NCBI GenBank assembly: GCA_049641805.1
Contig: JBARNX010000033.1
Location: 1 to 55,413, forward strand
DNA: 55,413 nt
From: Minisyncoccales bacterium
GTDB taxonomy: Bacteria > Patescibacteriota > Minisyncoccia > Minisyncoccales > UBA5738
Direction of reading: 5' to 3'
This document shows, piece by piece, positions 1 to 55,413 of this stretch. The notes under the pieces are model-generated. The model made no database searches and had not been told where the DNA came from. It was given only the letters and a program-made list of their open reading frames with translations. How positions within the stretch are numbered: the stretch's first letter is position 1; each line of letters starts with the position of its first letter. The translations under genes were made by a program, and so were the position numbers.

Positions 1-126
1 TGGACGAGCTTGTTTGAATTGTTTTCTCTTTGCAACGAAGCCACCTTATCGGAGAGCCGTGTGCGGGAAATCCGCACGCACGGTTCGATGAGGGGACGGA
101 GGGCGAGAGCCCTCCTCCTACTCTAT
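1..126 (+). mobile_element. Group II intron 3' end (domain V and domain VI), cut by the window edge
   Basis: 54-86 gagccgtgtgcgggaaatccgcacgcacggttc fits the domain V consensus (AGC triad, 2-nt AC bulge, GAAA-type loop). 98-115 ggagggc-gaga-gccctcc plus a bulged A120 about 6 nt before ...ctctat fits a domain VI branch site. Confidence 0.7.
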
Positions 127-168
127 TTTGAGTTGGAAGTTAATTTAAGCTATTATATTTGATAAAAT

Positions 169-1041
169 ATGAAAACTATTTTTTGCCGGACCGATACTTG
201 CGACCAATTGAGAATGACCGGGCTGCTTTTTGAGCCGGAGGCGGGGTCGAAAATCGGGATTTTACATTTGCACGGCCGGGCCGGCGGGTTTTACGCGAAT
301 GCGTTTTTGGATGCGATGGCTGAAATTTACACCGCGCCCGGGTTTGGTTTTCTGACGGTTAATCTGCGCGGTCACGACCAAATTGCTGATTTTCGTATTG
401 GAAATACCGACCAGATAAAAAGAATCGGGCAGGCATTCGATGTTTTCGAAGAATGCGTTTTTGACATTGGCGCGTGGCTGGATTTTTTTCGATCTCGCGG
501 TTATGAAAAGATTATTTTGCAGGGGTACAGCCAGGGCGGCGGCAAGGCGGTTTATTTTTTAAATGAAAAACCGCAAACAGATGTTATCGCGCTGGTTTTG
601 ATGTCGCCGGCGGATGCGGCCGGATTGTTGAAAAAATATGATCCGCGAAATTTTGAAAAAGATTTGGCGCTGGCAAATGATATGGTTGCGCAGGGCAGGG
701 GCAACGAATTATTACTTCGACCGATCCGTGGCACGTATTATGTTTCGGCAAATACTTTCATTGATGAATTTGGCGACCCAACCAAAGCCAACATTTTCCC
801 GATTTTCGAAAATGGCGGTTTTGGAAAACTGGAAAATATCAAAATTCCCACCCTGGCGCTTTATGGCTCAAAAGAAAATCTTTGCATCAATTCGCCAAAA
901 CAAGATTTGGAAATTATCGCGCCGCATTTGAAAAATCCCAAATCAAAAACATCCGTTATCAAAGGCGCGGACCACACATATCATAATCGCGAAATCCAAG
1001 TTGCGAGTTTAATAGCAAACTGGCTAAAAGAAATTTTATAA
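169..1041 (+). CDS. alpha/beta-fold hydrolase
   Basis: 290 aa. Nucleophile elbow GYSQGG, HGRAGG oxyanion-like segment, C-terminal GADH. Confidence 0.7.
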   Translation: MKTIFCRTDTCDQLRMTGLLFEPEAGSKIGILHLHGRAGGFYANAFLDAMAEIYTAPGFGFLTVNLRGHDQIADFRIGNTDQIKRIGQAFDVFEECVFDIGAWLDFFRSRGYEKIILQGYSQGGGKAVYFLNEKPQTDVIALVLMSPADAAGLLKKYDPRNFEKDLALANDMVAQGRGNELLLRPIRGTYYVSANTFIDEFGDPTKANIFPIFENGGFGKLENIKIPTLALYGSKENLCINSPKQDLEIIAPHLKNPKSKTSVIKGADHTYHNREIQVASLIANWLKEIL

Positions 1042-1481
1042 TGGAGGAGATCATTTATCGAAAATCAAACACGGATGATTTGCCGCAGATATTGGAAATG
1101 TTGGTTGCTTTTGATTTGGATGCGTCCAATATGGCCGCCGACGGTTTTTTGGTGGCGGCCGCCGGGTCGCGAATTTTGGGTTGCGCCAGAATAACTGAAA
1201 TTGGCGATGGCAATATTGAACTTTCCAGCGTGGCGGTGGCTGAAGATTGCAGAAAGAAGGGGATCGGGAGCAAGATAATAAAATTGCTTTTTGCCGCGGA
1301 AAAAAGACGGCCGGTGTATTTGATGTGTAAAAGAAGAAATCAAAAATTCTACGAAGAGCAAGGCTTTAAGGAGATACGAGATGATTTATTGCCGGCGGCA
1401 TACAAAAGCAAAATCGATCTAATAATAAGCCCAACAAGGCGGATTATCGGCGATGGGCTTGCGATGATTAAGAAATTATAA
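1041..1481 (+). CDS. GNAT family N-acetyltransferase
   Basis: 146 aa. Acetyl-CoA motif A: VAVAEDCRKKGIGSKII. Confidence 0.7.
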   Translation: MEEIIYRKSNTDDLPQILEMLVAFDLDASNMAADGFLVAAAGSRILGCARITEIGDGNIELSSVAVAEDCRKKGIGSKIIKLLFAAEKRRPVYLMCKRRNQKFYEEQGFKEIRDDLLPAAYKSKIDLIISPTRRIIGDGLAMIKKL

Positions 1482-1484
1482 AAA

Positions 1485-2078
1485 ATGAAACCAGCGCTAT
1501 TTATTGATTTTGACGGGACGCTTTGCCATGATCGGTTTTGGCAAAGTCTCGGCGAGCGCGATTATGAGCGGATAAACAACTTTCTTTTCAATGGCGGGGA
1601 TTTGGTTGACCGTTGGATGCGGGGGAAATGCAATTTGGAGCAGGTTTGCGAAATTCTCTCCCGGGAATTGGATCTTGGATATAAAACATTACTCGAAGCC
1701 CTTGAAGATGATTGCCGTAATATGAGGATTGCGGCCGCTGATCTGGAAAAGATCGATCGACTGAAAAATAAATATGTTGTGGCAATGGTCACGGTCAATA
1801 TGGATTGTTTTGACCGGTTCACCGTTCCAGAGCTTGGGCTTGATAACCATTTTGATTGCATTGTTAATTCATATAATGAGGGCGTTTTAAAACACGGAGA
1901 AAATGGCGGTTTGTTTGGTTCCGCATTGGTAAAAACCGGCGCGGACATCAATAGGAGCATCTTGATTGACGATTCGGAAAAGGCTTGCGGCGCTTTCAAA
2001 AAGTTGGGCGGACGGGCATTGCAAGTTGACCAACAAAAAACATTGAGTTATTGGCTGGATCATCTTTTAAGCTTATAA
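1485..2078 (+). CDS. HAD superfamily hydrolase
   Basis: 197 aa. Motif I LFIDFDGTL, late IDDS. Confidence 0.65.
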   Translation: MKPALFIDFDGTLCHDRFWQSLGERDYERINNFLFNGGDLVDRWMRGKCNLEQVCEILSRELDLGYKTLLEALEDDCRNMRIAAADLEKIDRLKNKYVVAMVTVNMDCFDRFTVPELGLDNHFDCIVNSYNEGVLKHGENGGLFGSALVKTGADINRSILIDDSEKACGAFKKLGGRALQVDQQKTLSYWLDHLLSL

Positions 2079-2272
2079 ATAAATTAAAAAATATGTTTGC
2101 AATAAAAGAACCAGAAGATTATAGTTTTGAAAAATTTGGCATAAGGGGGAAATGAAACTGCTTTTGAATTGCACTCCGCTATGGATCGAAGCGCAGGAAG
2201 AGACAGCAAGTTAGATTTTGTTGCTTGGGAAACACTGTTGCCGATGATATAATGGAGCAATAATAATAAGCT

Positions 2273-2940
2273 ATGAAACCGACTTTAAAAAAATCGTTTT
2301 TTCGGGTTTTCTGGCGCTTGCAATATCTTTTGTCGCCGCTGGGCCGAGTTCGGCGCAGTACCAAAATCAGGCGATGCTATTGGTTCAGATTGAAGAGGTT
2401 AAACGGCAGATACTGATATTGCAGATACAGCTCATTCAGATGCGGATCGCCGATCTGCAGCGCCAGCTTGATCAAATAAATGGAGCGGGGAATGTTTCGA
2501 ACGCGTATATTGATATCATTTATCCCAATGGCGGAGAAAAGCTGGGAAACCGCCGCGATTATTATATCCGCTGGGAATCCAGAGGGGTCGAAAGAGTGAC
2601 GATTGAATTGGAGGCTCCGGGAAGCGAAACGATTATCGCCAGTAATGTTGATGCTTCGGCCGGCCGATATTATTGGTACGCGGGCGATGTTGTTGGCAGC
2701 GAGTATCGCGTTCATATATTTGATCCGAATAGGCCAAGCGTGGGCGATGTGAGCAGCGGCAAGTTTTTGGTTTTTGACAATAACGGCGGCAATCATTGCT
2801 CCGACGGCACCGCCATTGGCAAATGTTCAACCGACAAGCCAAAACTTTGTTTCGATGATGAATTAGATTTAGTCGATGCCTGCCACTCCTGCGGCTGTCC
2901 CTCGGGCTTGACCTGCAACTCAAACAGCAAGTGCCAGTAA
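2273..2940 (+). CDS. Secreted Cys-rich protein; the signal peptide start is out of frame with the body
   Basis: The body ORF runs 2374..2940 (C-terminal CxxC-rich tail). Frame 1 upstream encodes KKIVFSGFLALAISFVAAGPSSAQ with no start codon. The only ATG (2273) is one frame off, across the A7 tract 2287-2293. Confidence 0.45.
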
Positions 2941-2952
2941 CCAATTAATTTT

Positions 2953-3315
2953 ATGGAGTTAACCGAAAAGCAGCAGGAATTATTGATGCGCCGCAATTTG
3001 GTAGTTTTGGCGACTTCAAGTTTGGATGGACAGCCGCGGGCTATTATTGTTGAAGTTAATAAAGCAGAAGGGGAAACACTGGTAATTACCGACAACGAAA
3101 TGAATGAAACGAGAAATAATTTGTTAGCAAATGGCAAAGTTTCCATTTTGGCTTTTGAGGAAGACTATAGTTTTTGTTTTAAAATTTTTGGCGTGGCGAA
3201 ATATTGTCAGAGTGGCGAGTACTATGATTTTGCGAAAAACTTAGAAACCAACAAAAAAGAAGTACCAAAGGGAGCAGTGGTAATTGCGATTGATAAAGTA
3301 ATCGAATTCAAATAA
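2953..3315 (+). CDS. Pyridoxamine 5'-phosphate oxidase-like FMN-binding protein
   Basis: 120 aa. The NLVVLATSSLDGQPRAIIVEV pattern is typical of the split-barrel family. Confidence 0.6.
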   Translation: MELTEKQQELLMRRNLVVLATSSLDGQPRAIIVEVNKAEGETLVITDNEMNETRNNLLANGKVSILAFEEDYSFCFKIFGVAKYCQSGEYYDFAKNLETNKKEVPKGAVVIAIDKVIEFK

Positions 3316-3327
3316 TTTTTGAAAATC

Positions 3328-3696
3328 ATGAATGACAAGCGATTCAAGGGATTATTTTTTCGCGCCAGGGTGGTGCGGGGTGCGGGACGGGGGAAGGGGA
3401 TGGGGTTTCCGACCGCGAATTTGGATGCGGCGGATGTTGATTTGGGCCACGGAGTTTATCTGGTTCAAGCCGAGGTTTTGGGCCGGAAATATAAAGGATT
3501 GCTGTTTTTCGGGTCGAAGGAAACATTCGGCGAACCGGTTTCTTTGGAAGTTTTTATTCAAGATTTGGCAAGCGATATATATGGAGAAACGGTCGCGGTG
3601 CGGTTGATGAAAAAAATCAGGGATATCAAAAAATTCGATAATCCGCGGGAATTGCAAAAACAAATCGAACGCGATGTCGCGGAAAATCTTTCCTGA
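3328..3696 (+). CDS. Monofunctional riboflavin kinase (RibF C-terminal-type domain)
   Basis: GRGKGMGFPTANL motif. ATG at 3328 (the track starts at TTG 3319). Confidence 0.75.
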   Translation: MNDKRFKGLFFRARVVRGAGRGKGMGFPTANLDAADVDLGHGVYLVQAEVLGRKYKGLLFFGSKETFGEPVSLEVFIQDLASDIYGETVAVRLMKKIRDIKKFDNPRELQKQIERDVAENLS

Positions 3697-3732
3697 TTCG
3701 TTGGTACGTGGCGGATAAAATCGGAAATACAC

Positions 3733-3757
3733 ACAAGGCCTGGCGGGCCTTGTTTTG
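3733..3757 (+). terminator. Rho-independent terminator
   Basis: acaaggcc-tggcg-ggccttgt followed by tttg. Confidence 0.6.
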
Positions 3758-3807
3758 ATATTGGGCAATAACGCGAAAAAGCGGTAAAATAAACAAAACA
3801 AAAAAAT

Positions 3808-6381
3808 ATGTACGAATTTTTTATTTTCATCGTTGTTTTATTCGCGTTTTTGTATCTGAAAAGCAGGATTAACCAATTGGATGAAGAAATAGATTCATTA
3901 AAAATCAAATTTGGCATAAAAAATAACGCGGTCAGCCAGTCCATAGTCCAAGAACCGGCGCCGCCGTTGGAAACCGAGTCAGCGGCGGAAGCAATTCCGG
4001 CGGCGGCGGTTTTGGAGGTGGTTGAAAAACCGGCGGCGGCAATGGAACAGGAACCGCCCGCAAGCATCGAAACCGAAAATAAATCCGAAGAGAACCTGGA
4101 ATTCAAGATCGGTAGCAAGATATTCACGGGCGTGGGCGTGGTGGCGGTGATTTGCGCGGTCGGGTTTTTCCTGCGCTACGCGTTTGAAAATAATTTGATC
4201 AATGAGTTTGGCCGGGTGGCGCTGGGTGTTGCCGCCGGCATTATTCTTTTGATTGTCGGCGAATTGACGCGCAAACGGTTCGCAAATTACGGCCAGGCGC
4301 TGACTGGCGGGGGACTGGGAGTTTTGTATGTTTCTTTTTACGCCGCTTTCAGTTTTTACAAACTGATGGCCCAGCCGACTGCGTTTTTCGCGATGATCTT
4401 GGTTACCGCGGCCGGCATTCTTTTGTCATTGCGGCAAAATTCGATGGCGCTGGCGATGTTTGCCCAAGTCGGCGGATTTCTGACGCCCCTGCTGATCAAC
4501 AGCGGCAATGCCAGTCCGCACATTTTGTTCCTTTATGTGGCATTGCTTGATGTGGCGGTGTTCTTGACCGCGTTCTATAAATTATGGCAGCCGCTGTCGG
4601 CGGTGAGCTTTGCGGGCACGGCGCTGGCTTATTCATATTGGTATTTTAATTTTTATTCGTCTTTGCAATTCACGCCGGCATTCGGTTATTTGAGTTTGTT
4701 CTTCGCCATTTTCCTGTGTGTTCCGTTCATCCAATATTTTGTCAAAAAATCGCCGGAAAATTCCTGGGATTTGATGCTTGTTTCCGCCAACCCGCTGTTC
4801 TATTTTTCAATGAGCTACGCGATCATCGATCCGCTTTATCCTGATTTTATGGGCTGGTTCACTATGGCACTGGGAGTTTTCTATTGCGCGATGGCCGCGG
4901 CGGTGGGCGGCAAAAACGAGCGCGACTCTCTTTTCCGCCATTTTCTGCTGACCGCCGGATTTGTTTTGCTGGCGATTGCGGTGCCGATCCAGTTTGACGG
5001 CAAATGGATCGTGGCGGCTTGGGCGGCGGAAGCGCTGGCGTTCACCGCGACCGGTTTCAAAATGAAAATGACGCTTTATCGGGGATTGGGAGGCTTTCTG
5101 TTTTTTGCCGCGCTCATTAAATTATTGATATTCGAAAGCAGTTTGCCCGGCAACGCAATGGTTATTTTCAATGGCCGGTTCTTGTCTTATGCCTTATATT
5201 TTGGCGCCGCCGCGGCCGGGGCTTATTTGTATCGACGCTACAAAATGGAATCGGGCAAGCCAGAGTCGCCGATGTTTTATTTATTGTTGCTGGAAGCCGC
5301 GCTGGCGGTTGTCGTCGGCTCGAGTTTTGAGGTTCATGATTTCTTCGGCAACTACGGCAAATGGACTGTCGTTGTTTGGGCGATTGAGGCGCTGGCATTT
5401 ATTGCCGCCGGCTTCAGGTGGAAGCTGACAATTTACCGGGTGTTGGGCAACTGTTTGTTGTTGGCAACATTGTTCCGGCTTTCGGTGTTCGAAGGCAGTC
5501 TTGAGACCGGATCGATGCCAATATTCAATTTGAGGCTTTTAGCATACGCGGTGTTCTTTGCCGTTGTTGCGGCCAGCGCTTATTTGTATCGCCGCCGGAA
5601 GCTTGAGCTGGGGGAGAACGAACGGCAGCTGTTTCCCATTCTCGCGCTTGAGGGCGCGTTTGCCGGTCTTTTCGGATTGAGCCTTGAAATCCATAATTTT
5701 TTTGGTGAGTATTGGTATCCGATCTTGTGGACTTTCGGCGGTCTGGCGGCAGGATTATTGTCATTCCGCTTAAAGAGTGTGGCACTTCGCTGTGTTACTT
5801 ATGCCACTTTTGCCGCCGCGTTGTTCCATTTGTTGGTTTTCGACAGCCATATTGGCGTCTTAAAATACGTGCCGCTGGCCAATACCCGGGTTTTCGCGTT
5901 TGCGGCTTCGGCAATTGCCGTCAGGTTGTTTCTTCAATTGTTCCGCACCAATAAAGATAAGATGTCGAAAGACGAATACCAGCTTTTCCAGCCGACGCTG
6001 TTTATGATGTTCCATTTCCTGAATTTGTGGATAATCAGCGCTGAAATCATCAGCTATTGCGACGAGCAGGCTCTGTTGGCGGGTAGGGCATCGGCATTCA
6101 ACTTCGATAATTTAAAGAATGTGTTCTTGTCGGCGGCATGGACCATATACGGCGTGATTCTGATGATTGCCGGGATAATCAAGAAAACAACTTATGAGCG
6201 TTTCTTGGCGATCGCTTTGTTTGCGATCGTGATCGTCAAGGTTTTCCTTGTTGATACCGCGGATTTGGGTAATCTTTACCGGTTTTTCTCGTTCATTGTT
6301 TTGGGATGTTTCCTTCTTTTGGTGGGCTACCTTTATTACCGTTTCCAAGACCGGCTTCGCAAATTCGTTAAAGCCGAATAG
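3808..6381 (+). CDS. Large polytopic membrane protein (DUF2339-like)
   Basis: 857 aa. N-terminal TM plus coiled-coil and Ala/Pro-rich linker, then more than 20 TM helices with internal repeats. Confidence 0.65.
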   Translation: MYEFFIFIVVLFAFLYLKSRINQLDEEIDSLKIKFGIKNNAVSQSIVQEPAPPLETESAAEAIPAAAVLEVVEKPAAAMEQEPPASIETENKSEENLEFKIGSKIFTGVGVVAVICAVGFFLRYAFENNLINEFGRVALGVAAGIILLIVGELTRKRFANYGQALTGGGLGVLYVSFYAAFSFYKLMAQPTAFFAMILVTAAGILLSLRQNSMALAMFAQVGGFLTPLLINSGNASPHILFLYVALLDVAVFLTAFYKLWQPLSAVSFAGTALAYSYWYFNFYSSLQFTPAFGYLSLFFAIFLCVPFIQYFVKKSPENSWDLMLVSANPLFYFSMSYAIIDPLYPDFMGWFTMALGVFYCAMAAAVGGKNERDSLFRHFLLTAGFVLLAIAVPIQFDGKWIVAAWAAEALAFTATGFKMKMTLYRGLGGFLFFAALIKLLIFESSLPGNAMVIFNGRFLSYALYFGAAAAGAYLYRRYKMESGKPESPMFYLLLLEAALAVVVGSSFEVHDFFGNYGKWTVVVWAIEALAFIAAGFRWKLTIYRVLGNCLLLATLFRLSVFEGSLETGSMPIFNLRLLAYAVFFAVVAASAYLYRRRKLELGENERQLFPILALEGAFAGLFGLSLEIHNFFGEYWYPILWTFGGLAAGLLSFRLKSVALRCVTYATFAAALFHLLVFDSHIGVLKYVPLANTRVFAFAASAIAVRLFLQLFRTNKDKMSKDEYQLFQPTLFMMFHFLNLWIISAEIISYCDEQALLAGRASAFNFDNLKNVFLSAAWTIYGVILMIAGIIKKTTYERFLAIALFAIVIVKVFLVDTADLGNLYRFFSFIVLGCFLLLVGYLYYRFQDRLRKFVKAE

Positions 6382-6507
6382 GATTCAATTTGCATATCAA
6401 ATAGGCGGACCGCGGTTGCCGTTACGCTTTCCGCTTCCAAAGCAGGTGCAAAAATGAGATTTCTGCTAATATATCAATCAACGCAATCAACGCAATAAAC
6501 GTAATAT

Positions 6508-7158
6508 ATGAAATTATTTCTAACCTCTGCCGGGTTGGTCCCGGAAGTCGCGCCGGATTTTTTGAAGTTGCTGGGTAAAGCTCCGGAGAGAGCCAAAATG
6601 ATTTTTATCCCGACCGCGGCCAATCCCGAATTGGACCGCTGGTATTTGAACAAGGATAAACTGGTCATCGCGCAATTGGGCATTACCGATATAACCGAAG
6701 TTGACATTGAAAAAGAGAATGAAAAAACTTTGGCGGAAAAATTAGATGGCGTCGATATAATTTACGTTGAAGGTGGCAACACTTTTTATCTTTTGAAATA
6801 TGTCCGCGAAAGCGGATTTGAAAAATTGGCCAAACAGTTTCTGGAAAGGGGAGGCGTGTATGTGGGCGTGAGCGCGGGTTCGATGATCGCCGGGCCAAAC
6901 ATTGAAACCGCGAATTGGAAACACGCCGACAGGAACGAAGTTGGCTTGCAAGATTTAGCCGCGATGAATTTGGTGCCGTTCGCGATCGCGCCGCACATCG
7001 ACGAAACAAATATCGAAGCGACAAAGGCGGAGGCGGCCAAAGTCAGCTATCCGGTAATCGCGCTAAGCGACAAACAAGCCGTTGTTGTCGACGACGCCAA
7101 AACCCAAATCATTGGCCCTGGCGACAAAATGGTTTTTAATAACCAAAAATTATCATAA
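6508..7158 (+). CDS. Peptidase S51 (dipeptidase E-like)
   Basis: MKLFLTSAG start, GVSAGSMIAG serine motif, APHIDE histidine. Confidence 0.7.
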   Translation: MKLFLTSAGLVPEVAPDFLKLLGKAPERAKMIFIPTAANPELDRWYLNKDKLVIAQLGITDITEVDIEKENEKTLAEKLDGVDIIYVEGGNTFYLLKYVRESGFEKLAKQFLERGGVYVGVSAGSMIAGPNIETANWKHADRNEVGLQDLAAMNLVPFAIAPHIDETNIEATKAEAAKVSYPVIALSDKQAVVVDDAKTQIIGPGDKMVFNNQKLS

Positions 7159-7160
7159 AT

Positions 7161-7535
7161 ATGTTCAAGGGATTTATTCTGTCGGAATCGTTAAAAAACC
7201 CGTTAATTTTGAATGACCTCAAAGCGGGGTTTGTGAGAGTGGAAAAACGTTCCGAGTCAAAAGAATTTCCTTTTTGGTATCTTTTTGTTGTTGAATTCAA
7301 AGATGAAGATGTCAAAAATTCAATAAAGCTTATTTCGGGTAATTTGAAATATGGCTGGTACGCTCATTTTTGGGATGAATCGGTTGTTTACATCTGTTTT
7401 CTGGACAAGATATTCAAGGTTCCGCGCGAGCAGGGACGGGGCTGGAAATCAGACGAATTCAAAGCGGCAATTGAATATGGCGCCAAAAACGGGGTGGATC
7501 CGATTTATTTTTCTGATTTCTGGATCGAAGATTGA
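7161..7535 (+). CDS. Hypothetical protein
   Basis: 124-aa ORF packed tightly after the preceding gene. No recognisable motif. Confidence 0.4.
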   Translation: MFKGFILSESLKNPLILNDLKAGFVRVEKRSESKEFPFWYLFVVEFKDEDVKNSIKLISGNLKYGWYAHFWDESVVYICFLDKIFKVPREQGRGWKSDEFKAAIEYGAKNGVDPIYFSDFWIED

Positions 7536-7570
7536 TTGACTCGCGTAATGACTTTTAGGGCTAACAAATC

Positions 7571-7592
7571 ATATATTCCATTTGGAATATAT
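7571..7592. promoter_or_regulatory. 22-bp palindromic operator candidate, copy 1
   Basis: atatattcca-tt-tggaatatat, with perfect 10-bp arms. Confidence 0.5.
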
Positions 7593-7634
7593 TTTGTTAA
7601 AATAAAATTGCAGATTTTTTTATTAATCAAGAAT

Positions 7635-7853
7635 ATGATCAGCGACCACAAAGAAGAATATAAAAAAATCGCGGCCAAATTGCGCGCGGCGCGAATGGCG
7701 CGCGGGTTGAATCAGGGGAAAGTGGCGCATAAGATCGATAAAAGCCAGTCATATGTTTCCAAGGTTGAATCTGGGAAGATTTTTATCGGCGCGGTGGAGC
7801 TTGATATGCTGGCGAAAATTTACCAAAAGCCGATTGAGTATTTTCTTTCGTGA
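7635..7853 (+). CDS. XRE-family HTH transcriptional regulator
   Basis: LRAARMARGLNQGKVAHKIDKSQSYVSKVESGK. ATG at 7635 is preferred over the 7536 track start. Confidence 0.75.
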   Translation: MISDHKEEYKKIAAKLRAARMARGLNQGKVAHKIDKSQSYVSKVESGKIFIGAVELDMLAKIYQKPIEYFLS

Positions 7854-7872
7854 ATTTTTTCGGATTCACGCG

Positions 7873-7894
7873 ATATATTCCAAATGGAATATAT
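7873..7894. promoter_or_regulatory. 22-bp palindromic operator candidate, copy 2
   Basis: atatattcca-aa-tggaatatat. The arms are identical to 7571-7592. It lies 47 nt upstream of the Nudix gene. Confidence 0.5.
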
Positions 7895-7940
7895 GGTATT
7901 GGGTAATTCAATTTTTATTTATTCGTAAATTCGAAGAATC

Positions 7941-8357
7941 ATGGAAAATGTAAAAGTGTGTTTGATAATCAAAAATAAAAATGGGGATCTGCTTTTGCAA
8001 TTGCGCGACGAAGAGCCGGAGATCGACAAGTGGGTGCTGTTTGGCGGGGGAGTCGGGCCGGGTGAAACCAATGAGCAGGCGTTGGCGCGGGAAATCAAAG
8101 AGGAGCTTGGATTCACGATCAGCGGTGTGAAATTTTTCGGCGAATATAAAGATAACGGCATCAAACAAATGATCTATGTTTTGGATGAGCCGGCCGCGGA
8201 GGGTGATTTGGTTTTGGCCGAAGGCAAGGCAATGAAATTTTTTTCACTCACAGATATTGAAGGTTCGGCGATTGGGTTTAATTTTAAACAAATTATCAGA
8301 GATTATTTTGAAGAGATCGAAAAAATATATTCCAACTTTATAATGAATAACAAATAA
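7941..8357 (+). CDS. NUDIX hydrolase
   Basis: Nudix box GGGVGPGETNEQALAREIKEELG. Confidence 0.8.
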   Translation: MENVKVCLIIKNKNGDLLLQLRDEEPEIDKWVLFGGGVGPGETNEQALAREIKEELGFTISGVKFFGEYKDNGIKQMIYVLDEPAAEGDLVLAEGKAMKFFSLTDIEGSAIGFNFKQIIRDYFEEIEKIYSNFIMNNK

Positions 8358-8450
8358 ATACCTGACATTAAATCAAAAATAATCGCGGATATCGAAAACT
8401 CCAAGGACGAGCAAATTGAGTTTTTAAAAAAACTCGTTCAAACAAATTCG

Positions 8451-9572
8451 GTGAATCCAAATATGGATAATCCGATGAAGTCGAGCCCTTATGATCCGAT
8501 TGAGCTGGGGTTGGCCAAAATTATTTATGGCAAACTCAAAGAAATCGGATTGAATCCGAAGTTTGAAGGCATTTCGGAATCGAGGCCGAATGTTGTTTGC
8601 GAATTCGGGAAAGGGTCCAAAACGCTTATTTTCAATGGCCATATGGACACGGTGCCTGCATCAAATGGTTACACGTATCCGCCGTTTTCCGGTGATTGCC
8701 GCGAAGGCCGGCTGTATGGGGTTGGGGTTCTTGATATGAAATCATCGCTTTGCAGTTTCATATATATGGCGAAAGCGCTCTTGAAACATGAAAAAGAATT
8801 TAATGGCAAAATATGCTTGCAGTTCGTTATCGACGAAGAGCCGATGGCCGCGTCGCATTTCGGTACCAGATATTTGCTCGATCGGGGATACACTGGCAAT
8901 GCGGCAATTGTCGGCGAACCCGGTTCTAAAAAAATAACAATAGGCAATCGAGGGGGATATCGTTTTAAAATAGAAGTTACCGGGGATGCCATACATACCG
9001 GTTCGCGCGAGTGGGAGAAAAAAGCCGCAGGCAGGAATGCGATTTTGGATATGGCGAAAGCGATTGAGGCGCTTCAAGAAATCAGATTCCCTGATTCGGA
9101 CCATCAAATATTCCCTGGAAGAAAAACTGTTTTTACATTCCCAACAATCATTAATGGCGGCAAGTCGATAAATATCGTGCCGGACTCTTGCGTTGCCTTC
9201 GGAGATGTTAGAATTATGCCGGGAGTTTCCCAAGAATATATCGAAAAAGAAATAAACAATAAATTAAATGATCTCGGTATTTCTTATATACTAACGCCTG
9301 TAATATATGTGCCTTCGACATTTATTGATCCTCGGGAAAAAATTGTTGAAATAATCCAAAAGAATACTCGGGAAGTAATGGGTTTTGAGCCTATCGCGGA
9401 AGGCTCAGGTCCGTGGAGCGATATGTGGATGTTTGTTGATAAAGGAATCCCTGCGGTAAATTTCGGTCCCGATGGAGGCGGAGTGTATGATAAGAATGAA
9501 TATGTTGAAATTGAAAGCGTGATTAATACCACAAAAATATACGCTCTTACCGCTCTTGATTTTCTTAGTTAA
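8451..9572 (+). CDS. M20 family metallopeptidase (ArgE/DapE-like)
   Basis: FNGHMDTV, DMKSS, IDEEP and GSREWEK segments. The conserved N-terminal helix continues upstream (8358-8450) without a canonical start. Confidence 0.75.
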   Translation: MNPNMDNPMKSSPYDPIELGLAKIIYGKLKEIGLNPKFEGISESRPNVVCEFGKGSKTLIFNGHMDTVPASNGYTYPPFSGDCREGRLYGVGVLDMKSSLCSFIYMAKALLKHEKEFNGKICLQFVIDEEPMAASHFGTRYLLDRGYTGNAAIVGEPGSKKITIGNRGGYRFKIEVTGDAIHTGSREWEKKAAGRNAILDMAKAIEALQEIRFPDSDHQIFPGRKTVFTFPTIINGGKSINIVPDSCVAFGDVRIMPGVSQEYIEKEINNKLNDLGISYILTPVIYVPSTFIDPREKIVEIIQKNTREVMGFEPIAEGSGPWSDMWMFVDKGIPAVNFGPDGGGVYDKNEYVEIESVINTTKIYALTALDFLS

Positions 9573-9578
9573 AATTTT

Positions 9579-10091
9579 ATGAAGCTGGTTAAGCCGACAA
9601 AGAAATATGGGGCGGGATGGAAGAGGGCGGTAGAGGAATTAAAAAATGATTCTGAGAGCATAAAGCTTTGGGAGGTTTTGGGCGATCCGGATGATTTGGA
9701 TTTGATCATTAAAACCGCGCGGTTGCATTCGCAAGGCAAAAATTTACCGTCTGGCTGGATGCCTTATGATATTTATTGGCTGGTTGAAGGGGAGGAGGTG
9801 ATCGGTATTGTCAGCATCCGCCACAAGCTGAATGCCGATCTTGAATTGCGCGGCGGCCATATCGGCGCCGAGATTGTGCCTTCGGAAAGAGGGAAAGGAT
9901 ATGGTAGCAAAATGCGTGAATTGGTTTTGCCAAAATTGAAAAAATTGGGAATCAAGAAAGTTTTAATGACGAGTTTTGACGATAACATCGCTTCTTATAG
10001 GATAATTGAAAAACACGGTGGCAAATTGGAAAATAAAATTAAAGCGGAAGGCGAGAATGATGTTACCCGGAGATATTGGATTGATTTGTAA
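9579..10091 (+). CDS. GNAT family acetyltransferase
   Basis: RGKGYGSKMRELVL...IIEKHGGKLE. Confidence 0.65.
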   Translation: MKLVKPTKKYGAGWKRAVEELKNDSESIKLWEVLGDPDDLDLIIKTARLHSQGKNLPSGWMPYDIYWLVEGEEVIGIVSIRHKLNADLELRGGHIGAEIVPSERGKGYGSKMRELVLPKLKKLGIKKVLMTSFDDNIASYRIIEKHGGKLENKIKAEGENDVTRRYWIDL

Positions 10092-10189
10092 CCTTGGGCG
10101 ATTGCGATTATCTGTATTGCGAATATAGATATTTTTAAATTATTTATATTGCCGATTTAGGTTTTATATGTACGCGAAATTGTTGTTTT

Positions 10190-11059
10190 TTGAATTATAT
10201 GAATTATATGAGAGATATTATTATCCAAAATCAGGAAAAATTTGATGTAAAATTGCAGGCGATTCTTATCGGCGGGATTGATAAATTTCATGTTAGGATG
10301 GATTTTGACGGGACGGTGACCAAGGCGGTCGTTGATGGCAAGGTTGTGCCGTCGCTGATTTCGGTTTTGCGCGACGAGGATTTCTTGGGCGCGGATTATT
10401 CGCAAAAAGCGCACGCGCTTTATGATAAATACCGGCCGATCGAGATTGATCCGAATATTTCCAATGAAGACAAAAAGATGGCGATGCGCGAATGGTGGAA
10501 GGCGCATTTTGATTTGCTCATAGAAAAAGGATTTTCAAAGCGCCATATCGAGAGGGCGCTGGGGAGTGCGCGCATACAGTTGCGCGGCGGTTTCAAGGAG
10601 TTTGCGGCAATGCTGGCGAAAAATAATGTCCCGCTGGTGGTAATGTCGTGCAGTGGCATGGGGGCTGATATGATAAAAATGGTTCTGGATAAAAATGATA
10701 TATTGTTCGATAACATCCATATTGTTACCAATCAATACGAATGGAATGATCAAGGCTTGGCGGTTGTGGTAAAAGAGCCAATTATTCACGTGCTCAATAA
10801 AGACGAGGAATCCATTAAGCGTATACCTCATGTTTATGAAGCAATAAAAAACCGGCCTAACGCTTTACTTTTAACGGATTCGGTTGCCGATATCACAATG
10901 GCGAGCGGCGCGAAAATTGATAGCTTGCTGTCGTTTGGTTTTTTAAACATCGATATCGATAAACAAATTGAGTTTTTCAAAAAAACTTTTGACGCGGTTT
11001 TGTTGAACGACGCGCCAATGGATTTTCCTAATGGAATATTAAGATTAATTTGCAAATAA
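10190..11059 (+). CDS. Pyrimidine 5'-nucleotidase, cN-III/UMPH-1-like (HAD)
   Basis: MDFDGTVTK, MSCSGMGADMI, IIHVLNKDE and LLLTDSVADITMASG mirror the UMPH-1 motifs. Confidence 0.6.
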   Translation: MNYMNYMRDIIIQNQEKFDVKLQAILIGGIDKFHVRMDFDGTVTKAVVDGKVVPSLISVLRDEDFLGADYSQKAHALYDKYRPIEIDPNISNEDKKMAMREWWKAHFDLLIEKGFSKRHIERALGSARIQLRGGFKEFAAMLAKNNVPLVVMSCSGMGADMIKMVLDKNDILFDNIHIVTNQYEWNDQGLAVVVKEPIIHVLNKDEESIKRIPHVYEAIKNRPNALLLTDSVADITMASGAKIDSLLSFGFLNIDIDKQIEFFKKTFDAVLLNDAPMDFPNGILRLICK

Positions 11060-11065
11060 TGTCTT

Positions 11066-11614
11066 ATGACCGAGCTGATCGATATTTGCGATGAGAATAA
11101 TAATATCATTGGCCAGGCGATGAAGAGCGAGGCGCTGGCCAGGGGGTTGTGGCACCGGGTGGCGCGGGTTTTAATTTATGACCGGAAGGGCAGGATATTT
11201 TTGCAATTGAGGTCAATGGCCAAGGAATTGCATCCCGGTTGCTGGGATGTTGGCGTGGCCGGCCACATTGGCGCAGGCGAGGATTATGTTGATGCCGCGA
11301 TCAGGGAAGCGCAAGAAGAGCTGGGTTTGCGGATTTCAAAAGAGATGCTTAATTTGCTGATGATTGAAAAGTTTGAGCAAACGTGGGACGATTTGAACGA
11401 AAAAGTTTTCGCTGGTACTTATTTAGCGAAATTTGATGGCAATATTTGCGATTTAAAAATCCAAGCCAAAGAAGTTCAGGAGTTGAAATTTGTTTTTGTC
11501 GATGATTTGGAAAGGGATGTGAAATCGAATCCGAAAAAATATTCGCCACATCCGGAACCATATTGGCTAACTTTGATAAATGGAGTTAGAAATAGATTTG
11601 GAATTGGTTCGTAA
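11066..11614 (+). CDS. NUDIX hydrolase (IDI-like subgroup)
   Basis: GHIGAGEDYVDAAIREAQEELGL. Confidence 0.75.
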   Translation: MTELIDICDENNNIIGQAMKSEALARGLWHRVARVLIYDRKGRIFLQLRSMAKELHPGCWDVGVAGHIGAGEDYVDAAIREAQEELGLRISKEMLNLLMIEKFEQTWDDLNEKVFAGTYLAKFDGNICDLKIQAKEVQELKFVFVDDLERDVKSNPKKYSPHPEPYWLTLINGVRNRFGIGS

Positions 11615-11628
11615 TAAAAAAGAACTGG

Positions 11629-11796
11629 CTATTTTTTTGATTTTTTGCCAGATTCCTTGCTTGGAGAATACCAGGTAGCGATAGTCTCTCTCCTTTTGCC
11701 TGGTAATTCTATGAATTGTTCAGCAGCTTTTTGGGGCTCTTCGGCATGAACCTTTTTAGGGTTATCTAAAGTGTCTTTCTTGACCGATAATTTCAT
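11629..11796 (-). CDS. Unlisted small ORF (55 aa), hypothetical
   Basis: MKLSVKKDTLDNPKKVHAEEPQKAAEQFIELPGKRRETIATWYSPSKESGKKSKK. A gaggt sits 7 nt upstream of the ATG. It occupies an otherwise empty 273-nt gap. Confidence 0.3.
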   Translation of the reverse strand: MKLSVKKDTLDNPKKVHAEEPQKAAEQFIELPGKRRETIATWYSPSKESGKKSKK

Positions 11797-11887
11797 TTGA
11801 CAACCTCACTATTTTAATAAAACAATTTAAATAATTTGTCAAATTTTTTGGTTATCGCGAAACTAAAGTTTTACGAAGTAAAAAATT

Positions 11888-12373
11888 ATGAAAATATTAA
11901 TCGCATTTTATTCGCTGACTGGGAATACTAAAAAGATCGCGCGAGCGGTGACGGGCGCGGCGGGAGGGGAGGTGATGGAGATAAAAATCAAGAGGGAGAT
12001 TCCGGAGAAGGGGTTTTGGAGATACTTTTGGATCGGGATGCAAGCGATAATGAGATCGGGATTGCGGCCGCTGGAGAAAAATCCCAATGATTATGATTTG
12101 ATATTTTTGGGCGGCCCGGTGTGGGCGGGAAATTTCGCGCCGGCAATCCGGTCATTTTTGGAAAAAACCAAACTCAAAAACAAAAAAATCGCGCTGTTCT
12201 GCATCCACGGCGGCGACGACCCGGGCCAAGCAATTGTCAATTTGGAAAAAGAATTGTCGGGCAATGAAATTGTCGGGAAGATTGATTTTCAAATGGATGG
12301 GATAGCCGATGCGCAACTGGCGGAAAATTTGCGAAAAGCAGGGGAATGGGCAAGGGGGATTGCGGGTAAATAA
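11888..12373 (+). CDS. Flavodoxin-family protein
   Basis: MKILIAFYSLTGNTKKIA N-terminus. Confidence 0.7.
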   Translation: MKILIAFYSLTGNTKKIARAVTGAAGGEVMEIKIKREIPEKGFWRYFWIGMQAIMRSGLRPLEKNPNDYDLIFLGGPVWAGNFAPAIRSFLEKTKLKNKKIALFCIHGGDDPGQAIVNLEKELSGNEIVGKIDFQMDGIADAQLAENLRKAGEWARGIAGK

Positions 12374-12404
12374 AAGTGTCCAGACATCGGACATCTGGAC
12401 ACTT
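12374..12404. terminator. 11-bp hairpin aagtgtccaga/tctggacactt (shared motif, no U-tract)
   Basis: Directly follows the stop codon. The same core recurs at 29442-29480. Confidence 0.4.
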
Positions 12405-12619
12405 AAAGCGAGAAGTAATAAAGCGGGCGAGCAGGAATTATTTGATTTGAATGGAATTTTTGCTAATGTGGAGAGTGGATAAAATACGAGTGTTTGATGA
12501 GGACTAACCTCTGCGAGTATGCCGAGGATAGACCTCCTCAAACCAAAACGCTGATTTTTTTGTTTGGAAATTATAAAATTGAAAATTTATTGGAAATTGG
12601 TAATTGGAAATTGAAAATT

Positions 12620-14461
12620 ATGACAACAAAAGAAATAAGAGAAAAATACTTAAAATATTTTAACCAAAAAGGACACGCAATCATACCATCCTGTTCTCTG
12701 GTTCCGGATAATGATCCGACGACTTTGTTCACTTCGGCCGGGATGCAGCAGATGATACCGTATCTTTTGGGGCAGACGCATCCGCTGGGCACGCGCATTG
12801 CCAACGCGCAAAAATGTTTGCGCACGCAGGATATCGAGGAGGTGGGGGACAATCGGCATATGACTTTTTTTGAAATGCTGGGAAATTGGTCGCTGAATGA
12901 TTATTTCAAAAAAGAACAGCTTTCGTGGATGTTTGAATTTTTGACTAAAGAGGTTGGTTTGGAGCCCAAAAACATTTATGTTACCGCTTTCCGCGGTTTG
13001 GCCGAAGCCGGGATTCCCCGGGACGAAGAAACCGCCAATGTATGGAAAGAATTGTTTAAGAGCGCGGGAATTGATGCCAAGGATGTCGCGGGCGGAGAGC
13101 ATGAAATCAGGGAAGGCGAGAAAATTTTTTATTATGACGAAAAGAAAAATTGGTGGTCGCGGTCCGGGGTGCCGCAAGCTATGCCCGAAGGCGAATTGGG
13201 CGGGCCGGACTCGGAAATGTTCTGGGATTTTGGTGCAGACTTAAAATTGCACGAAAACTCGCCATGGAGAGATTTGCCATGCCATCCCAATTGCGATTGC
13301 GGCCGGTTTTTGGAGATCGGCAACAATGTGTTCATGGAATATGTGAAACGCGCCGGCGCCGTGGTGAAAATGGAAAACCATAATGTTGATTTTGGCGGCG
13401 GCTTGGAGCGCATCGCCGCGGCGGCAAACAGTGACCCGGATGTTTTTAACATTGGTTTATTCAAACCGGTGATTGAAAAACTGGAATTATTGTCAGGCAA
13501 AAAATACAAAGACGGCGCAAAAACAACCGCGGCGATGCGCGTGATCGCCGATCATATCCGCGGCGCGGTGTTTTTGATCGCCGACGGGGTGTTGCCGTCC
13601 AATAAGGCGCAAGGTTATTTTGCGCGCCGTTTGGTACGCCGCGCAATCGTCAAAGGCCATGAATTGGGAATTGAAAATAATTTTTTGAATGAGATTGCAA
13701 GTATATATTTAAATATATACCAGCTGGCGGCAGAACAAATTAGAAATGAATTGGAAAAAGAAGAAACTAAATTCAGAAAAACGCTAAAACAAGGGTTAAA
13801 AGAAATGGAAAGGCGGATTGCAGAAAATACATTAGATGGAAAGCAATTATTTGATTTATACCAAAGTTATGGATTCCCGCTGGAATTAAGCTTGGAGATT
13901 GCCAAAGAAAAGAATGTATCAATTGCCAAAAGTTCAATAAATAATTTCAACGCGGAATTTAAAAAACATCAGGAACTTTCGCGCACGGCCGGCGCCGGGA
14001 TGTTCAAGGGGGGGTTGGCCGATGCGGGAGAGCAAACGACCAAATTGCACACGGCGGCGCATTTGCTTCTGGCGGCGTTGCGGCAAGTTTTGGGCGGTCA
14101 TGTGGTTCAGCGCGGTTCCAATATTACCGCCGAGCGGTTGCGGTTTGATTTTTCCCATCCGGAAAAAATAACGCCCGAAGAAATTCGGCAAGTTGAATAT
14201 TTGGTCAACGAACAGATTAAAAAGAATATTCCCGTTGATAGGAAAGAGATGGCTTTGGAAGACGCGCGGGCGAGCGGCGCAATGGGCGTGTTCGGATCAA
14301 AATACGGGGAGAAAGTGGCGGTTTACGCTATCGGCGGATTTTCCAAGGAAATATGCGGCGGGCCGCACGCGGAAAATACCGGTGAGCTTGGCCGGTTCAA
14401 AATCGTCAAAGAAGAATCATCGTCATCGGGGGTGCGGCGCATTAAAGCTATCTTGGAATGA
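12620..14461 (+). CDS. alaS: Alanine--tRNA ligase, short form without the C-Ala domain
   Basis: MTTKEIREKYLKYFNQKGH..., FTSAGMQQ, an editing domain with HTAAHLL, and a ...GGPHAENTGELG...VRRIKA end. 613 aa. Confidence 0.85.
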   Translation: MTTKEIREKYLKYFNQKGHAIIPSCSLVPDNDPTTLFTSAGMQQMIPYLLGQTHPLGTRIANAQKCLRTQDIEEVGDNRHMTFFEMLGNWSLNDYFKKEQLSWMFEFLTKEVGLEPKNIYVTAFRGLAEAGIPRDEETANVWKELFKSAGIDAKDVAGGEHEIREGEKIFYYDEKKNWWSRSGVPQAMPEGELGGPDSEMFWDFGADLKLHENSPWRDLPCHPNCDCGRFLEIGNNVFMEYVKRAGAVVKMENHNVDFGGGLERIAAAANSDPDVFNIGLFKPVIEKLELLSGKKYKDGAKTTAAMRVIADHIRGAVFLIADGVLPSNKAQGYFARRLVRRAIVKGHELGIENNFLNEIASIYLNIYQLAAEQIRNELEKEETKFRKTLKQGLKEMERRIAENTLDGKQLFDLYQSYGFPLELSLEIAKEKNVSIAKSSINNFNAEFKKHQELSRTAGAGMFKGGLADAGEQTTKLHTAAHLLLAALRQVLGGHVVQRGSNITAERLRFDFSHPEKITPEEIRQVEYLVNEQIKKNIPVDRKEMALEDARASGAMGVFGSKYGEKVAVYAIGGFSKEICGGPHAENTGELGRFKIVKEESSSSGVRRIKAILE

Positions 14462-14552
14462 CGCGGCCGCGGCTTGCGCGGTTTTTAAATATTGTTAAAA
14501 TAAAAGTATAAATAATCAAATCCCGTGATCGGGAGGAAATAACCAATAATCT

Positions 14553-15071
14553 ATGGATAAAAAAATTGCGTATTATGTCGCCGCGGGAGTGATTCTTATT
14601 GCGGTTGTCGGTATTGTTATAATAATGCAGAATTCTGGAAAACCGGTCGTGACTCCGCCAGCTGGAGATGAAACCGCGAACCAGCCGGTTAAATCCGAAA
14701 CCAAGCTTGCCAATGAAGATGTTGCCAAGCAATTGAATCTGAAAGACGGCGAATTGCCTTTGCGCGTCACTTTGGACGATAACGGCCAGACATATTCCGC
14801 CACTCCCGGGAAAAATCTTGTTTTAATGTTGGGAACGGATTATAATTGGGATATTGTTTCCAGCGATAGCAATGTTTTATCGCGAAGAGATGTTAAAGTT
14901 GGCGATGCCCGAGTGCAGGCGGTGTATCAAGTGGTTGCCGAGGGCAAGGCGGTGTTGAAAGCGACTGGAACTTGCAAGAATAAAACCGGATGCACGGCAC
15001 CGGCACCGTTTAACTTCAGCGTTGAAGGCGTGATAAGTGAAAATGAGACGCCGGAAGACTTGGTAAAATAA
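14553..15071 (+). CDS. Membrane-anchored/secreted hypothetical protein
   Basis: N-terminal TM (YYVAAGVILIAVVGIVII), then a beta-rich domain. Confidence 0.4.
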   Translation: MDKKIAYYVAAGVILIAVVGIVIIMQNSGKPVVTPPAGDETANQPVKSETKLANEDVAKQLNLKDGELPLRVTLDDNGQTYSATPGKNLVLMLGTDYNWDIVSSDSNVLSRRDVKVGDARVQAVYQVVAEGKAVLKATGTCKNKTGCTAPAPFNFSVEGVISENETPEDLVK

Positions 15072-15137
15072 TTTAGACATACCGAGATTAAGATCAGAAC
15101 GGCTTTCACAAGGCCGTTTTTGGTAGCAAACGAAAAA

Positions 15138-15671
15138 ATGAAAATAAATATCGGCACCAAAAATAAAATCAAGGCCGATGCTCTGCGAGAAATAATTGTT
15201 GGATATGATTTTTTGAACAGGGCCCGGATCAAGACGATTGAAACGGAGTCCGGCGTGGCCGATCAGCCCAAAAGTTTGGAAGAAACCGTTCGCGGCGCCA
15301 AAAATCGGGCTAAAACCGCGTTTAGCGATTGTGATTTTTCGGTGGGCGTGGAAGACGGGTTGATGTCGGTTGGGCAGGCCGCCACCGGATTTATGAATTT
15401 GTGCGTTTGCGCGTTTTATGACGGACAAAGATATTATCTGGGGACATCGGCAGCGTTTGAATATCCGCCCAAAGCGATTGAATTGGTGGGCAAGGGCAGA
15501 GATATCAACCAGGCGTTTTATGAACTGGGTCTGACCGGCGACCCCAAAATCGGTTTGTCGCTTGGCGCGATCGGGATACTGACCAAAAACCGGTGGTGCC
15601 GCAAGGATACCGTGAAACAATCGATTATTGCCGCGCTGATCCAACTTGATAACAAAAGTTTATATGAATAA
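15138..15671 (+). CDS. Non-canonical purine NTP phosphatase (YjjX/DUF84-like)
   Basis: MKINIGTKNKIK, SGVADQP and GVEDGL motifs. Confidence 0.65.
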   Translation: MKINIGTKNKIKADALREIIVGYDFLNRARIKTIETESGVADQPKSLEETVRGAKNRAKTAFSDCDFSVGVEDGLMSVGQAATGFMNLCVCAFYDGQRYYLGTSAAFEYPPKAIELVGKGRDINQAFYELGLTGDPKIGLSLGAIGILTKNRWCRKDTVKQSIIAALIQLDNKSLYE

Positions 15672-16404
15672 ATTAACCATATTTATATTGATTTCGGCCG
15701 CGATTCTCGCTTTTGTGGCGGTGTCGATAATTCCGCAAACGATTATACCCGATTATGACAGCGAAGGTTTTTTAATCAGAAAGGAAAGGAATTCCGATAT
15801 TGGCGCGGTTAAATCCGGGGAAACGGAGACTTTATCCGCCGATGAATGCGGTTTGTCGGTTTATAATATCGATTGCGATATCGCGGAATATCTTGAGAAA
15901 AATTTTGTCGCGGCAACGAAAGGCGGCAAAGTCTTTTGCGCTTATGAAAAAATCGGCCAAAGCGATGGCGGAGATATGGTTTATTTGAATTATTCGTGCG
16001 AAGAATTTTATCCGGATGGCGGGAAGATATACGAGGGAAGCGGCGCGGCCGGTCCGGCAAAAATTATCAAGCTTGACGACGGTTCGCTATCGCACTGGGT
16101 GCCGCGCGACGGCAGTTATTTCGCGCGCGACATTAACGAATTTTTTCCTTCCGAATACCGAGATAAAGCGATGGATTCACATGATGAGACGATTTGGCAA
16201 ATCAATCGCGAACGCGCCAAAATCGATTTTAACGCGGATTTTGATTACAAAGTGGAAAAAACGACCGATATCGTCTGTGTCCATGATTTTGAGTGCTCCA
16301 CTCCGGGCGATTATCTGGCTATGTCGCGTTGTCCGTTCGCGTCGATGTGTGTTGCCGGCAGATGCGCGGTTATTTGCCCGAATTTCCAAAATTTGGATAA
16401 TTAG
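15664..16404 (+). CDS. Exported/membrane-anchored hypothetical protein
   Basis: MNKLTIFILISAAILAFVAV signal anchor, Cys-rich C-terminus. Confidence 0.4.
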   Translation: MNKLTIFILISAAILAFVAVSIIPQTIIPDYDSEGFLIRKERNSDIGAVKSGETETLSADECGLSVYNIDCDIAEYLEKNFVAATKGGKVFCAYEKIGQSDGGDMVYLNYSCEEFYPDGGKIYEGSGAAGPAKIIKLDDGSLSHWVPRDGSYFARDINEFFPSEYRDKAMDSHDETIWQINRERAKIDFNADFDYKVEKTTDIVCVHDFECSTPGDYLAMSRCPFASMCVAGRCAVICPNFQNLDN

Positions 16405-16523
16405 CGTAGGGGTTAAGATGGGGATGTTTCCGAAGTCATCCCGAGATTGAGATAGCGGTTATTGCCGATGGAAAAATCATAGCCAGCTATAACTTAGTTG
16501 GATTATAATCAATTTCGATTATC

Positions 16524-16556
16524 GCGCCTATTAAATAGATTAGGCGCAAGTTTTTT
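16524..16556 (+). terminator. Rho-independent terminator
   Basis: gcgccta...taggcgc followed by aagtttttt. Confidence 0.6.
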
Positions 16557-16611
16557 ATAAGACAAAGCCCCTCCGGGAGGAGGGGATTGAGTTTTAATTG
16601 AACCGATGTTT

Positions 16612-16959
16612 CTACTTGGCGGCTTTGGCCATTATGGCTTGGAACAGATCGGGCCGGGTTTCGCTTAATTGAGAGAGGATTTTGCGGTCGATAGTGATGT
16701 TCTGTTTTTTTAAAGCGCCGATAAATTTGCTGTAATTCGTTCCGCTGGCTCGGCAGATGCCGTTGATGTGGATGTTCCACATGGCGCGGGTATCGCGCTT
16801 TTTTACCTTGCGGTCGCGATAGTTATAGCTCAAAGCCTTCATCATGGCCTGTTTTGCCGCGGCTAATTTCGATTTCCGGCCCCATTTGAATCCTTTTGTG
16901 TATTCGATGATATTGGCCCTTCTTTTGTGATGTAGTGTCCCTCGTTTTACGCGTGGCAT
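16612..16959 (-). CDS. rplT: 50S ribosomal protein L20
   Basis: MPRVKRGTLHHKRRANIIEYTKGF... Confidence 0.9.
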   Translation of the reverse strand: MPRVKRGTLHHKRRANIIEYTKGFKWGRKSKLAAAKQAMMKALSYNYRDRKVKKRDTRAMWNIHINGICRASGTNYSKFIGALKKQNITIDRKILSQLSETRPDLFQAIMAKAAK

Positions 16960-16966
16960 GGAATTT

Positions 16967-17040
16967 GACTTTTGACTATTAACTTTTGACTTTTAACAAT
17001 TAGAATCTTGTTAAAGGTTAATGGTTAAAGGTTAATGGTT
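16967..17040 (+). repeat. Long imperfect hairpin filling the rpmI-rplT spacer
   Basis: 31-position stem. On the + strand, 28 positions pair (21 Watson-Crick plus 7 G-T). Confidence 0.6.
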
Positions 17041-17224
17041 ATTTGATGATTAGTTTTCTGATCTTCTTGGCTTCAGATTCGTTGAGCGGCACCCACTTGC
17101 GGCCGGCGCGGACTTTGTTGCCTGACATTTTCGAACGCAGATGGCAGGACCCGGTCGCCCGGCGCATAATTTTGCCGTTCTTGGTGATCTTGAAACGCTT
17201 TGTGATTGATTTTCTTGTTTTCAT
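17039..17224 (-). CDS. rpmI: 50S ribosomal protein L35
   Basis: MKTRKSITKRFKITKNGKIMRR... Confidence 0.9.
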   Translation of the reverse strand: MKTRKSITKRFKITKNGKIMRRATGSCHLRSKMSGNKVRAGRKWVPLNESEAKKIRKLIIK

Positions 17225-17283
17225 TGTTTTCCTGAATTCGTATTTTATGATTCTACGATTAAATGTTTTTATGATCCTATGGT

Positions 17284-17784
17284 TTAACCTTTTGAAACTA
17301 TCATATTAAATCCGCCCATTTCCCGTTTTATTTCTTTGTCGATTTTGTAGGGGGTGAGCTTGGCCAAGATTGCCAGGAATTGCTCAACTTTCTCTTTTGA
17401 AAGATTTCCAAAGGCTTTTTCGCGGCCTCTTAGCCGGAGTTCAATCTTGACTTTATCGCCTTTTTCCAAAAATTTTCTCGCCGCGTTGGCCCGCGTTTCC
17501 ATATCATGCGGGGAAATGTTGTAGGTCAGCCGGATTCCTTTTACTTCGCTGGTATGGGTGTTTTTCTCCTTTTTTTGCAGAGCGTAAAGATATTTTCCGT
17601 AATCGGTGATTCTTGCCACCGGGGGAGCGACTTTGTCGGTGACCTGTACCAGATCAAGGTGCCGGGAGTAGGCCATTTCCAAGGCTTCTCTCAGCGAAAC
17701 AACGCCCACTTGATGATCGCTTTCATCGATCAATCTTACCTGCGCGGCCCTTATTTGATTGTTGATAGGCGGTTTTTTAAACAC
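17284..17784 (-). CDS. infC: Translation initiation factor IF-3
   Basis: INNQIRAAQVRLIDE...PPVARITDYGKY. The start codon is uncertain (GTG at 17784, or a downstream ATC/ATA as is typical for infC). Confidence 0.85.
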   Translation of the reverse strand: MFKKPPINNQIRAAQVRLIDESDHQVGVVSLREALEMAYSRHLDLVQVTDKVAPPVARITDYGKYLYALQKKEKNTHTSEVKGIRLTYNISPHDMETRANAARKFLEKGDKVKIELRLRGREKAFGNLSKEKVEQFLAILAKLTPYKIDKEIKREMGGFNMIVSKG

Positions 17785-17924
17785 TCGTTTTTATGAAATA
17801 TAATATCTGCCGCTGTTTTGTGGAGACGACGGGATGGATTCGGCTGGGCTCACCATTCCCTTGTCAGTATCACCGTTTACTTCCGCGAAGGGCTTGCACT
17901 GAGCAAGCGAAGCGCGTCGAAGTG

Positions 17925-18282
17925 TGGAGACGACGGGACTTGAACCCGTATCTGAAAAACCGTGGCGCGCGATATCTACAAGCTTAGTCCGGTTTGTTTG
18001 AGAATCCAGGATAGAAACCCGACAAAATTCTTGGATTCTTTGCCTTGTTTGTTTCGAGCGCTCTTTAAGGCGGAAGAGAACCCTATCTCCAAAAGGTTAT
18101 GCCCGATAAATTTAATGGAGAATCCGTTCATCGGACAGATTTAGTCGGCTATTAAGCGTAGACTAATTCAGGTGCGCTAAATGCGAATGATTTGGCACTT
18201 TTGAAGTTTGTCGGTTTTTACAAGATCCGGCTACTTGGCTTGCGATCGCGAGACCGGCTTCCCATCGAAGCCTTACATCCCC
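17925..18282 (-). ncRNA. ssrA: tmRNA (SsrA)
   Basis: 5' GGGGAUGUAAGGCUUCGAUGGG pairs with 3' ...ACGGGUUCAAGUCCCGUCGUCUCCA (G3-U70). Candidate tag AKSFAFSAPELVYA ends in tandem stops UAA UAG. It lies 4 nt downstream of smpB. Confidence 0.8.
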
Positions 18283-18285
18283 GAA

Positions 18286-18747
18286 TTAAATTCTCTGGAT
18301 GGTGCGGCCGATTTCCCGATCAACTTCGCGCTTTTTCAATGCTTCGCGCTTGTCGAATTTTTTTTTGCCGCGGCCAACTCCAAATTCCAGCTTGATTTTG
18401 CCGGAACCTTCGTAATGCCCTTTAGTATACAGCCGAAGGGGGATAAAAGTCAAGCCTTTTTGAGACGCAATCCCGTTTAAACGCAGCATCTCGTGTTTGC
18501 GCAACAACAGCTTCCGGTCGCGTTCTTCGTGGTAGTCGGCGCCGGCATTGGCAGGCTGATAGGCCGGGATTTTGGCGCCGATCCAAAAAACTCCGCCGGG
18601 TTTGGCGATTACATACGATCCGGCCAGAGATAATCCGCGGGTTTTGATGGTTTTGGCTTCTTGCCCGTTTAAACTCAGACCCGCCTCGAATTTTTCTTCG
18701 ATATTATAATTGAATCCGGCTTTTTTGTTTTCGGCGAATACTTTCAT
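18286..18747 (-). CDS. smpB: SsrA-binding protein
   Basis: 153 aa. NKKAGFNYNIEEKFEAGLSL...GKKKFDKRE. Confidence 0.9.
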   Translation of the reverse strand: MKVFAENKKAGFNYNIEEKFEAGLSLNGQEAKTIKTRGLSLAGSYVIAKPGGVFWIGAKIPAYQPANAGADYHEERDRKLLLRKHEMLRLNGIASQKGLTFIPLRLYTKGHYEGSGKIKLEFGVGRGKKKFDKREALKKREVDREIGRTIQRI

Positions 18748-18804
18748 CCCTTTTATTTTATCAGAGTTTAAGGTAAACTAAAATCTATTAAAAGTAAAAT
18801 AATT

Positions 18805-20418
18805 ATGGTGCGGGAACAGGTTAATTTGTTGGTTAATGCGGCATTAAAGAATCTCGCAAGAGAAGGATTTTTAGCTTCGGAAGATATCAGGAATGTTTTG
18901 GCAGACGATCTGGCCGGCGTTTGCAAGGATCGGGCGCATGGGGATTATGCTTCCAATGTGGCAATGCGGTTGAGTGCCGCGGCGAAGAAAAATCCGATGG
19001 AGATTGCGGCTGAAATCAAGGGGGCATTGGTGAAAAATAGAAAAGCGGGCAAGATATTTTCCGAAATTGAAGTTGCCGCCCCCGGGTTTATCAATTTCAC
19101 TTTGGCGCCGGATTATTTAAAAATTGAAACCGCGAAAATTTTGGACGAGTGCGCGGATTACGGAAAGGTAGATATCGGAAAAGGGAAAAAGACGCAAGTG
19201 GAGTTTGTGTCGGCCAATCCTTCGGGCCAGTTGCATGTGGGTAACGGCCGGAGCGCTTTTTACGGCGACGCGCTGGCAAATGTTCTGGCCAAGGCGGGAT
19301 ATAAAGTGGAAAGGGAATATTATGTCAATGACGCGCGGGTTTCAAAACAGATACAGACTTTAGGCGCGACCGCCTTGGGAAGAGGAGAGGCGTATCTTTC
19401 GCCGTATTTAAAAGAAAAGATCGCCAAGCTGCAACCCAAACTTTCCAAGATCCATTCCGAGACCGACGGCGGTTATTTTTTGGCGCAAGAAGTTTTAAAA
19501 GATCTTAAAAAATTTATCGTTAAAGGCTTGGGAATAAAATTCGATAACTGGATGTCCGAGGAAAGTTTGTACAAAGAAAGGCTGGTGATGGAAGCCTACG
19601 ATATCTTAAAGAAGAAGGGGCTGGTTGTTGAAAGGGATGATGCCTACTGGATTGATATGTCCAAGTTTAACCAGAAAGATGAAGTATTGTTGCGGTCAAA
19701 CGGCAGTCCCACATATTTTCTTTCCGATATCGCGTATCATATGGACAAAATCAAACGCGGTTATAAAAAAATTATTGATATTTGGGGCGCCGATCATCAG
19801 GGTCATGTACCGCGGATGAAGGCGGTGATGGATATTCTGGGTTATAAAGGCGAGTTTGAAGTTTTAATTTGCCAGATCGTCACCATCAAGGGCGGCAAGA
19901 TTTCCAAGCGCGAAGGCAATATCGTTTCTTTGGATTGGCTGATCGATGAAGTCGGCGTTGACGCGGCGCGGTTTTTCTATTTGCAAAATTCTTTGCAGTC
20001 GCAAATGGAGTTTGATGTGAAATTGGCCAAGCAAAGATCCAGCGATTCGCCGGTGTTTTATGCACAATACGCGCACGCGCGCATTGCCAGCATTTTGCGC
20101 AAAGCCAAAACAAAAAAGATAAATGTTTCGCCGTTGTTGTTCGCCGGTTTGGAACATCAAAGCGAAATCGGCCTGATGAAGGAATTGTTGCGCTTGCCTG
20201 AAGTTGTCGGCGATACGGCCAAGGATTATCAACTGCAGAGAATCTGTTCGTACGCCGCAAGCTTGGCGGCGGAATTCAATAAATTCTACCGCGATTGTCA
20301 TGTGATTTGCGAGGATAAAAAAATCAATCAAGCCCGTTTGGCTTTGACGGTGGCGACCAAGATAGTTTTGAAAAACACGCTCGGTCTGCTGGGTGTTTCC
20401 GCGCCGGAAAAAATGTAA
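18805..20418 (+). CDS. argS: Arginine--tRNA ligase
   Basis: SANPSGQLHVGNGRSA (HIGH-type motif), DHQGH, and a C-terminal anticodon-binding domain. Confidence 0.9.
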   Translation: MVREQVNLLVNAALKNLAREGFLASEDIRNVLADDLAGVCKDRAHGDYASNVAMRLSAAAKKNPMEIAAEIKGALVKNRKAGKIFSEIEVAAPGFINFTLAPDYLKIETAKILDECADYGKVDIGKGKKTQVEFVSANPSGQLHVGNGRSAFYGDALANVLAKAGYKVEREYYVNDARVSKQIQTLGATALGRGEAYLSPYLKEKIAKLQPKLSKIHSETDGGYFLAQEVLKDLKKFIVKGLGIKFDNWMSEESLYKERLVMEAYDILKKKGLVVERDDAYWIDMSKFNQKDEVLLRSNGSPTYFLSDIAYHMDKIKRGYKKIIDIWGADHQGHVPRMKAVMDILGYKGEFEVLICQIVTIKGGKISKREGNIVSLDWLIDEVGVDAARFFYLQNSLQSQMEFDVKLAKQRSSDSPVFYAQYAHARIASILRKAKTKKINVSPLLFAGLEHQSEIGLMKELLRLPEVVGDTAKDYQLQRICSYAASLAAEFNKFYRDCHVICEDKKINQARLALTVATKIVLKNTLGLLGVSAPEKM

Positions 20419-20464
20419 ATCTTGCAACTTATTCAATTTTACGAAGGTCTGACTTTCCTTGGTG

Positions 20465-20493
20465 AAATGGCGAAGGTTAGACCTTCGCCATTT
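20465..20493 (+). terminator. Rho-independent terminator after argS
   Basis: aaatggcgaagg-ttaga-ccttcgccattt, running into a T tract. Confidence 0.6.
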
Positions 20494-20524
20494 TCAACGA
20501 GGCGCGTTAAAATCAAAATAAGAG

Positions 20525-21049
20525 ATGTTTGAATTTTCGCACTCAAAAGAACAAAAAGGATTCACTTTAATTGAGCTTTTGGTGGTAATTTCGATTATCG
20601 GGGTTCTGTCAGGCCTTGTGATGGTAACTATGCAGGATATGCGCGCCGGCGCCCGCGATGCCCGGCGGCGGCAAGATTTGGCGCAGGTTGCCAAGGCGGT
20701 GGAACTTTATAACCTTGAATATGACAGCTATGTAATCAAAAACAGCGGCCACACCGGCAGCGGGACCGGATGGTTCAATTATGTGGATGGAGCTACCTAC
20801 ACTCGCTCAATCGCGGAGGCTTTGTCCGTTGATGGCGGGAAAATCCCGATTGTTGTTGATCCGACGGGTGCGACCACTTGCAATCCGACGGTTAGATACT
20901 GCTATATGTTTTACCGATGCGGCAACGGATTTTTTATTTATGCCAAGCTGGAAAAACCAAGCGCGGCAGATATAGCGACTTGTAACGCCGATTCCTGTTG
21001 CCCAAGTTCGACCAGTTACGGCATGAACTATGCCGTCGGCCATCGATAG
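20525..21049 (+). CDS. Type IV pilin / pseudopilin
   Basis: Prepilin cleavage/methylation motif KGFTLIELLVVISIIGVL. Confidence 0.75.
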   Translation: MFEFSHSKEQKGFTLIELLVVISIIGVLSGLVMVTMQDMRAGARDARRRQDLAQVAKAVELYNLEYDSYVIKNSGHTGSGTGWFNYVDGATYTRSIAEALSVDGGKIPIVVDPTGATTCNPTVRYCYMFYRCGNGFFIYAKLEKPSAADIATCNADSCCPSSTSYGMNYAVGHR

Positions 21050-21065
21050 CGTGTGCCGTTTCCAA

Positions 21066-21752
21066 TCATTTGATTTGGCGCAAGAAATCTTGCGCGAGGG
21101 CGACGGTGTCGCCGGCCGCGGTGTAGAAGTTCTTCCAGACCACGGCGATGTCGCCGCTGTTGAAAAACGCCCGCTGAACTTCGCGGGGCGTGTCGCCGCC
21201 GGCAATGGCCAGCAGAATGTCATAGTTGCCCTTGACGCGCTGAATTTCGTGATAGGGGATTTGTTTTTCCCGATTGAATTTTTCCTCGTCCACGCCTCGG
21301 TGCAAAATAACGACCGCGGGCTGTTTTTTCAATCGGCGCAAAACATTCAGGGAATATTCCACATTCATCATATCAATCATTGCGTCAATGCCCAGGGTTT
21401 CACATTCGGCGATAAATGAATTCAAAGTTTCTATCGGCGCTTGGCCCATGGCAACCGCCGCGGATGCGCCGGCGCGGGCGGCCATTTGCGCTTCGGTAGC
21501 GCCGCGATCAATGGTTTTCAGATCGGCGACGACATAGGCCGGCGCGTTGATTCCCGCGCTGATCAGCCGTTTTTGCCACCAATAATTGAGGTGCCTTACC
21601 GCGTCAATGCCGGATTGTTTGATCAACGGCGTGCCAGCTTCAATGATGATGCGGTCGCTGGCCGGCAGCTGCCGGATTATCCTTTCCGCATCGTGAAGGG
21701 TGCTGTTTAAAGCGATCTGCAGATATTTTGTCCGCGAATTTAATTTTGCCAT
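21066..21752 (-). CDS. 3-hexulose-6-phosphate synthase-like (OMPDC superfamily)
   Basis: LQIALNS...IIEAGTPLIK...VADLKTIDRG...AGASAAV pattern. ATG at 21752 is preferred. Confidence 0.55.
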   Translation of the reverse strand: MAKLNSRTKYLQIALNSTLHDAERIIRQLPASDRIIIEAGTPLIKQSGIDAVRHLNYWWQKRLISAGINAPAYVVADLKTIDRGATEAQMAARAGASAAVAMGQAPIETLNSFIAECETLGIDAMIDMMNVEYSLNVLRRLKKQPAVVILHRGVDEEKFNREKQIPYHEIQRVKGNYDILLAIAGGDTPREVQRAFFNSGDIAVVWKNFYTAAGDTVALAQDFLRQIK

Positions 21753-21781
21753 AATGAATTCATTATAACATAGCGGGAAAA

Positions 21782-23017
21782 ATGACAATTATCCGATTTT
21801 ATCGTATGATACCCGATTGGTTTATGAAATTGGATACGATACAAAAATTTATTTGGATTTCGCTTTTTTCGCAGTTCGGCCGCGCGCTTACCGCAGTGAC
21901 CTTCACCCTTTTCTTTCTCAGCAAGGGGCTTAATTTGTTTCAGGTCAACATTCTGGCGGCGATTGTTTTTACGATGATTTTGTTTTTCGAGTTGCCCACC
22001 GGAATTTTTGCTGATAAGTTCAGCCGGAAAATGTCGTTTGTGGTCGCTTGCGCGCTTCAGGGCGTTGGGCTGTTTGGTTATGCTGCAGCCAATTCCTTTG
22101 AATGGTGTTTGTTGGCGGCTCTTATTGATGCGCTCGGCGTGGCCTTTGCCAACGGCGCGTTCCATGCTTGGCTTTATGATCAGCTGGCGCACGAAGGCGA
22201 CAGTGATCTTCAGAGAATTGCTTACGCGCGGGAAGGCCAAATGTTTTACATTGCGATGATTGCCGGTTCGCTTATCGGTCCGTATCTGGCAGTGATCGAT
22301 CCCAAAATACCGTGGCTATTGGGAGGGGGAATTTTATTTTTACTTAGTGTGGTCGCGAATGTCTTGATGCATGAAACTTACGCATTGCCGGAGATCAAAA
22401 AAGAGGTGGTTTTTGATTTTTTGAAGTCGCATAAAGATCCGGTTTTGCGCTATATCTTTTTGCTTGGCGGTTTCCAGGTTTTCGCGACTGTTGCGCCGGA
22501 TTACCAGTGGCAGCCGTTTTTCCAGGGGCTGGGCTTGAGCACAATCCAGCTTGGTTATTTGCTGGCCGCGTGTTTCGTGGCGGGTTTTATCGGTTCAAAA
22601 ATTGCCGAAAAATTCCGGCGCGATGATTCATTGGGGCAAACATTGTTCGCATTGCAAGTCGTCCTTGGCTTGGGGATTATTTTTTCGGTGGCGGTGCCGG
22701 TGGCCGCGTTTGCAATTTCAATGCTGTTGATTCAGGAGGTTTCGCGGGGAATGTTCTCGCCGGTCCAGCGTTTATTTTTGCAGAGGAATATCATGAAAAG
22801 CGAACAGCGGGCAACGATCGGCTCATTGGCTTCAATGGCCGGGCATATGGGCGCGATATTCGGTTTGCTGGTCAGCGGCGCGGTCGCGCACTCGTTCGAT
22901 ATCCCGGTTGCGTGGATGGTGGCGGGCGCGGTGGTTATCGCGGCTTCGGCTTTCGCTTTTTGGAATTTTTCCAAATCCCAATCGTGGCAAAAAAGATGCG
23001 TTTCGATTTTCCGATAG
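21782..23017 (+). CDS. MFS transporter
   Basis: About 12 TM helices. Motif A-like GIFADKFSRKMS. Start uncertain. Confidence 0.6.
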   Translation: MTIIRFYRMIPDWFMKLDTIQKFIWISLFSQFGRALTAVTFTLFFLSKGLNLFQVNILAAIVFTMILFFELPTGIFADKFSRKMSFVVACALQGVGLFGYAAANSFEWCLLAALIDALGVAFANGAFHAWLYDQLAHEGDSDLQRIAYAREGQMFYIAMIAGSLIGPYLAVIDPKIPWLLGGGILFLLSVVANVLMHETYALPEIKKEVVFDFLKSHKDPVLRYIFLLGGFQVFATVAPDYQWQPFFQGLGLSTIQLGYLLAACFVAGFIGSKIAEKFRRDDSLGQTLFALQVVLGLGIIFSVAVPVAAFAISMLLIQEVSRGMFSPVQRLFLQRNIMKSEQRATIGSLASMAGHMGAIFGLLVSGAVAHSFDIPVAWMVAGAVVIAASAFAFWNFSKSQSWQKRCVSIFR

Positions 23018-23164
23018 ACGATTGGAAAAGGTGTTTTGAGGTGAAAATTGGTAAAAATCGTGAAAAATGATAAAAAAACGATGTTTTTCACGATTATAAT
23101 TGCCAAAAGCGTGAAAATTTGCTATCTTATATTAAGATAGTTGATCGTGGATTTATAATAAATT

Positions 23165-24040
23165 ATGGCAAAAACATTAAGCATTTATAATAAAATCAAT
23201 GAATTGCGCATGCGTTATTATACGGTTGCGGTTGGCAAACAGCAGCTTTTGGAATTGGTTGGCGAGTCGGAAGTGGCCGAACAGGTTTATAATTCCAACG
23301 CGATCGAAAATAGCACTTTGACTTTCGAGGAAACCGAAAAAATATTGTTGCAGATAGATTTGGACCGGTATATTTCCGAAAGAGAGATATTCGAGGCAAA
23401 AAATCTTGCGCGAGTCGTTTCTTATATAAACAAAAAATCCAAGGAGCGGGAGCTGGATATTGAATTGATATTGCTGCTGCATAAAATGCTTCTTTCAAAT
23501 ATCCGCGACGATGCCGCCGGCAGATTCAGAAATAATGATGAATGGGTGCGGGTGGGAAGCTATATTGCGGTAGATCCGAAAGAAGTTGCGGGACAATTGG
23601 AAAAAATGATTGTCGCATATAATGCCGATATCAGTGAAAATATTTTAAAAAAAATCGCTCGTCTGCACCTTACTTTTGAGCATATTCATCCTTTTGTTGA
23701 CGGCAATGGGCGAATTGGCCGGGCATTGAACAATTATTTGCTTATTCGGGAGGGGTTCGTACCGGTAAATATCAAGTTTATTGACAGAAAAAAATATTAC
23801 GAAGCTTTTAAAGAATTTGATACCGGACAGAAAACTGAAATAATGGAAGAAATCGTTGGCCGGGCGCTTTTAAACAGTTATCATAAGCGGCTTGCTTATC
23901 TGGAAGGCAGGAAAATAATAACTTTAAAAGAATTTGCCAAGATCAATAATCTTTCGCATTCAAACGCGATCAATAAAGCTAACCGCCAAACGATAGAAGC
24001 GTTTTTGGAAAAAGGAATTTGGAAAATAGGAATAAAATAA
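23165..24040 (+). CDS. Fic family protein (AMPylase-type) with an N-terminal inhibitory motif
   Basis: HPFVDGNGRIGR active-site motif, and SNAIEN matching (S/T)xxxE(G/N). Confidence 0.85.
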   Translation: MAKTLSIYNKINELRMRYYTVAVGKQQLLELVGESEVAEQVYNSNAIENSTLTFEETEKILLQIDLDRYISEREIFEAKNLARVVSYINKKSKERELDIELILLLHKMLLSNIRDDAAGRFRNNDEWVRVGSYIAVDPKEVAGQLEKMIVAYNADISENILKKIARLHLTFEHIHPFVDGNGRIGRALNNYLLIREGFVPVNIKFIDRKKYYEAFKEFDTGQKTEIMEEIVGRALLNSYHKRLAYLEGRKIITLKEFAKINNLSHSNAINKANRQTIEAFLEKGIWKIGIK

Positions 24041-24045
24041 AACCA

Positions 24046-25407
24046 ATGAACAAAATAAAAATATACAGCACAATGTCGCGCAAGGTGTCCGAGTTGGCGC
24101 CGATGGAGGAGGGAAAGATCAAGTTTTTCGTTTGCGGGCCGACGGTCTATGATTTGTCGCATCTGGGGCATGCCAAAACCTACACGCAGTTTGATTTTAT
24201 TGTGAAATATTTGCGGTGGACGGGGTTTGATGTGTTCTATTTACAAAACATTACTGATTTGGATGATAAAATCATCAAACGCGCCGCCGAGCGCAACATT
24301 GGCTGGAAAGAGTTGGTCCAAGATTTTGAAAAAAAATACATTGAAGATATGTTCGCCCTTGGCAATGACGCGGTAACCAAATTCGCGCGTGCCACGGATT
24401 ATATTGAAAATATCGTGAGCCAGACGCAAAGGATGCTGGATAAGGGTTTAGCGTATCGCACGCCCGATGGCAGTATTTATTTTGAGATTGCCAAATTCGG
24501 CGATTACGGCAAGCTTTCGGGCCGCACCGAATTAAAAGAAGACGACGCAGTGTCGCGCATTGATGTCGATGACCAAAAAAAAGGCTGGAATGATTTTTGT
24601 TTATGGAAAGTGTCAAAAGAAGGAGAGCCTAGTTGGGAGACGCCATTGGGTAAAGGCCGTCCCGGATGGCACATTGAGGACACCGCGATCACCGAAGTTG
24701 AATTCGGGCCGCATTACGATATTCACGGCGGCGCGATTGATTTGATTTTTCCACATCACGAGGCCGAGATAACACAAATGGAATCGATTGCAGGCGCGCC
24801 ATTGGTACGCTACTGGATGCATACCGGATTTTTGAACATCGGTTCGGAAAAAATGTCCAAAAGCTTGGGCAATTTCAAAACCATTCGCGATATTCTGAAA
24901 GCCTACGATTATCGGACTTTGAGATATTTTTTCATCAGCAACCATTACCGCGCGGCGATGGATTTTTCCGATGCCGGGTTGGATCAGGCAAAAAATTCTT
25001 TGGCCCGCATTGATGAATTTGTTTTCAACAAAGTTGACGCGGCTTATGACGATAAAGATGATGAAGCGGTTGTCAACGAGACAAAAGAAAAATTCTGCGC
25101 CGCGCTGGACAACGATCTGAACACTCCGCAAGCGTTTGCCGCGCTGTTTGATTTCATCCGCGCGCAAAACCAAAAAGAAAAGTCCGGCAAACGGACATTT
25201 GAGTTTTTAAACCAAATCAACACCTTTTTGGGATTTATGCAATTTGATCAGGCAAAAAGCGACGAATTTATTGAATCGCTGGTCAAGGAGCGCGATGCCG
25301 CCCGTGCGGCCAAAGATTTTGCCAAGTCCGACCAGATACGCGACCGCCTGCTGGCGATGGGCGTGAAGATCTACGATTCCAAAGAAGGCACGAAGTACCG
25401 CATATAA
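24046..25407 (+). CDS. cysS: Cysteine--tRNA ligase
   Basis: CGPTVYDLSHLGHAKTY (HIGH-type motif) and KMSKSLGN. Confidence 0.9.
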   Translation: MNKIKIYSTMSRKVSELAPMEEGKIKFFVCGPTVYDLSHLGHAKTYTQFDFIVKYLRWTGFDVFYLQNITDLDDKIIKRAAERNIGWKELVQDFEKKYIEDMFALGNDAVTKFARATDYIENIVSQTQRMLDKGLAYRTPDGSIYFEIAKFGDYGKLSGRTELKEDDAVSRIDVDDQKKGWNDFCLWKVSKEGEPSWETPLGKGRPGWHIEDTAITEVEFGPHYDIHGGAIDLIFPHHEAEITQMESIAGAPLVRYWMHTGFLNIGSEKMSKSLGNFKTIRDILKAYDYRTLRYFFISNHYRAAMDFSDAGLDQAKNSLARIDEFVFNKVDAAYDDKDDEAVVNETKEKFCAALDNDLNTPQAFAALFDFIRAQNQKEKSGKRTFEFLNQINTFLGFMQFDQAKSDEFIESLVKERDAARAAKDFAKSDQIRDRLLAMGVKIYDSKEGTKYRI

Positions 25408-25447
25408 TATCAAAATCCAAATTTCCAATGTCAAATTAAGAAAAAAG

Positions 25448-25469
25448 GCGCGGCAATCCCGCGCTTTTT
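25448..25469 (+). terminator. Rho-independent terminator after cysS
   Basis: gcgcgg-caatc-ccgcgc followed by ttttt. Confidence 0.6.
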
Positions 25470-25603
25470 GAGTCTTTTTGCATATTCCCTTGCGCATGTC
25501 ATTACATATCCCGCGCCGCGGATTACGCAATCAATTACGTAATTGATTACATACAAATTTGCGTTTGAATAAAAAAAGAGACGGAGCATGTTATGCTTCT
25601 CCG

Positions 25604-26023
25604 TCACTTGTGGAACAATGGTGAACCTGGCCGTCTGAATATTTTATCTAATTTTACCTCAATTTCGTCAATCCTTGGTGCTACGTTTTCTTTTTGGTTT
25701 CTGATTAAACTTGAGTATGCCGTCCATATAGTTGCAATCATGGAAGCCATCAAAATATCAGTTGGGAACGAGGGGAATCTTTTTTGTTTGATTAATATCC
25801 ACGGGTCGTCGCTAATGGCAGTGATTTGAATTTGGTTCATATAAGTGCCATTGGCAATAACACAAAAAGTAAATTGTCCGTTGCCTTCGTTTTCAGAGTA
25901 GATAACAAACATTCCCGCCCCAATTTCAACGGTTTTTCCAAATTGCGTTTCTTTGGGTTGCTTATCTGGCGTCAGACTGTCAAATAATTTTTTTGGCAAA
26001 GCTTGAGCTTCTTCCAATTCCAT
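25604..26023 (-). CDS. Hypothetical protein (low-GC, carries an SD)
   Basis: 139 aa. GGAGG lies 9 nt upstream (plus-strand cctcc 26033-26037). A terminator hairpin overlaps the stop codon. Confidence 0.45.
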   Translation of the reverse strand: MELEEAQALPKKLFDSLTPDKQPKETQFGKTVEIGAGMFVIYSENEGNGQFTFCVIANGTYMNQIQITAISDDPWILIKQKRFPSFPTDILMASMIATIWTAYSSLIRNQKENVAPRIDEIEVKLDKIFRRPGSPLFHK

Positions 26024-26295
26024 CGTTTAATTCCTCCGTAATTCTATTTGTATAAGCAAAACAATGCATTGTCCTATGGTCTTCAAGTATCACCTCTAAA
26101 ATTTTCAAAGAACGAGACGGCGGTGCCGCAAAAAAAAGCCCATTCTTGCTTTGGGGCCATACTACAAGAAAATGGGGGATTGTAAAGAGGGAGAGGATTC
26201 AAAAATCAAAATCAAAATCAAAATCAAAATTCAAATTCAATTTTAAGATAATGTTAAAAATTAAAAATTAAAGATTAAAGATCAAATATGGTAAT

Positions 26296-26556
26296 TCATT
26301 TGCCGTAGAGGTCGTGGTGGGCGCCGATTTGCAAGAAAATGATAATATTGCCGTTGATTTCATAAATTGCTCGGATATCGCCGGTGATATCAATACTACG
26401 CTGGCCGGCATATTTTCCGGCGAGGGTATGGTTGTTGAGCATTGGAAGGAAGGGATTGCTTTCAAACAAAAGCAATTTTTGGTTGAATTTTTTCTGGATT
26501 TTCTGCGGAAATTTGCGATATTGCTTTCTAAAATGACGATGGTAATCTATCCGCAT
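26296..26556 (-). CDS. RelE/YafQ-family toxin
   Basis: 86 aa. HRHFRKQYRK...NNHTLAGKYAGQRSIDITGDIRAIY...GAHHDLY. Confidence 0.7.
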   Translation of the reverse strand: MRIDYHRHFRKQYRKFPQKIQKKFNQKLLLFESNPFLPMLNNHTLAGKYAGQRSIDITGDIRAIYEINGNIIIFLQIGAHHDLYGK

Positions 26557-26557
26557 A

Positions 26558-26836
26558 TTATTTGCCGGATTGAAGGCTTTTAATCATATCGGCGGCGGTT
26601 TCAAACGGACCAAAAATATTTTTTCCAGCCTTGATGTCGGCGGATGCCTTGTCAAGCATTTTTCGGGTTCTTTTGTTGGGTATCGGATGATCGGTGAATG
26701 ATATTTCCCGCGTGGCAACAAATCTTTTAATATGCTGATTTATGACTGCGTTTAAAGACACGCCCAAATCTTGGGCGGTTTTGCGCGCCCGGTCTTTGAG
26801 TTTTTTATCAATTTTGATGCTCAGCATTGTTTCCAT
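26558..26836 (-). CDS. DinJ/RelB-family antitoxin
   Basis: IKIDKKLKDRARKTAQDLGVSLNAVINQHIKRF, a ribbon-helix-helix type. It lies 1 nt from the toxin gene. Confidence 0.65.
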   Translation of the reverse strand: METMLSIKIDKKLKDRARKTAQDLGVSLNAVINQHIKRFVATREISFTDHPIPNKRTRKMLDKASADIKAGKNIFGPFETAADMIKSLQSGK

Positions 26837-26867
26837 AAGATTTTATTATTTTGTTTATCATATCCAA

Positions 26868-26895
26868 ATTATATATTTTAGATAGGTATTGTCAA
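26868..26895 (-). promoter_or_regulatory. Sigma70-like promoter for the TA operon
   Basis: Minus strand: TTGACA, 16 nt, TATAAT. Confidence 0.45.
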
Positions 26896-26910
26896 GATAA
26901 ATTTATTTGC

Positions 26911-26937
26911 AAAAACTCCTCTTTGGGAGGAGTTTTT
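26911..26937. terminator. Bidirectional terminator hairpin
   Basis: aaaaactcctc-tttgg-gaggagttttt. Confidence 0.6.
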
Positions 26938-26943
26938 GTCGTG

Positions 26944-27016
26944 TGTCCCCGACAGGAATCGAACCTGTAGTCTCAAGGTCCGCAACCTTGTATTTTATCC
27001 ATTAAACTACGGGGAC
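26944..27016 (-). tRNA. tRNA-Arg (anticodon GCG)
   Basis: Hand-folded cloverleaf: acceptor GTCCCCG/CGGGGAC, anticodon arm CAAGG-TTGCGGA-CCTTG, T arm ACAGG-TTCGATT-CCTGT. CCA is not encoded. Confidence 0.75.
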
Positions 27017-27147
27017 ATTTGAAAAATGTCAAAATCCAAATTTCCAATGTCAAAAAAATTCAAAATGCGGAAAGACAAGTGCGGGTTTACGATAACATAA
27101 AATCGGGGATTTGCCAATTTGTTAGTTTTTGGATAGGATAATGACAT

Positions 27148-27432
27148 ATGCTAAGCAAACGGACGAAAGATAAAATCGTGGAAATTCTGAAAAGGAACGG
27201 CGTTAAAAAAGCCGCAGTTTTCGGTTCGTTTGCGCGGGGGGAGGAGAAGAAAACGGGCGATATTGATATTTTAGTGGAAGTGCCGGAGGGGACGGTTTTT
27301 TTTGAATTTATCGGATTGGAGATGGAATTGGAGAAGGCGGCAAAAAGGAAAATAGATTTACTGACATTCAATTCAATACATCCCTTGCTCAAGGATATTA
27401 TTTTAAAAGAGCAAAAACCCATTTATGGATAA
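27148..27432 (+). CDS. MNT-type nucleotidyltransferase (antitoxin-like)
   Basis: GSFARGEEKKTGDIDILV motif. Confidence 0.75.
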   Translation: MLSKRTKDKIVEILKRNGVKKAAVFGSFARGEEKKTGDIDILVEVPEGTVFFEFIGLEMELEKAAKRKIDLLTFNSIHPLLKDIILKEQKPIYG

Positions 27433-27616
27433 GAAACTCGAAATATTTGAGGTTCCTTGGGTGCAAATATGCGGAATGAGAAATAGAATGATCCATGAGT
27501 ATTTCAGTGTCGATTTAAACATAGTTTGAGACACTGCGAACAAAAATCTGCCAAGCTTAAGGAAACAAGTCGTTATGATTTTTAAAACGCTCGATAAGCA
27601 GAAAAAACTTTTATGA
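27425..27616 (+). pseudogene. HepT/DUF86 toxin remnant
   Basis: Only the C-terminal part remains: VPWVQICGMRNRMIHEYFSVDLNIV, then TGA at 27527 where the family has Trp, then DTANKNLPSLRKQV in the same frame. Confidence 0.6.
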
Positions 27617-28755
27617 ATCCGAAAATGTATGTAAAGGGGGTGGGGATGACGCGGTTTGACTACGCGCAGAAGCCTTGGTGGGGGTTTGCCTATGACGCGG
27701 CAATCGATGCGTTGAAGGACGCCAAGATGAATATGGCCGGGATTGACGCGATCGCGTTTTCCGCGGTTTCCAGCGCCGCGGGCGGGGAGCATCAGACGCA
27801 CAAGGTTTCTTTGTTGTCGGGATTGTTTAAAACCAATGTGCCGATCATCGAACTGCCGTCGGTTTGCGGCGGCGGCGGAGCGGCGTTCTGGACGGCGCTG
27901 CGTTTGTTGCGCGATGAGGAGTTTAAAAATATTTTGGTGCTGACCGGAGAAAAGCTGGTGGACAACCGCGCCGAAGTAATCACGGACTGGATATTGTCCG
28001 CCGCCGAGCGAGCGATTGAGCAAACCGAAGGGTTGTTGTTTCCGGCGCAAAACGCGCTGGTTTACCAGCAATACTGCAAAAAATACGGCGGTTCGCACGA
28101 AGATTTGGAGCTGATCGCGTTCAAGAATCACCAGAACGCGGTGGCCAACCCCAAAGCCTATTATTACAAGCGGCCGGTGACGATGGAAAAGATCAAAGAT
28201 TCGCCGGTGGTGGCCGATCCGCTGCGGCTGATGGATTGCTCGCTGTCGGTCAACGGCGGCGCGGCGGCGATCGTTTCCAAAGACGAAACCGATATTGAAA
28301 TCATCGGTTCGGGATTTGCCACCGATTACATTCTGACTTTTGAGCGCGATGATATGACCCATTTCCGCGCCACGCAACTGGCGGCAAAAAAAGCGTTCGC
28401 GACGGCAGATTTAACGCCCGGCGACATTGATGTTGCCGAAATCCACGACGCGTTCACTTCCGTGGAGCTGTTGTCATATGAAGACATCGGTTTTGCCGCG
28501 CCGGGCAAAGGGGGAGAGCTGATCCGCTCGGGCAAGATCAATATGGGCGGCCAAATGCCCATCAATCCGTCAGGAGGCTTGAAAGCCAAGGGCCATCCGA
28601 TCTCGGCCACAGGCCTGGCGCAGATCTATGAGATCACCAACCAGCTGCGCGGCAATTGCGCTGAACGCCAAGTTAAAAACGCCAAAATCGGTCTGACCCA
28701 TAACATCGGCGGCGCCGGCGGCTCGGTTACCGTCCACATCTTGAAAAAGAATTAA
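27613..28755 (+). CDS. Thiolase, SCP-x/archaeal acetoacetyl-CoA thiolase type
   Basis: PSVCGGGGAAF (Cys nucleophile), EIHDAFTSVELLSYEDIGF, INPSGGLKAKGHPISATG, NIGGAG. Confidence 0.8.
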   Translation: MNPKMYVKGVGMTRFDYAQKPWWGFAYDAAIDALKDAKMNMAGIDAIAFSAVSSAAGGEHQTHKVSLLSGLFKTNVPIIELPSVCGGGGAAFWTALRLLRDEEFKNILVLTGEKLVDNRAEVITDWILSAAERAIEQTEGLLFPAQNALVYQQYCKKYGGSHEDLELIAFKNHQNAVANPKAYYYKRPVTMEKIKDSPVVADPLRLMDCSLSVNGGAAAIVSKDETDIEIIGSGFATDYILTFERDDMTHFRATQLAAKKAFATADLTPGDIDVAEIHDAFTSVELLSYEDIGFAAPGKGGELIRSGKINMGGQMPINPSGGLKAKGHPISATGLAQIYEITNQLRGNCAERQVKNAKIGLTHNIGGAGGSVTVHILKKN

Positions 28756-28846
28756 CCCACATCTCCGTAGGGGCGATTCCGTGTAATCGCCCGAGTGCGA
28801 ATTTTGTTTTTTGAATTTGGCGATTTTTTGATACGAAGTCAGCTTC

Positions 28847-28874
28847 TTGACACTATATAACTATTGTATATACT
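28847..28874 (+). promoter_or_regulatory. Sigma70-like promoter with an operator-like inverted repeat
   Basis: TTGACA, 16 nt, TATACT. The tataac/gttata arms overlap it. Confidence 0.4.
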
Positions 28875-28904
28875 ATGGTTATATATGTTAAGCTGCCTGA
28901 AATT

Positions 28905-29180
28905 ATGAAAACTTTGATCAATATAAAAACTGACCGCGATGTGAAAATCAGCGCGCAAAAACTGGCCAAGGAATTGGGATTGTCTTTGAGCGCGGTGGTT
29001 AACGCTTATTTGAAGCAATTTATTCGCACGAAGGCGGTTAATTTTTCGGTTACGCCGCAGATGTCGCCGGAATTAGAAAAACTTTTGGGAAAAATCGATT
29101 ATGATATTGCCCGGGGCAAGAATCTGTCGCCGGCAATGAGTTCCGGGAAAGATATTGATAAATATTTTGAATCTTTGTAA
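28905..29180 (+). CDS. DinJ/RelB-family antitoxin (paralog)
   Basis: MKTLINIKTDRDVKISAQKLAKELGLSLSAVVNAYLKQF. Confidence 0.65.
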   Translation: MKTLINIKTDRDVKISAQKLAKELGLSLSAVVNAYLKQFIRTKAVNFSVTPQMSPELEKLLGKIDYDIARGKNLSPAMSSGKDIDKYFESL

Positions 29181-29185
29181 TTTCC

Positions 29186-29446
29186 ATGGAAATAATATTT
29201 CATCGGAATTTTGAAAAACAAATTTTAAAATTGAAACCGGCGGAAAGAGAAAGATTGAGATTGCGCTTGAAGGTGTTTTTAAACGATCCGTTTGATCGGC
29301 AATTGAACAATCATCCGTTGAAAGGCGATCGGGCCGATTTTCACAGTATCAATATCGGCGGCGATTTGCGCGCGGTATTCAAGCAGATTGATACTGATAA
29401 ATGTATTTTTACCGAGATCGGTACCCACGGCGCATTGTATTCGTAA
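29186..29446 (+). CDS. RelE/YafQ-family toxin (paralog)
   Basis: HRNFEKQILK...NNHPLKGDRADFHSINIGGDLRAVF...GTHGALY. Confidence 0.7.
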   Translation: MEIIFHRNFEKQILKLKPAERERLRLRLKVFLNDPFDRQLNNHPLKGDRADFHSINIGGDLRAVFKQIDTDKCIFTEIGTHGALYS

Positions 29447-29480
29447 AGTGTCCATATGTCCAACATTTGGACACTTTACG
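29442..29480. terminator. 13-bp hairpin cgtaaagtgtcca/tggacactttacg
   Basis: Overlaps the toxin stop codon. Shares its core with 12374-12404. Confidence 0.45.
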
Positions 29481-29526
29481 CATTGATCGGCGCATTTGAA
29501 CAAAAAAACAACCAATTTGTCGGGGC

Positions 29527-30066
29527 CTAACCCCTGCTCCGCCCGCTGGCTTCGCAGGGGTTAGTCCCTTGTCTGGATGTAGTGATAAAATATTTTTTCA
29601 GGGCTAATCTGAAGATGGTTTTGTTTTTTAGGTTGGCTTCGATGAGGCAGATGCCTTTGTTGGGGAAGCCGTAGACGATTAGGGTTTTGGGTTTTGATTC
29701 CAGAACCGCGGGGATGACCAAAAGGTCTTCTTCGCCTTCGACGCAGACATTGATTTTTTCTTTAATCGCGTTTTTGACCGCGAGCCAGGCATTTTTTTGA
29801 ATGGTGCCGGCGGGATTATCAACTATTGTGGCGCACTCATGTTTTTGGGCGAAAACTTTTCGCTGGACTTTTTTGTCGAAAATTTTAATATCGGATTGCA
29901 AATGGTGCGAGCAATAATCGCCCACGGTGATTACGGTCTTGTAATTATTTTTATCCAATATCCTTTGATAGCGGGCTTTGGTTTTTTCTTCGGTTCCGAA
30001 TATCGGTTTGCCCCAGATTTTTTGCATTTTTGCGCGCGATTTTTCCGGTAAAAAATAAGTTCTCAT
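29527..30066 (-). CDS. DUF359/UPF0218, archaeal-type GTP-dependent dephospho-CoA kinase family
   Basis: VGDYC..., IFDKKVQRK, VDNPAGTIQ, VEGEEDLLVIPAVL and VYGFPNKGI match family hallmarks. The last 13 codons run through GC hairpin 29527-29564. Confidence 0.7.
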   Translation of the reverse strand: MRTYFLPEKSRAKMQKIWGKPIFGTEEKTKARYQRILDKNNYKTVITVGDYCSHHLQSDIKIFDKKVQRKVFAQKHECATIVDNPAGTIQKNAWLAVKNAIKEKINVCVEGEEDLLVIPAVLESKPKTLIVYGFPNKGICLIEANLKNKTIFRLALKKYFITTSRQGTNPCEASGRSRG

Positions 30067-30084
30067 TTGCAAAAATTTAAAGTT

Positions 30085-30186
30085 GGAAAATCAAAATGGA
30101 AAATGACAGTTTAAAATGTTAAAGTATCCGAAAGCAAACATTTTTAATGTTACATTGTCATTTTTATTTTTGATATTTACATTTTA
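30085..30186 (+). repeat. AT-rich palindromic intergenic element (copy f)
   Basis: Arms ggaaaatcaaaatggaaaatgaca / tgtcatttttatttttgatatttacatttt. Centre aaaatgttaaagtatccgaaagcaaacattttt. Confidence 0.7.
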
Positions 30187-30242
30187 AATTAAAAGTAGGA
30201 GAATAGAGGTCTATAATTGAACATACTAACGATAAAATATTT

Positions 30243-31271
30243 ATGGCTTTTTATCAATGCTTACAATGCAAGCGGCGGTGGGAATATCCTTTGGCGGAAT
30301 GCCCTTATTGTTTTGCGCCGCTGGAAAAAATGGAAAGCCGGAACGCGCGGGTGATCGGTTCGGTCAAAGTGGCGATTCCAACGCTTTTGCATCCCAATGT
30401 GCCGTATTATATCTTGCTTTTACGGGACGAAGCGGGGAACACATGGGGTTACAAATCGGAAATTGGATACCAAACCGGCGATGAATTGAAATTGGAGCCG
30501 GACGCAAATGCCGTGGCGATATGGCGCGTGAAATACGATATTCAAGAAGGAATCGAAAAAGTTTTGGAATTGGCCGGAGGCATCAATGTCGGCAAAGGTT
30601 CAAAAATCGTGGTTCTGCCCACATTGGCCAAGCCAAGCCACGGCTATTTCCGCGACAACACATCGCCGGAATTTTTGAGCGCGGTTTTACAAATCATTTT
30701 AAAACGGGGCGTGGAGGCCAAAGATATTACTGTCGCCGGGCAAAGTTTTGACGATTTGCCGGTGGTTGCGGTTGCGCAAAAGTCCGGACTTATCGATGCC
30801 GGGATGAAATTCGGCGTGCAGGCGCTTGATTTGGCGATGGGCGAATTCGAGCGGACGGGTAATTTCGAGATTTCAAAAACAATAATGGGCGCCGACCTAG
30901 TGATCAATATGGCGATGGAAAAGATCGGTGCGGCGAGCGCGACCGATAATCTGTTCCGGGTTTTGAAAAAAGAAAATTATCTGGGGCAGAAGTATCTATT
31001 ATCGGACGCGGAAATTGCCGCGGCTCTGGAACCGATCCTGGATAAAATGATCGTGATCGGCGAAGCGGAAAATGTCCAGCGGTCAAACAAACTGACCACT
31101 TTTATGGGATTGGTTTTGGCTGCCAAATCCGGTCGAAATCTGGACCGGGTTTTCAACGAGGCGGCTCAGTCGTTTAAAATGCCGGAAACAATAAAAGATA
31201 TTTCCGCCGCCGGCATACCGGTGGCGGGGAGAAGCGTGAAGGAGGTGCAATATCAAGCGGAAATTTTTTAA
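30243..31271 (+). CDS. DUF35 (zinc-ribbon plus OB-fold) fused to a DUF362-like domain
   Basis: N-terminus CLQCKRRWEYPLAECPYC plus an OB segment. C-terminus IVVLPTLAKPSHGYFRDNTSPEFLSAVLQIILKRG... Confidence 0.6.
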   Translation: MAFYQCLQCKRRWEYPLAECPYCFAPLEKMESRNARVIGSVKVAIPTLLHPNVPYYILLLRDEAGNTWGYKSEIGYQTGDELKLEPDANAVAIWRVKYDIQEGIEKVLELAGGINVGKGSKIVVLPTLAKPSHGYFRDNTSPEFLSAVLQIILKRGVEAKDITVAGQSFDDLPVVAVAQKSGLIDAGMKFGVQALDLAMGEFERTGNFEISKTIMGADLVINMAMEKIGAASATDNLFRVLKKENYLGQKYLLSDAEIAAALEPILDKMIVIGEAENVQRSNKLTTFMGLVLAAKSGRNLDRVFNEAAQSFKMPETIKDISAAGIPVAGRSVKEVQYQAEIF

Positions 31272-31272
31272 G

Positions 31273-31420
31273 TTTAAAATTGAAAAATCAAAATTAAAAA
31301 TGACAATGCAAAATTGAAAATGTTGGAATACCGGCATTTTACATTTTTTCCGCCAAAGGACGGATGCGTCTACGGCGCAAATTGTAATTTTAATTTTTGA
31401 TATTTTAATTTTTAATTAAA
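31273..31420 (+). repeat. AT-rich palindromic intergenic element (copy g)
   Basis: Fills the whole stop-to-ATG spacer. Carries the GC double mini-hairpin 31349-31379. Confidence 0.75.
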
Positions 31421-31423
31421 GCT

Positions 31424-32176
31424 ATGGCAAACATATTTGACGGGAAAGTTGTTTTGATTACCGGTTCGTCGCAGGGAATCGGGCGCGCGGTCGCGTTGAA
31501 ATTCGCCTCATTGGGCGCGAAAATCGCGTTCAACGATATCGCGATGCAGGAGGAAAATTTAAAAGTGGCGGTTGAGGAAGCCAAAAAAGCGGGCGCCCCG
31601 GACGCGAAATATTTTATGGCCGATGTTTCCAAATACGACGATGTGGAAAAAATGATGGCCGCGATTCAAACCGAATTCGGCCGCTTGGATGTTCTGGTGA
31701 ACAATGCCGGGATCGCCAAGGATCGCACTTTGGCGAAAATGACCGTTGAAGAATGGCAACGCGTGATCGACATCAATTTAACCAGCGTCTTTAATTGTTC
31801 AAAGACCGCGTTGCCGATGCTGATTGCCAATCAGGGCAATATCGTGAGTATGTCGTCTTTCTCGGGATTGCGGGGCAATTTTGGGCAAACCAATTATACC
31901 GCGGCCAAAGCCGGTATCATTGGATTTACCAAGACGCTTTCGAAAGAAGTCGGTAAATTCGGCGTGCGCGTCAACGCGGTGGCGCCGGGGTTTATCGAGT
32001 CGAAAATGACCGAGGCTATGCCCGAAGATATCAAGGCGATGGTGAAAAAATTGACTTCATTGGCGCGGACCGGCAAACCCGAAGAAGTGGCCAATGTAAT
32101 CGCGTTTCTGTCTTCGAGCGAAGCGAGTTTTGTGACTGGAGACATTGTCAATATCGACGGCGGTTTGTGGCTGTGA
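31424..32176 (+). CDS. 3-oxoacyl reductase, FabG-like SDR
   Basis: TGSSQGIGRA, NNAG, YTAAKAG. Confidence 0.8.
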   Translation: MANIFDGKVVLITGSSQGIGRAVALKFASLGAKIAFNDIAMQEENLKVAVEEAKKAGAPDAKYFMADVSKYDDVEKMMAAIQTEFGRLDVLVNNAGIAKDRTLAKMTVEEWQRVIDINLTSVFNCSKTALPMLIANQGNIVSMSSFSGLRGNFGQTNYTAAKAGIIGFTKTLSKEVGKFGVRVNAVAPGFIESKMTEAMPEDIKAMVKKLTSLARTGKPEEVANVIAFLSSSEASFVTGDIVNIDGGLWL

Positions 32177-32229
32177 TTTCCGTTCAATTCAAAATTAAGG
32201 CGGGTCGGACATGAGAATAACCAAAAAAT

Positions 32230-33444
32230 ATGGATAATATTTTAGACGATATTCTTAAAAACATCAGCGAACGGGCGCCGCATACGCCATTCTCGGTCGA
32301 GTTTTGGGATGAAACAAAGAAACAATATGGGCGGGGGACGGAAAAATTCAAGATTATCTTTCGTTGCGAAAGTGCGTTAAAGAAGTTTTTGTCGGCCGGT
32401 ACATTGGGTTTCGGCGAGGAATATATGGCCGGCAATATCGAGGTTGCCGGAGATATGCAAGCGATGCTGGGGCTGTACGATCATTGGCGTGATCTTAACC
32501 GGAATATCTCGCCGGGGGTAAAGTTCCGGGTGCTGGCAAACGCGATTTTGACGCGCGCGACAGTCCGCAATTCAAAAAAGAATATCAGGCATCATTACGA
32601 TATCGGCAATGATTTTTATTCTTTATGGCTTGATTCGGCGATGGCTTACTCCTGTGCGTATTTTAAAAACGGTTCCGACAGCTTGGAAATTGCGCAAGCG
32701 AACAAATATGACCATATCTGCAAGAAACTTCGCTTGCGAGCTGGAGAGAAACTGCTGGATATCGGTTGCGGTTGGGGAGGGATGATGTTTCACGCCGCAA
32801 AAAATTATGGCGCCGATTGTACCGGCTGTACACTGTCGGAAACTCAATATCGATATGTTAACGAAAAAATCGAAAAAGAAGGTTTGGGCGGCAAGATTAA
32901 AATTTTTTTAAAAGACTATCGCCGGGTGGAGGGGGTTTTCGATAAATCGGTTTCCGTCGGAATGTTCGAGCATGTGGGGAAAAATTATTATTCGGAATTT
33001 TTTTCAATGGTTAAAAGAACGCTTAAACCTTCGGGTATCGGCGTTTTGCACACCATCGGTTCCCGATCCGGGGGAGCGACAGATCCATTTATCGCCAAAT
33101 ACATTTTTCCGGGCGGGTTTGTTCCGACGCTGGCAATGGTCGCCGACGCGATGAATAAAGCCGAGTTGGTTTTTTATGATGTCGAAGACTTGCGGATGCA
33201 TTATGCCAAAACGCTTGATCTTTGGATCGCTAATTTTGAAGCGGCCGGCGCCGAGGTGAAGAATGTTTTGGCCCGAGAAATAAAAGATCGGACTCGGGCC
33301 GAGGAATTCATCCGGATGTGGCGGCTTTATTTGAATGGCAGCGCGGTTGCGTTCAAAAATGCCGGCAATCGATTGTATCAGATAACTTTTACCAATGGAG
33401 TCAACAATAATTTGCCGCTGACTCGGGATTATCTGTATTCATAA
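32230..33444 (+). CDS. Cyclopropane-fatty-acyl-phospholipid synthase family methyltransferase
   Basis: HYDIGNDFY and LLDIGCGWGGM SAM motif. Length is as expected for the CMAS family. Confidence 0.8.
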   Translation: MDNILDDILKNISERAPHTPFSVEFWDETKKQYGRGTEKFKIIFRCESALKKFLSAGTLGFGEEYMAGNIEVAGDMQAMLGLYDHWRDLNRNISPGVKFRVLANAILTRATVRNSKKNIRHHYDIGNDFYSLWLDSAMAYSCAYFKNGSDSLEIAQANKYDHICKKLRLRAGEKLLDIGCGWGGMMFHAAKNYGADCTGCTLSETQYRYVNEKIEKEGLGGKIKIFLKDYRRVEGVFDKSVSVGMFEHVGKNYYSEFFSMVKRTLKPSGIGVLHTIGSRSGGATDPFIAKYIFPGGFVPTLAMVADAMNKAELVFYDVEDLRMHYAKTLDLWIANFEAAGAEVKNVLAREIKDRTRAEEFIRMWRLYLNGSAVAFKNAGNRLYQITFTNGVNNNLPLTRDYLYS

Positions 33445-33475
33445 TTGACCGTTTTGGCGCACTAAGTGCTATAAT
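33445..33475 (+). promoter_or_regulatory. Extended -10 promoter candidate
   Basis: TTGACC, 19 nt, TGcTATAAT. A roughly 100-nt leader lies before 33581. Confidence 0.4.
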
Positions 33476-33580
33476 ATTAAGTGGCGGCGAAGATTGCTTT
33501 ACCGGCACTTTTATGGTACAAATCAAATTCAGTAAATTCTGCGCCTGTTTTGGCCGGGCGGGGCGGATTCGATAAAAAAT

Positions 33581-35107
33581 ATGCTATACACAAAAGAACA
33601 GATCAAGCAAATAATTCCTTACGACGATCCTTTTCTGTGGGTGGATGAAATTGAGAAAATAGAAGGGGATGTTATCGTCGGTTATAAACAAACTTTATCG
33701 CTGGATCCTTATTTTAAGGGTCATTTCGTTGATTTTCCGATTATGCCGGGAGTTTTGGTGGTTGAAGGTGTCGCCCAGACCGGTACGCTTTTGTTGCGGA
33801 CAAAATTGGGCGACAGCCACAAACAAAAGCACTTGCTGGCTTATCAGGTCCGGGGAGCGATGTTTTATTCGCCGATACTTCCCGGCGACCGGATAAAATA
33901 CCGGGTCCAGCTCTTGGGGGTTTATAATTCAAAGATCGCTAATTTTGTCGGCGAGGCGTATGTGGGCGGCGTTCTTAAATGCGAGGTCAGATTTTCCGTG
34001 GCGGTTATGGATAAAGAAGAAATGAAGCGGAATTTTGTTCGCCGCGACGCGGTTCAGCCGGTTTCGGCGATGAATTTAGCGCAAAAGACCGGTGCGAAAC
34101 TTTATGAGCTGCCGCCGTTAAAAATCGCGCATTGGACGGCTAAATATCCGATCATTCAGGGCGGAATGGCGGTGCGGGTGTCGTTGCACAATTTGGCGGG
34201 GAATGTGGCCAAAGAGGGCGGTGTGGGGCTTGTGGCCGCTTCCGGGATGAGAGATCCCGAAGAATTGAAAAGCGAAATCAGCCAGGCGCGGAAAATTGCC
34301 GGCGCCGGCGGAGTGATCGGCATAAATATTATGGGGGTGGTCGGCCGTTTCCAGCAATTGGTCCAGGCCGCGATCGAGGAAAAAGTTGATTTAATCGTTC
34401 AAGGCGCGGGTTTCCGAAAAGATATTTTTGAAATGGCGCGCGACAGCAACACCCCGATATTTTCCCTGGCTTCTTCGGCCAAAGTCGCGCAGAAAGCGCA
34501 GGATGCGGGTGCGGCGGCAATCATTGTCGTGGGCGCGGACGCGGCCGGACACCTTGGATTTCCGCACGGAATTCCTTTCCGTAAAACAATTGATATTTTA
34601 AAAGAAGTCGTGGCTACGGGCATCAAGGTCCCGTTGATTGCGGCGGGCGGGATTTTCACCGGTGCCGATATCGTGGAAATGATGCGCGCGGGCGCGGTGG
34701 GAGTGCAGTTGGGAACACGCTTCGTTTCCACCGAAGAATGCGATGCCAACATCAAATTCAAAGAAGCGCATATTAACGCCAAAAAGGAAGACAGTATCAT
34801 CGTCCATTCGCCGGTTGGTTTGCCGGGCCGCGCGATCCGTACGGAGTTTTCGGACAAGGTTGAGATTGGAACCGCGCCCAAGCCTGATCCCGCCGAATGC
34901 CAGGGTTGTATCGGGCCGGTTTGTGACAAGAGTTATTGTATTTTGAAAGCGCTGGAGAACGCGCGCAAAGGCGATGTCGAGAACGGTATTGTTTTTGCCG
35001 GGTCAAATGTTTGGCGCGTGAAAGAAATTACCACAGTCAAAAAATTAATCAAAGAACTGGTCGAAGAAGCCAACGCGATTCTGGCGAAAGAGCCATTGAT
35101 TATTTAA
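33581..35107 (+). CDS. FabZ-like hotdog dehydratase fused to an NMO/FabK-type enoyl reductase
   Basis: N-terminus PFLWVDEI...GHFVDFPIMPGVLVVEGVAQ. C-terminus KYPIIQGGMAVRVS...GADAAGHLGF. Confidence 0.75.
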   Translation: MLYTKEQIKQIIPYDDPFLWVDEIEKIEGDVIVGYKQTLSLDPYFKGHFVDFPIMPGVLVVEGVAQTGTLLLRTKLGDSHKQKHLLAYQVRGAMFYSPILPGDRIKYRVQLLGVYNSKIANFVGEAYVGGVLKCEVRFSVAVMDKEEMKRNFVRRDAVQPVSAMNLAQKTGAKLYELPPLKIAHWTAKYPIIQGGMAVRVSLHNLAGNVAKEGGVGLVAASGMRDPEELKSEISQARKIAGAGGVIGINIMGVVGRFQQLVQAAIEEKVDLIVQGAGFRKDIFEMARDSNTPIFSLASSAKVAQKAQDAGAAAIIVVGADAAGHLGFPHGIPFRKTIDILKEVVATGIKVPLIAAGGIFTGADIVEMMRAGAVGVQLGTRFVSTEECDANIKFKEAHINAKKEDSIIVHSPVGLPGRAIRTEFSDKVEIGTAPKPDPAECQGCIGPVCDKSYCILKALENARKGDVENGIVFAGSNVWRVKEITTVKKLIKELVEEANAILAKEPLII

Positions 35108-35250
35108 AATTAAAAAATCAAAATGAAAAATGACAATGCAAAATCGCAAAATTTGCAAAACGCGACATTTTAACATTTTTTCCGCCAAAGGACGGATGCG
35201 CCTACGGCGCAAATTGTCATTTTGATTTTTGATATTTACATTTTTAATTT
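35108..35250 (+). repeat. AT-rich palindromic intergenic element (copy h)
   Basis: Same arms as copies g and i. GC double mini-hairpin at 35181-35211. Confidence 0.75.
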
Positions 35251-35255
35251 GGAAT

Positions 35256-36197
35256 ATGTTTGAAAATAATAAACTTGCAAAACTTTTGAATATCAAGTAT
35301 CCGATCATCCAAGGCGGCATGGCGGGCGTTTCGGAATCGGTTCTGGCTTCCGCGGTTTCCAATGCCGGGGGATTGGGCGTGATCGGATCGGGATTTGCGT
35401 CGGCCGCTTGGCTGGATGAAGAAATTAAAAAAACCAAGCTGTTGACCGGCAAGCCGTTTGGAGTGAACCTTTTGTTGCAAAACCCGAATGTTTCCGAACT
35501 GGTCAAGGCGGTTATTGCCAATAAAGTTCCGGTGGTGTTTACCGGCGGCGGCAACCCGGTGCCGTTGATGCCGTTTTTGAAACAGGCGGATGTTAAAATT
35601 ATCCCCGTGGTGCCTTACGCGCGTTTGGCGGTGAAAATGGAGCAGGCGGGCGCAGACGCGGTAGTGGTGGAGGGGCTTGAATCCGGCGGACATATCGGAG
35701 AAAGCACGACAATGTGCTTGGTGCCGCAGGCTGTCGGAATGGTTAAAAATATTCCGGTGATCGCTGCCGGCGGAATTTGCGACGGACGGACAATGGCCGC
35801 GGCAATGGTTTTGGGCGCCGATGGCGTACAGATTGGTACCCGATTCCTGGCGGCCGTTGAATGCCAGGTGAGCGAAAGCTACAAGAAGGCGGTGATTAAT
35901 GCCGCCGATGAGAATATTGTGGTGGTGGCGCGTTTTACCGGCCATCCGGTGCGGATGATCAATAACAAATTCGTTGAATCGGTGCGCAAGATCGAGGAAA
36001 AAAATCCGTTTCCCGAAGAAATAAAATCCGAACGGTTTGCCGGCAACAAAGGCGGCGCGAACGCCGATTTGTCGCCGCTATTGTGCGGCACTTGCGCGGG
36101 AGGGATCAAAGAAATTAGAACTTGCCGGGAGATTATCGACGAAATTATTGCCGATGCCCTGAAAATCCTTTCGTCGGCTCCGGGTATGGCAAAATAG
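35256..36197 (+). CDS. NMO/FabK-type enoyl reductase (stand-alone paralog)
   Basis: KYPIIQGGMAGVS, VVVEGLESGGHIGE. Confidence 0.75.
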   Translation: MFENNKLAKLLNIKYPIIQGGMAGVSESVLASAVSNAGGLGVIGSGFASAAWLDEEIKKTKLLTGKPFGVNLLLQNPNVSELVKAVIANKVPVVFTGGGNPVPLMPFLKQADVKIIPVVPYARLAVKMEQAGADAVVVEGLESGGHIGESTTMCLVPQAVGMVKNIPVIAAGGICDGRTMAAAMVLGADGVQIGTRFLAAVECQVSESYKKAVINAADENIVVVARFTGHPVRMINNKFVESVRKIEEKNPFPEEIKSERFAGNKGGANADLSPLLCGTCAGGIKEIRTCREIIDEIIADALKILSSAPGMAK

Positions 36198-36205
36198 AAT
36201 TAAAA

Positions 36206-36874
36206 ATGAAAAAAATTGTTTCAATGGCCGCGTGGCTTTTCCCCGGGCAATGCATCAAAAGGATGTTTGTCAAAGAAGTGGAGGGGAGGAGCAATTTTCC
36301 TAAAGGGAATTTTATCTACGCGGCCAATCATTTGAGCCATATTGATTGGCTGATTGACGGCGCGATCTTGACGCCGCGGCGATTCACTTTCATCGGCCAG
36401 ACGGATAAAATGATTGGGATCAAAGGATTTTTGCGAGACTTGATTTATTGGTGGGCCCAGGTGATTCCGGTTAACCGCAATGATCACGAATCAAAAAAGA
36501 GAGCCGCGATGGCCGCGCAAACAATGCTTAGAAGAGGTTATTGTCTGATAATTTATCCGGAAGGCGCGCGGTCGCGTGACGGCAAATTGCATGAATTCAA
36601 GCCGGGCGTGGGCCGGTTTCATCTGGAAAGCGGTGTTCCTGTTTTGCCGGTGGCGCATTTTGGCACTTATAAGTTAATGCCGCCGGGGGAGAAATTCAGG
36701 GCAAAAAAAATCGTAAAAATAAAAATCGGCAAACCTCTCAATTTTACCGAAGAAAGGAAGGCGGCAGAATTGCTGGACAAGAAATCGCAAGCCTATTACA
36801 GGCTTTGCGCTGATGTCGCTAAAAATGTTGAAGAAGCGGTGAGAGGGCTGTTGGAAGATCAAATTAATTTTTAA
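36206..36874 (+). CDS. PlsC-family lysophospholipid/glycerol-phosphate acyltransferase
   Basis: NHLSHIDW (HX4D) and IYPEGARSRDG. Confidence 0.75.
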   Translation: MKKIVSMAAWLFPGQCIKRMFVKEVEGRSNFPKGNFIYAANHLSHIDWLIDGAILTPRRFTFIGQTDKMIGIKGFLRDLIYWWAQVIPVNRNDHESKKRAAMAAQTMLRRGYCLIIYPEGARSRDGKLHEFKPGVGRFHLESGVPVLPVAHFGTYKLMPPGEKFRAKKIVKIKIGKPLNFTEERKAAELLDKKSQAYYRLCADVAKNVEEAVRGLLEDQINF

Positions 36875-36883
36875 ATTTTTCCG

Positions 36884-37549
36884 ATGAATACTTTCGTTTC
36901 AACTTTATCGCGAATGGTTTTGGGCGGCGCGGTTAGAAATTTGCTGATCAAAAATATCAAGGGCTGGGATAATATTCCCAAGGGAAATTTCATTCTAGCT
37001 TCCAATCATTTGAGCCATATGGACTGGTTTATGAGCGGTTATATTACTACGCCGCGCAGATTCACTTTCATCGCCCAAGTCGACCAGTACGCGGGTTTTA
37101 AAAAATTGTGGCGCAACATTATTTATTTTTACGGCGGGATAATTCCGATCGACCGCAAAAGCGATCAATCAAAAAAAGATGCGGTCGCGGCGGCGATAAA
37201 AATGCTTGGCCATGGATATTGCGTGGTGATCTATCCGGAAGGCGGAAGGGCGTATGACGGAGTAATGCGCAATTTCAAATCAGGCGTAGGTAAATTGCAT
37301 TTGGACAGCGGCGTACCGGTGTTGCCGGTTGCCATTAAGGGAACCCAAGAATTGATGCCGCCCCATGGCCGGTTGAAATTCAAAAAAGCGGCGCAAATAA
37401 ATATCGGCAAACCGCTGTCGTTCGGTCCAGAAATCGCGGCCGCGGGAAAAATGGACAAGGAGTCGTTTGAATACCGCAAACTTTGCGCCGGTGTTTCTAA
37501 ACGGATTGAAGATGAGGTGCGGAAATTGTTAAAAGAAAATGGAAATTAA
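36884..37549 (+). CDS. PlsC-family acyltransferase (tandem paralog)
   Basis: NHLSHMDW and IYPEGGRAYDG. Collinear with the preceding gene. Confidence 0.75.
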   Translation: MNTFVSTLSRMVLGGAVRNLLIKNIKGWDNIPKGNFILASNHLSHMDWFMSGYITTPRRFTFIAQVDQYAGFKKLWRNIIYFYGGIIPIDRKSDQSKKDAVAAAIKMLGHGYCVVIYPEGGRAYDGVMRNFKSGVGKLHLDSGVPVLPVAIKGTQELMPPHGRLKFKKAAQINIGKPLSFGPEIAAAGKMDKESFEYRKLCAGVSKRIEDEVRKLLKENGN

Positions 37550-39083
37550 AAAAATTCTTATTGCCAACCGGGGAGAAATCGCTTTGCGCATTTTGCGGAC
37601 ATGCCGCGAAATGGGCATTAAAACCGTGGTTTTGTGCCCGATGCCCGGTCAGGAAAAAAATTTCCTGGAAACATCATTGGCCGATGAATTTTATTATCTT
37701 GAAAAAGAAGGTTCGGCGGGGTACCTGGATAAAGAAAAGATAATTTCGATCGCCAAAAAGGCCAAAGTCGATGCCATTCACCCGGGTTATGGTTTTTTGT
37801 CGGAAAACTGGCAATTCGCTTTGATGTGCGATCGCAGCCGGATAAAATTCATCGGGCCGCATTTTAAGACCTTGCGGACTTTACAGGACAAAATCGAGGC
37901 CAAAAAAATCGCCAAAAAAATCGGCATTCCCACGGTTCCGGCCTCCGACCAATCGATAAAAAGCAAAAAAGATTTGATCAAATGGGCTGACCGCATCAAG
38001 CCGCCGTTTATTATCAAGGCCCAGCGGGGCGGTGGCGGGATGGGTATTCGCGTGGTTAACGGCCAGATGAATTATGAGGAAATGATGACGCTGTCGCTAG
38101 GGGTCCAGCGGCAGATCGCGGGCGCTTTCGACGATATTGATTTTTTTCTGGAAAAATATTTGCCCGAAGTCAAACATATCGAATTCCAAGTTCTGGGCGA
38201 CGGCCGCAAGGCGGTTCATTTGGGCGAGCGCGAGTGTTCGATCCAGCGCCGGTTCCAGAAAATGGTGGAAGAATCGCCTTCCGCGGCGATTGACGATCGT
38301 TTGCGCGCCGAAATGGGCGCTTGGGCGGTTAAGATCGCGCAATATTTGAGTTATCGCGGCGCGGCCACGATAGAGTTTTTGCTGGATAAAGACAAAAATT
38401 ATTATTTTATGGAAGTGAATCCGCGGATTCAGGTTGAGCATCCGGTTACCGAGGCGGTTACCGGAATCGATATCGTTGAGCAGCAGATCAGGATCGCCGA
38501 AGGCAAACAGCTGTCGTTCGGGCAAGAAAGCGTTTATCAGAGCGGATGGGCTATTGAGGTGCGCGTTAACGCCGAAGACCCGCAAAAAAATTTCATTCCT
38601 TCGCCGGGCGCGGTTTCAAAATACATCCCTCCGCAAGGCCAGGGGGTGTTTGTGCACAGTTTTTTGCAGGACGGCCAGGAGGTTTATCCCTATTTTGATT
38701 CGATGCTGGCAAAGGTGATCGCGTACGGCAAGGATCGGGATTCGGCAATTACCAAGTTGCGCCGCGCGCTTTCCGAAACCGTTATCGAGGGTGTTGCCAC
38801 TACGATTCCATTTTTCAAATTATTGTTGGAAAAAGATGATTTCATCAACGGTAATTTCTATACTAACTTCATTGAGAAAAGCGGCATTGTGCAAGAATTG
38901 ATGCTCAAGCCGTATTTACAGAAAAAAGTCGTTTGCGGGCGCAAGGAGATCGAAGAACAGGCGATTGCCGATATCGCGCGCGCGATATATCGGGAAATAA
39001 AAAACTTCAACGGATCTTTGAACGATGAGCCGGCGGTTTCAAAATGGGTTTTATCCGGGCGGATGTCAAACCCCGAAGAATAA
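37539..39083 (+). CDS. accC: Biotin carboxylase
   Basis: KILIANRGEIALRI, GYGFLSEN, ATP-grasp region, EVNPRIQVEHPVTE. Confidence 0.85.
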   Translation: MEIKKILIANRGEIALRILRTCREMGIKTVVLCPMPGQEKNFLETSLADEFYYLEKEGSAGYLDKEKIISIAKKAKVDAIHPGYGFLSENWQFALMCDRSRIKFIGPHFKTLRTLQDKIEAKKIAKKIGIPTVPASDQSIKSKKDLIKWADRIKPPFIIKAQRGGGGMGIRVVNGQMNYEEMMTLSLGVQRQIAGAFDDIDFFLEKYLPEVKHIEFQVLGDGRKAVHLGERECSIQRRFQKMVEESPSAAIDDRLRAEMGAWAVKIAQYLSYRGAATIEFLLDKDKNYYFMEVNPRIQVEHPVTEAVTGIDIVEQQIRIAEGKQLSFGQESVYQSGWAIEVRVNAEDPQKNFIPSPGAVSKYIPPQGQGVFVHSFLQDGQEVYPYFDSMLAKVIAYGKDRDSAITKLRRALSETVIEGVATTIPFFKLLLEKDDFINGNFYTNFIEKSGIVQELMLKPYLQKKVVCGRKEIEEQAIADIARAIYREIKNFNGSLNDEPAVSKWVLSGRMSNPEE

Positions 39084-39095
39084 GGACTAAAAACC

Positions 39096-39479
39096 ATGAA
39101 ATTCAAATTTAACAATCAAGGCAAAGATTATGATGTGGAAATCATTGACCAAGGCGAACAAGCCATGAAGGTTGTTGTTAACGGCAAAGAGTTTTCGTAC
39201 GGCTCGTTTGACGCGGTTCAGGCGGCGGCGGTACCGCAGGCAATCTTGCCCAAAAGAGACCTTTCGTCAAAAGAGGTCAAAGCGGTTTTGGCCGGGACGA
39301 TTTCGGAAATATCCGTTAATGCAGGCGATATCATAAAATCGGGACAAAAACTGCTTACGCTTTCGGCGATGAAAATGGAAAATGAAATTTTATCGGAAAC
39401 CGACGGCAAAATCAAGGAAATTAAAGTCGCCAAAGATCAAAAAGTCAAAGAAGGCGATATCCTTATTGTTCTGGCATAA
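39096..39479 (+). CDS. Biotin carboxyl carrier protein
   Basis: AMKMENEI biotinyl-lysine motif. Confidence 0.75.
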   Translation: MKFKFNNQGKDYDVEIIDQGEQAMKVVVNGKEFSYGSFDAVQAAAVPQAILPKRDLSSKEVKAVLAGTISEISVNAGDIIKSGQKLLTLSAMKMENEILSETDGKIKEIKVAKDQKVKEGDILIVLA

Positions 39480-39484
39480 TTTTT

Positions 39485-40015
39485 ATGGATTTAGATATTA
39501 AAAAATTCGATAATCTGGATTCTACCAACAGCAAGGCCAAGAAGCTGGCGAATGGGGGAAGCGGAGCTTGGACGGTCGTGGTCGCGAAAGAACAGAATGG
39601 CGGTTACGGGCGAAAAGGCAATGCCTGGTATTCGCCGGACGGCGGACTGTACTTTTCCGTGATTTTGCCCAAAAGCAATGTTGAGGATCTGCAAATTTTA
39701 ACGATCCTGGCGGCGTTTTCAGTGGCTCAAACCATCAAAGACCGATTCGGGGTGGAACCGTTCGTGAAACTGCCCAACGATGTGTATCTTAACGGCAAAA
39801 AGATTTGCGGAATTCTAACGGAAAATATTATATCAGGCGAAGTCAAATCGTCGGTGATCGGGATCGGCGTGAATACGAATATCGGGGCATTTCCAATGGA
39901 GCTGGCGAATGCGACTTCGCTTGAGATCGAACTGGGCAAGATGATTGACAACAGTCTAATTTTAGAGCAGAGTATAAGCCAGTTGCAAAAGATATTCAAG
40001 GCCATCGGCCAATAA
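39485..40015 (+). CDS. Biotin--protein ligase, catalytic core only
   Basis: GGYGRKGNAW and KLPNDVYLNGKKICGILTE. No HTH and no C-terminal domain (176 aa). Confidence 0.7.
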   Translation: MDLDIKKFDNLDSTNSKAKKLANGGSGAWTVVVAKEQNGGYGRKGNAWYSPDGGLYFSVILPKSNVEDLQILTILAAFSVAQTIKDRFGVEPFVKLPNDVYLNGKKICGILTENIISGEVKSSVIGIGVNTNIGAFPMELANATSLEIELGKMIDNSLILEQSISQLQKIFKAIGQ

Positions 40016-40167
40016 AATTTAAAGTTTAAAAATCAAAATGGAAAATGACAATTAAAAGTTAAAAATGGGAAAATTTTAAAATTATTTTATTTTAAATTTT
40101 AAATTGTCATTATCGGTTTATTAAAACTGCCTGCCAAACTGATTTTTGATATTTACATTTTTAATTA
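40016..40167 (+). repeat. AT-rich palindromic intergenic element (copy i)
   Basis: Carries the 28-nt GC module (inverted) at 40114-40141. Confidence 0.75.
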
Positions 40168-40173
40168 ACTACT

Positions 40174-41724
40174 ATGAATTTTGAAAAAGAAATCGAACAA
40201 TTAAATAAAAATTTGGAGGGTTTGGAAAATCCCGAATTGATCGAAAAACAGCACCAAAAAGGGAAGATGGCGGCGCGGGAAAGGATTGCCGCGCTGATTG
40301 ATCCGGAAACATTCGTGGAGTTTGATCCGTTCGCGGAAACAAGATTTTCCCGCTTTGGGTTGGATAAAAAGAGAGCCGCGGGCGATGCGGTGATCGCCGG
40401 TTTTGGCAAAATCAGCAACCGTCCGGTTTGCGTTTACAGCCAGGATTTTACCAAGGTGGGCGGCGGTTCGCTGGGCGAAATGCACGGCAAAAAGATTATT
40501 AAAGTAATTGATCGGGCGCGTAAAATCGGTTGTCCGATAATCGGCATCATTGATTCGGGCGGCGCGCGGATTCAGGAAGGTGTCGCCAGTCTGGACGGTT
40601 ACGCGGGGATATTTAACGCGATGGTTAAGGCTTCGGGGGTGGTGCCGCAAATCAGCGTTATTGTCGGGCCGTCGGCCGGCGGAGCGTGCTACGCGCCGGG
40701 ATTATCGGATTTTGTTTTTATGGTTGACGGCGTTTCGCAAATGTTTATCACCGGGCCGGAAGTGATTAAAAAGGTTACCGGCGAGGAGGTATCGTTTGAC
40801 GCGCTGGGGGGAGCCAACGCTCATTGTGCCAAAAGCGGTTGCGCCCAATTCCGCTGTGCCGGCGAGAAAGACTGTTTTGCCGGCGTTAAAAAACTTTTGG
40901 GTTATTTGCCACAGAACAATATGGATGACGCGCCGCGGTCAAAAAGCATTTTGGCGGAACTGTTCGAAAAAGAGGACAATGCCAAACTTTTAGACATTGT
41001 TCCCGAAGACAGCGGCAAGGGCTATGATATGAAGGCGGTGATTGAAGAGATTTTCGATAAAAATTCATTTTTTGAGATTCAACCGGAATTCGCGGTTAAC
41101 GCGGTCGTTGGTCTGGCCCGTTTGGGCGGTTATGTTACGGGCGTGGTGGCCAATCAGCCCAAAACGATGGCCGGAGTTTTGGATATTGATTCTTCGGACA
41201 AAATCGCGCGGTTTGTGCGTTTGTGCGACTCCTTTAATATCGCATTGGTTAATTTGGTTGATACTTCCGGATATCTTCCCGGCGCCAATCAGGAACATAA
41301 CGGGATCATCCGTCATGGCGCCAAGGTTTTGTACGCCTATGCCGAAGCCAGCGTGCCTAAGATCAGCGTGATTATCCGTAAGGCATTCGGCGGCGCGTAT
41401 ATCGCCATGGCCAGCCGCGCTTTGGGTTATGATTGCGTCCTTGCCTGGCCGGGGGCGCAGATCGCGGTGATGGGGCCGGAGCAGGCGGTGGGAATTATCT
41501 ATCGCCGCGAATTGGCGGAGCGCAATGACGCGCCCAAATTCGAACAGGAAAAAATCAACGAAATGAAACTGCTGGGCAGCGCTTTCGAAGCGGCAAAAAT
41601 GGGCCAGGTGGATATGGTAATCAATCCCAAAGATACCCGGACGATCCTGACCAAACTGCTGGAATCGCTATTGACCAAGCGCGAAGAAAAGATTTCCAGG
41701 AAGCACGGGAATACGCCACTGTAA
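40174..41724 (+). CDS. Acyl-CoA carboxylase carboxyltransferase (PccB/MmdA type)
   Basis: 516 aa. GGGSLGEMHGKKI, DSGGARIQEG, RKAFGGAYIAM. Confidence 0.85.
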   Translation: MNFEKEIEQLNKNLEGLENPELIEKQHQKGKMAARERIAALIDPETFVEFDPFAETRFSRFGLDKKRAAGDAVIAGFGKISNRPVCVYSQDFTKVGGGSLGEMHGKKIIKVIDRARKIGCPIIGIIDSGGARIQEGVASLDGYAGIFNAMVKASGVVPQISVIVGPSAGGACYAPGLSDFVFMVDGVSQMFITGPEVIKKVTGEEVSFDALGGANAHCAKSGCAQFRCAGEKDCFAGVKKLLGYLPQNNMDDAPRSKSILAELFEKEDNAKLLDIVPEDSGKGYDMKAVIEEIFDKNSFFEIQPEFAVNAVVGLARLGGYVTGVVANQPKTMAGVLDIDSSDKIARFVRLCDSFNIALVNLVDTSGYLPGANQEHNGIIRHGAKVLYAYAEASVPKISVIIRKAFGGAYIAMASRALGYDCVLAWPGAQIAVMGPEQAVGIIYRRELAERNDAPKFEQEKINEMKLLGSAFEAAKMGQVDMVINPKDTRTILTKLLESLLTKREEKISRKHGNTPL

Positions 41725-41762
41725 AAAATACTCGAAACCATAATATTAGAAACAAGCTGCAA

Positions 41763-42206
41763 ATGAATCATTCGTTAAATAAAATCAGCATACCAAAAAG
41801 AATAAAATTTATCGTATATTTTTCGTCATCCGTATCGGCGGTTTTATTGTTTGGTTTAATATTCATGCCACTCAATAATGGTGTTAGCTATTTTAGTGCT
41901 CTTATAAATAATTGGCCTTTCATTGCGGCGATGTTGTTTTATGTATTTATTGCTTACGAGTTGTCTAATGGCAAAAAAATTGGATGGTATTTTGGTTTAT
42001 TGTTCTTTCCAGCTATGATTTTGGTTCAATTGATACCACTCATAGAAATTATGGGACGGAAAAGTTATGAAACCATTTTCTTGCTGGGATTCCTCAATTT
42101 ATTTGGCGTGTTTTTCTTGGGAAATCTTTTATCAATGATATTTTTATTAAGAGATCGCAAGAATTATTTCGCGGCGGTGGAGAAGGCGAGGAATAAGACC
42201 GCTTGA
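41763..42206 (+). CDS. Small multi-pass membrane protein
   Basis: 4 predicted TM helices. Low-GC segment. Confidence 0.4.
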   Translation: MNHSLNKISIPKRIKFIVYFSSSVSAVLLFGLIFMPLNNGVSYFSALINNWPFIAAMLFYVFIAYELSNGKKIGWYFGLLFFPAMILVQLIPLIEIMGRKSYETIFLLGFLNLFGVFFLGNLLSMIFLLRDRKNYFAAVEKARNKTA

Positions 42207-42216
42207 CAATAAATTT

Positions 42217-42268
42217 ATTAGTAATACACTACTAATAAATGGCACTTAATTAGTAATACATTACTAAT
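42217..42268. promoter_or_regulatory. Two copies of a 20-bp palindrome (operator-like)
   Basis: attagtaatacactactaat (42217-42236) and attagtaatacattactaat (42249-42268). TTGACA at 42203. The ATG follows at 42272. Confidence 0.45.
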
Positions 42269-42271
42269 CGT

Positions 42272-43567
42272 ATGTTTGAGCAATTATTGGTTGAGCAAAA
42301 TCGGCAGTGGCGCGGCGGCCTTTTGGAGGCCGGTTTTGAGCGTGGAATCACCAATGATTTAATGGGGTATGTTTCCATCAAGCACATTGTCGCGTTGCTG
42401 GGCGTGCGGCGGTGCGGAAAATCCACTGTTCTGAAGCAAATCATTAATCGCTTGATTGGCCAAAAAGTTCCGCCGGAGAATATCTTGTTTTTGAATTTGG
42501 AAACGCCGCTTTTGGAAACATATAAAAACGATCCGGTCAATTTGCAAAAGATATACGAGGAATATATCGCGTTGGCGAATCCCAAAAAGGGGCGGATATT
42601 TGTCTTTTTGGATGAAGTTCAATTTTTTCCCAAATGGCAGGTTTTTGTTAAAAACCTTTATGAAAAAGGCGGGGTGAAATTTTTCATCACCGGATCCAAT
42701 TCGCAGCTGCTTTCCGCGGAGATGGCGACATTGCTTTCCGGCCGCCAAATTATAAAAAAAATTTATCCATTCAATTTCAAAGAAATTGTTGCCATTAAAA
42801 AAATTGATATAAGCGATAATCTTGCTATTGCAAAAAATCGCGCGAGTTTGATCAAAGTTTGCCAAGAGTATCTGAAAATGGGCGGCTTTCCCGAAGTGGT
42901 TTTGGAGCAAAACGATGATATTAAACGGGAATTGCTTGTCAATTATTATCGTAGCATTTTGTATCAAGATATCGCGCCTCGTTTTGAAATCAAGAAAACC
43001 AAAGAGGTGGAGGGTTTGCTATTGTACCTTTTTTTAAATATTGGACAGGGATACAGCTATAATTCATTGGGCAAGTTTTCCCAAATCCAAGGCAAAACCG
43101 CCAAAGAATATGTTGGATTTTTTGAAAAATCGTTTTTGTTGGCCGAAATTTCGAATTATCAATATTCTTTGAAAAAACAGGAAAATTATCCCAAAAAGGT
43201 TTATGCCATTGATAATGGTTTTATGGAAACTGCATCGTTTGCTTTCAGCGAAAATTACGGCCGGCTTTTTGAGAATGCGGTGTTTTTCAAGCTGATTGCC
43301 GATGGCAAAAAAATATATTATTACAGGAACTCGTTTGAATGTGATTTTGTTATAAAGGAAAAAACAAAAATAATGACCGCGATTCAGGCAACGAAAAAAA
43401 TTGACGCAAGCAATGAAAAAAGAGAAATGAGCGGGATTTTGGCGGCGATGGATAAATTCAATTTAAAAAGCGGGCTGATAATTACTGAAACGCAAGAAGA
43501 AGTTAGGACGATTGGCGATAAAATGATAAAAATAATGCCTTTGTATAAATGGCTTTTGGAGCCGTAA
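42272..43567 (+). CDS. AAA+ ATPase with a DUF4143-type C-terminal domain
   Basis: Walker A GVRRCGKST, Walker B IFVFLDEVQ, C-terminal ECDFVIK...AIQATKK. Confidence 0.7.
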   Translation: MFEQLLVEQNRQWRGGLLEAGFERGITNDLMGYVSIKHIVALLGVRRCGKSTVLKQIINRLIGQKVPPENILFLNLETPLLETYKNDPVNLQKIYEEYIALANPKKGRIFVFLDEVQFFPKWQVFVKNLYEKGGVKFFITGSNSQLLSAEMATLLSGRQIIKKIYPFNFKEIVAIKKIDISDNLAIAKNRASLIKVCQEYLKMGGFPEVVLEQNDDIKRELLVNYYRSILYQDIAPRFEIKKTKEVEGLLLYLFLNIGQGYSYNSLGKFSQIQGKTAKEYVGFFEKSFLLAEISNYQYSLKKQENYPKKVYAIDNGFMETASFAFSENYGRLFENAVFFKLIADGKKIYYYRNSFECDFVIKEKTKIMTAIQATKKIDASNEKREMSGILAAMDKFNLKSGLIITETQEEVRTIGDKMIKIMPLYKWLLEP

Positions 43568-43570
43568 AAA

Positions 43571-43903
43571 ATGAAAATAATTAAGGAAAAATTCAAGACA
43601 GATATAAAAAACCGGCTTTACTGGGGGAGGGTTTATTTCATCGCGGATAATCGCGCCGCCAAAACCAAGTTATTTTGGGCGATGTCGTTTGAATATGTGC
43701 GGCGACAGCTTTTGGCCGAAACATGGAAGGATGAGGATGTCGATCATTTGCTCAACAAGGAAGTGGTAAATCGCGCCAAAGAAACCAAACGCAAGATATT
43801 CAACCGTCCGGTGAAATTTTCCGTGAATGGAATTGATCAAAAAGAGGATTCCGATTTGATGCTTTATTTGGAGGAAAGGGACAAAATCGACCAACATGGC
43901 TGA
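43571..43903 (+). CDS. Hypothetical protein
   Basis: 110-aa ORF, 3 nt after the ATPase gene. Confidence 0.35.
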   Translation: MKIIKEKFKTDIKNRLYWGRVYFIADNRAAKTKLFWAMSFEYVRRQLLAETWKDEDVDHLLNKEVVNRAKETKRKIFNRPVKFSVNGIDQKEDSDLMLYLEERDKIDQHG

Positions 43904-43917
43904 CGCGGGCGCAAGGT

Positions 43918-44053
43918 TGTTCTTTTCGTAACGGGACTCACGCAAATTTTAGAAATTTTGCGCGAAGCAATTTATTGTTATAAAAAGACCGGTTGTTTAT
44001 GGCGGGGAAGATCGCAAAATTTCTAAAATTTGCGAATCATTACGAAAAGAACA
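43918..44053. repeat. 136-bp nested inverted repeat
   Basis: Outer arms tgttcttttcgtaa/ttacgaaaagaaca. Inner arms cgcaaattttagaaattttgcg/cgcaaaatttctaaaatttgcg. Confidence 0.7.
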
Positions 44054-44075
44054 GCTTCGCTATTTTTTGGAAAAA

Positions 44076-45179
44076 ATGAAGAAGATTTTGATAATTTCAA
44101 TGAAGACCGGGTGGGGGCACATCAAGGCCGCGCAGGCGCTGGAGGAATACGCTAAAAACAATCTGCCGGATTTCAAAATCAGCCATGTCGATCTCTGCGA
44201 GATCGAGCCCGGGCTCGGAAAATTTTTCGAGATTTTTTACGATATTACCAACGACCGTTTGCCCACGGTCTGGGGCGCGGTTTACGAAACTTTCGACAAG
44301 GAAATGGTTTCTTTGGCGTTCCGCAAGGCCAACGGATTTCAGAGATTGTTCCGGCGGCGCATTGGCCGCTATTTAAGAAGGCAAGCTGTGGACGGAGTTA
44401 TTTTCACCAATGTTATTCCCGCGCCCATGGTGGCGCCGGTGTGCCGCGAAATTTATCCTCAAATACCGCTGGCGGTTGTGGTAACCGATTACCACGGCCA
44501 CTCTTATTATAATGTGCCGCTGATTGACCGGTATTTCGTGGCGATTCCCGAAGTTAAGAACGATTTGATCCGGGTGGGCGTGGACGAACAGAAGATTGCC
44601 GTTACCGGCATACCCGTCGGCCAAAAATTTTACGGTCGTTACGATCAAAACGGTTTGGAACGCAAGCTTGGGTTTGGCAATGGTTTTAAAACGGTAACAT
44701 TCATCAGCCGCTTGTCAAAGGATTTCGTGCTTCCGGTTATCAAAAGACTGCTGGAACGCGAAGAAAAAATAAATTTGATAATGGTTTGCGGCGGCAATAA
44801 TGATCTTTATAAAAAAATCAAAAATGAGGTCCCGCCGCGAAAAAATTTTAAACTGGTTAATTGGACCAACCGCATCGATGAATATATGAAGATTTCCGAC
44901 GCGGTGATCAGCAAGCCCGGGGGATTGGTGATTTCGGAGTGTTTGGCGCTTGGCAGGAAGATAATTATGACCGATCCGATTCCGGGTCAGGAAGAACGCA
45001 ACGCGGAGTTTATTGCCAAATACGGCTATGGCGCGTTGGCGCTTACGCCGGATGAAATTGTTGCGGCGGTTGAAAAAATATTGATTATGCCGCGCGCCGG
45101 ACAGGGAGCGGCGCGGTCCGATTCCTGTGCGGAAATTTTAAAATACTTCTTGAATAATCCGGGAGCGGCTTCCAAATAA
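44076..45179 (+). CDS. GT28 diacylglycerol glycosyltransferase (MGDG synthase/UgtP-like)
   Basis: KKILIISMKTGWGHIKAAQAL N-terminus and a GT28 C-terminal domain. Confidence 0.7.
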   Translation: MKKILIISMKTGWGHIKAAQALEEYAKNNLPDFKISHVDLCEIEPGLGKFFEIFYDITNDRLPTVWGAVYETFDKEMVSLAFRKANGFQRLFRRRIGRYLRRQAVDGVIFTNVIPAPMVAPVCREIYPQIPLAVVVTDYHGHSYYNVPLIDRYFVAIPEVKNDLIRVGVDEQKIAVTGIPVGQKFYGRYDQNGLERKLGFGNGFKTVTFISRLSKDFVLPVIKRLLEREEKINLIMVCGGNNDLYKKIKNEVPPRKNFKLVNWTNRIDEYMKISDAVISKPGGLVISECLALGRKIIMTDPIPGQEERNAEFIAKYGYGALALTPDEIVAAVEKILIMPRAGQGAARSDSCAEILKYFLNNPGAASK

Positions 45180-45180
45180 T

Positions 45181-45828
45181 ATGATCAATAAAAAACTGAT
45201 TTGTTTTGATGTTGACGGGACATTAACCGAAACCAAATCTTCGTGGGCTTTTCTTACGGCTAATTTGGGTTGTTCGGTCGAAAAGGTGGTTGAAATATAT
45301 GAAAAAACCGAAAGTGGTTCGATGCCGTTTAAGGAAGGCGTCGATCGTCTTGAAAAAATGTATTTTGAGAGCGGCAAGGCTTTCAAGCAAAACATTCAAG
45401 ATATTTTCAATAAAATCCCTTTAAGGGGCGACGCAAAAGAAACGGTTGATCATCTCAAGCGGTCGGGTTATGGAGTGTATTTAATCTCCAGCGCCATCGA
45501 TCTCTATTTGGATATTGTCGCGCAAAAGGTTGGCGCAAATGGTTTTTTTGGCCATGCGTCATTCGATTTTGACAATGGCGGAGCACTCGCGAAAATCAAT
45601 TATGGCCGCGAACAGGGGCCGGCAAAAGCCAGACAAATAAAAGAACTTTCACGAAAGTTGGATGTGCCGGATCGGCAAGTAATTTTTGTCGGCGACGGCC
45701 GGAACGATATTGAAGCTTTTAGACTCACCGGGCATGGAATCGCGATCCATCCTTATGACCGGGAATTGGAAGAAATTGCGTGGAAGAAAATCAAATCATT
45801 GTCAGAAATCAAGAATATATTACAATAG
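45181..45828 (+). CDS. HAD-IB hydrolase (phosphoserine phosphatase-like)
   Basis: CFDVDGTLT and GDGRNDIEA. Confidence 0.65.
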   Translation: MINKKLICFDVDGTLTETKSSWAFLTANLGCSVEKVVEIYEKTESGSMPFKEGVDRLEKMYFESGKAFKQNIQDIFNKIPLRGDAKETVDHLKRSGYGVYLISSAIDLYLDIVAQKVGANGFFGHASFDFDNGGALAKINYGREQGPAKARQIKELSRKLDVPDRQVIFVGDGRNDIEAFRLTGHGIAIHPYDRELEEIAWKKIKSLSEIKNILQ

Positions 45829-45872
45829 TTGAAAGGTCGGGTATTATTAAATTCATTAATGTTTTTAAATTT

Positions 45873-46076
45873 ATGAAACTTAATTGGCTCGACATTGCGG
45901 CTCTTGTTTTGGTGATCGTGGGAGGTTTGAATTGGGGGTTGTTCGGCCTTTTTGATTATGATCTGGTGGCGCAATTATTCGGCGCCGCGCCGATTGTTGC
46001 CAAGATTGTCTATGATCTGGTCGGACTAGCCGCCATTTATCTGGCGATCATTGCGCCCAAACTGGCAAGACAATAA
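45873..46076 (+). CDS. DUF378 small membrane protein
   Basis: IVGGLNWGLFGLFDYDLV. Confidence 0.6.
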   Translation: MKLNWLDIAALVLVIVGGLNWGLFGLFDYDLVAQLFGAAPIVAKIVYDLVGLAAIYLAIIAPKLARQ

Positions 46077-46097
46077 TATCGTCTTCGCTTGGTAATT

Positions 46098-46127
46098 AAA
46101 AAACGGCCTCTCTGAGGGCCGTTTTTT
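46098..46127. terminator. Bidirectional terminator
   Basis: aaaaaacggcc...ggccgtttttt, between convergent genes. Confidence 0.6.
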
Positions 46128-46142
46128 CGTATAAACGGAAAT

Positions 46143-47180
46143 TTAGCAAGTCTTTTTTTCAAGCAGCCGGACGCCGAGCTTGATGATCTTGCCGTTGCGC
46201 ATTACCGTTATTGGAATTTCATCGCCGATTTTGCAATCTTGTAAAATATCGGTTAACAGCCGTTCATTGGAAATTTTTTGGCCGCCGAATTCCAAAATAA
46301 TGTCATATTCTTTCAACCCGGCGAGGGCCGCGGCGCTTCCCGGGATTACTGCCGGTTCGCCGAATGTTTCGCGCACGATCAAGGCGCCGTAGTCAACCGG
46401 AAGCTTGTTGGCCTGTGCAATTTCGGCATTGAGGATCACATAGCGGATACCCATGAACGGCCGTTTTAATTTGCCGTATTTTAGAACTTCGTCAAGCATC
46501 TTTTTGGCATAGTTGACCGGGATGGCAAATCCCAGATTTTGCGCGCCCATAACCATAGCGGTATTGATGCCGATGGCTTCGGCGTTCATATTTACCAGCG
46601 GCCCGCCGGAATTTCCCGGGTTGATGGCCGCGTCGGTTTGGATTAAGCCGCGGAGGCTCGTTTCCTGCATTTTACTGCCGCCGTAAGCAGTGATCTTGCG
46701 GCTCAACCCGGAAACGATGCCGGCCGACAGGGTATCGTCGAACTCTCCCATGGGATTGCCCACGGCCAGCACATCTTCGCCCAGTTGTATTTTTGTCGAA
46801 TTTCCCATTGTTAAACTCGGCAACCGTTCAGCGTTGATTTTTAGGATCGCTACATCAATTAACGGGTCCTTGGCTAAAACTTGGCAGGCGTATTTATGTT
46901 CCGGGTCGATAATCGCGGTATAGCTGGCATCGACATCGTCAACCACATGCGAGCAAGTGAGAATATATCCGTCTGGCGAAATGACGAACCCCGATCCGCC
47001 GCCGATCTTGGTTTTTTCCTTGGAATTGTTGATCTTGGGGATCACGGTTTGCTGGTCTCCCAGCGGCACGAAATAAAATCCTTCCACCTTGGAAACATCT
47101 TTGGAAACGACAATGGTGATGACCGCCGGACATACTTTCTTGGCAACCGAAACAATCGGCGAGATGTGTTTTTTGGGCAT
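46143..47180 (-). CDS. HtrA/DegP-family serine protease with a PDZ domain
   Basis: GNSGGPLVN, plus a C-terminal PDZ-like segment. Confidence 0.85.
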   Translation of the reverse strand: MPKKHISPIVSVAKKVCPAVITIVVSKDVSKVEGFYFVPLGDQQTVIPKINNSKEKTKIGGGSGFVISPDGYILTCSHVVDDVDASYTAIIDPEHKYACQVLAKDPLIDVAILKINAERLPSLTMGNSTKIQLGEDVLAVGNPMGEFDDTLSAGIVSGLSRKITAYGGSKMQETSLRGLIQTDAAINPGNSGGPLVNMNAEAIGINTAMVMGAQNLGFAIPVNYAKKMLDEVLKYGKLKRPFMGIRYVILNAEIAQANKLPVDYGALIVRETFGEPAVIPGSAAALAGLKEYDIILEFGGQKISNERLLTDILQDCKIGDEIPITVMRNGKIIKLGVRLLEKKTC

Positions 47181-47334
47181 ATATCTGATTTTTATGGTTT
47201 ATTGTACCATTGAAATCCGTTGCCAACAAGCCGATTTTTTGCTACGCTTTGGGTGCATTCTTGTATTTTGCATTTAATTTTGACATTTGAAATTGGAAAT
47301 TTTAAATTCTCCCGCCTGCTGGCGGGAAGTACCC

Positions 47335-47406
47335 GCCCCTATAGTTCAATGGACAGAACGAGAGACTCCTAAGCTCTAGATCCAGGTCCGATTCCTGGCA
47401 GGGGCA
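47335..47406 (+). tRNA. tRNA-Arg (anticodon CCT)
   Basis: Hand-folded: D arm GTTC/GAAC, anticodon loop CTCCTAA, T arm CCAGG-TCCGATT-CCTGG. There is one 7:66 mismatch. Confidence 0.75.
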
Positions 47407-47430
47407 CAAATTTTGCGAACAAAATTTGAA

Positions 47431-47527
47431 GTAGTTGGTAATTGGTACTTGGTAATTAGAGAAATGTAAAATATTTGAAATACCGAAAGCAAAATTTTCC
47501 TAATTACTAATTGCTCACACAAACTAC
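47431..47527 (+). repeat. Long imperfect hairpin between the two tRNA genes
   Basis: The ggtaattgg-type arms pair, with G-T pairs on the + strand. The centre aaatgtaaaatatttgaaataccgaaagcaaaatttt resembles the centre of element f. Confidence 0.55.
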
Positions 47528-47583
47528 CAAATTTATTGTTTTTGGTTGCAAAATAGCGGATTTATTGTAATATCGAAATATTA

Positions 47584-47654
47584 AGGGCCTGTAGTATAGT
47601 GGTATCACGCCTCCATGGCATGGAGGTAATCGGAGTCCGATTCTCCGCAGGTCC
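47584..47654 (+). tRNA. tRNA-Ala (anticodon GGC)
   Basis: G3-T70 in the acceptor stem, anticodon arm CCTCC-ATGGCAT-GGAGG, T arm CGGAG-TCCGATT-CTCCG. Confidence 0.8.
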
Positions 47655-47688
47655 ACAAAATTTTAAAGCCGCTTTTTAAGGCGGTTTT

Positions 47689-47778
47689 GTTATCCACAGG
47701 CAAATCACATGGTTAATTTCCATATTTTATCTTAAAATAAGATAAAAATAATTATTTTATCCTCAACCCTGTGGAAAA
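47689..47778. promoter_or_regulatory. DnaA-box-like cluster with an AT-rich core
   Basis: TTATCCACA (47689-47697, perfect). TTATCCTCA (47757-47765). TTTTCCACA on the minus strand (47770-47778). Confidence 0.3.
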
Positions 47779-47883
47779 GTGGTTGGAGTTGGGGATTGAA
47801 GTGAAATTTAGTTATAATAAATAGTGGATTTTATAATTTGCGCTGAGTTTTTGGATTTGATAAGATAAAAAAAGATAAAATCA

Positions 47884-48639
47884 TTGATAATGGTAAAAAA
47901 CAGTGGAAAACAATTTAAAGCGCGAAATTTGACCGCAAAAAAATCCCGCAGCGCGGCGTATCCGCTGCTGTCTTTGCCGCGGGCGGTCGAGGCGGCCAAG
48001 AAAATCTATGAAAATCTGGGAGCGGGTCCGCATTCGCGCGCTGCGCTGGCGCAGGGATTGGGTTATGCTTCGTTTTCCGGCGCAGTTTCGGGCAAGGTTG
48101 GCGCGCTGGTCCATTTTGGATTATTGTCGCGGTTGGCCGGGCGTTATTCGGTTACTGCCCGCGCCCGCGCGATTTTCAAATATCCTGAAGAGAATTGCGT
48201 TATCGAAATCGGCGCCGCGGCAGTGCAACCGGCGCTTTATCGGGCGCTGATCGCGCGATTTTCCGGAGATTTTTTGCCTAATAATTTGGGAGCGGTGTTG
48301 ACCGCGGGTTATGGGATAACGCAGAAAGCCGCGGTCGTTGCCGCCGCCAATTTTGTTGAAACGATAAATTTCGCCGGAATCGCCAGAGACGGGCGAATTA
48401 ATGTCCCGGAATTCGGCGGCGCGCCGGAAAGCGAAGAGCCGCATAATGTTTTAAGCGGCGGTTCCGACAAACAGGAGAATAAGGTTTCGACAGTGCCGGA
48501 GAAAAATGGAGGAATAAAAATAAAATTGCCGTCGGGGACAGAAATAGCGTTTCCGAATTATCTGGCATACCGGATTTCAATGGGGGAATTTGCCGATGAA
48601 TTGAAAAATTTGGAAAAAAAGATCCGGGGCGCGGAATAA
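47884..48639 (+). CDS. Hypothetical protein
   Basis: 251-aa ORF with higher GC. No motif recognised. TTG start, or ATG at 47890. Confidence 0.4.
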   Translation: MIMVKNSGKQFKARNLTAKKSRSAAYPLLSLPRAVEAAKKIYENLGAGPHSRAALAQGLGYASFSGAVSGKVGALVHFGLLSRLAGRYSVTARARAIFKYPEENCVIEIGAAAVQPALYRALIARFSGDFLPNNLGAVLTAGYGITQKAAVVAAANFVETINFAGIARDGRINVPEFGGAPESEEPHNVLSGGSDKQENKVSTVPEKNGGIKIKLPSGTEIAFPNYLAYRISMGEFADELKNLEKKIRGAE

Positions 48640-48663
48640 TTGTATGGCGGAATATGAAATTTA

Positions 48664-48785
48664 TTCTTTTCGTACCCCGTCAGTTTGCTATGGGAAACAA
48701 AAAGAATGAGAAATCCTTGGCGAAGTTCAAGCAATCTTGGAAGAAACATCCTCCGTTTGCGGCGGGGTTAATACTCTGACGCAAG
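48664..48785 (+). repeat. Structured repeat, degenerate copy A
   Basis: Aligns with 55321-55413 (ttcttttYRtaccccgtcag...aaaaagaatgag...aaacatcctc...ttgcggcggggttaatac). Confidence 0.6.
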
Positions 48786-48793
48786 AACTTAAT

Positions 48794-49336
48794 TTATTCA
48801 ATGCAACAGTTGATGGCTTTTTTGACTATGGCACCGAGCTTGCCCATGAATCCTTGCGGATTGTTGTCGTGTTTGTTTATCGCTTGGTCGTCGATTTTTT
48901 TTATGTCTCCGGTTTTTAAAACGCCCATATTCAAACCCCAGAAGAGGGTGTAACACTTGAAAGATTTTTCAAAAAGCCGGTAAGCTTCTTCTTTTTTGCC
49001 AAGCGCCAGTTGTTTGGTGCCCACTTCCATCAGGCGGTAGGAGGCGGCCAACAGGTGTTTGGAGATGCACCAAATTTCGCCTTCGGGTTCTTTCACGATC
49101 TCTTTTAACAACTCTTTGCGCATCTCGCGCACCTCATAAAGGAAATCATAGTATTCTTTTTTGCCGGTTTTTTCGGCGGTGAAAAAGAAATGTTCTTCAA
49201 TACCGACTAAATTCATGATGGCCACGGTCAGGTCTTGATCGCTGGACAAATCCATTTTGTCCTTTTTTTTCATTTCGTCGAATTTAGCGACGAACTCATC
49301 CAAATTTCCGATCGGATTTGTATTTTTTATTTCCAT
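48794..49336 (-). CDS. Hypothetical protein
   Basis: 180-aa helical ORF. No motif recognised. Confidence 0.4.
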   Translation of the reverse strand: MEIKNTNPIGNLDEFVAKFDEMKKKDKMDLSSDQDLTVAIMNLVGIEEHFFFTAEKTGKKEYYDFLYEVREMRKELLKEIVKEPEGEIWCISKHLLAASYRLMEVGTKQLALGKKEEAYRLFEKSFKCYTLFWGLNMGVLKTGDIKKIDDQAINKHDNNPQGFMGKLGAIVKKAINCCIE

Positions 49337-49340
49337 TTGA

Positions 49341-49853
49341 TTATTTGGTTAGTAGATAGAAAAGTATGGTAAAAACAAGTAAAAACGCAACCGGGAAAGC
49401 CACTTTTTCAAAGGGGAAATGGGCATGGCCGTTATTGCGCTGTTTCAGAAATCCGTACAGTTTGGCGGCGAAGAAAAACACGGCCGTGCCTTCGATAATC
49501 CCAAGCATCAATTTATCGCTGGCGCAGGAGCAAGCGAATGCCGTTGGGTCGGCGACGATTTCGGCGTAATGGAGCGGTACGATTGCGAACGCGTAATAAG
49601 CCAGAATCACGAAAAATTTCTTGAACAAGAAACGGATTTTTTTTCTGTCCAGCCAGTCGATGGTCCACAAGCTGATTGACAACAAAAATCCGCCCAGCCA
49701 TAAGCCGGTGATCGAGTCATCGATTCCCAGCCAGCGCGACATTCCGATGCCCGCGCCCACAGCCACGGTGCAAGCCGGACAAACCGCCAGCGTTTTCGGC
49801 GCGGCGGCCAATCCCGCGAACAAAGCCAGGAGGAATGAAGTTTTTTTTAACAT
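49341..49853 (-). CDS. Multi-pass membrane protein with CPAC and CSC motifs
   Basis: Signal/TM1 ends in AVCPACTV. A second Cys pair is FACSCASD. About 5 TM helices. Confidence 0.45.
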   Translation of the reverse strand: MLKKTSFLLALFAGLAAAPKTLAVCPACTVAVGAGIGMSRWLGIDDSITGLWLGGFLLSISLWTIDWLDRKKIRFLFKKFFVILAYYAFAIVPLHYAEIVADPTAFACSCASDKLMLGIIEGTAVFFFAAKLYGFLKQRNNGHAHFPFEKVAFPVAFLLVFTILFYLLTK

Positions 49854-49857
49854 CGCG

Positions 49858-50262
49858 TTATTTATTTCGTGCTAAGAAATTTATGATCTCATCCGATCCT
49901 TTGTCGGTCTGGCCGCCATAGCATTTGCCGGTTTCTTTGTCTTGGAGCATCGGCACGCCCAATTTGCCCATATCCAGGCCGCAGGCGCGCGCGAGTTCAA
50001 CCATTTCGTTTTTATTCGCCGGATTGCTCCAAATTTCTTTTTGGATGACGCCCAGTTTATTTTCCGGGTCGTTTTGATTAAGATATCCTTCGACGATTTT
50101 GCAATGGGGACAGCCGTTTCCGTAATACAAAACAAATGCAAAGGTTCGGCGGTCGTTACCAATCGAGGAAATTTTTCTTTCTTTGGCCAGGCCGGTTATC
50201 GTAAATGATGAAGCAATAATGAGAAACAATAACGCGGCGGCCAGTTTTTTTGTTGCGTTCAT
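49858..50262 (-). CDS. Exported thioredoxin/glutaredoxin-fold protein
   Basis: N-terminal signal anchor and a CPHC active site. Confidence 0.65.
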   Translation of the reverse strand: MNATKKLAAALLFLIIASSFTITGLAKERKISSIGNDRRTFAFVLYYGNGCPHCKIVEGYLNQNDPENKLGVIQKEIWSNPANKNEMVELARACGLDMGKLGVPMLQDKETGKCYGGQTDKGSDEIINFLARNK

Positions 50263-50389
50263 TGGGGCGGAATTTAGAATATAAAACCGAACACAAATCC
50301 ATTATAGTGTAAAAAATACCGCTATAAAAGAATATAGTTTTAACAACGGCTATTTGTCAATAAACGCGATTTTGGTATCCTGTAATCAT

Positions 50390-51085
50390 ATGGAGAAAAG
50401 ATTTTTGCCATTGGCGGTATTTGTTTGTTCTTTTGCCATGGCCGCGCCGGTTTTGGCGCATTTGCCTTATATGGCGGGGAGTAATTCCGGAATCACGGTC
50501 GATGAGCCTGAAATTTCCAAAACTTATTACGGCTGGTTGCAAGGCAAGCCGGCGGTTTATTTGATTGATTCAGCCAAACAGTTCTTGCTGTATTTGAATT
50601 TGTTGTCGCCGCAAGTCGACGGCTCCCGGCAGGATTTTTCGGCAAAAGTTTATAAAGACGGGAAATTATTGGCGGCATTAAACAGCGACGATGCGGTTTG
50701 GCTGGTGACATACGAACCGTTTGCCAACGATTATTATGTTAAAGGGCCGGAATATGAAGCACCGGCATCCGCCGGAAATTATCGGGTTGAGGTTTATAAT
50801 TCAGGCAACAGCGGCAATTATGTTTTGGCGATAGGAAGGGCCGAAAATTTATCGCTGGGCCGGTTTTTGCGGACATTGTCGGTTCTACCGGCCGTGAAAC
50901 AGGATTTTTTCGGTAAACCGTGGTGGGAAGCCTATAATAATTTCGTCGGCCTGGCGGCGTTTTTCGCCGTTGTTATTTTAGCCGCGGCGATATATTTTAC
51001 GATTTCCTTGATAAATACCCGGCGCTTGAAAGTCCGGCTTGACAATGAATATGGCAAACACCAAAATAACCGGAGTGCAGGGTGA
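50390..51085 (+). CDS. Exported protein with a C-terminal TM anchor
   Basis: Signal peptide MEKRFLPLAVFVCSFAMAAPVLA. C-terminal TM helix. Confidence 0.4.
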   Translation: MEKRFLPLAVFVCSFAMAAPVLAHLPYMAGSNSGITVDEPEISKTYYGWLQGKPAVYLIDSAKQFLLYLNLLSPQVDGSRQDFSAKVYKDGKLLAALNSDDAVWLVTYEPFANDYYVKGPEYEAPASAGNYRVEVYNSGNSGNYVLAIGRAENLSLGRFLRTLSVLPAVKQDFFGKPWWEAYNNFVGLAAFFAVVILAAAIYFTISLINTRRLKVRLDNEYGKHQNNRSAG

Positions 51086-51467
51086 GAAAATCGCGGCGGA
51101 TTATCTGCGAAGCAGGGGGTACAGAATTCTGGAGAGAAATTATTTCTTGCGCGCATCGCATGGCCCCAAAATCGCCGAAGTGGATATTATTGCCAAAAAA
51201 CGCGATGTTTTCGCGTTCGTGGAGGTGAAGACTATCAAAGCCAACAGCAGATTTTTGGCGCAGGATAAAGTTAATGAAACAAAAAAATGGAAGATTGCCA
51301 AAGCCGCGGAGATGTGGCTGATCAAAAATAAAATTCAGTTGGATGCCAAATGGCAGATTGATGTGATCGCGATTGAATTGCTGCCTGACAACCGCTCGAC
51401 ATTGATAAAAAAACTCCTCGGTCCCAAATTCACCCTTTCGCATTTCGAAAATGTGTCCGGCGGTTGA
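51045..51467 (+). CDS. YraN-family (UPF0102) endonuclease-like protein
   Basis: GEKIAADYLRSRGYRILERNY...AEVDIIAKK...FVEVKT. Confidence 0.7.
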   Translation: MNMANTKITGVQGEKIAADYLRSRGYRILERNYFLRASHGPKIAEVDIIAKKRDVFAFVEVKTIKANSRFLAQDKVNETKKWKIAKAAEMWLIKNKIQLDAKWQIDVIAIELLPDNRSTLIKKLLGPKFTLSHFENVSGG

Positions 51468-51471
51468 TGCT

Positions 51472-52152
51472 TTATTTGGCCAAGGCTTTTAGTTTTGCCA
51501 TGGTACGGAAGGGATGGTCGAGGGCTTTTTCTATGAACGGAGCCATTTTGCCGCCAACACCGCCCTTTTTTTGTTTAATCGCGGCAATGATTTGCGCGGC
51601 GGTGATGGCGGGGGAATAATCAAGCGGAAGTTCCAGCCATGCCTTGCCGATGAAACGGTTGGCAAAATGCGCGTCGGAGCCGGCGGTGAAGGCCAGGTCG
51701 TGTTTTTTGGCGAATGCGGCCGCGGCGTCGTTGCCTTTAAAGACCGAGGCGTTGAGGATTTCAATGCCGTCGATTTGGCCAAGATAATTTTCCAAATTAT
51801 TCTTAAAGCCGCACCACAATCCGAAAGGGTGGGCGACAATGGCCAGGCCGCCTTGGCCGTGGATGCGCGCGATTGATTCTTCGGCCGATAAATGGTCGGG
51901 GATTGATTCTTTGATATTAAGCCCGAGGATGTCGCCGGATTTGGATTTAACCTCTTCAGAGATTATAATAAGAATGGGCAGATTATTTTTTTGGGCGTAT
52001 TCGGCGGCTTTCAACGAACCGTTGATGTTGCCGTGGTCGGCGATGGCAATGCATTGAATCCCGCGCTTAACGGCCAGATCGGCGATCTTCTTGGGATCAG
52101 CCATACTGTCAAACGAATATTTGCTGTGGATATGCAGGTCGCACTTGATCAT
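51472..52152 (-). CDS. PHP-domain phosphoesterase
   Basis: MIKCDLHIHSKYSFDS...IADHGN. ATG at 52152 is preferred over the long track ORF. Confidence 0.7.
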   Translation of the reverse strand: MIKCDLHIHSKYSFDSMADPKKIADLAVKRGIQCIAIADHGNINGSLKAAEYAQKNNLPILIIISEEVKSKSGDILGLNIKESIPDHLSAEESIARIHGQGGLAIVAHPFGLWCGFKNNLENYLGQIDGIEILNASVFKGNDAAAAFAKKHDLAFTAGSDAHFANRFIGKAWLELPLDYSPAITAAQIIAAIKQKKGGVGGKMAPFIEKALDHPFRTMAKLKALAK

Positions 52153-52203
52153 ATTTGAAATTTTAGCATATAGTTGTATTGTATCAATAAGCAGCGCCCG
52201 GAT

Positions 52204-52776
52204 ATGGAATTCGACTTGATTTTCTTTATTTCCTGTTTGTATTTCTTTTTGCCGGCATATTTTGCCAATATGACGCCGCCTTTGCTTAGGAACGCGAAGG
52301 CATTTGATTTTTTTGCCAAGCCGGTTGATTCCGGCAAGAGCTGGCGGGGGAAAAGGATATTCGGGGATCATAAAACCTGGCGCGGTTTGATCGGAGCCAT
52401 GGCGGTGGGCGCGGGCGTAGCGCTGTTGCAATGGTGGCTGTATAAATTTTCCTGGGCCATAGAGCTTTCAATTCTTGACTATAAATCGGTAAATCTCTGG
52501 GCGTTTGCTTTCTTGATTTCCGGCGGAGCGGTGGCCGGGGATCTGGCCGCGGCGTTTATCAAGCGGCGGCTGGATTTGGCGCCGGGCGCGTCGTTTATTC
52601 CCTGGGACCAGACTAATTATGTGATCGGCAGTTTTATTTTTCTGGAGCCCTATATCGGCCGTTATTTGTCCGGTGATTTGATTGTGTGGCTGGCGGTTTT
52701 CATAATGACATTCTTTTTACATCTGTTGTTCAATCGATTCGGGTATGATCTGGGATTGCATAAAGCAAAATGGTGA
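52204..52776 (+). CDS. CarS/DUF46 family (CDP-archaeol synthase-like cytidylyltransferase)
   Basis: LPAYFANMTPPLL, PVDSGKSWRGKRIFGDHKTWRGLIG, GDLAAAFIKRRL. Confidence 0.7.
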   Translation: MEFDLIFFISCLYFFLPAYFANMTPPLLRNAKAFDFFAKPVDSGKSWRGKRIFGDHKTWRGLIGAMAVGAGVALLQWWLYKFSWAIELSILDYKSVNLWAFAFLISGGAVAGDLAAAFIKRRLDLAPGASFIPWDQTNYVIGSFIFLEPYIGRYLSGDLIVWLAVFIMTFFLHLLFNRFGYDLGLHKAKW

Positions 52777-52925
52777 TAAATTAAAAATGTAAAAATCAAA
52801 GATTTAAATGACAATTAAAAATGTTAAAATATCGGCATTGTAAAATTTTTCAATTTTTTCTGCCGCGAGCAGATGAGTCTCAGGCTCAACATTGTCATTT
52901 TACATTTTGATTTTTCAATTTTACA
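52777..52925 (-). repeat. AT-rich palindromic intergenic element (copy k, inverted orientation)
   Basis: Starts aaaaatgtaaaaatcaaagat and ends gatttttcaattttacatt. GC double mini-hairpin at 52859-52888. Confidence 0.75.
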
Positions 52926-52931
52926 TTGACT

Positions 52932-53588
52932 ATGATGTTCGAAGATATATTAAATTACATTGCCGGAAGATTTTCCGATTCAATGTTCGATCTGGCGTCG
53001 GCCGCGGCGATTGGATTGTTCGGATGGTATTTTGCCTACGAGATCGGCAACAAAGCGGCGCAGGTTTTCGGCGATACCAAGTTAAATCAAACTATCAAGC
53101 GGCTGGGCTGGGATGAACCGATCGGCCGGATTTGGCGCGATTTGACCATCGCGAAATTGTTTGGCAAGGCGGTCGAGGTTTGGGTGCTGCTGTTTTTTCT
53201 GATGGTGAGCGCCGGTATTTTGCAACTGGCGCAGTTGAGCCAGCTTTTGAGCGCGGCCGTGGTTTATTTTTTCAATATTTTCATTGCGTTCATTATCTTC
53301 GCGGTGGCGGTGTTTTTTGCGGATTTTTCCCAAAGAACTCTGGCGGCCAACCTGGAAAAGGATAAATTCGTTTATTCCCGTTTTTTGTCCAAATGCGTGT
53401 CGGGCACGATTTGGACTCTGGCGGTTTTGGCGATATTGTACCAATTAAAAATTATTGCGCCGCTGGTATTGGCGATATTCGTGGGTATTGTGGTGACGAT
53501 TTCCCTGGCAGTGGGTTTGGCGCTCGGTCTGGGCGGCAAAGATTTGGCGGCAAAAATTTTAAAGGAGATTGAGGAAAGACTAAAATAA
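52932..53588 (+). CDS. Multi-pass membrane protein
   Basis: About 5 TM helices. ATG at 52932. Confidence 0.4.
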   Translation: MMFEDILNYIAGRFSDSMFDLASAAAIGLFGWYFAYEIGNKAAQVFGDTKLNQTIKRLGWDEPIGRIWRDLTIAKLFGKAVEVWVLLFFLMVSAGILQLAQLSQLLSAAVVYFFNIFIAFIIFAVAVFFADFSQRTLAANLEKDKFVYSRFLSKCVSGTIWTLAVLAILYQLKIIAPLVLAIFVGIVVTISLAVGLALGLGGKDLAAKILKEIEERLK

Positions 53589-53734
53589 TTTAAAATGTAA
53601 ATATCAAAGATCAGTTTGGCGGGCAGTTTTACTAAACTGATAATGACAATTTAAAATGTTAAAATGCCGGCTGTTCGACACTTTATGATTTTGCATTGTC
53701 ATTTTCCATTTTGATTTTTCAATTTTGATTTTTC
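53589..53734 (-). repeat. AT-rich palindromic intergenic element (copy l, inverted orientation)
   Basis: Starts aaaatgtaaatatcaaagatc. 28-nt GC module at 53612-53639. Confidence 0.75.
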
Positions 53735-54310
53735 ATGATCATTGGCGTTACGGGGAATAATGGTTCGGGCAAGGATACTTTTGCGCAATATATTGTTTCC
53801 AACAAAGGATTCATTCATATTTCGCTTTCGGATTTTATCCGCGAAGAAACCGCGCGGCAGGGATTGGAGTTGGCGCGGCACAATCTGCACGATGTGGGCA
53901 ATCGGATGCGTGAAATTTTCGGTCCGGGAATCCTTGCCAAGCTTGCCTTGGATCGAATGGATGAAAGCAAAAATTATGTTGTTACCAGCATCAGAAATCC
54001 AAATGAAATCAAGGAGCTCAAGAAAGCCGGCAATTTTATTTTGATGGCGGTTAACGCTCCTGTCGAAACGAGATTCAAGCGGATAATTGACAGGAATCGA
54101 GAAAACGAAAAGGAGATTATCAGTTTCGAGGAGTTTAAGAAGTTTGAAGCCGATGAGCTGGAATCGCAACTGTCGTCAAGCCAGCAGATAAAAGAATGCA
54201 TTGAAATGGCGAACTTCACGGTTGACAACGATTGCGATATCGCGGCTTTTCCCGAAAGGATCGAGAGCGTCTATATCGAAATTCAAAATTATTTGCGCAA
54301 AGGAAAATAA
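53735..54310 (+). CDS. P-loop nucleotide kinase-like protein (UPF0200/dephospho-CoA-kinase-like)
   Basis: GVTGNNGSGKDT P-loop, SIRNPNEIKELKK and RFKRIIDRNRENE pattern. Confidence 0.5.
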   Translation: MIIGVTGNNGSGKDTFAQYIVSNKGFIHISLSDFIREETARQGLELARHNLHDVGNRMREIFGPGILAKLALDRMDESKNYVVTSIRNPNEIKELKKAGNFILMAVNAPVETRFKRIIDRNRENEKEIISFEEFKKFEADELESQLSSSQQIKECIEMANFTVDNDCDIAAFPERIESVYIEIQNYLRKGK

Positions 54311-54415
54311 CAGGTTTGCTGTTTGGGCGGTTTTTCGCGCGTAATTTTCGGGTCGGGCGAAGCGTTTGAATTAGATTTTTTAATGTGCTAAAATCAAAAA
54401 TTGTCCCGCAGGTGC

Positions 54416-54464
54416 TTGATTAAGTTAATCTTAAACTCTGCGAGTTTAAAATTAACTTAATCAA
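54416..54464. repeat. 49-nt near-perfect hairpin
   Basis: 14 bp, one mismatch, then 8 bp, with a 3-nt loop. Confidence 0.7.
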
Positions 54465-54508
54465 TCGCTAAACGGTAGAATTTTGATTCTTGAATCGGAA
54501 ACAAATTT

Positions 54509-55183
54509 ATGCAAATAATTTGGCACGGGCAATCTTGTTTTGAATTGATTATCGCCAAGGGCAAAGGGGAGCATATCACGGTTTTGATGGATCCGCTGAA
54601 TGAAGCCAAGACCGGTTTGAAATTTTCTAAAACCGATGCCCAGGTGGTTTTGCTGACCAACCACGCGTATACCGCCGATCAGTCCGATATAAAGAAAGCC
54701 GCGGCCGGCGCTTTTGTCATTGACGGGCCGGGAGAATACGAAATAAAAGATATTTATATCCGGGGAATCGATTCCAATTTCGGCAAAACCGCGGAAGCGC
54801 TCGCGCAGGCGGGTAAAGAGGGCAGCGTGATCTATACCATTGAAACCGAAGAGATGAAGCTTTGCCATTTGGGAAATCTGAAAGAAGCGGAATTGACGCA
54901 GGGACAGATAGAAAAGATCGGCAACATTGATGTTTTGATGTTTCCCGTGGGCGACGGCCAAAAGATCGGCGCCAAAGACGCGCTCAAGATTGTGTCGCAA
55001 ATCGAACCCAGCATTGCCATTCCGATGAATTATGAAATTCCGAAATTGAAACTTGACGCCGGCAACCTTAAAGAATTTTTGAAAGCCGCCGGAGTGGGGC
55101 AGCTTGAGCCGTTGCCGAAATTGACGATCAAGAAAAAAGAAATCGCGGCCGAAGAAGCGAAAATCATCGTGCTGACGCCTTAG
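54509..55183 (+). CDS. MBL-fold hydrolase-like protein (UPF0173-like)
   Basis: MQIIWHGQSCFELI N-terminus. The HxHxDH region looks degenerate (LLTNHAYTAD). Confidence 0.5.
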   Translation: MQIIWHGQSCFELIIAKGKGEHITVLMDPLNEAKTGLKFSKTDAQVVLLTNHAYTADQSDIKKAAAGAFVIDGPGEYEIKDIYIRGIDSNFGKTAEALAQAGKEGSVIYTIETEEMKLCHLGNLKEAELTQGQIEKIGNIDVLMFPVGDGQKIGAKDALKIVSQIEPSIAIPMNYEIPKLKLDAGNLKEFLKAAGVGQLEPLPKLTIKKKEIAAEEAKIIVLTP

Positions 55184-55320
55184 ATCAAAATTGAAAAATC
55201 AGTTTGGCGGGCAGTTTTACTAAACTGACAATGAAAAATGACAATGTTGAGCCTGAGGCTCATCTGCTTGCGGCAGAAAAAATTGTAAAATGTCTCAATT
55301 CCGACATTTTAACATTTTAA
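55184..55320 (+). repeat. AT-rich intergenic element (copy m, partial)
   Basis: Left arm and centre only. Carries both GC modules (55200-55227 and 55248-55277). Confidence 0.7.
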
Positions 55321-55413
55321 TTCTTTTTATACCCCGTCAGCTTGCTGCGGGGAACAAAAAGAATGAGGAGTCCAGAGGAAACATCCTCTGGTTGCGGCGG
55401 GGTTAATACCCCG
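55321..55413 (+). repeat. Structured repeat, intact copy B (cut by the window edge)
   Basis: Three hairpins: 55321-55363 enclosing 55332-55352, then 55372-55391, then 55398-55413. Confidence 0.6.

Follow-up and report, generated by a model that had tools for sequence, protein, structure and literature searches.

A conserved CPR gene cluster with the features of a candidate ACP-independent, CoA-based route from fatty-acid synthesis to membrane lipids

The DNA analysed here, a stretch of 55,413 nucleotides (the window) from the MAG of a CPR bacterium (Minisyncoccales/Paceibacteria), carries a gene cluster that appears, with reasonable though far from complete probability, to specify a dissociated fatty-acid synthase acting on CoA thioesters instead of ACP and coupled to phospholipid and glycolipid assembly. 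A previous inspection of the letters alone (the sequence-only reading) had listed these lipid genes and proposed a CoA-based, ACP-independent pathway. Each listed gene proved to be a real ORF with a strong family match in Pfam and NCBIfam, at the coordinates given below (plus strand unless stated otherwise), the DUF35 label being recovered by fold. The ACP-independent core of the proposal is supported and now stands on firmer ground than gene absence alone, because ACP-docking residues have been lost from enzymes that keep their catalytic residues and because gene order is conserved in 11 loci lacking ACP, KAS and FabD. One of its enoyl-reductase assignments and its claims of a new and self-contained system, however, did not survive.

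The reported lack of ACP, KAS, FabD and phosphopantetheinyl transferase across the 55 kb was confirmed, as none of the 66 window ORFs gave a Pfam match to PP-binding, ketoacyl-synthase, Acyl_transf_1 or ACPS. Comparison of 12 CPR loci (the window and 11 relatives) with 69 control fab loci from the same query revealed ACP, FabD, FabF and FabH in 40, 38, 40 and 33 of the controls, respectively, versus none of the 12 CPR loci, which are interrelated, so that counts across them are not independent. A six-frame ACP HMM likewise yielded a top score of E=1.8 in the window and CPR loci while detecting ACP in 40 control loci, and AcpS was found neither in the window nor in the 11 related loci. Gene order, whose conservation had been put forward as a check, was kept across these 11 loci as thiolase-(DUF359)-ZnR::DUF362-(BioY)-SDR-(CFA)-FabZ::FabX-FabK-PlsC-BC-BCCP-BPL-CT, with 62-89% identity in the fusion protein. 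Related loci also carry BioY within the cluster, a FakA-DegV fatty-acid-kinase fusion immediately upstream of the thiolase and PlsY immediately downstream of the carboxyltransferase, and the association of thiolase, ZnR::DUF362, hotdog, SDR, biotin carboxylase and BPL is found again at a locus (L084) of a DPANN archaeon.

The cluster, described as nearly co-directional, contains two interruptions, a RelB/YafQ pair at 28875-29446 and an AAA_14/DUF4143 gene at 42272-43567. Moreover, its conserved core includes a divergently oriented minus-strand gene (29527..30072) whose DUF359 product belongs to the archaeal family of GTP-dependent dephospho-CoA kinases (Pfam DUF359, 6e-24; top NCBIfam match GTP-dependent dephospho-CoA kinase, its 64 bits falling well short of the cutoff of 300). 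This gene occupies the same position in 6 of the 12 CPR loci versus 0 of 69 controls, and its product may serve the pathway. As the sequence-only reading had noted, the intergenic gaps are filled by repeats. Repeat search, folding and alignment of four copies identified an AT-rich, unstranded element of about 150 nt with terminal inverted arms (35098..35255, repeat families D1-D10 and I1-I10; fold energy -40.6 kcal/mol, z -4.2), with further copies at 30072-30243, 31271-31424 and 40015-40174, each immediately upstream of a cluster gene.

The proposed condensing enzyme is an archaeal/SCP2-type thiolase (27613..28755; Pfam Thiolase_C_1, 4e-47) with Cys85 (CGGG), HDAF and GHP-histidine motifs, and with 72-100% identity to 120 CPR homologues. 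Its top PDB matches were 7yvy and 4yzo together with 6esq/6et9, which represent the Methanothermococcus thermolithotrophicus thiolase from a thiolase/HMGCS/DUF35 complex, and judged by these matches it is nearest to archaeal thiolases partnered with DUF35. In 10 of the 12 CPR loci the thiolase gene adjoins that of a 342-aa ZnR::DUF362 fusion (30243..31271; Pfam DUF362, 3e-5), a rare family with 328 of 1.84 billion representatives. Although neither Pfam nor NCBIfam recovered DUF35 in this protein, its AF2 model (pLDDT 91) predicts a Zn-ribbon/OB module of DUF35 fold at about residues 1-100 (Cys6, 9, 20 and 23), followed by a LarA-like DUF362 domain, and Foldseek matched the model to DUF35 partners of thiolases (6ok1, 7pxp, 5m3k, 6esq and 3irb) and to LarA-like 7s91/6d6z. 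We therefore propose ZnR::DUF362 as the docking partner that would hold the thiolase.

The DUF362 domain itself, which may also take part in the pathway, contains many invariant polar residues, including Ser168 in GQSFD, implying a specific ligand or active site. Intermediates might be carried on a protein that is not ACP, such as DUF362, making the chemistry neither ACP- nor free-CoA-based. Such a carrier would fit the fusion of DUF362 to a thiolase-docking module that appears to tether pathway enzymes, as the same module is also fused to 3-hydroxyacyl-CoA dehydrogenase in other proteins, and would fit the neighbouring CoA-biosynthesis-type kinase (DUF359). We nevertheless consider it highly improbable, since the modelled DUF362 fold resembles an enzyme more than a helical carrier, the window yielded no phosphopantetheinyl transferase, and we know of no precedent.

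The remaining enzymes of a CoA-based elongation cycle would be supplied by three neighbouring genes. The FabG-like SDR (31424..32176; NCBIfam FabG 284 bits, cutoff 296; passing subfamily NF009466) retains its catalytic S138/Y151/K155 and would act as 3-ketoacyl reductase. Next, a fusion protein (33581..35107; Pfam FabA and NMO) joins a FabZ-like hotdog dehydratase (residues 1-145), with H58/E72 kept, to an FMN-type NMO domain (about residues 175-508). The sequence-only reading had taken both this NMO and a second one for enoyl reductases, and only the latter assignment stands. The fused NMO resembles Helicobacter pylori FabX, matching it better than FabK in both the PDB sequence search (7e1q/9lt5, 168 bits, versus 7l00, 135 bits) and Foldseek (E~1e-26 versus E~1e-22; the FabZ portion had a TM of 0.9), and its [4Fe-4S] cysteines (Cys440, 443, 448 and 453) and catalytic His324 do not vary across 12 CPR homologues and 69 others, ruling out the enoyl-reductase label in favour of a FabX-like [4Fe-4S] flavoprotein. 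Its probable role is to introduce a cis double bond when the chain reaches medium length, supplying the neighbouring cyclopropane synthase with unsaturated substrates. The second NMO (35256..36197; NCBIfam TIGR03151 FabK 343 bits, E 1e-102, cutoff 453) lacks the four-Cys motif, as do the FabKs from control fab clusters with which it groups, and is likely the FMN enoyl reductase of the cycle.

Catalytic residues are thus kept in the FabG-, FabZ- and FabX-like enzymes, but their basic ACP-docking residues are lost. At the FabG docking positions R129 and R172 (PMC13293336, PMC8007833), the CPR proteins carry Q in 8 of 12 and F/L in 12 of 12, respectively, and the K127 position is basic in none, whereas R/K occupies all three positions in each of the 39 control FabGs. 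The FabZ docking residues R110 and K129 (PMC5143422) are replaced by Y/F and Y/H in all 12 CPR proteins, compared with R/K in 7 of 7 control FabZs, and the docking position K159 in FabX helix α7 (PMC8626469) is D/E in 10 of 12 versus K/R in 53 of 69 controls. Because Xanthomonas FabG2 is reported to be active without R129/R172 (PMC13293336), these losses are suggestive rather than proof.

The same losses bear on whether the cluster merely gives the reductive steps, carboxylase and acyltransferases of an ordinary FASII whose ACP, AcpS, FabD and ketosynthase lie elsewhere in the genome, with the thiolase pair serving another purpose. Counting towards this reading, and against CoA-based chemistry, the FabG-, FabZ-, FabK- and FabX-like proteins all come from ACP-dependent families; moreover, a KAS-based pathway fits malonyl-CoA production, the view is limited to 55 kb of the genome, and some Patescibacteria MAGs carry acpP (PMC12455944). 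We judge it improbable all the same, given three enzymes without docking residues, the conserved operon positions of thiolase and ZnR::DUF362, the missing ACP, FabD and KAS genes that normally lie within such clusters (33-40 of 69 controls), and the absence of AcpS and FabD from related genomes (PMC7242380).

The route that we infer, including its substrates, extender unit and complex formation, most closely resembles the archaeal FAS complex: in Sulfolobus, a thiolase/DUF35/SDR/dehydratase complex, which has been reconstituted, builds fatty acids on CoA together with an enoyl-CoA reductase (bioRxiv 10.1101/2024.07.05.601840). Here the thiolase would perform the Claisen condensation in place of bacterial KAS, FabD and ACP, after which ketoreduction, dehydration and enoyl reduction would proceed on acyl-CoA. 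A carboxylase set is also tightly conserved, comprising biotin carboxylase (37539..39083; Pfam CPSase_L_D2, Biotin_carb_N and Biotin_carb_C; NCBIfam accC 532-553 bits, under cutoffs), BCCP (39096..39479; Biotin_lipoyl 8e-17), a minimal biotin-protein ligase (39485..40015; TIGR00121 birA_ligase 147.9 bits, cutoff 83.1) and a PccB/AccD5-type carboxyltransferase (40174..41724; Carboxyl_trans 7e-169; PDB matches 1vrg and 1xnw, 555-580 bits). The AMKM biotinylation motif of BCCP, the above-cutoff ligase and the BioY gene within the cluster of relatives suggest that the biotin machinery is functional, with the ligase biotinylating the adjacent BCCP and the set converting acetyl-CoA to malonyl-CoA. 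The alignment ('GGAYIAM') places an Ile of the carboxyltransferase at the site equivalent to Streptomyces coelicolor PccB D422, reportedly (Diacovich et al., 2004) the acetyl-CoA-permissive state.

Chain extension might draw on acetyl-CoA, as it does in the archaeal complex, or, as the conserved carboxylase suggests, on malonyl-CoA that is decarboxylated. Since a thiolase condensing acetyl-CoA needs no malonyl-CoA, the plain archaeal model leaves this carboxylase unexplained; to our knowledge, no decarboxylating thiolase of archaeal type has been described. One Sulfolobus thiolase was negative with malonyl-CoA (bioRxiv 10.1101/2024.07.05.601840).

Chain modification and lipid assembly would follow. 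A CFA-synthase-family methyltransferase (32230..33444; Pfam CMAS 3e-89; NCBIfam CFA synthase models 306-338 bits, under their cutoffs), present in 3 of 12 CPR loci, would modify the unsaturated chains, and two PlsC-family acyltransferases, both with the HX4D motif, would transfer acyl-CoA onto glycerol phosphate (36206..36874, HLSHID, Pfam Acyltransferase 1e-24; 36884..37549, HLSHMD and YPEGGR, 2.5e-24, the latter in all 12 CPR loci). A GT28/MGDG-synthase-type glycosyltransferase (44067..45179; MGDG_synth 7.5e-19, Glyco_tran_28_C; NCBIfam diglucosyl-DAG synthase 159 bits, under cutoff) could then produce glycosyl-diacylglycerol, possibly after a HAD-IB phosphatase encoded immediately 3' (45181..45828; Pfam Hydrolase/HAD; TIGR01488 84 bits, cutoff 45), a possible phosphatidate phosphatase whose adjacency is retained in locus L004. 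A CarS-like cytidylyltransferase (52174..52776; Pfam CarS-like 1.9e-30; sole PDB match 5guf, CDP-archaeol synthase, 1e-10), 7 kb downstream of and uncertainly tied to the cluster, is a possible candidate for the CDP-diacylglycerol step. The window yielded no genes for supplying glycerol-3-phosphate or for terminating or releasing the chain, so the term 'self-contained' goes beyond the evidence.

This company of genes also bears on a catabolic or fermentative role. Butyryl-CoA formation also proceeds through thiolase, 3-ketoacyl reductase, dehydratase and enoyl reductase, as does β-oxidation in the reverse direction, and genes for the latter occur in one Parcubacterium (PMC5220378). Yet the enzymes are of FabG, FabZ and FabK types, Pfam found no acyl-CoA dehydrogenase, ETF, crotonase-type hydratase, 3HCDH or acyl-CoA ligase in the cluster, and the genes appear co-transcribed with PlsC, CFA synthase, carboxylase and glycolipid synthase (in relatives also with PlsY and Fak), making such a pathway extremely improbable.

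Unlikely, albeit less so, is that the cell lengthens or remodels acyl chains scavenged from a host, independently of ACP and without de novo synthesis: it would activate them, extend, desaturate or cyclopropanate them, and re-esterify the products. SCP2-type thiolases accept long chains, and the FakA-DegV and PlsY genes of related loci would suit such remodelling, as would the view that CPR cells obtain lipids from hosts (PMC7242380). However, Fak and PlsY are absent from the window, neither it nor the related loci yielded an acyl-CoA synthetase or acyl-phosphate:CoA transferase, the thiolase family takes in acetoacetyl-CoA-forming enzymes, and a carboxylase plus a full reductive cycle is what de novo synthesis requires.

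The claim of a 'new system' was overstated, as the archaeal thiolase/DUF35 synthase has been reconstituted and the idea itself has been voiced: surveying 675 CPR genomes, Probst et al. (2020) found FASII homologues without AcpS and FabD in some Parcubacteria and raised an ACP-independent pathway in passing, with some Nealsonbacteria having FASII homologues, PlsY and PlsC in the absence of AcpS, FabD and PlsX (PMC7242380). A thiolase from that dataset (P0353) is 72% identical to that of the window. If fatty-acid synthesis on CoA holds true, it would bear on the source of the membranes of these tiny, supposedly lipid-dependent CPR cells.

All of the genes listed in the sequence-only reading of the cluster proved to be real and correctly placed upon ORF listing with Pfam and NCBIfam scans. 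In order, they encode a thiolase (27613-28755), a 342-aa protein with a Zn-ribbon and a DUF362 domain (30243-31271; referred to as ZnR::DUF362), a FabG-like SDR (31424-32176), a homologue of cyclopropane (CFA) synthase (32230-33444), a FabZ-like hotdog domain fused to an NMO flavoprotein domain (33581-35107) and a second NMO protein (35256-36197). Two PlsC acyltransferases, both carrying the HX4D motif, are followed by a biotin carboxylase (BC), a biotin carrier protein (BCCP) with an AMKM motif, a minimal biotin ligase (BPL) scoring above its curated cutoff and a PccB-type carboxyltransferase (CT; 37539-41724 for these four), and then by a GT28/MGDG-synthase-type glycosyltransferase and a HAD phosphatase. 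The 55,413-bp contig comes from a CPR bacterium and also encodes bacterial L20, IF3 and SmpB together with tmRNA, and assembly GCA_049302415.1 carries an identical cluster. As detailed below, synthesis of fatty acids and lipids on CoA, independently of ACP, is the best explanation of this gene set, and one that we hold to be fairly probable.

Beyond the genes listed earlier, the cluster contains a minus-strand DUF359 gene between the thiolase and ZnR::DUF362 genes, whose assignment rests on a weak best match (NCBIfam) to archaeal GTP-dependent dephospho-CoA kinase; no literature was found on DUF359 and dephospho-CoA kinase together. Two RelB/YafQ-type toxin-antitoxin pairs lie on either side of the thiolase gene (26296-26836, minus strand; 28875-29446, plus strand), the second of them within the cluster, and an AAA_14/DUF4143 ATPase gene (42272-43567, plus strand), together with two small unassigned ORFs, splits the carboxyltransferase from the glycosyltransferase gene. 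These genes look like insertions and are missing from more distant CPR loci. An AT-rich element of ~150 nt was found directly upstream of four cluster genes (30072-30243, 31271-31424, 35107-35256 and 40015-40174), with partial copies near 26200-26280, 27025-27055 and 47258-47310. It has conserved terminal inverted arms (…AAAAATCAAAATG.AAAATGACAAT … ATTGTCATTTT.ATTTTTGATATTTACATTTTTAATT), and one copy has a fold energy of -40.6 kcal/mol (z -4.2). The element is possibly a regulatory site common to these genes, or else a repeat of the REP/MITE kind. Finally, 7 kb from the lipid cluster, this bacterium encodes a CarS-like cytidylyltransferase of the CDP-archaeol synthase family (52174-52776, plus strand), for which the PDB holds a single relative, A. 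pernix CarS. Where this ORF truly starts is uncertain, as it overlaps a PHP-domain ORF on the minus strand (51472-52431) in the latter's 3′ part.

Scanning the genome collection with the fusion protein yielded 80 loci, each covering at most ±10 kb, of which 69 are fab clusters of the ordinary type from Firmicutes and other anaerobes (referred to as controls) and 11 are CPR loci. ACP genes were counted with a six-frame HMM, and other genes with phmmer using E. coli seeds and the window proteins. The contrast in gene content was clear: ACP (40/69), FabD (38/69), FabF (40/69) and FabH (33/69) were frequent among the controls, whereas none was found in the 12 CPR loci (window included), which are interrelated and do not count as independent samples. 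Conversely, the thiolase was present in 10 and ZnR::DUF362 in 11 of these 12 loci and both were absent from all 69 controls, while BC, CT and PlsC occurred in all 12 as against 0-4 of the 69 controls. Where the controls carried an ACP gene (40 loci), it was the immediate neighbour of the NMO gene, and no ACP score better than E=1.8 was obtained across the window and 14 CPR loci. In agreement with the sequence-only reading, Pfam scans of the 66 window ORFs revealed no PP-binding, ketosynthase, FabD/Acyl_transf_1 or ACPS domain. Searching with E. coli AcpS by phmmer gave no match anywhere, the controls (0/69) included, so that this search had no positive control; absence of AcpS from related genomes was reported by Probst et al. 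(PMC7242380). Unlabelled ORFs of one relative (L039) were considered as an alternative condensing enzyme, and turned out to encode TyrRS, thioredoxin-reductase-like, Mg-chelatase-like and similar proteins.

Compared with a Firmicutes-type FASII cluster (acpP-fabK-fabD-fabG-fabF-fabZ-acc), the window likewise combines FabG-, FabZ-, FabK- and FabX-like proteins and a biotin carboxylase in one co-directional cluster, and three control loci (L036, L057, L075) even have FabZ beside a four-cysteine NMO. The window cluster differs, however, in having no ACP, FabD or FabH/FabF and no ACPS domain in the Pfam scans, in the thiolase and ZnR::DUF362 standing in place of ketosynthases, in a PccB-type instead of an AccA/AccD carboxyltransferase, and in the loss of ACP-docking residues. 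A dispersed FASII, with its carrier machinery encoded elsewhere in the genome, would agree with the FASII-type enzymes; given the gene contents of the CPR loci and the AcpS report, we consider it improbable.

The window thiolase, the proposed condensing enzyme, carries the Cys85, HDAF and GHP motifs, is closest to the archaeal thiolases 7yvy, 4yzo and 6esq (PDB), and shares 72-100% identity with 120 CPR homologues. In 10 of the 12 CPR loci the SCP2/archaeal-type thiolase adjoins a DUF35-fold protein. The DUF35 part of the fusion proposed in the sequence-only reading was missed by sequence models (no Pfam or NCBIfam match for DUF35 in the 342-aa protein, and only noise in a profile search of PDB sequences), yet was borne out at the level of the fold by an AlphaFold model and fold search. 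In this model (built from 40 homologues; pLDDT 91), the first ~100 residues match proteins that serve thiolase-family enzymes as DUF35 partners, namely ChsH2, BbsA, PhlB, M. thermolithotrophicus DUF35 and SSO DUF35. For the rest of the protein, the matches are to LarA-type racemases (Foldseek, 7s91/6d6z, 2e-6), which fits its DUF362 assignment since DUF362 and LarA_N belong to one Pfam clan, CL0471 (PMC11770544). In the window protein the DUF362 Pfam match is barely above threshold (3.3e-5; 24.4 bits against a gathering cutoff of 24), and distant family members match at 1e-29 to 1e-48. Pfam scans revealed no larB/C/E-like genes among the window ORFs. The DUF362 domain, fused to this putative thiolase-docking module, has ~15 invariant polar residues.

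In one further protein (P0426), the Zn-ribbon/OB (DUF35-like) module is not fused to DUF362 but to a 3-hydroxyacyl-CoA dehydrogenase, which suggests that the module tethers pathway enzymes to the thiolase and may be a general means to dock an enzyme onto a thiolase. About ten more proteins (353-367 aa) match the Zn-ribbon/OB module through their N-terminal part only. The thiolase/HMG-CoA synthase/DUF35 complex of M. thermolithotrophicus (6ESQ/6ET9) is similar in its thiolase (1.6e-51), in the fold of its Zn-ribbon/OB partner and in the adjacency of the genes. Unlike in that system, the partner is extended by a DUF362 domain here, no HMG-CoA synthase was found in the window or the related loci, and the context is one of fatty-acid rather than mevalonate genes. 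Catabolism or fermentation, in which the thiolase would serve β-oxidation or butyrate formation, was set aside on enzyme families and context and seems to us most improbable.

The closest known mechanism is that of the Sulfolobus acidocaldarius FAS complex, in which a DUF35 protein assembles the thiolase, SDR reductase and dehydratase, and condensation proceeds with acetyl-CoA, a test of malonyl-CoA on one thiolase having ruled it out (Schmerling et al. 2024, bioRxiv 10.1101/2024.07.05.601840). Both systems pair an SCP2/archaeal-type thiolase with a DUF35-fold protein for condensation (here a proposed role of two adjacent genes), use an SDR ketoacyl reductase and a separate enoyl reductase on CoA-thioester intermediates (here predicted), and contain no ACP, FabD or KAS (here within the window and loci). 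On the other hand, the dehydratase is a FabZ/FabA-type hotdog here and MaoC there, and the enoyl reductase an FMN-dependent FabK-type NMO here and an MDR-type NADPH enzyme there. Furthermore, only the cluster studied here fuses the DUF35 module to DUF362, includes an acyl-CoA carboxylase and ligase as an integral, conserved part, adds predicted unsaturation and cyclopropanation through a FabX-like domain and CFA synthase, and runs on into ester-lipid assembly in a bacterial host. The system would be a chimera of the archaeal thiolase/DUF35 principle and FASII-derived reductive enzymes.

A complete carboxylase accompanies the thiolase in every CPR locus, with the ligase gene alongside and BioY in relatives; in the window BC, BCCP with its biotinyl-lysine motif, carboxyltransferase and biotin ligase are all present. 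The carboxyltransferase has an isoleucine at the position of PccB D422, which we take to be the acetyl-CoA-permissive state, and solely from this residue we infer acetyl- rather than propionyl-CoA as the substrate. Because of these features taken together, malonyl-CoA is probably both made and used by the pathway. As to which protein uses it, attention falls on the DUF362 domain, the component that most plainly lacks an explanation. In two relatives, the carboxyltransferase (L006, 15620-17055) and the biotin carboxylase (L012, 13104-14553) appear to be split over two or three ORFs, reflecting either frameshifts, assembly errors or pseudogenes. Directly after the carboxyltransferase, L006 also encodes a flavoprotein resembling NuoF and the large subunit of an [FeFe]-hydrogenase (17138-19919), which might donate reducing equivalents to the [4Fe-4S] FabX-like domain or accept them from it.

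In a pathway without ACP, the residues docking this carrier would be free to change while catalytic residues are kept, and this is the pattern observed. At the ACP-docking arginines of FabG (R129 and R172; PMC13293336, PMC8007833), all 39 controls have R/K, whereas the CPR proteins have Q at R129 (8/12) and F/L at R172 (12/12); position K127 is basic in 39/39 controls and 0/12 CPR proteins. Similarly, FabZ R110, described as indispensable, and K129, which also docks ACP (PMC5143422), are R/K and K, respectively, in 7/7 controls, and Y/F and Y/H in 12/12 CPR proteins. In FabX, the ACP contacts on helix α7 are I156, K159, R160 and R164 (PMC8626469). Here K159 is K/R in 53/69 controls and D/E in 10/12 CPR proteins, the control hydrophobic residue at I156 is K/R in 12/12, A/S/M stand at R160 and R164 aligns to a gap, although the alignment in this region may be one residue off. 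In contrast, catalytic S138, Y151 and K155 of the FabG-like protein (284 bits) and H58 and E72 of the FabZ-like domain are intact in CPR, and the FabG-, FabZ- and FabK-like proteins all score below equivalog cutoffs. These losses are strong circumstantial evidence for the abandonment of ACP, but not proof, because one FabG lacking these arginines (Xanthomonas FabG2) has been reported to be active. That intermediates are instead tethered to an unconventional protein carrier we deem very unlikely.

The fused NMO domain had been read from sequence as an enoyl reductase, a view that we first accepted and then abandoned because of its match to FabX and its invariant four-cysteine motif. Indeed, this domain scores 168 bits against H. 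pylori FabX and 135 against FabK, and its fold matches FabX (E~1e-26) better than FabK (1e-22). FabX is a dehydrogenase/isomerase yielding cis-3-decenoyl-ACP (PMC8626469). The window fusion has C440, C443, C448 and C453 at the FabX cluster site, and these four cysteines, the catalytic histidine (FabX His182) and the FMN-binding asparagine (FabX Asn99) are invariant in the 12 CPR and 69 other homologues. Although H. pylori FabX (7E1Q; PMC8626469) is the best match in both sequence and fold and shares the NMO TIM barrel, the catalytic His, the FMN-binding Asn and four cysteines for [4Fe-4S], identity is only 33-35%. Moreover, the domain is fused to FabZ here, its cysteine spacing is CX2CX4CX4C instead of CX3CX3CX11C, and the contacts K159, R160 and R164 are not conserved. 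The second NMO lacks the four-cysteine motif and is a FabK orthologue (TIGR03151, 343 bits). With the fused NMO being FabX-like and the second FabK-type, the stand-alone FabK would be the reductase of the cycle, and the fusion most plausibly introduces a cis double bond. This would explain the adjoining cyclopropane-synthase homologue, which needs cis-unsaturated chains. The host probably lives without oxygen, so that O2 can hardly be expected to accept electrons from the FabX-like domain, and its isomerase half may suffice in an anaerobe because FabZ would supply the trans-2-enoyl intermediate directly.

A four-cysteine FabX-like NMO (CxxCLKxCxxxxC) was also found directly after acpP in ~65 fab clusters from anaerobes, Firmicutes and Fusobacteria among them (L014-L083; for example L016, 9989-10957, and L014, 10025-10972), many of which additionally encode a Cys-less FabK. 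It may be the as yet unidentified anaerobic unsaturated-fatty-acid enzyme of these groups.

Examination of related genomes confirmed that gene order is conserved, CPR loci at 62-89% identity keeping the arrangement thiolase-(DUF359)-ZnR::DUF362-(BioY)-SDR-(CFA)-FabZ::NMO-NMO-PlsC-BC-BCCP-BPL-CT. In CPR relatives the cluster is further extended by a FakA-DegV fusion at its start and by PlsY at its end, as exemplified by L010 (4132-5937, 8651-9241 and 17770-19049, with equivalents in L012, L013, L005 and L008). There the FakA(Dak2)-DegV gene precedes the thiolase gene, BioY separates ZnR::DUF362 from the SDR, and CT is followed by one or two PlsY genes; L005 has DegV after the carboxyltransferase as well. 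None of FakA-DegV, BioY or PlsY was found in the window. Two relatives carry an ornithine-cyclodeaminase/mu-crystallin family gene inside the cluster (L005, 8936-9625; L039, 10562-11578). Elongation or remodelling of scavenged chains, for which the Fak genes of the relatives have to be weighed against their absence from the window and the carboxylase found in every CPR locus, appears unlikely.

Among 675 CPR genomes, Probst et al. 2020 (PMC7242380) noted a near-complete FA/phospholipid pathway in some Nealsonbacteria (Parcubacteria), with FASII homologues, PlsY and PlsC but without AcpS, FabD or PlsX, leaving an ACP-independent pathway possible while stating that de novo synthesis cannot be asserted. 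As a thiolase from their dataset is 72% identical to that of the window, theirs is almost certainly the same system. Their paragraph (the only published account of an ACP-independent CPR pathway that our literature search found) anticipated the general idea and is the sole genome-scale support at hand, but mentions neither the thiolase, DUF35::DUF362, FabX, carboxylase or Fak, nor residue-level evidence. To this the present analysis adds a condensing pair of thiolase and DUF35::DUF362, the reassignment of the fused NMO as FabX-like, a conserved module of carboxylase and biotin genes, the extension of relatives by Fak and PlsY, a counterpart in DPANN and, at the level of single residues, the loss of ACP docking. 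The cluster would also explain their puzzle of PlsY without PlsX (PMC7242380), as Fak genes in the same cluster of relatives would answer their question of the acyl-phosphate source.

Members of the ZnR::DUF362 family are scarce, a search of 1.84 billion representative proteins yielding 328 at E≤1e-3. A distant member (30% identical) was found in a Woesearchaeota MAG (GCA_964611745.1, locus L084), where 6214-10272 and flanks (as in L085 and L086) encode a hotdog protein, thiolase, ZnR::DUF362, a second thiolase, BC, BPL, an enoyl-CoA hydratase, an SDR, a methyltransferase, a bacterial-type G3P dehydrogenase and archaeal uS2. Neither an ACP gene nor, within 8 kb, a carboxyltransferase gene was seen at this locus, and a simple pattern search did not find the CGGG nucleophile motif in the second thiolase. 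As these genes occur together at this DPANN locus, the association of condensing pair, hotdog, SDR and biotin carboxylation predates the CPR cluster or was exchanged between both ultra-small groups.

More tentatively, CPR of the Paceibacteria and some DPANN archaea might make their own acyl lipids by an undescribed machine, in which the archaeal-type thiolase and DUF35::DUF362 would use carboxylase-derived malonyl-CoA in a decarboxylative Claisen condensation replacing KAS, FabD and ACP, with DUF362 as the malonyl-handling or decarboxylating part and the FabZ::FabX-like fusion providing O2-independent cis-unsaturation. Since the proteins are soluble and few, the claim of a carrier-protein-free pathway is directly testable by reconstitution, and for engineering the system would offer a small toolkit of FAS parts that work on CoA. 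The related genes in DPANN archaea also bear on the 'lipid divide'. CPR (Patescibacteria) account for a large share of bacterial diversity and by most accounts cannot make membrane lipids, which is a main argument for their obligate dependence on a host. If true, the presence in a large CPR class of a conserved carrier-protein-free pathway for fatty acids and lipids would mean that this view needs qualifying.

Follow-up and report, generated by a model that had tools for sequence, protein, structure and literature searches.

AT-rich palindromes between lipid genes of a Minisyncoccales bacterium are probably ORF-less derivatives of a small inverted-repeat element widespread in the Candidate Phyla Radiation

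Several families of short palindromic repeats are known from the spacers between bacterial genes. The Correia elements (NEMIS) of Neisseria are intergenic sequences of 100-155 bp with inverted ends, present in many copies and both orientations; they duplicate a TA target, possess an IHF site as well as defined promoters that point outward, and are co-transcribed with the neighbouring genes, their hairpins being cleaved by RNase III. The ERIC or IRU sequences of enterobacteria, about 127 bp long, form imperfect palindromes within transcribed spacers and are conserved across genera, with size variants that result from internal insertions at fixed points. To our knowledge, no coding parent has been described for the Correia elements, and neither a transposase nor a coding full-length form for ERIC. 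BIME/REP and the pneumococcal BOX elements are modular mosaics, REP itself being a short, GC-rich palindrome associated with RAYT transposases, and attC sites are marked by RYYYAAC / GTTRRRY cores. The intervening sequences (IVS) of 23S rRNA genes are regarded as selfish and have no known mobility enzyme; the one from Coxiella comprises 428 nt with an S23p ORF, tandem heptamers upstream of the ORF start and a 28-bp inverted-repeat stem that is cut by RNase III (PMC4990558). In the Candidate Phyla Radiation (CPR), 23S_rRNA_IVP ORFs have been reported within insertions in 16S and 23S rRNA genes, and the coexistence of ORF-containing and ORF-less rRNA insertions with highly similar non-ORF regions was described for those bearing LAGLIDADG (PMC11270868).

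The window analysed here is a stretch of 55,413 nucleotides from the Nealsonbacteria-like CPR genome of a Minisyncoccales bacterium, in which an earlier note had pointed out AT-rich palindromes between lipid genes. Our analysis confirms that these form a real repeat family. The four copies listed in that note are real, with slightly wider limits, and with three further copies at the end of the window there are seven, each of about 120-150 nt. The features are as follows, with folding energies and z-scores for the copies.

25406-25436, plus strand: half-length relic of another variant (AATATCAAAATCCAAATTTCCAATGTCAAA), 84% identical to 27025-27069
27025-27055, plus strand: second half-length relic of the AATATCAAAATCCAAATTTCCAATGTCAAA-type variant, adjoining tRNA-Arg
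30073-30191, plus strand: copy 1, between the divergent DUF359 (minus strand) and DUF362 (plus strand) genes; -25.5 kcal/mol, z -4.0
31270-31418, plus strand: copy 2, occupying the DUF362-FabG spacer; -41.3 kcal/mol, z -4.9
31348-31379, plus strand: module X (TTCCGCCAAAGGACGGATGCGTCTACGGCGCA), GC-rich with two small hairpins, nested in copy 2
35100-35250, plus strand: copy 3, occupying the spacer between a FabA-FabK fusion and FabK; -39.3 kcal/mol, z -5.0
35180-35211, plus strand: module X, nested in copy 3
40015-40167, plus strand: copy 4, occupying the spacer between a biotin-ligase-like and a carboxyltransferase gene; -32.2 kcal/mol, z -4.2
40112-40143, minus strand: module Y (ATCAGTTTGGCrGGCAGTTTTAmTAAACyGAT), nested in the 3' arm of copy 4
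52778-52928, minus strand: copy 5, inverted relative to the genes, occupying the spacer between a CarS-like and an unknown gene; -33.3 kcal/mol, z -4.4
53583-53735, minus strand: copy 6, inverted relative to the genes; -31.4 kcal/mol, z -2.4
55187-55326, strand unassigned: copy 7, degenerate or mosaic, with a short 5' end and the centre motif; -34.3 kcal/mol, z -3.0

Both proposed end types were found and are imperfect inverted repeats of each other, and as evidenced by the folding analysis (energies between -25 and -41 kcal/mol, z-scores between -2.4 and -5.0) all seven copies can form one long hairpin. Copy 1 has a short centre flanked by a 5' and a 3' arm, with arm-profile matches at 30074-30123 (+) and 30190-30141 (-). 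The centre suggested in the earlier note, AAAATGTTAAA followed by a GC loop and ACATTTT, is present in copies 1, 2, 5 and 6, while that of copies 3 and 4 differs. The four shorter relatives it named fared unevenly: the pair at 25406-25450 and 27025-27069 was retained and is similar to a further variant of this kind of element found in relatives, where the AATATCAAAATCCAAATTTCCAATGTCAAA-type variant occupies the copy-3 spacer (L123, L135, L136 and L153), and the stretches at 12560-12619 and 47270-47310 are AT-rich and periodic but gave no match to the arm profile. Note that two short-read contigs, L002 and L004, terminate within the 5' arm of copy 2.

As the sequence is AT-rich and periodic and exact-motif matches also turn up outside the CPR and in viral contigs, one might suspect a chance likeness of low-complexity spacers and no real family. 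This is refuted, and we regard its probability as negligible. In the window, the core AAAATCAAAATNNAAAATGACAAT with at most three mismatches has 11 matches against 0.04 expected from shuffles, and the motif AATGACAAT has 13 against 0.9. More than 100 CPR genomes from many classes carry the same palindrome; at least 117 genome loci were matched, and about 110 of those listed carry the whole extended palindrome, among them Saccharibacteria, Parcubacteria, Microgenomates and other CPR classes. A logo of 113 arms has a sharp outer boundary with conservation running over 50 nt, and E-values of the arm profile reach 1e-9 to 1e-11, whereas the matches in non-CPR genomes and viral contigs lack the extended arms and are due to chance.

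The same ends also bound a longer, coding partner element in other CPR genomes. In this full form of about 450 bp (L014 1913-2359, L091 602-1053 and L160 9978-10424) the two arms enclose an ORF of 123-125 aa that matches PF05635 (E 3e-18) and TIGR02436 (E 2e-23), and for which 2RLD is the sole match among solved structures. Judged by these matches, the product is predicted to be an Avd-like four-helix-bundle protein of the 23S rRNA IVS protein family; it is basic, with a pI of 9.4-9.7. The protein family holds at least 3370 clusters, and the best 120 of these are 78-89% identical and originate from many CPR classes, mostly from very short contigs. One protein of L160 matches both PF05635 and PF22296 bAvd. 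End type 1 matches the 5' end of the full form, a leader of about 25 nt plus the first ten or so codons (M-(E/Q/K)-N-D-N-V-K-F-K), with the ORF start codon inside the arm, and end type 2 matches the 3' end, immediately after the stop codon; both are composed of 7-nt AAAATNN units, mutually inverted. Copy 1 retains a relic ORF of a start and eight codons at 30096-30122 (ATG GAA AAT GAC AGT TTA AAA TGT TAA), and in copy 2 the relic start codon is changed to ATT. A full-length coding copy was not found within the window, and none of the fetched loci has arms within an rRNA gene; L109 contains a 23S gene, but the element lies 3 kb away from it.

The earlier note had called the behaviour MITE-like, and each of the traits behind this term is confirmed: the elements are small, end in inverted repeats, and exist in several copies and in both orientations. 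Insertion polymorphism was found as well. Copy 4 is absent from L122 in spite of flanks that are 91-94% identical, the empty site reading TAAaattttaattaattacaATG, and L122 in turn carries an element where the window has a 9-nt spacer. Copy 1 is present in L122 and L141 and absent in L126 and L149, and the spacer orthologous to that of copy 3 is empty (6-31 nt) in L138, L149, L144, L133 and L140. Together with the sharp ends, these observations would fit a classical MITE, an insertion sequence with an internal deletion whose transposase, of the DDE or another known type, would be supplied in trans from elsewhere in the genome. We nevertheless consider this quite improbable, as direct repeats of 3-8 nt, whatever their offset, were not above permutation controls and hence gave no sign of a target-site duplication, and as no recognisable transposase was found in the partner element and none recurred among the ORFs beside 52 solo arms, where the sole recurrent family is the four-helix-bundle protein. 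Moreover, the window copies are flanked by housekeeping genes, and the longer partner with the same ends has just about 450 bp and one 123-aa ORF.

The placement relative to genes is as the earlier note had described it: copies 2-4 start at or beside the upstream stop codon, which in copy 3 (TAA, 35105-35107) lies within the 5' arm, and end 6-7 nt before the ATG, which in copy 3 follows the 3' arm by 5-6 nt. Copy 1 is the exception, ending 51 nt before its ATG, and on its other side is 6 nt from the start of the divergent gene; in copy 6 the downstream ATG at 53735 touches the arm. Across CPR loci, co-directional gene pairs flank 49 of 52 classified elements, the downstream ATG lies within 6 nt of the element boundary in 53 of 65 cases (mode 5), and the upstream stop codon falls between -8 and +5 nt of the boundary in 48 of 64. 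The full-length P0119 element is placed likewise, between lepB and hisS. Imperfect palindromes of some 100-150 nt between co-directional ORFs also recall attC sites, in which case the region would be a chromosomal integron and every downstream gene one of its cassettes. We hold this to be scarcely conceivable, for the genes on either side belong to one coherent fatty-acid pathway and keep their order among relatives, no integrase is nearby, the arms end in AAAT...ATTT and lack the attC cores, and their primary sequence is, unlike that of attC, conserved across classes.

The very tight distances to stop codon and ATG in many genomes speak for a palindrome kept for the sake of the operon, be it as an intercistronic processing or stability hairpin, as a juxtaposition of stop and start for re-initiation without Shine-Dalgarno motifs, which the window genes lack, or as a bidirectional promoter or attenuator. 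Matches to TTGTCA-N17-TACATT within 3' arms point the same way, as do GC hairpins followed by T-rich arms that were flagged as terminator-like. However, orientation relative to the genes is random (22:20), start-side and end-side arms are indistinguishable in composition, and the sense strand neither folds better than the antisense strand nor shows more G·U pairs; a one-sided built-in promoter or terminator is therefore unsupported. In addition, only about half of the arms have an A as the second base of the -10-like hexamer, ordinary promoters and GC-hairpin terminators are in use elsewhere in the window, and homology to the ends of the coding element accounts for the arm sequence.

Relatives and sequence constraint bear on the same question from both sides. 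Many relatives, among them some with only about 75% nucleotide identity, do carry an element in the orthologous spacer, which favours a host-level role and in part supports the alternative of an ancient, non-mobile leader raised in the earlier note; it is, though, often a different sequence variant. Window copies resemble each other (0.69) about as much as copies across genomes do (0.67), and a recent burst is thus not indicated, again in favour of such a role. The partner ORF has a dN/dS of 0.03-0.09 with saturated synonymous sites. In coding elements its third positions are 48-57% identical, as compared to 84-88% for the leader and 80-87% for the 3' arm, and where orthologous sites are filled, identity is 88-92% in the 5' arm and 73-79% in the 3' arm, versus 46-76% for third positions of the flanks. 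The arms are thus more conserved than synonymous sites, also in ORF-less copies at orthologous sites, and although TAA as second codon makes 23% of them non-coding, the consensus is kept. The closeness of in-place ORF-less copies to this consensus could instead reflect a host-level function or gene conversion. On the other hand, the same spacers measure just 6-31 nt in several relatives with unchanged gene order, and the element is therefore dispensable. On balance we judge maintenance for the operon's sake to be unlikely.

Within the elements, small GC-hairpin modules vary independently. Module X is missing from otherwise identical elements of L129, L130 and L134, and an X-like module lies in copy 5 (52858-52890). 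Module Y occupies an identical position within the arm in copies 4, 6 (53610-53641) and 7 (55198-55229) and in copies 1 and 3 of L122; copy 7 also has a reversed X-like module at 55246-55278. Both are polymorphic among close relatives within the same element, and may be separate passengers that insert into arms or centre.

The ends are shared, the internal ORF is lost, the distribution spans the CPR, elements have come and gone at orthologous sites, and the arms are constrained at the nucleotide level. This leads us to read the copies as non-autonomous derivatives, devoid of the ORF, of a small selfish element bounded by inverted repeats and widespread in the CPR, with a probability of roughly 60%. 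Speaking against this reading are the lack of a full-length copy in the window and of arms in rRNA genes at the fetched loci, the missing target-site duplication in a protein family for which no transposition mechanism has been described, the occupied spacers of divergent relatives, the even similarity of copies within and across genomes, and the closeness of in-place ORF-less copies to the consensus. The copies would lie in transcribed operon spacers, where the arms are predicted to pair into an AU-rich stem of 30-45 bp that has the upstream stop codon and the next start codon at its base. By analogy with the rRNA IVS, this stem would probably be cut by RNase III, or simply be looped out, and either could leave the insert with hardly any harmful effect, given that the genes of this genome lack Shine-Dalgarno motifs at their starts. 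An RNase III gene is present in the element-bearing genome L054. On this analogy, the elements most likely behave as hairpins of the RNase III type that operon transcripts tolerate, and a function as processing site is plausible. The conserved heptamer arrays are probably cis sites for the element-encoded protein or another trans factor that maintains or copies the element.

Compared with known systems, the CPR elements share size class, inverted ends, intergenic position, multiple copies and both orientations with the Correia elements, but differ in having a coding partner and no detected target duplication. With ERIC / IRU they share the imperfect palindrome, conservation beyond the genus, size variants through internal insertions and the lack of a known transposase, but they are set apart by unrelated sequence and host group, being AT-rich, heptamer-periodic and linked to PF05635. 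As in BIME/REP and BOX, modules (here X and Y) combine with arms in varied orders and orientations, although the CPR elements contain neither a RAYT gene nor a REP-like unit. The small, basic protein belongs by prediction to the same four-helix-bundle fold family as Avd of diversity-generating retroelements, but neither a reverse transcriptase nor a template/variable repeat pair lies beside the elements. The CPR rRNA insertions share protein family and organism group; that survey was confined to rRNA genes and describes no dispersed copies in operon spacers, no heptamer-built inverted repeats and no ORF-less IVP derivatives (PMC11270868). Unlike the 23S rRNA IVS of Coxiella burnetii, Leptospira and others, the window copies and fetched relatives lie between protein-coding genes and not in rRNA helices, most are ORF-less, the ORF start is within the stem, and the arm sequence is conserved superphylum-wide. 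With these IVS they nevertheless have in common a presumed selfish nature with no known mobility enzyme, the length of the full form (about 450 bp versus 428 nt in Coxiella), a single predicted four-helix-bundle ORF of the same Pfam family, terminal inverted repeats that form a long stem, and tandem heptamers upstream of the ORF start.

The window contains seven copies of the AT-rich, ORF-less palindromic element, numbered here in coordinate order. The four copies named in the earlier note are all present, with limits slightly wider than those it had assigned, and three more were added to them.

30073-30191, copy 1, in gene direction
31270-31418, copy 2, in gene direction
35100-35250, copy 3, in gene direction
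40015-40167, copy 4, in gene direction
52778-52928, copy 5, inverted relative to the genes, additional
53583-53735, copy 6, inverted relative to the genes, additional
55187-55326, copy 7, additional

Low-complexity AT bias does not account for these repeats: dinucleotide shuffles predict 0.04 matches to the core AAAATCAAAATNNAAAATGACAAT when up to 3 mismatches are allowed, and the window has 11; for AATGACAAT 0.9 are expected and 13 were found. The two inverted ends, or arms, are 35-50 nt long and form stems of more than 22 bp, and the long hairpin closed by both ends that had been proposed for each copy was found in 7/7 cases (-25 to -41 kcal/mol, z -2.4 to -5.0). Every one of the seven lies between protein-coding genes; there are no rRNA genes in the window. 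A search of Rfam returned no match to the elements at gathering score, nor at E ≤1 across positions 30000-40300.

The genes around the copies include those for a DUF362 protein, FabG, a cyclopropane-fatty-acid-synthase-like protein, a FabA-FabK fusion, FabK, two PlsC acyltransferases, AccC, AccB, a biotin ligase-like protein and a carboxyltransferase, with a CarS-like protein, a kinase-like protein and a metallo-beta-lactamase-fold protein farther along. Candidatus Nealsonbacteria bacterium DGGOD1a has an annotated protein with at least 90% identity to the carboxyltransferase, and one contig of assembly GCA_049302415.1 carries the same genes. Short-read contigs with the DUF362 gene end within the 5' arm of copy 2, as is to be expected since the arm is a repeat. 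Positions 27613-45828 constitute a full cluster for fatty-acid synthesis and acyl transfer that includes the FabA-FabK fusion, and its order is kept in 35 related loci; such clusters are unusual among CPR genomes. Just upstream of it we observed small toxin-antitoxin-like pairs (window 26296-26836 and 28875-29446, and positions 3264-3548 of the relative locus L001) of the RelB/YafQ type, with a nucleotidyltransferase and a HEPN fragment in relatives, and these pairs have canonical TTGACA-N17-TATAAT promoters. The very start of the window (52-126) matches group II intron domains V-VI in Rfam with 60 bits, and a second, GC-richer repeat of ~100-130 nt is present in two copies that are ~84% identical (48660-48793 and 55317-55413, the latter cut by the window end), with a conserved stem-loop and no Rfam match.

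The elements are widespread in the CPR. A scan for ATCAAAATNNAAAATGACAAT with one genome per species yielded at least 117 loci, and the whole extended palindrome is present in ~110 of the 117 matches listed. Among these listed matches, hosts are labelled as Saccharibacteria, Parcubacteria-group and Microgenomates lineages, Doudna-, Kerfeld-, Falkow- and Magasanikbacteria and others, while ~7 non-CPR matches lack any extension and are attributed to chance. Carriage by phages was considered and discarded: 2.9 million viral contigs gave 3 exact matches, all without arms and likewise ascribed to chance. By pairing arms we identified 88 elements in the fetched loci, where the modal length was 100-130 nt, and seven in the window. 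The logo of 113 arms reads W AAT KY AAAAT KY AAAWATC AAAATGN AAAATGAC AAT KY AAAAT NN AAAAWT; it is built of 7-nt units in which five positions are conserved and two are free, and has a sharp outer boundary. The claim that the window also holds shorter relatives stands in part: those at 25406 and 27025 are half-length representatives of the variant found in the relative loci L123 and L135, but those at 12560-12619 and 47270-47310 were missed by the arm profile. Beside gene starts or tRNAs there are other A-tract arrays with a period of 6-8 nt (26170-26295, 16960-17045, 12560-12619 and 47259-47310), with for example 4 tandem CAAAAT units, that the arm profile does not detect; these could be remnants of other variants that have decayed, or a spacer feature with no connection to the elements.

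The origin of the elements became apparent from arms without a nearby partner. A search of these revealed distant arm pairs around one recurrent protein family, a four-helix-bundle family that was the only one to recur beside solo arms; no transposase did so. Three full-length elements represent this arrangement.

L014, 1913-2359, full-length element, two arms around a 123-125-aa ORF
L091, 602-1053, full-length element, two arms around a 123-125-aa ORF
L160, 9978-10424, full-length element, two arms around a 123-125-aa ORF

The arm profile built from the short copies matches the arms of the L160 element at E 4e-11 and 9e-6, and the window copies align to both ends of all three of these ~450-bp elements. 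Their ORF matches PF05635 (23S rRNA intervening sequence protein) at E 3e-18 and TIGR02436 (four helix bundle protein) at E 2e-23, and the encoded protein, with a pI of 9.4-9.7, has 2RLD as its sole match among solved structures. As the ORF starts with the ATG of AAAATGNAAAATGACAAT and the conserved arm codes for M-(E/Q/K)-N-D-(N/S)-(V/A)-K-F-K-N, the first of the two end types distinguished in the earlier note corresponds to the 5' leader of the element plus its first codons, and the second to the sequence straight after its stop codon. The window copies lack the body of the ORF, with at most a relic start and ≤8 codons, and no PF05635 or TIGR02436 ORF was found in them, while full-length relatives with the same ends encode PF05635. 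They are thus derivatives rather than full members, namely internally deleted forms of an inverted-repeat-bounded element that encodes a PF05635 protein. The second codon is TAA in 23% of the 113 arms, so that many arms no longer code yet keep the consensus. The PF05635 four-helix-bundle family comprises at least 3370 clusters at E ≤1e-10; the best 120 of these are 78-89% identical, are mostly located on contigs <3 kb and have source names from Terry-, Doudna-, Yanofsky-, Moran-, Beckwith- and Wolfebacteria. At least one other variant of the element also flanks a PF05635 gene (L160 14828-15070). The loci L161-L170 all have one and the same full-length element after lepB; the next gene in L168 is secDF, not hisS, which reflects either a rearranged genome or contigs joined at the repeat during assembly.

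A comparison of full-length copies gave a dN/dS of 0.03-0.09 with saturated synonymous sites. Third positions in the ORF body are 48-57% identical, against 84-88% for the 25-nt leader and 80-87% for the 3' arm, and near the window, where orthologous sites are filled, the identity of 5' arms is 88-92%, against 46-76% at third positions of the flanking genes. That leader and arms are more alike than the third positions of both the ORF and the flanking genes shows that the arms are constrained as nucleotide sequence. A recent burst or a genome-specific homogenisation was also considered and was rejected, since arm identity at free positions is the same within the window (0.69) as between genomes (0.67).

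The placement of the elements relative to genes is strict. With both flanks classified (n=52), 49/52 lie between co-directional genes, 2/52 between divergent and 1/52 between convergent ones. The downstream ATG is found ≤6 nt from the element boundary in 53/65 cases, with a mode of 5 nt, and the upstream stop codon, for which the arm itself often provides a TAA, ends -8 to +5 nt from the opposite boundary in 48/64. Only 1 fetched locus has a 23S gene, with the element outside it at a distance of 3 kb. In locus L054 (3560-3759) an element is located directly upstream of an RNase III gene (rnc, signature NERLEFLGDAVLE), the ATG of which lies ~4 nt past the arm. Genes in the window are almost devoid of Shine-Dalgarno motifs and have plain A/T-rich sequence before their start codons, which suggests SD-independent initiation in this organism; with the upstream sequence already A/T-rich, an AT-rich arm abutting the ATG is not obviously harmful.

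From the placement between co-directional genes a built-in expression signal such as a promoter or terminator had been suspected, but no strand-specific signal oriented to the flanked genes emerged. Start-side and end-side arms share the same position-by-position composition, the orientation of the elements relative to the genes is random (22 vs 20), and the second position of the -10 motif is an A in about half of the arms, on which grounds a promoter as the main function was rejected. Selection at the RNA level was dismissed as well, as neither folding energy (sense -26.7 vs antisense -27.6 kcal/mol, Wilcoxon p = 0.41) nor the number of G·U pairs (82 vs 95) is asymmetric. In a consensus scan, promoter-like matches reached only 9 of 12 positions (TTGTCA-N17-TACATT) and module X, a small nested insert, contains weak terminator-like hairpins; canonical TTGACA-N17-TATAAT promoters and terminators consisting of a GC hairpin plus T residues are present elsewhere in the window. 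The TTGTCA-N17-TACATT match and a phased TTTNCA-N17-TRMATT would yield a leaderless start at the modal spacing of 5 nt. Taken together, arm composition, the 22:20 orientation, the parity of folding and the weak consensus matches do not support a one-sided promoter or terminator in the element; they are compatible with a hairpin that functions symmetrically.

The elements are gained and lost at operon spacers. Empty sites in relatives, and hence insertion polymorphism, were confirmed: the related locus L122, one of 35 orthologous loci recovered with the FabA-FabK fusion gene, lacks copy 4 between flanks that are 91-94% identical, and its empty spacer reads TAAaattttaattaattacaATG. It also has a small extra copy in the spacer between the two plsC genes, which measures 9 nt in the window. 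Copies 1-3 are missing from some relatives, a presence/absence pattern that amounts to gain or loss. The opposing idea of an ancient, non-mobile leader is supported in part by the copy-3 spacer, as this is filled in many relatives, but often with a different variant of 7-8-nt periodic AT palindrome, and is empty in five (6-31 nt in L138, L149, L144, L133 and L140). A target-site duplication was not detected, since a scan of every offset ≤10 nt gave direct repeats of 3-8 nt no more often than permuted left/right pairings did, and two empty/filled pairs show at most an ambiguous TAA or TTAA duplication. In L122 a different inverted-repeat element of ~110 nt, with the ends CCTTGAATTAC...GTAATTCAAGG, is found just downstream of copy 1 (3560-3670, vs window ~30218) and is absent from the window.

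A role of the hairpin for the host, e.g. in processing or stop-start coupling, is possible. Conservation of the arms in place and the continued occupation of the same spacers in divergent relatives are in line with such a role, although in several relatives the gene order is the same and the spacers measure just 6-31 nt.

Two families of small GC-rich hairpin modules, located by blastn-short, are nested within the elements.

31348-31379, 35180-35211, 52858-52890 and 55246-55278, module X, ~32-nt GC-rich hairpin
40112-40143, 53610-53641 and 55198-55229, module Y, ~32-nt GC-rich hairpin, always at the same arm position

Both vary independently among close relatives, and the copy-3 site carries X in the window, Y in L122 and neither module in the loci L129, L130 and L134. 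X-like copies elsewhere (by eye in L022, L049, L092 and L106) retain both small hairpins through paired changes. An identical tract of ~215 nt is shared by window 34970-35255 and L129 6810-7003, and likewise by L130 and L134; it takes in copy 3 plus the final 65 nt of the gene upstream, with module X found in the window only. As the surrounding DNA is ~77% identical, this tract points to a recombination patch centred on copy 3.

How might such elements persist? In the transcript of an operon the arms would pair to an AU-rich stem of 30-45 bp with stop and start codons at its base, and RNase III would probably cut this stem by analogy with rRNA intervening sequences (IVS). The heptamer arrays are probably cis sites at which the basic four-helix-bundle protein, or another trans factor, acts. 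A more novel reading, to which we assign a probability of about one in four, is that the PF05635 protein, similar to Avd, acts as the trans factor of a transposase-free mobile or self-maintaining element, with a pentamer that binds AAAATNN arrays in DNA or RNA and promotes copying, homing or retention, and with the ORF-less copies as non-autonomous passengers. If true, the trans-factor reading would give this very large protein family its first assigned function and account for the spread of rRNA IVS. A weaker variant of this reading is that the hairpin may have been recruited to keep stop and start codons close to each other, so that re-initiation can occur in CPR operons devoid of Shine-Dalgarno sequences. 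Cis sites read by a trans factor would be expected to leave constrained ends next to a saturated ORF, so that the question can be tested with a small protein and a 50-nt arm. New are the finding that an element of the IVS kind colonises operon spacers across the CPR, leaving many ORF-less copies, and the constraint that its ends are under at the nucleotide level, next to an ORF with saturated synonymous sites. In practical terms, short-read assemblies of CPR genomes are broken at the elements. Because these reach start codons, they can lead gene callers and predictions of operons or promoters astray, and they mark recombination sites between co-occurring lineages.

We found nothing relevant in the literature on intergenic repeats or MITEs of the CPR, and no report of dispersed operon-spacer copies or ORF-less derivatives. 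TIGR arrays, in which tandem dual-spacer units with box C/D motifs lie beside a Nop-domain Tas gene (PMC12045711), were excluded, as the window copies are dispersed singletons between housekeeping genes and have no Tas-like gene nearby. IVS with an S23p ORF in rRNA genes have been known since the early 1990s, but the function of the protein, the way the IVS spread and, for Coxiella burnetii, the origin of the IVS are not established (PMC4990558). The IVS of Coxiella burnetii comprises 428 nt in the 23S rRNA with an S23p ORF of the PF05635 family, a 28-bp stem of terminal inverted repeats that is cut by RNase III, and tandem heptamers (GACAGAT x3) upstream of the ORF start (PMC4990558). PF05635-family ORFs have also been reported in insertions of CPR 16S and 23S rRNA genes (PMC11270868). 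Our elements share with IVS the complementary termini and a long enclosing stem, with both arms present in the full-length L160 element, and their arms consist of AAAATNN heptamers, 3-4 of which precede the ATG and run into the first codons, although the units of Coxiella are different; unlike IVS, the window copies lie outside rRNA and have no ORF. The MITE-like behaviour proposed in the earlier note is borne out by their short, non-coding nature, terminal inverted repeats, copy number and both orientations, by ends shared with a longer coding partner, the ~450-bp elements, and by presence/absence polymorphism at orthologous sites. It fails for the target-site duplication, which was not found, and for the transposase, as the only ORF of the partner is a PF05635 four-helix bundle without known catalytic activity. 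The window copies are therefore neither a classical MITE nor an rRNA IVS, and in their behaviour we take Correia and ERIC elements to be the closest analogues.

What the first reader, a model, noticed from the sequence alone, without database searches (positions are those of the whole stretch)
52204..52776. CDP-archaeol synthase (CarS/DUF46) homolog in a bacterial context
The motifs LPAYFANMTPPLL, PVDSGKSWRGKRIFGDHKTWRGL and GDLAAAFIKRRL match the CarS family. CarS activates archaeal ether-lipid precursors with CTP. No CdsA is visible in the window. Alongside bacterial-type PlsC and GT28 genes, this enzyme may replace CdsA to make CDP-diacylglycerol. Alternatively, it may point to mixed archaeal and bacterial lipid chemistry.
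Basis: partly seen in the sequence, partly recalled or inferred. Interest (0 to 1): 0.6.

Follow-up and report, generated by a model that had tools for sequence, protein, structure and literature searches.

The report
CarS-type lipid activator replacing bacterial CdsA
A tiny-genome (CPR/Paceibacteria) bacterium has no normal bacterial CdsA and instead carries an intact archaeal-family CarS enzyme, which most likely activates ordinary fatty-acid phosphatidic acid with CTP so that an inositol head group can be added; this gives a natural test case for what keeps bacterial and archaeal lipid enzymes apart.

Summary
The gene at 52204-52776 (+) encodes a 190-aa, full-length CarS-family protein, shown by Pfam PF01864, the PDB structure 5GUF and a predicted fold.

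The host is a ~1 Mb Paceibacteria (CPR) genome scored 100% complete. It has no CdsA, GGGPS, UbiA/DGGGPS, GGPP synthase, geranylgeranyl reductase or G1P dehydrogenase. It does have:
- fatty-acid genes, two tandem PlsC acyltransferases, a cyclopropane-fatty-acid synthase and a glycolipid synthase, all in this window;
- one CDP-alcohol transferase of the archaetidylinositol/phosphatidylinositol-phosphate synthase type, next to a myo-inositol-phosphate synthase on another contig.

Best reading (about 0.6): the enzyme is the cell's only CDP-lipid synthase. It makes CDP-diacylglycerol for phosphatidylinositol synthesis. The divergently transcribed PHP phosphoesterase is the candidate last-step phosphatase.

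Across Patescibacteria, CarS-like genes are several times commoner than CdsA, and the two were never found together. About 10% of CarS-bearing relatives, but not this genome, place the orthologue inside a full archaeal-type ether-lipid cluster.

No paper describing this was found. This scan has noted the same CPR module at least 16 times on other genomes. All function is inferred from sequence.

The parts
52204..52776 (+). CarS-family CTP:lipid-phosphate cytidylyltransferase (190 aa, 5 predicted TM helices), the only member of the CTP_transf_1 superfamily in the genome
   Evidence: PF01864 106.8 bits, full length. 5GUF matches by sequence and by fold, with TM 0.76 on the target and model pLDDT 90.7. 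It is the only hit in the genome. D42, K57, G61, D113, K120, R121, D135 and Q136 are invariant in 67 homologues.
51472..52152 (-). PHP-domain phosphoesterase, transcribed divergently from CarS. Candidate phosphatase for the lipid-inositol-phosphate intermediate (inferred).
   Evidence: PF02811 and PF13263. The same divergent pairing occurs in 46 of 80 related loci. An orthologue is present in 25 of 25 CarS+ genomes and 7 of 36 CarS- genomes of the order, always beside CarS or beside the CDP-alcohol transferase/MIPS.
52153..52203 (.). 51-bp divergent intergenic region with overlapping promoter-like hexamers for both genes
   Evidence: Sequence and consensus scan. Consensus matches only, not shown to be functional.
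52926..53588 (+). Conserved 220-aa helical membrane protein directly downstream of CarS. Function unknown.
   Evidence: Present directly downstream of CarS in 55 of 80 loci. Only weak hits to a mechanosensitive-channel TM helix. AF2 model pLDDT 79.6 with no clear PDB match.
36122..37549 (+). Two tandem PlsC-family acyltransferases (36122-36874 and 36884-37549), the presumed makers of phosphatidic acid, the proposed substrate
   Evidence: PF01553 88.7 and 87.2 bits. These are the only two in the genome.
32230..33444 (+). Cyclopropane-fatty-acyl-phospholipid synthase, an indicator of acyl-chain phospholipids
   Evidence: PF02353 CMAS 299.3 bits.
44067..45179 (+). MGDG-synthase/GT28-type diacylglycerol glycosyltransferase, a second consumer of the diacylglycerol backbone
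   Evidence: PF06925 and PF04101. NCBIfam diglucosyl-DAG synthase 159 bits, below cut-off.

Best explanation
The gene encodes a CarS-fold integral-membrane cytidylyltransferase. It is this bacterium's only CDP-lipid synthase and does the job that CdsA does in other bacteria.

Proposed pathway:
1. Fatty acids made by the window's carrier-protein-poor fatty-acid cluster are esterified to glycerol phosphate by the two tandem PlsC-family acyltransferases, giving phosphatidic acid.
2. The CarS-type enzyme transfers CMP from CTP onto the lipid phosphate. The chemistry is Mg2+/K+-dependent and uses the conserved Asp pair D113/D135 and the K57, K120 and R121 loops. The products are CDP-diacylglycerol and pyrophosphate.
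3. The genome's single CDP-alcohol transferase is of the archaetidylinositol-/phosphatidylinositol-phosphate synthase type. It lies on contig C48 directly after a myo-inositol-3-phosphate synthase. It adds inositol-1-phosphate.
4. A phosphatase, with the PHP protein divergent from CarS as candidate, yields phosphatidylinositol.

Shown: family, fold, conserved residues, gene content, co-occurrence and synteny. Inferred: the substrate (diacyl rather than isoprenoid ether), the product, and the role of PHP.
For: Family and fold.

No alternative enzyme. CdsA was not found in this genome, which scores 100% complete. It was also not found in the single-contig genome G005 of the same genus, nor in 59 of the 60 relatives of the order. 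In a phylum sample of 150 genomes, true CdsA occurs in 3 and strong CarS-like hits in 19, never together.

No isoprenoid-ether substrate can be made here. GGGPS, UbiA, Fe-ADH_2/G1PDH and polyprenyl synthase were not found. There are no tblastn hits to a relative's GGGPS, GGPPS, UbiA or GGR.

Acyl-lipid context. The window holds two PlsC, a CFA synthase, FabG/FabA/FabK-like genes, acyl-CoA carboxylase and a diacylglycerol glycosyltransferase.

Consumer enzyme. There is one CDP-OH_P_transf with an intact DxxDGxxAR...GxxxDxxxD motif. Its best model is AIP synthase at 124 bits, then PIP synthase at 75 bits, with pgsA at only 35 bits. It lies next to MIPS (TIGR03450, 470 bits).

Co-occurrence in 61 genomes of the order, among the 25 that are CarS+: 24 have the transferase, 22 MIPS, 25 the PHP orthologue and 22 a PlsC-family gene.

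Synteny in 80 named Paceibacteria loci. PlsY lies directly upstream on the same strand (24 loci, median gap 57 bp). FakA is nearby in 44 loci, DegV/FakB in 36 and the AIPS-like transferase in 30.
Against: Characterised archaeal CarS enzymes prefer DGGGP over phosphatidic acid, and A. fulgidus CarS did not complement an E. coli cdsA mutant (review PMC9385802). Use of an acyl substrate would therefore be a change of specificity that nobody has measured.

The partner transferase scores best to the archaeal (AIP) model.

About 10% of CarS-bearing relatives have the orthologue in a full ether-lipid cluster, so the family may have started as a true CDP-archaeol synthase.

No source of glycerol phosphate was found in this genome: GpsA, G1PDH-type and glycerol kinase were all not found. 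The backbone's stereochemistry is therefore open.

The score to the curated CarS equivalog is just below cut-off, and no biochemical or lipidomic data exist.
Confidence: 0.6

Rival explanations
1. It is a genuine CDP-archaeol synthase. It activates isoprenoid ether lipid phosphates (DGGGP or archaetidic acid) that the cell takes from an archaeal host or neighbour. The AIPS-like enzyme then makes archaetidylinositol.
For: The protein belongs to the CarS family and has the CarS fold. The partner transferase scores best to the AIP synthase model. The nearest named non-CPR relatives are DPANN archaea: Woesearchaeota at 39% identity, on a contig with an archaeal-flagellin-domain gene, and Nanobdellota. 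Relatives G035 and loci L084, L088, L089 and L091 carry the orthologue inside a GGPPS-GGGPS-UbiA-GGR cluster. Some Paceibacteria parasitise methanogens (PMC12281837).
Against: This genome lacks every ether-lipid gene searched for. So do 49 of 55 named CarS+ genomes and 24 of 25 CarS+ relatives. The window encodes fatty-acid synthesis, two PlsC and a CFA synthase. In relatives the gene follows PlsY within about 57 bp. Uptake of intact archaeal lipid phosphates is unproven.
Confidence: 0.13
2. It acts on another lipid phosphate or performs another reaction of the superfamily. Examples are lyso-phosphatidic acid (giving CDP-monoacylglycerol and lyso-inositol lipids), or CTP-dependent phosphorylation of a polyprenol, as in the dolichol and phytol kinases of the same superfamily.
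For: The CTP_transf_1 superfamily includes CTP-dependent polyprenol kinases (own knowledge). An undecaprenyl-diphosphate synthase lies near the gene in 11 of 80 loci. Three CarS+ relatives lack any PlsC-family gene.
Against: The match is full-length to CarS, not to the kinase branch. The tight co-occurrence with a CDP-alcohol transferase, which needs a CDP-activated lipid, argues for a CDP-lipid synthase. This genome has two PlsC genes.
Confidence: 0.1
3. It is a decaying relic of an ancient transfer from archaea, with no present function.
For: The archaeal-type pathway partners are missing here.
Against: The frame is intact. Identity within the genus is 74-96% and within the order 46-63%. 31 columns are invariant in 67 sequences, including the predicted catalytic residues. 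The gene is present in 15 of 15 genomes of the family. Synteny with PHP and the downstream membrane gene is conserved.
Confidence: 0.03

Closest known systems
Archaeal CDP-archaeol synthase CarS (A. pernix ApCarS, PDB 5GUF; A. fulgidus AfCarS; Pfam PF01864, NCBIfam NF003114)
   Same: Same family and length class, with a predicted five-helix membrane fold (Foldseek TM 0.76 on the target, 27% identity). The PVD, GDxKTxxG, GDxxxxFxKRR and DQ motifs are shared with ApCarS. Presumably the same CMP-transfer chemistry.
   Different: The host is a bacterium that lacks the GGGPS, DGGGPS, GGPP synthase and G1P dehydrogenase searched for. The gene neighbours and co-occurring genes are acyl-lipid genes. 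The score is just below the curated equivalog cut-off (133.6 versus 148). There is an extra ~20-residue segment between TM2 and TM3 relative to ApCarS. The likely substrate is diacyl phosphatidic acid, not DGGGP (inferred).
Bacterial CDP-diacylglycerol synthase CdsA (T. maritima TmCdsA, PDB 4Q2E/4Q2G; Pfam PF01148)
   Same: Same superfamily and the same proposed physiological role and reaction (PA + CTP -> CDP-DAG + PPi). The catalytic C-terminal segment aligns weakly (24 bits, profile positions 169-229). It is the second-best fold match.
   Different: It has 190 aa and 5 TM helices, against about 260-290 aa and 9 TM. It has no N-terminal or dimerisation domains. It is not a PF01148 member in any useful sense. 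In Patescibacteria it occurs instead of CdsA, never alongside it.
Inositol phospholipid pathways: archaeal MIPS-CarS-AIP synthase, and actinobacterial Ino1-CdsA-PgsA1 (PIP synthase)
   Same: MIPS, a CDP-lipid synthase, and a CDP-alcohol transferase that uses inositol-1-phosphate. A phosphatase step follows.
   Different: The enzymes are archaeal in type, but the lipid core is probably bacterial (acyl). The candidate phosphatase is a PHP-domain protein rather than a known PgpA-type enzyme. In this genome the module is split into two pairs on different contigs.
Archaeal-type ether-lipid genes in bacteria (Ca. Cloacimonetes/FCB group; Villanueva et al. 2020, PMC7852524)
   Same: Archaeal lipid-pathway enzymes are encoded in bacterial genomes. 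A Parcubacteria genome with GGGPS and DGGGPS is mentioned there.
   Different: Those bacteria lack CarS and are proposed to use CdsA for activation. Here the situation is the reverse: CarS without GGGPS or DGGGPS.

Membership tests
CarS / CDP-archaeol synthase (PF01864, NF003114) | Full-length match to the Pfam family above its gathering score | tested here: met
   106.8 bits against a cut-off of 22; residues 5-190 cover profile positions 4-175 of 175.
CarS / CDP-archaeol synthase (PF01864, NF003114) | Score at or above the curated NCBIfam equivalog cut-off (same function as archaeal CarS) | tested here: not met
   133.6 bits against a cut-off of 148.
CarS / CDP-archaeol synthase (PF01864, NF003114) | Five-TM fold of ApCarS with cytoplasmic loops forming the CTP cavity | tested here: met
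   AF2 model pLDDT 90.7. The best PDB match is 5GUF, E 1.2e-5, TM 0.64 on the query and 0.76 on the target.
CarS / CDP-archaeol synthase (PF01864, NF003114) | Conserved polar motif residues shared with ApCarS (PVD; GDxKTxxG; GDxxxxFxKRR; DQ) | tested here: met
   All align with the 5GUF sequence. They are invariant or nearly invariant in 67 homologues. Their catalytic roles are inferred by homology with the CdsA Asp-Asp dyad (PMC7018664). The ApCarS structure paper was not available.
CarS / CDP-archaeol synthase (PF01864, NF003114) | Substrate DGGGP, product CDP-archaeol | not testable with these tools
   This needs an enzyme assay.
CarS / CDP-archaeol synthase (PF01864, NF003114) | Sits in an organism that makes the substrate (G1PDH, GGPP synthase, GGGPS, DGGGPS) | tested here: not met
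   None was found in a genome scored 100% complete. None of the 14 other genomes of the family has GGGPS.
CdsA / CDP-diacylglycerol synthase (PF01148) | Full-length CTP_transf_1 match with the N-terminal and dimerisation domains (about 9 TM) | tested here: not met
   Only profile positions 169-229 of 264 are matched, at 24.3 bits. The protein has 190 aa and 5 predicted TM helices.
CdsA / CDP-diacylglycerol synthase (PF01148) | Makes CDP-diacylglycerol from phosphatidic acid | not testable with these tools
   Supported only by context: no other candidate enzyme, PlsC genes present, and a CDP-alcohol transferase present.
Inositol-phospholipid head-group module (MIPS + AIP/PIP synthase + phosphatase) | myo-Inositol-phosphate synthase and an inositol-phosphate-type CDP-alcohol transferase with an intact catalytic motif, co-occurring with the CDP-lipid synthase | tested here: met
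   MIPS 470 bits. The transferase scores 124 bits to NF040950, below its 180-bit cut-off, and the motif was read. The triad occurs in 22 of 25 CarS+ genomes.
Inositol-phospholipid head-group module (MIPS + AIP/PIP synthase + phosphatase) | Identified lipid-inositol-phosphate phosphatase | tested here: inconclusive
   The PHP phosphoesterase is linked by synteny and by co-occurrence (25 of 25). There is no functional evidence.

The most novel reading that the evidence does not exclude
The Patescibacterial CarS is a naturally promiscuous CDP-lipid synthase that accepts both diacyl phosphatidic acid and isoprenoid ether lipid phosphates. In most lineages, including this one, it serves a fatty-acid pathway that ends in phosphatidylinositol. 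In the roughly 10% of relatives that carry GGPPS-GGGPS-UbiA-GGR beside PlsY, FakA and CarS, the same single orthologue would activate both lipid types. That would be one enzyme working on both sides of the 'lipid divide', acquired together with the AIPS-like transferase from DPANN-like archaea.
Probability: 0.3. Interest if true: 0.8.

Novelty: new variant of a known kind. Interest (0 to 1): 0.6.

Why it matters
CarS and CdsA are regarded as gatekeepers that keep archaeal and bacterial phospholipid synthesis apart. Archaeal CarS rejects phosphatidic acid and cannot replace CdsA in E. coli.

Here a whole bacterial radiation appears to use the archaeal-family enzyme, and usually not CdsA, in what looks like an ordinary fatty-acid lipid pathway. 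If that is confirmed:
- It gives a natural set of CarS variants for finding out what sets chain and backbone specificity.
- It shows that at least some CPR bacteria, often described as unable to make lipids, can finish their own phospholipids.
- It predicts phosphatidylinositol as a main CPR phospholipid.
- It names a candidate (PHP) for a dephosphorylation step in inositol-lipid synthesis.

The key tests are simple: complementation, an in-vitro assay, and lipidomics.

Tried and rejected
I used a metagenome scan instead.
- The ApCarS structure paper (Ren et al. 2017) is not held. Residue roles therefore rest on alignment and on the CdsA literature.
- A phylogeny with classical archaeal CarS (Euryarchaeota, TACK) could not be built. 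All tools return the nearest relatives, which are CPR, and only 4 of 20 cluster look-ups gave organism names. The tree is unrooted and has only two named archaeal sequences.
- My first neighbour clustering merged three families (membrane protein, DegV, FakA) by single linkage, and it put antisense ORFs into the PHP cluster. This was corrected.
- I first used 52131 as the PHP start. The ATG is at 52152.
- A fold search of the conserved downstream membrane protein gave nothing.
- Six literature searches found no paper on CarS in CPR. Absence from this library is not proof.
- Considered and rejected:
  - The TTG at 52174 as the start codon.
  - A di-myo-inositol-phosphate (compatible solute) pathway. 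The DIPPS model scores 55 bits against 124 for AIPS, and CarS is a lipid enzyme.
  - A pgsA or pssA role for the transferase (35 and 21 bits).

Full report
**What is there.**
- It matches Pfam PF01864 (CarS-like) end to end: 106.8 bits, profile positions 4-175 of 175.
- It touches the CdsA family PF01148 only over the catalytic segment: 24.3 bits, positions 169-229 of 264.
- The curated archaeal CarS equivalog NF003114 gives 133.6 bits, just under its 148-bit cut-off.
- The only solved relative is A. pernix CarS, 5GUF (E 1.3e-10). The PVD, GDxKTxxG, GDxxxxFxKRR and DQ motifs all align with it.
- An AlphaFold model built on 67 homologues (pLDDT 90.7) has five long helices. Its best PDB match is 5GUF (TM 0.76 on the target, 27% identity), and T. 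maritima CdsA is a weak second.
- D42, K57, G61, D113, K120, R121, D135 and Q136 are invariant in those 67 sequences. By homology with the CdsA Asp-Asp dyad (PMC7018664), D113 and D135 are the likely metal ligands. This is an inference.
- ATG 52204 is the start. Homologues begin there. A 51-bp gap separates it from the divergent PHP gene, whose ATG is at 52152, and the gap holds overlapping promoter-like hexamers.

**The organism.** A tmRNA gene shows the host is a bacterium. The assembly is 0.99 Mb in 74 contigs and scores 100% complete. The closest genome records are Paceibacteria/Parcubacteria of the Patescibacteria, also called CPR. NCBI already labels these proteins 'CDP-archaeol synthase' automatically.

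**Gene content of this genome.** The following were not found:
- CdsA: the only PF01148 hit is this ORF;
- GGGPS/PcrB;
- UbiA-family prenyltransferases;
- G1P-dehydrogenase-type Fe-ADH_2;
- trans-polyprenyl synthases;
- PlsY;
- FakA and DegV;
- any tblastn hit to a relative's GGGPS, GGPPS, UbiA or GG reductase.

The following are present:
- two tandem PlsC-family acyltransferases (36122-37549);
- a thiolase-like gene, FabG-, FabA- and FabK-like genes, and an acyl-CoA carboxylase;
- a cyclopropane-fatty-acyl-phospholipid synthase (32230-33444, 299 bits);
- a diacylglycerol glycosyltransferase.

The genome has a single CDP-alcohol phosphatidyltransferase, on contig C48.
- Its DxxDGxxAR...GxxxDxxxD motif is intact.
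- Its best model is archaetidylinositol-phosphate synthase (124 bits), then PIP synthase (75 bits). PgsA scores only 35 bits.
- It follows a myo-inositol-3-phosphate synthase directly (470 bits).

The single-contig genome G005 of the same genus shows the same picture. It has CarS beside PHP, MIPS beside the transferase, tandem PlsC genes 17 kb from CarS, and no CdsA.

**Comparative evidence.** The table covers the 61 genomes of the order, of which 25 carry CarS-like, including 15 of 15 in this family.

| Feature | In the 25 CarS+ genomes | In the 36 CarS- genomes |
|---|---|---|
| CDP-alcohol transferase | 24 | 6 |
| MIPS | 22 | 5 |
| PHP orthologue | 25 | 7 |
| PlsC-family gene | 22 | 9 |

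A true CdsA (153 bits) occurs in one genome only, and that genome has none of the other four genes.

In a phylum-wide sample of 150 genomes:
- 19 have a strong CarS-like hit;
- 3 have a true CdsA, and none of these has CarS-like;
- about 125 have neither.

Around the orthologue in 80 named Paceibacteria loci:
- the 220-aa membrane protein lies directly downstream (55 loci);
- the PHP gene is divergent upstream (46);
- FakA is nearby (44), and DegV/FakB (36);
- the AIPS-like transferase lies about 700 bp upstream on the other strand (30);
- PlsY lies immediately upstream on the same strand (24 loci, median gap 57 bp).

In relatives, then, the gene is wired into the bacterial pathway from acyl-phosphate and glycerol 3-phosphate. 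In this genus it sits beside a de novo, PlsC-based version of that pathway.

**The other side.** GGGPS is present in 3 of the 61 relatives. In G035 the CarS orthologue lies in one cluster with these genes, in order:
- PlsY, GGGPS, polyprenyl synthase;
- a UbiA prenyltransferase, geranylgeranyl reductase;
- a second PlsY, FakA, the membrane protein, CarS;
- then PHP, the AIPS-like transferase and DegV.

G035 has no PlsC-family gene.

Four named genomes share this architecture (L084, L088, L089, and L091 = Parcubacteria DG_74_3). In the two whose contig coordinates could be compared (L088, L089), GGGPS lies 6-7 kb downstream of CarS. Two more of 50 tested genomes have GGGPS. None of the five tested has a G1P dehydrogenase.

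About one CarS-bearing genome in ten could therefore make isoprenoid ether lipids, and the same single orthologue would have to activate them. This genome and its genus are not among them.

**Origin.**
- The family has 1,639 clusters at 50% identity with E <= 1e-3.
- Named non-CPR relatives near the top of the list are a Woesearchaeota protein (39% identity), a Nanobdellota protein and one from Thermoanaerobaculia.
- The Woesearchaeota contig has an archaeal-flagellin-domain neighbour.
- In an unrooted quick tree, 27 Paceibacteria sequences form one starred clade apart from the Woesearchaeota-like group.

This fits exchange with DPANN archaea, but the direction was not tested.

**Reading.** The best explanation (0.6) is a CarS-type enzyme doing CdsA's job: phosphatidic acid plus CTP gives CDP-diacylglycerol. 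That product feeds the inositol-phosphate transferase, and a phosphatase, with PHP as candidate, then gives phosphatidylinositol.

Points against:
- Characterised archaeal CarS prefers DGGGP, and AfCarS did not complement an E. coli cdsA mutant (PMC9385802).
- The partner transferase is archaeal in type.
- The glycerol-phosphate source is unknown. GpsA, G1PDH-type and glycerol kinase were not found.

Rivals:
- a true CDP-archaeol synthase working on scavenged archaeal lipids (0.13);
- another lipid phosphate, or a kinase-type reaction (0.1);
- a relic (0.03).

**Novelty.** I found no paper describing CarS in CPR. Villanueva et al. mention only GGGPS and DGGGPS in one Parcubacteria genome. This scan's earlier AI notes describe the same CarS/transferase/PHP/MIPS module on at least 16 other genomes, and also the ether-lipid cluster. 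These notes agree with my reading but are not independent evidence.

This instance differs from most of them in two ways. The module is split into two gene pairs, and it is combined with de novo fatty-acid and PlsC genes rather than fatty-acid salvage. That makes the acyl-substrate reading stronger here.

Noticed in passing
window 51472-52152 (-): A PHP-domain phosphoesterase is divergent from CarS. Its orthologue is in 25 of 25 CarS+ genomes of the order, always beside CarS or beside the inositol-type transferase/MIPS. It is a candidate lipid-inositol-phosphate phosphatase.
   Followed up: partly
window 52926-53588 (+): A 220-aa all-helical membrane protein lies directly downstream of CarS in 55 of 80 related loci, and between CarS and FakA in G035. 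It has only weak mechanosensitive-channel TM hits and no fold match. Its function is unexplained.
   Followed up: partly
L117 (G035:C35) 3942-15421; also L084, L088, L089, L091: A relative's CarS sits in one cluster with two PlsY, GGGPS, polyprenyl synthase, a UbiA prenyltransferase, GG reductase, FakA, PHP, the AIPS-like transferase and DegV. Archaeal-type ether-lipid genes and bacterial acyl-lipid genes are interleaved. No PlsC and no G1P dehydrogenase were found in that genome.
   Followed up: partly
whole genome G000: No source of glycerol phosphate was found: no GpsA N-domain, no Fe-ADH_2/G1PDH and no FGGY glycerol kinase. There is only one CDP-alcohol transferase, so no obvious route to PG, PE or cardiolipin.
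   Followed up: partly
window 29527-30072 (-): A DUF359 (PF04019) protein lies at the edge of the lipid cluster. Its homologue recurs near CarS in 12 related loci, where the representative gave only a weak cytidylyltransferase-like hit. From memory, DUF359 is the archaeal GTP-dependent dephospho-CoA kinase family. This was not checked.
   Followed up: no
window 32230-33444 (+): A cyclopropane-fatty-acyl-phospholipid synthase (CMAS, 299 bits) in a ~1 Mb CPR genome.
   Followed up: no
window 52-126 (+): An Rfam group II intron catalytic-domain match (RF00029, 60 bits) lies at the very start of the window, followed by an ORF at 169-1041.
   Followed up: no
relatives G021, G035, G053, G059: These 0.5-Mb genomes each hold three PlsY paralogues, partly in tandem. 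A second acylation by a PlsY paralogue is conceivable where PlsC is missing (G035).
   Followed up: no
L025, L074, L083: Records titled 'Candidatus Pacearchaeota archaeon' encode CarS 46-76% identical to the window's and share its neighbourhood. They are probably mislabelled Paceibacteria.
   Followed up: no
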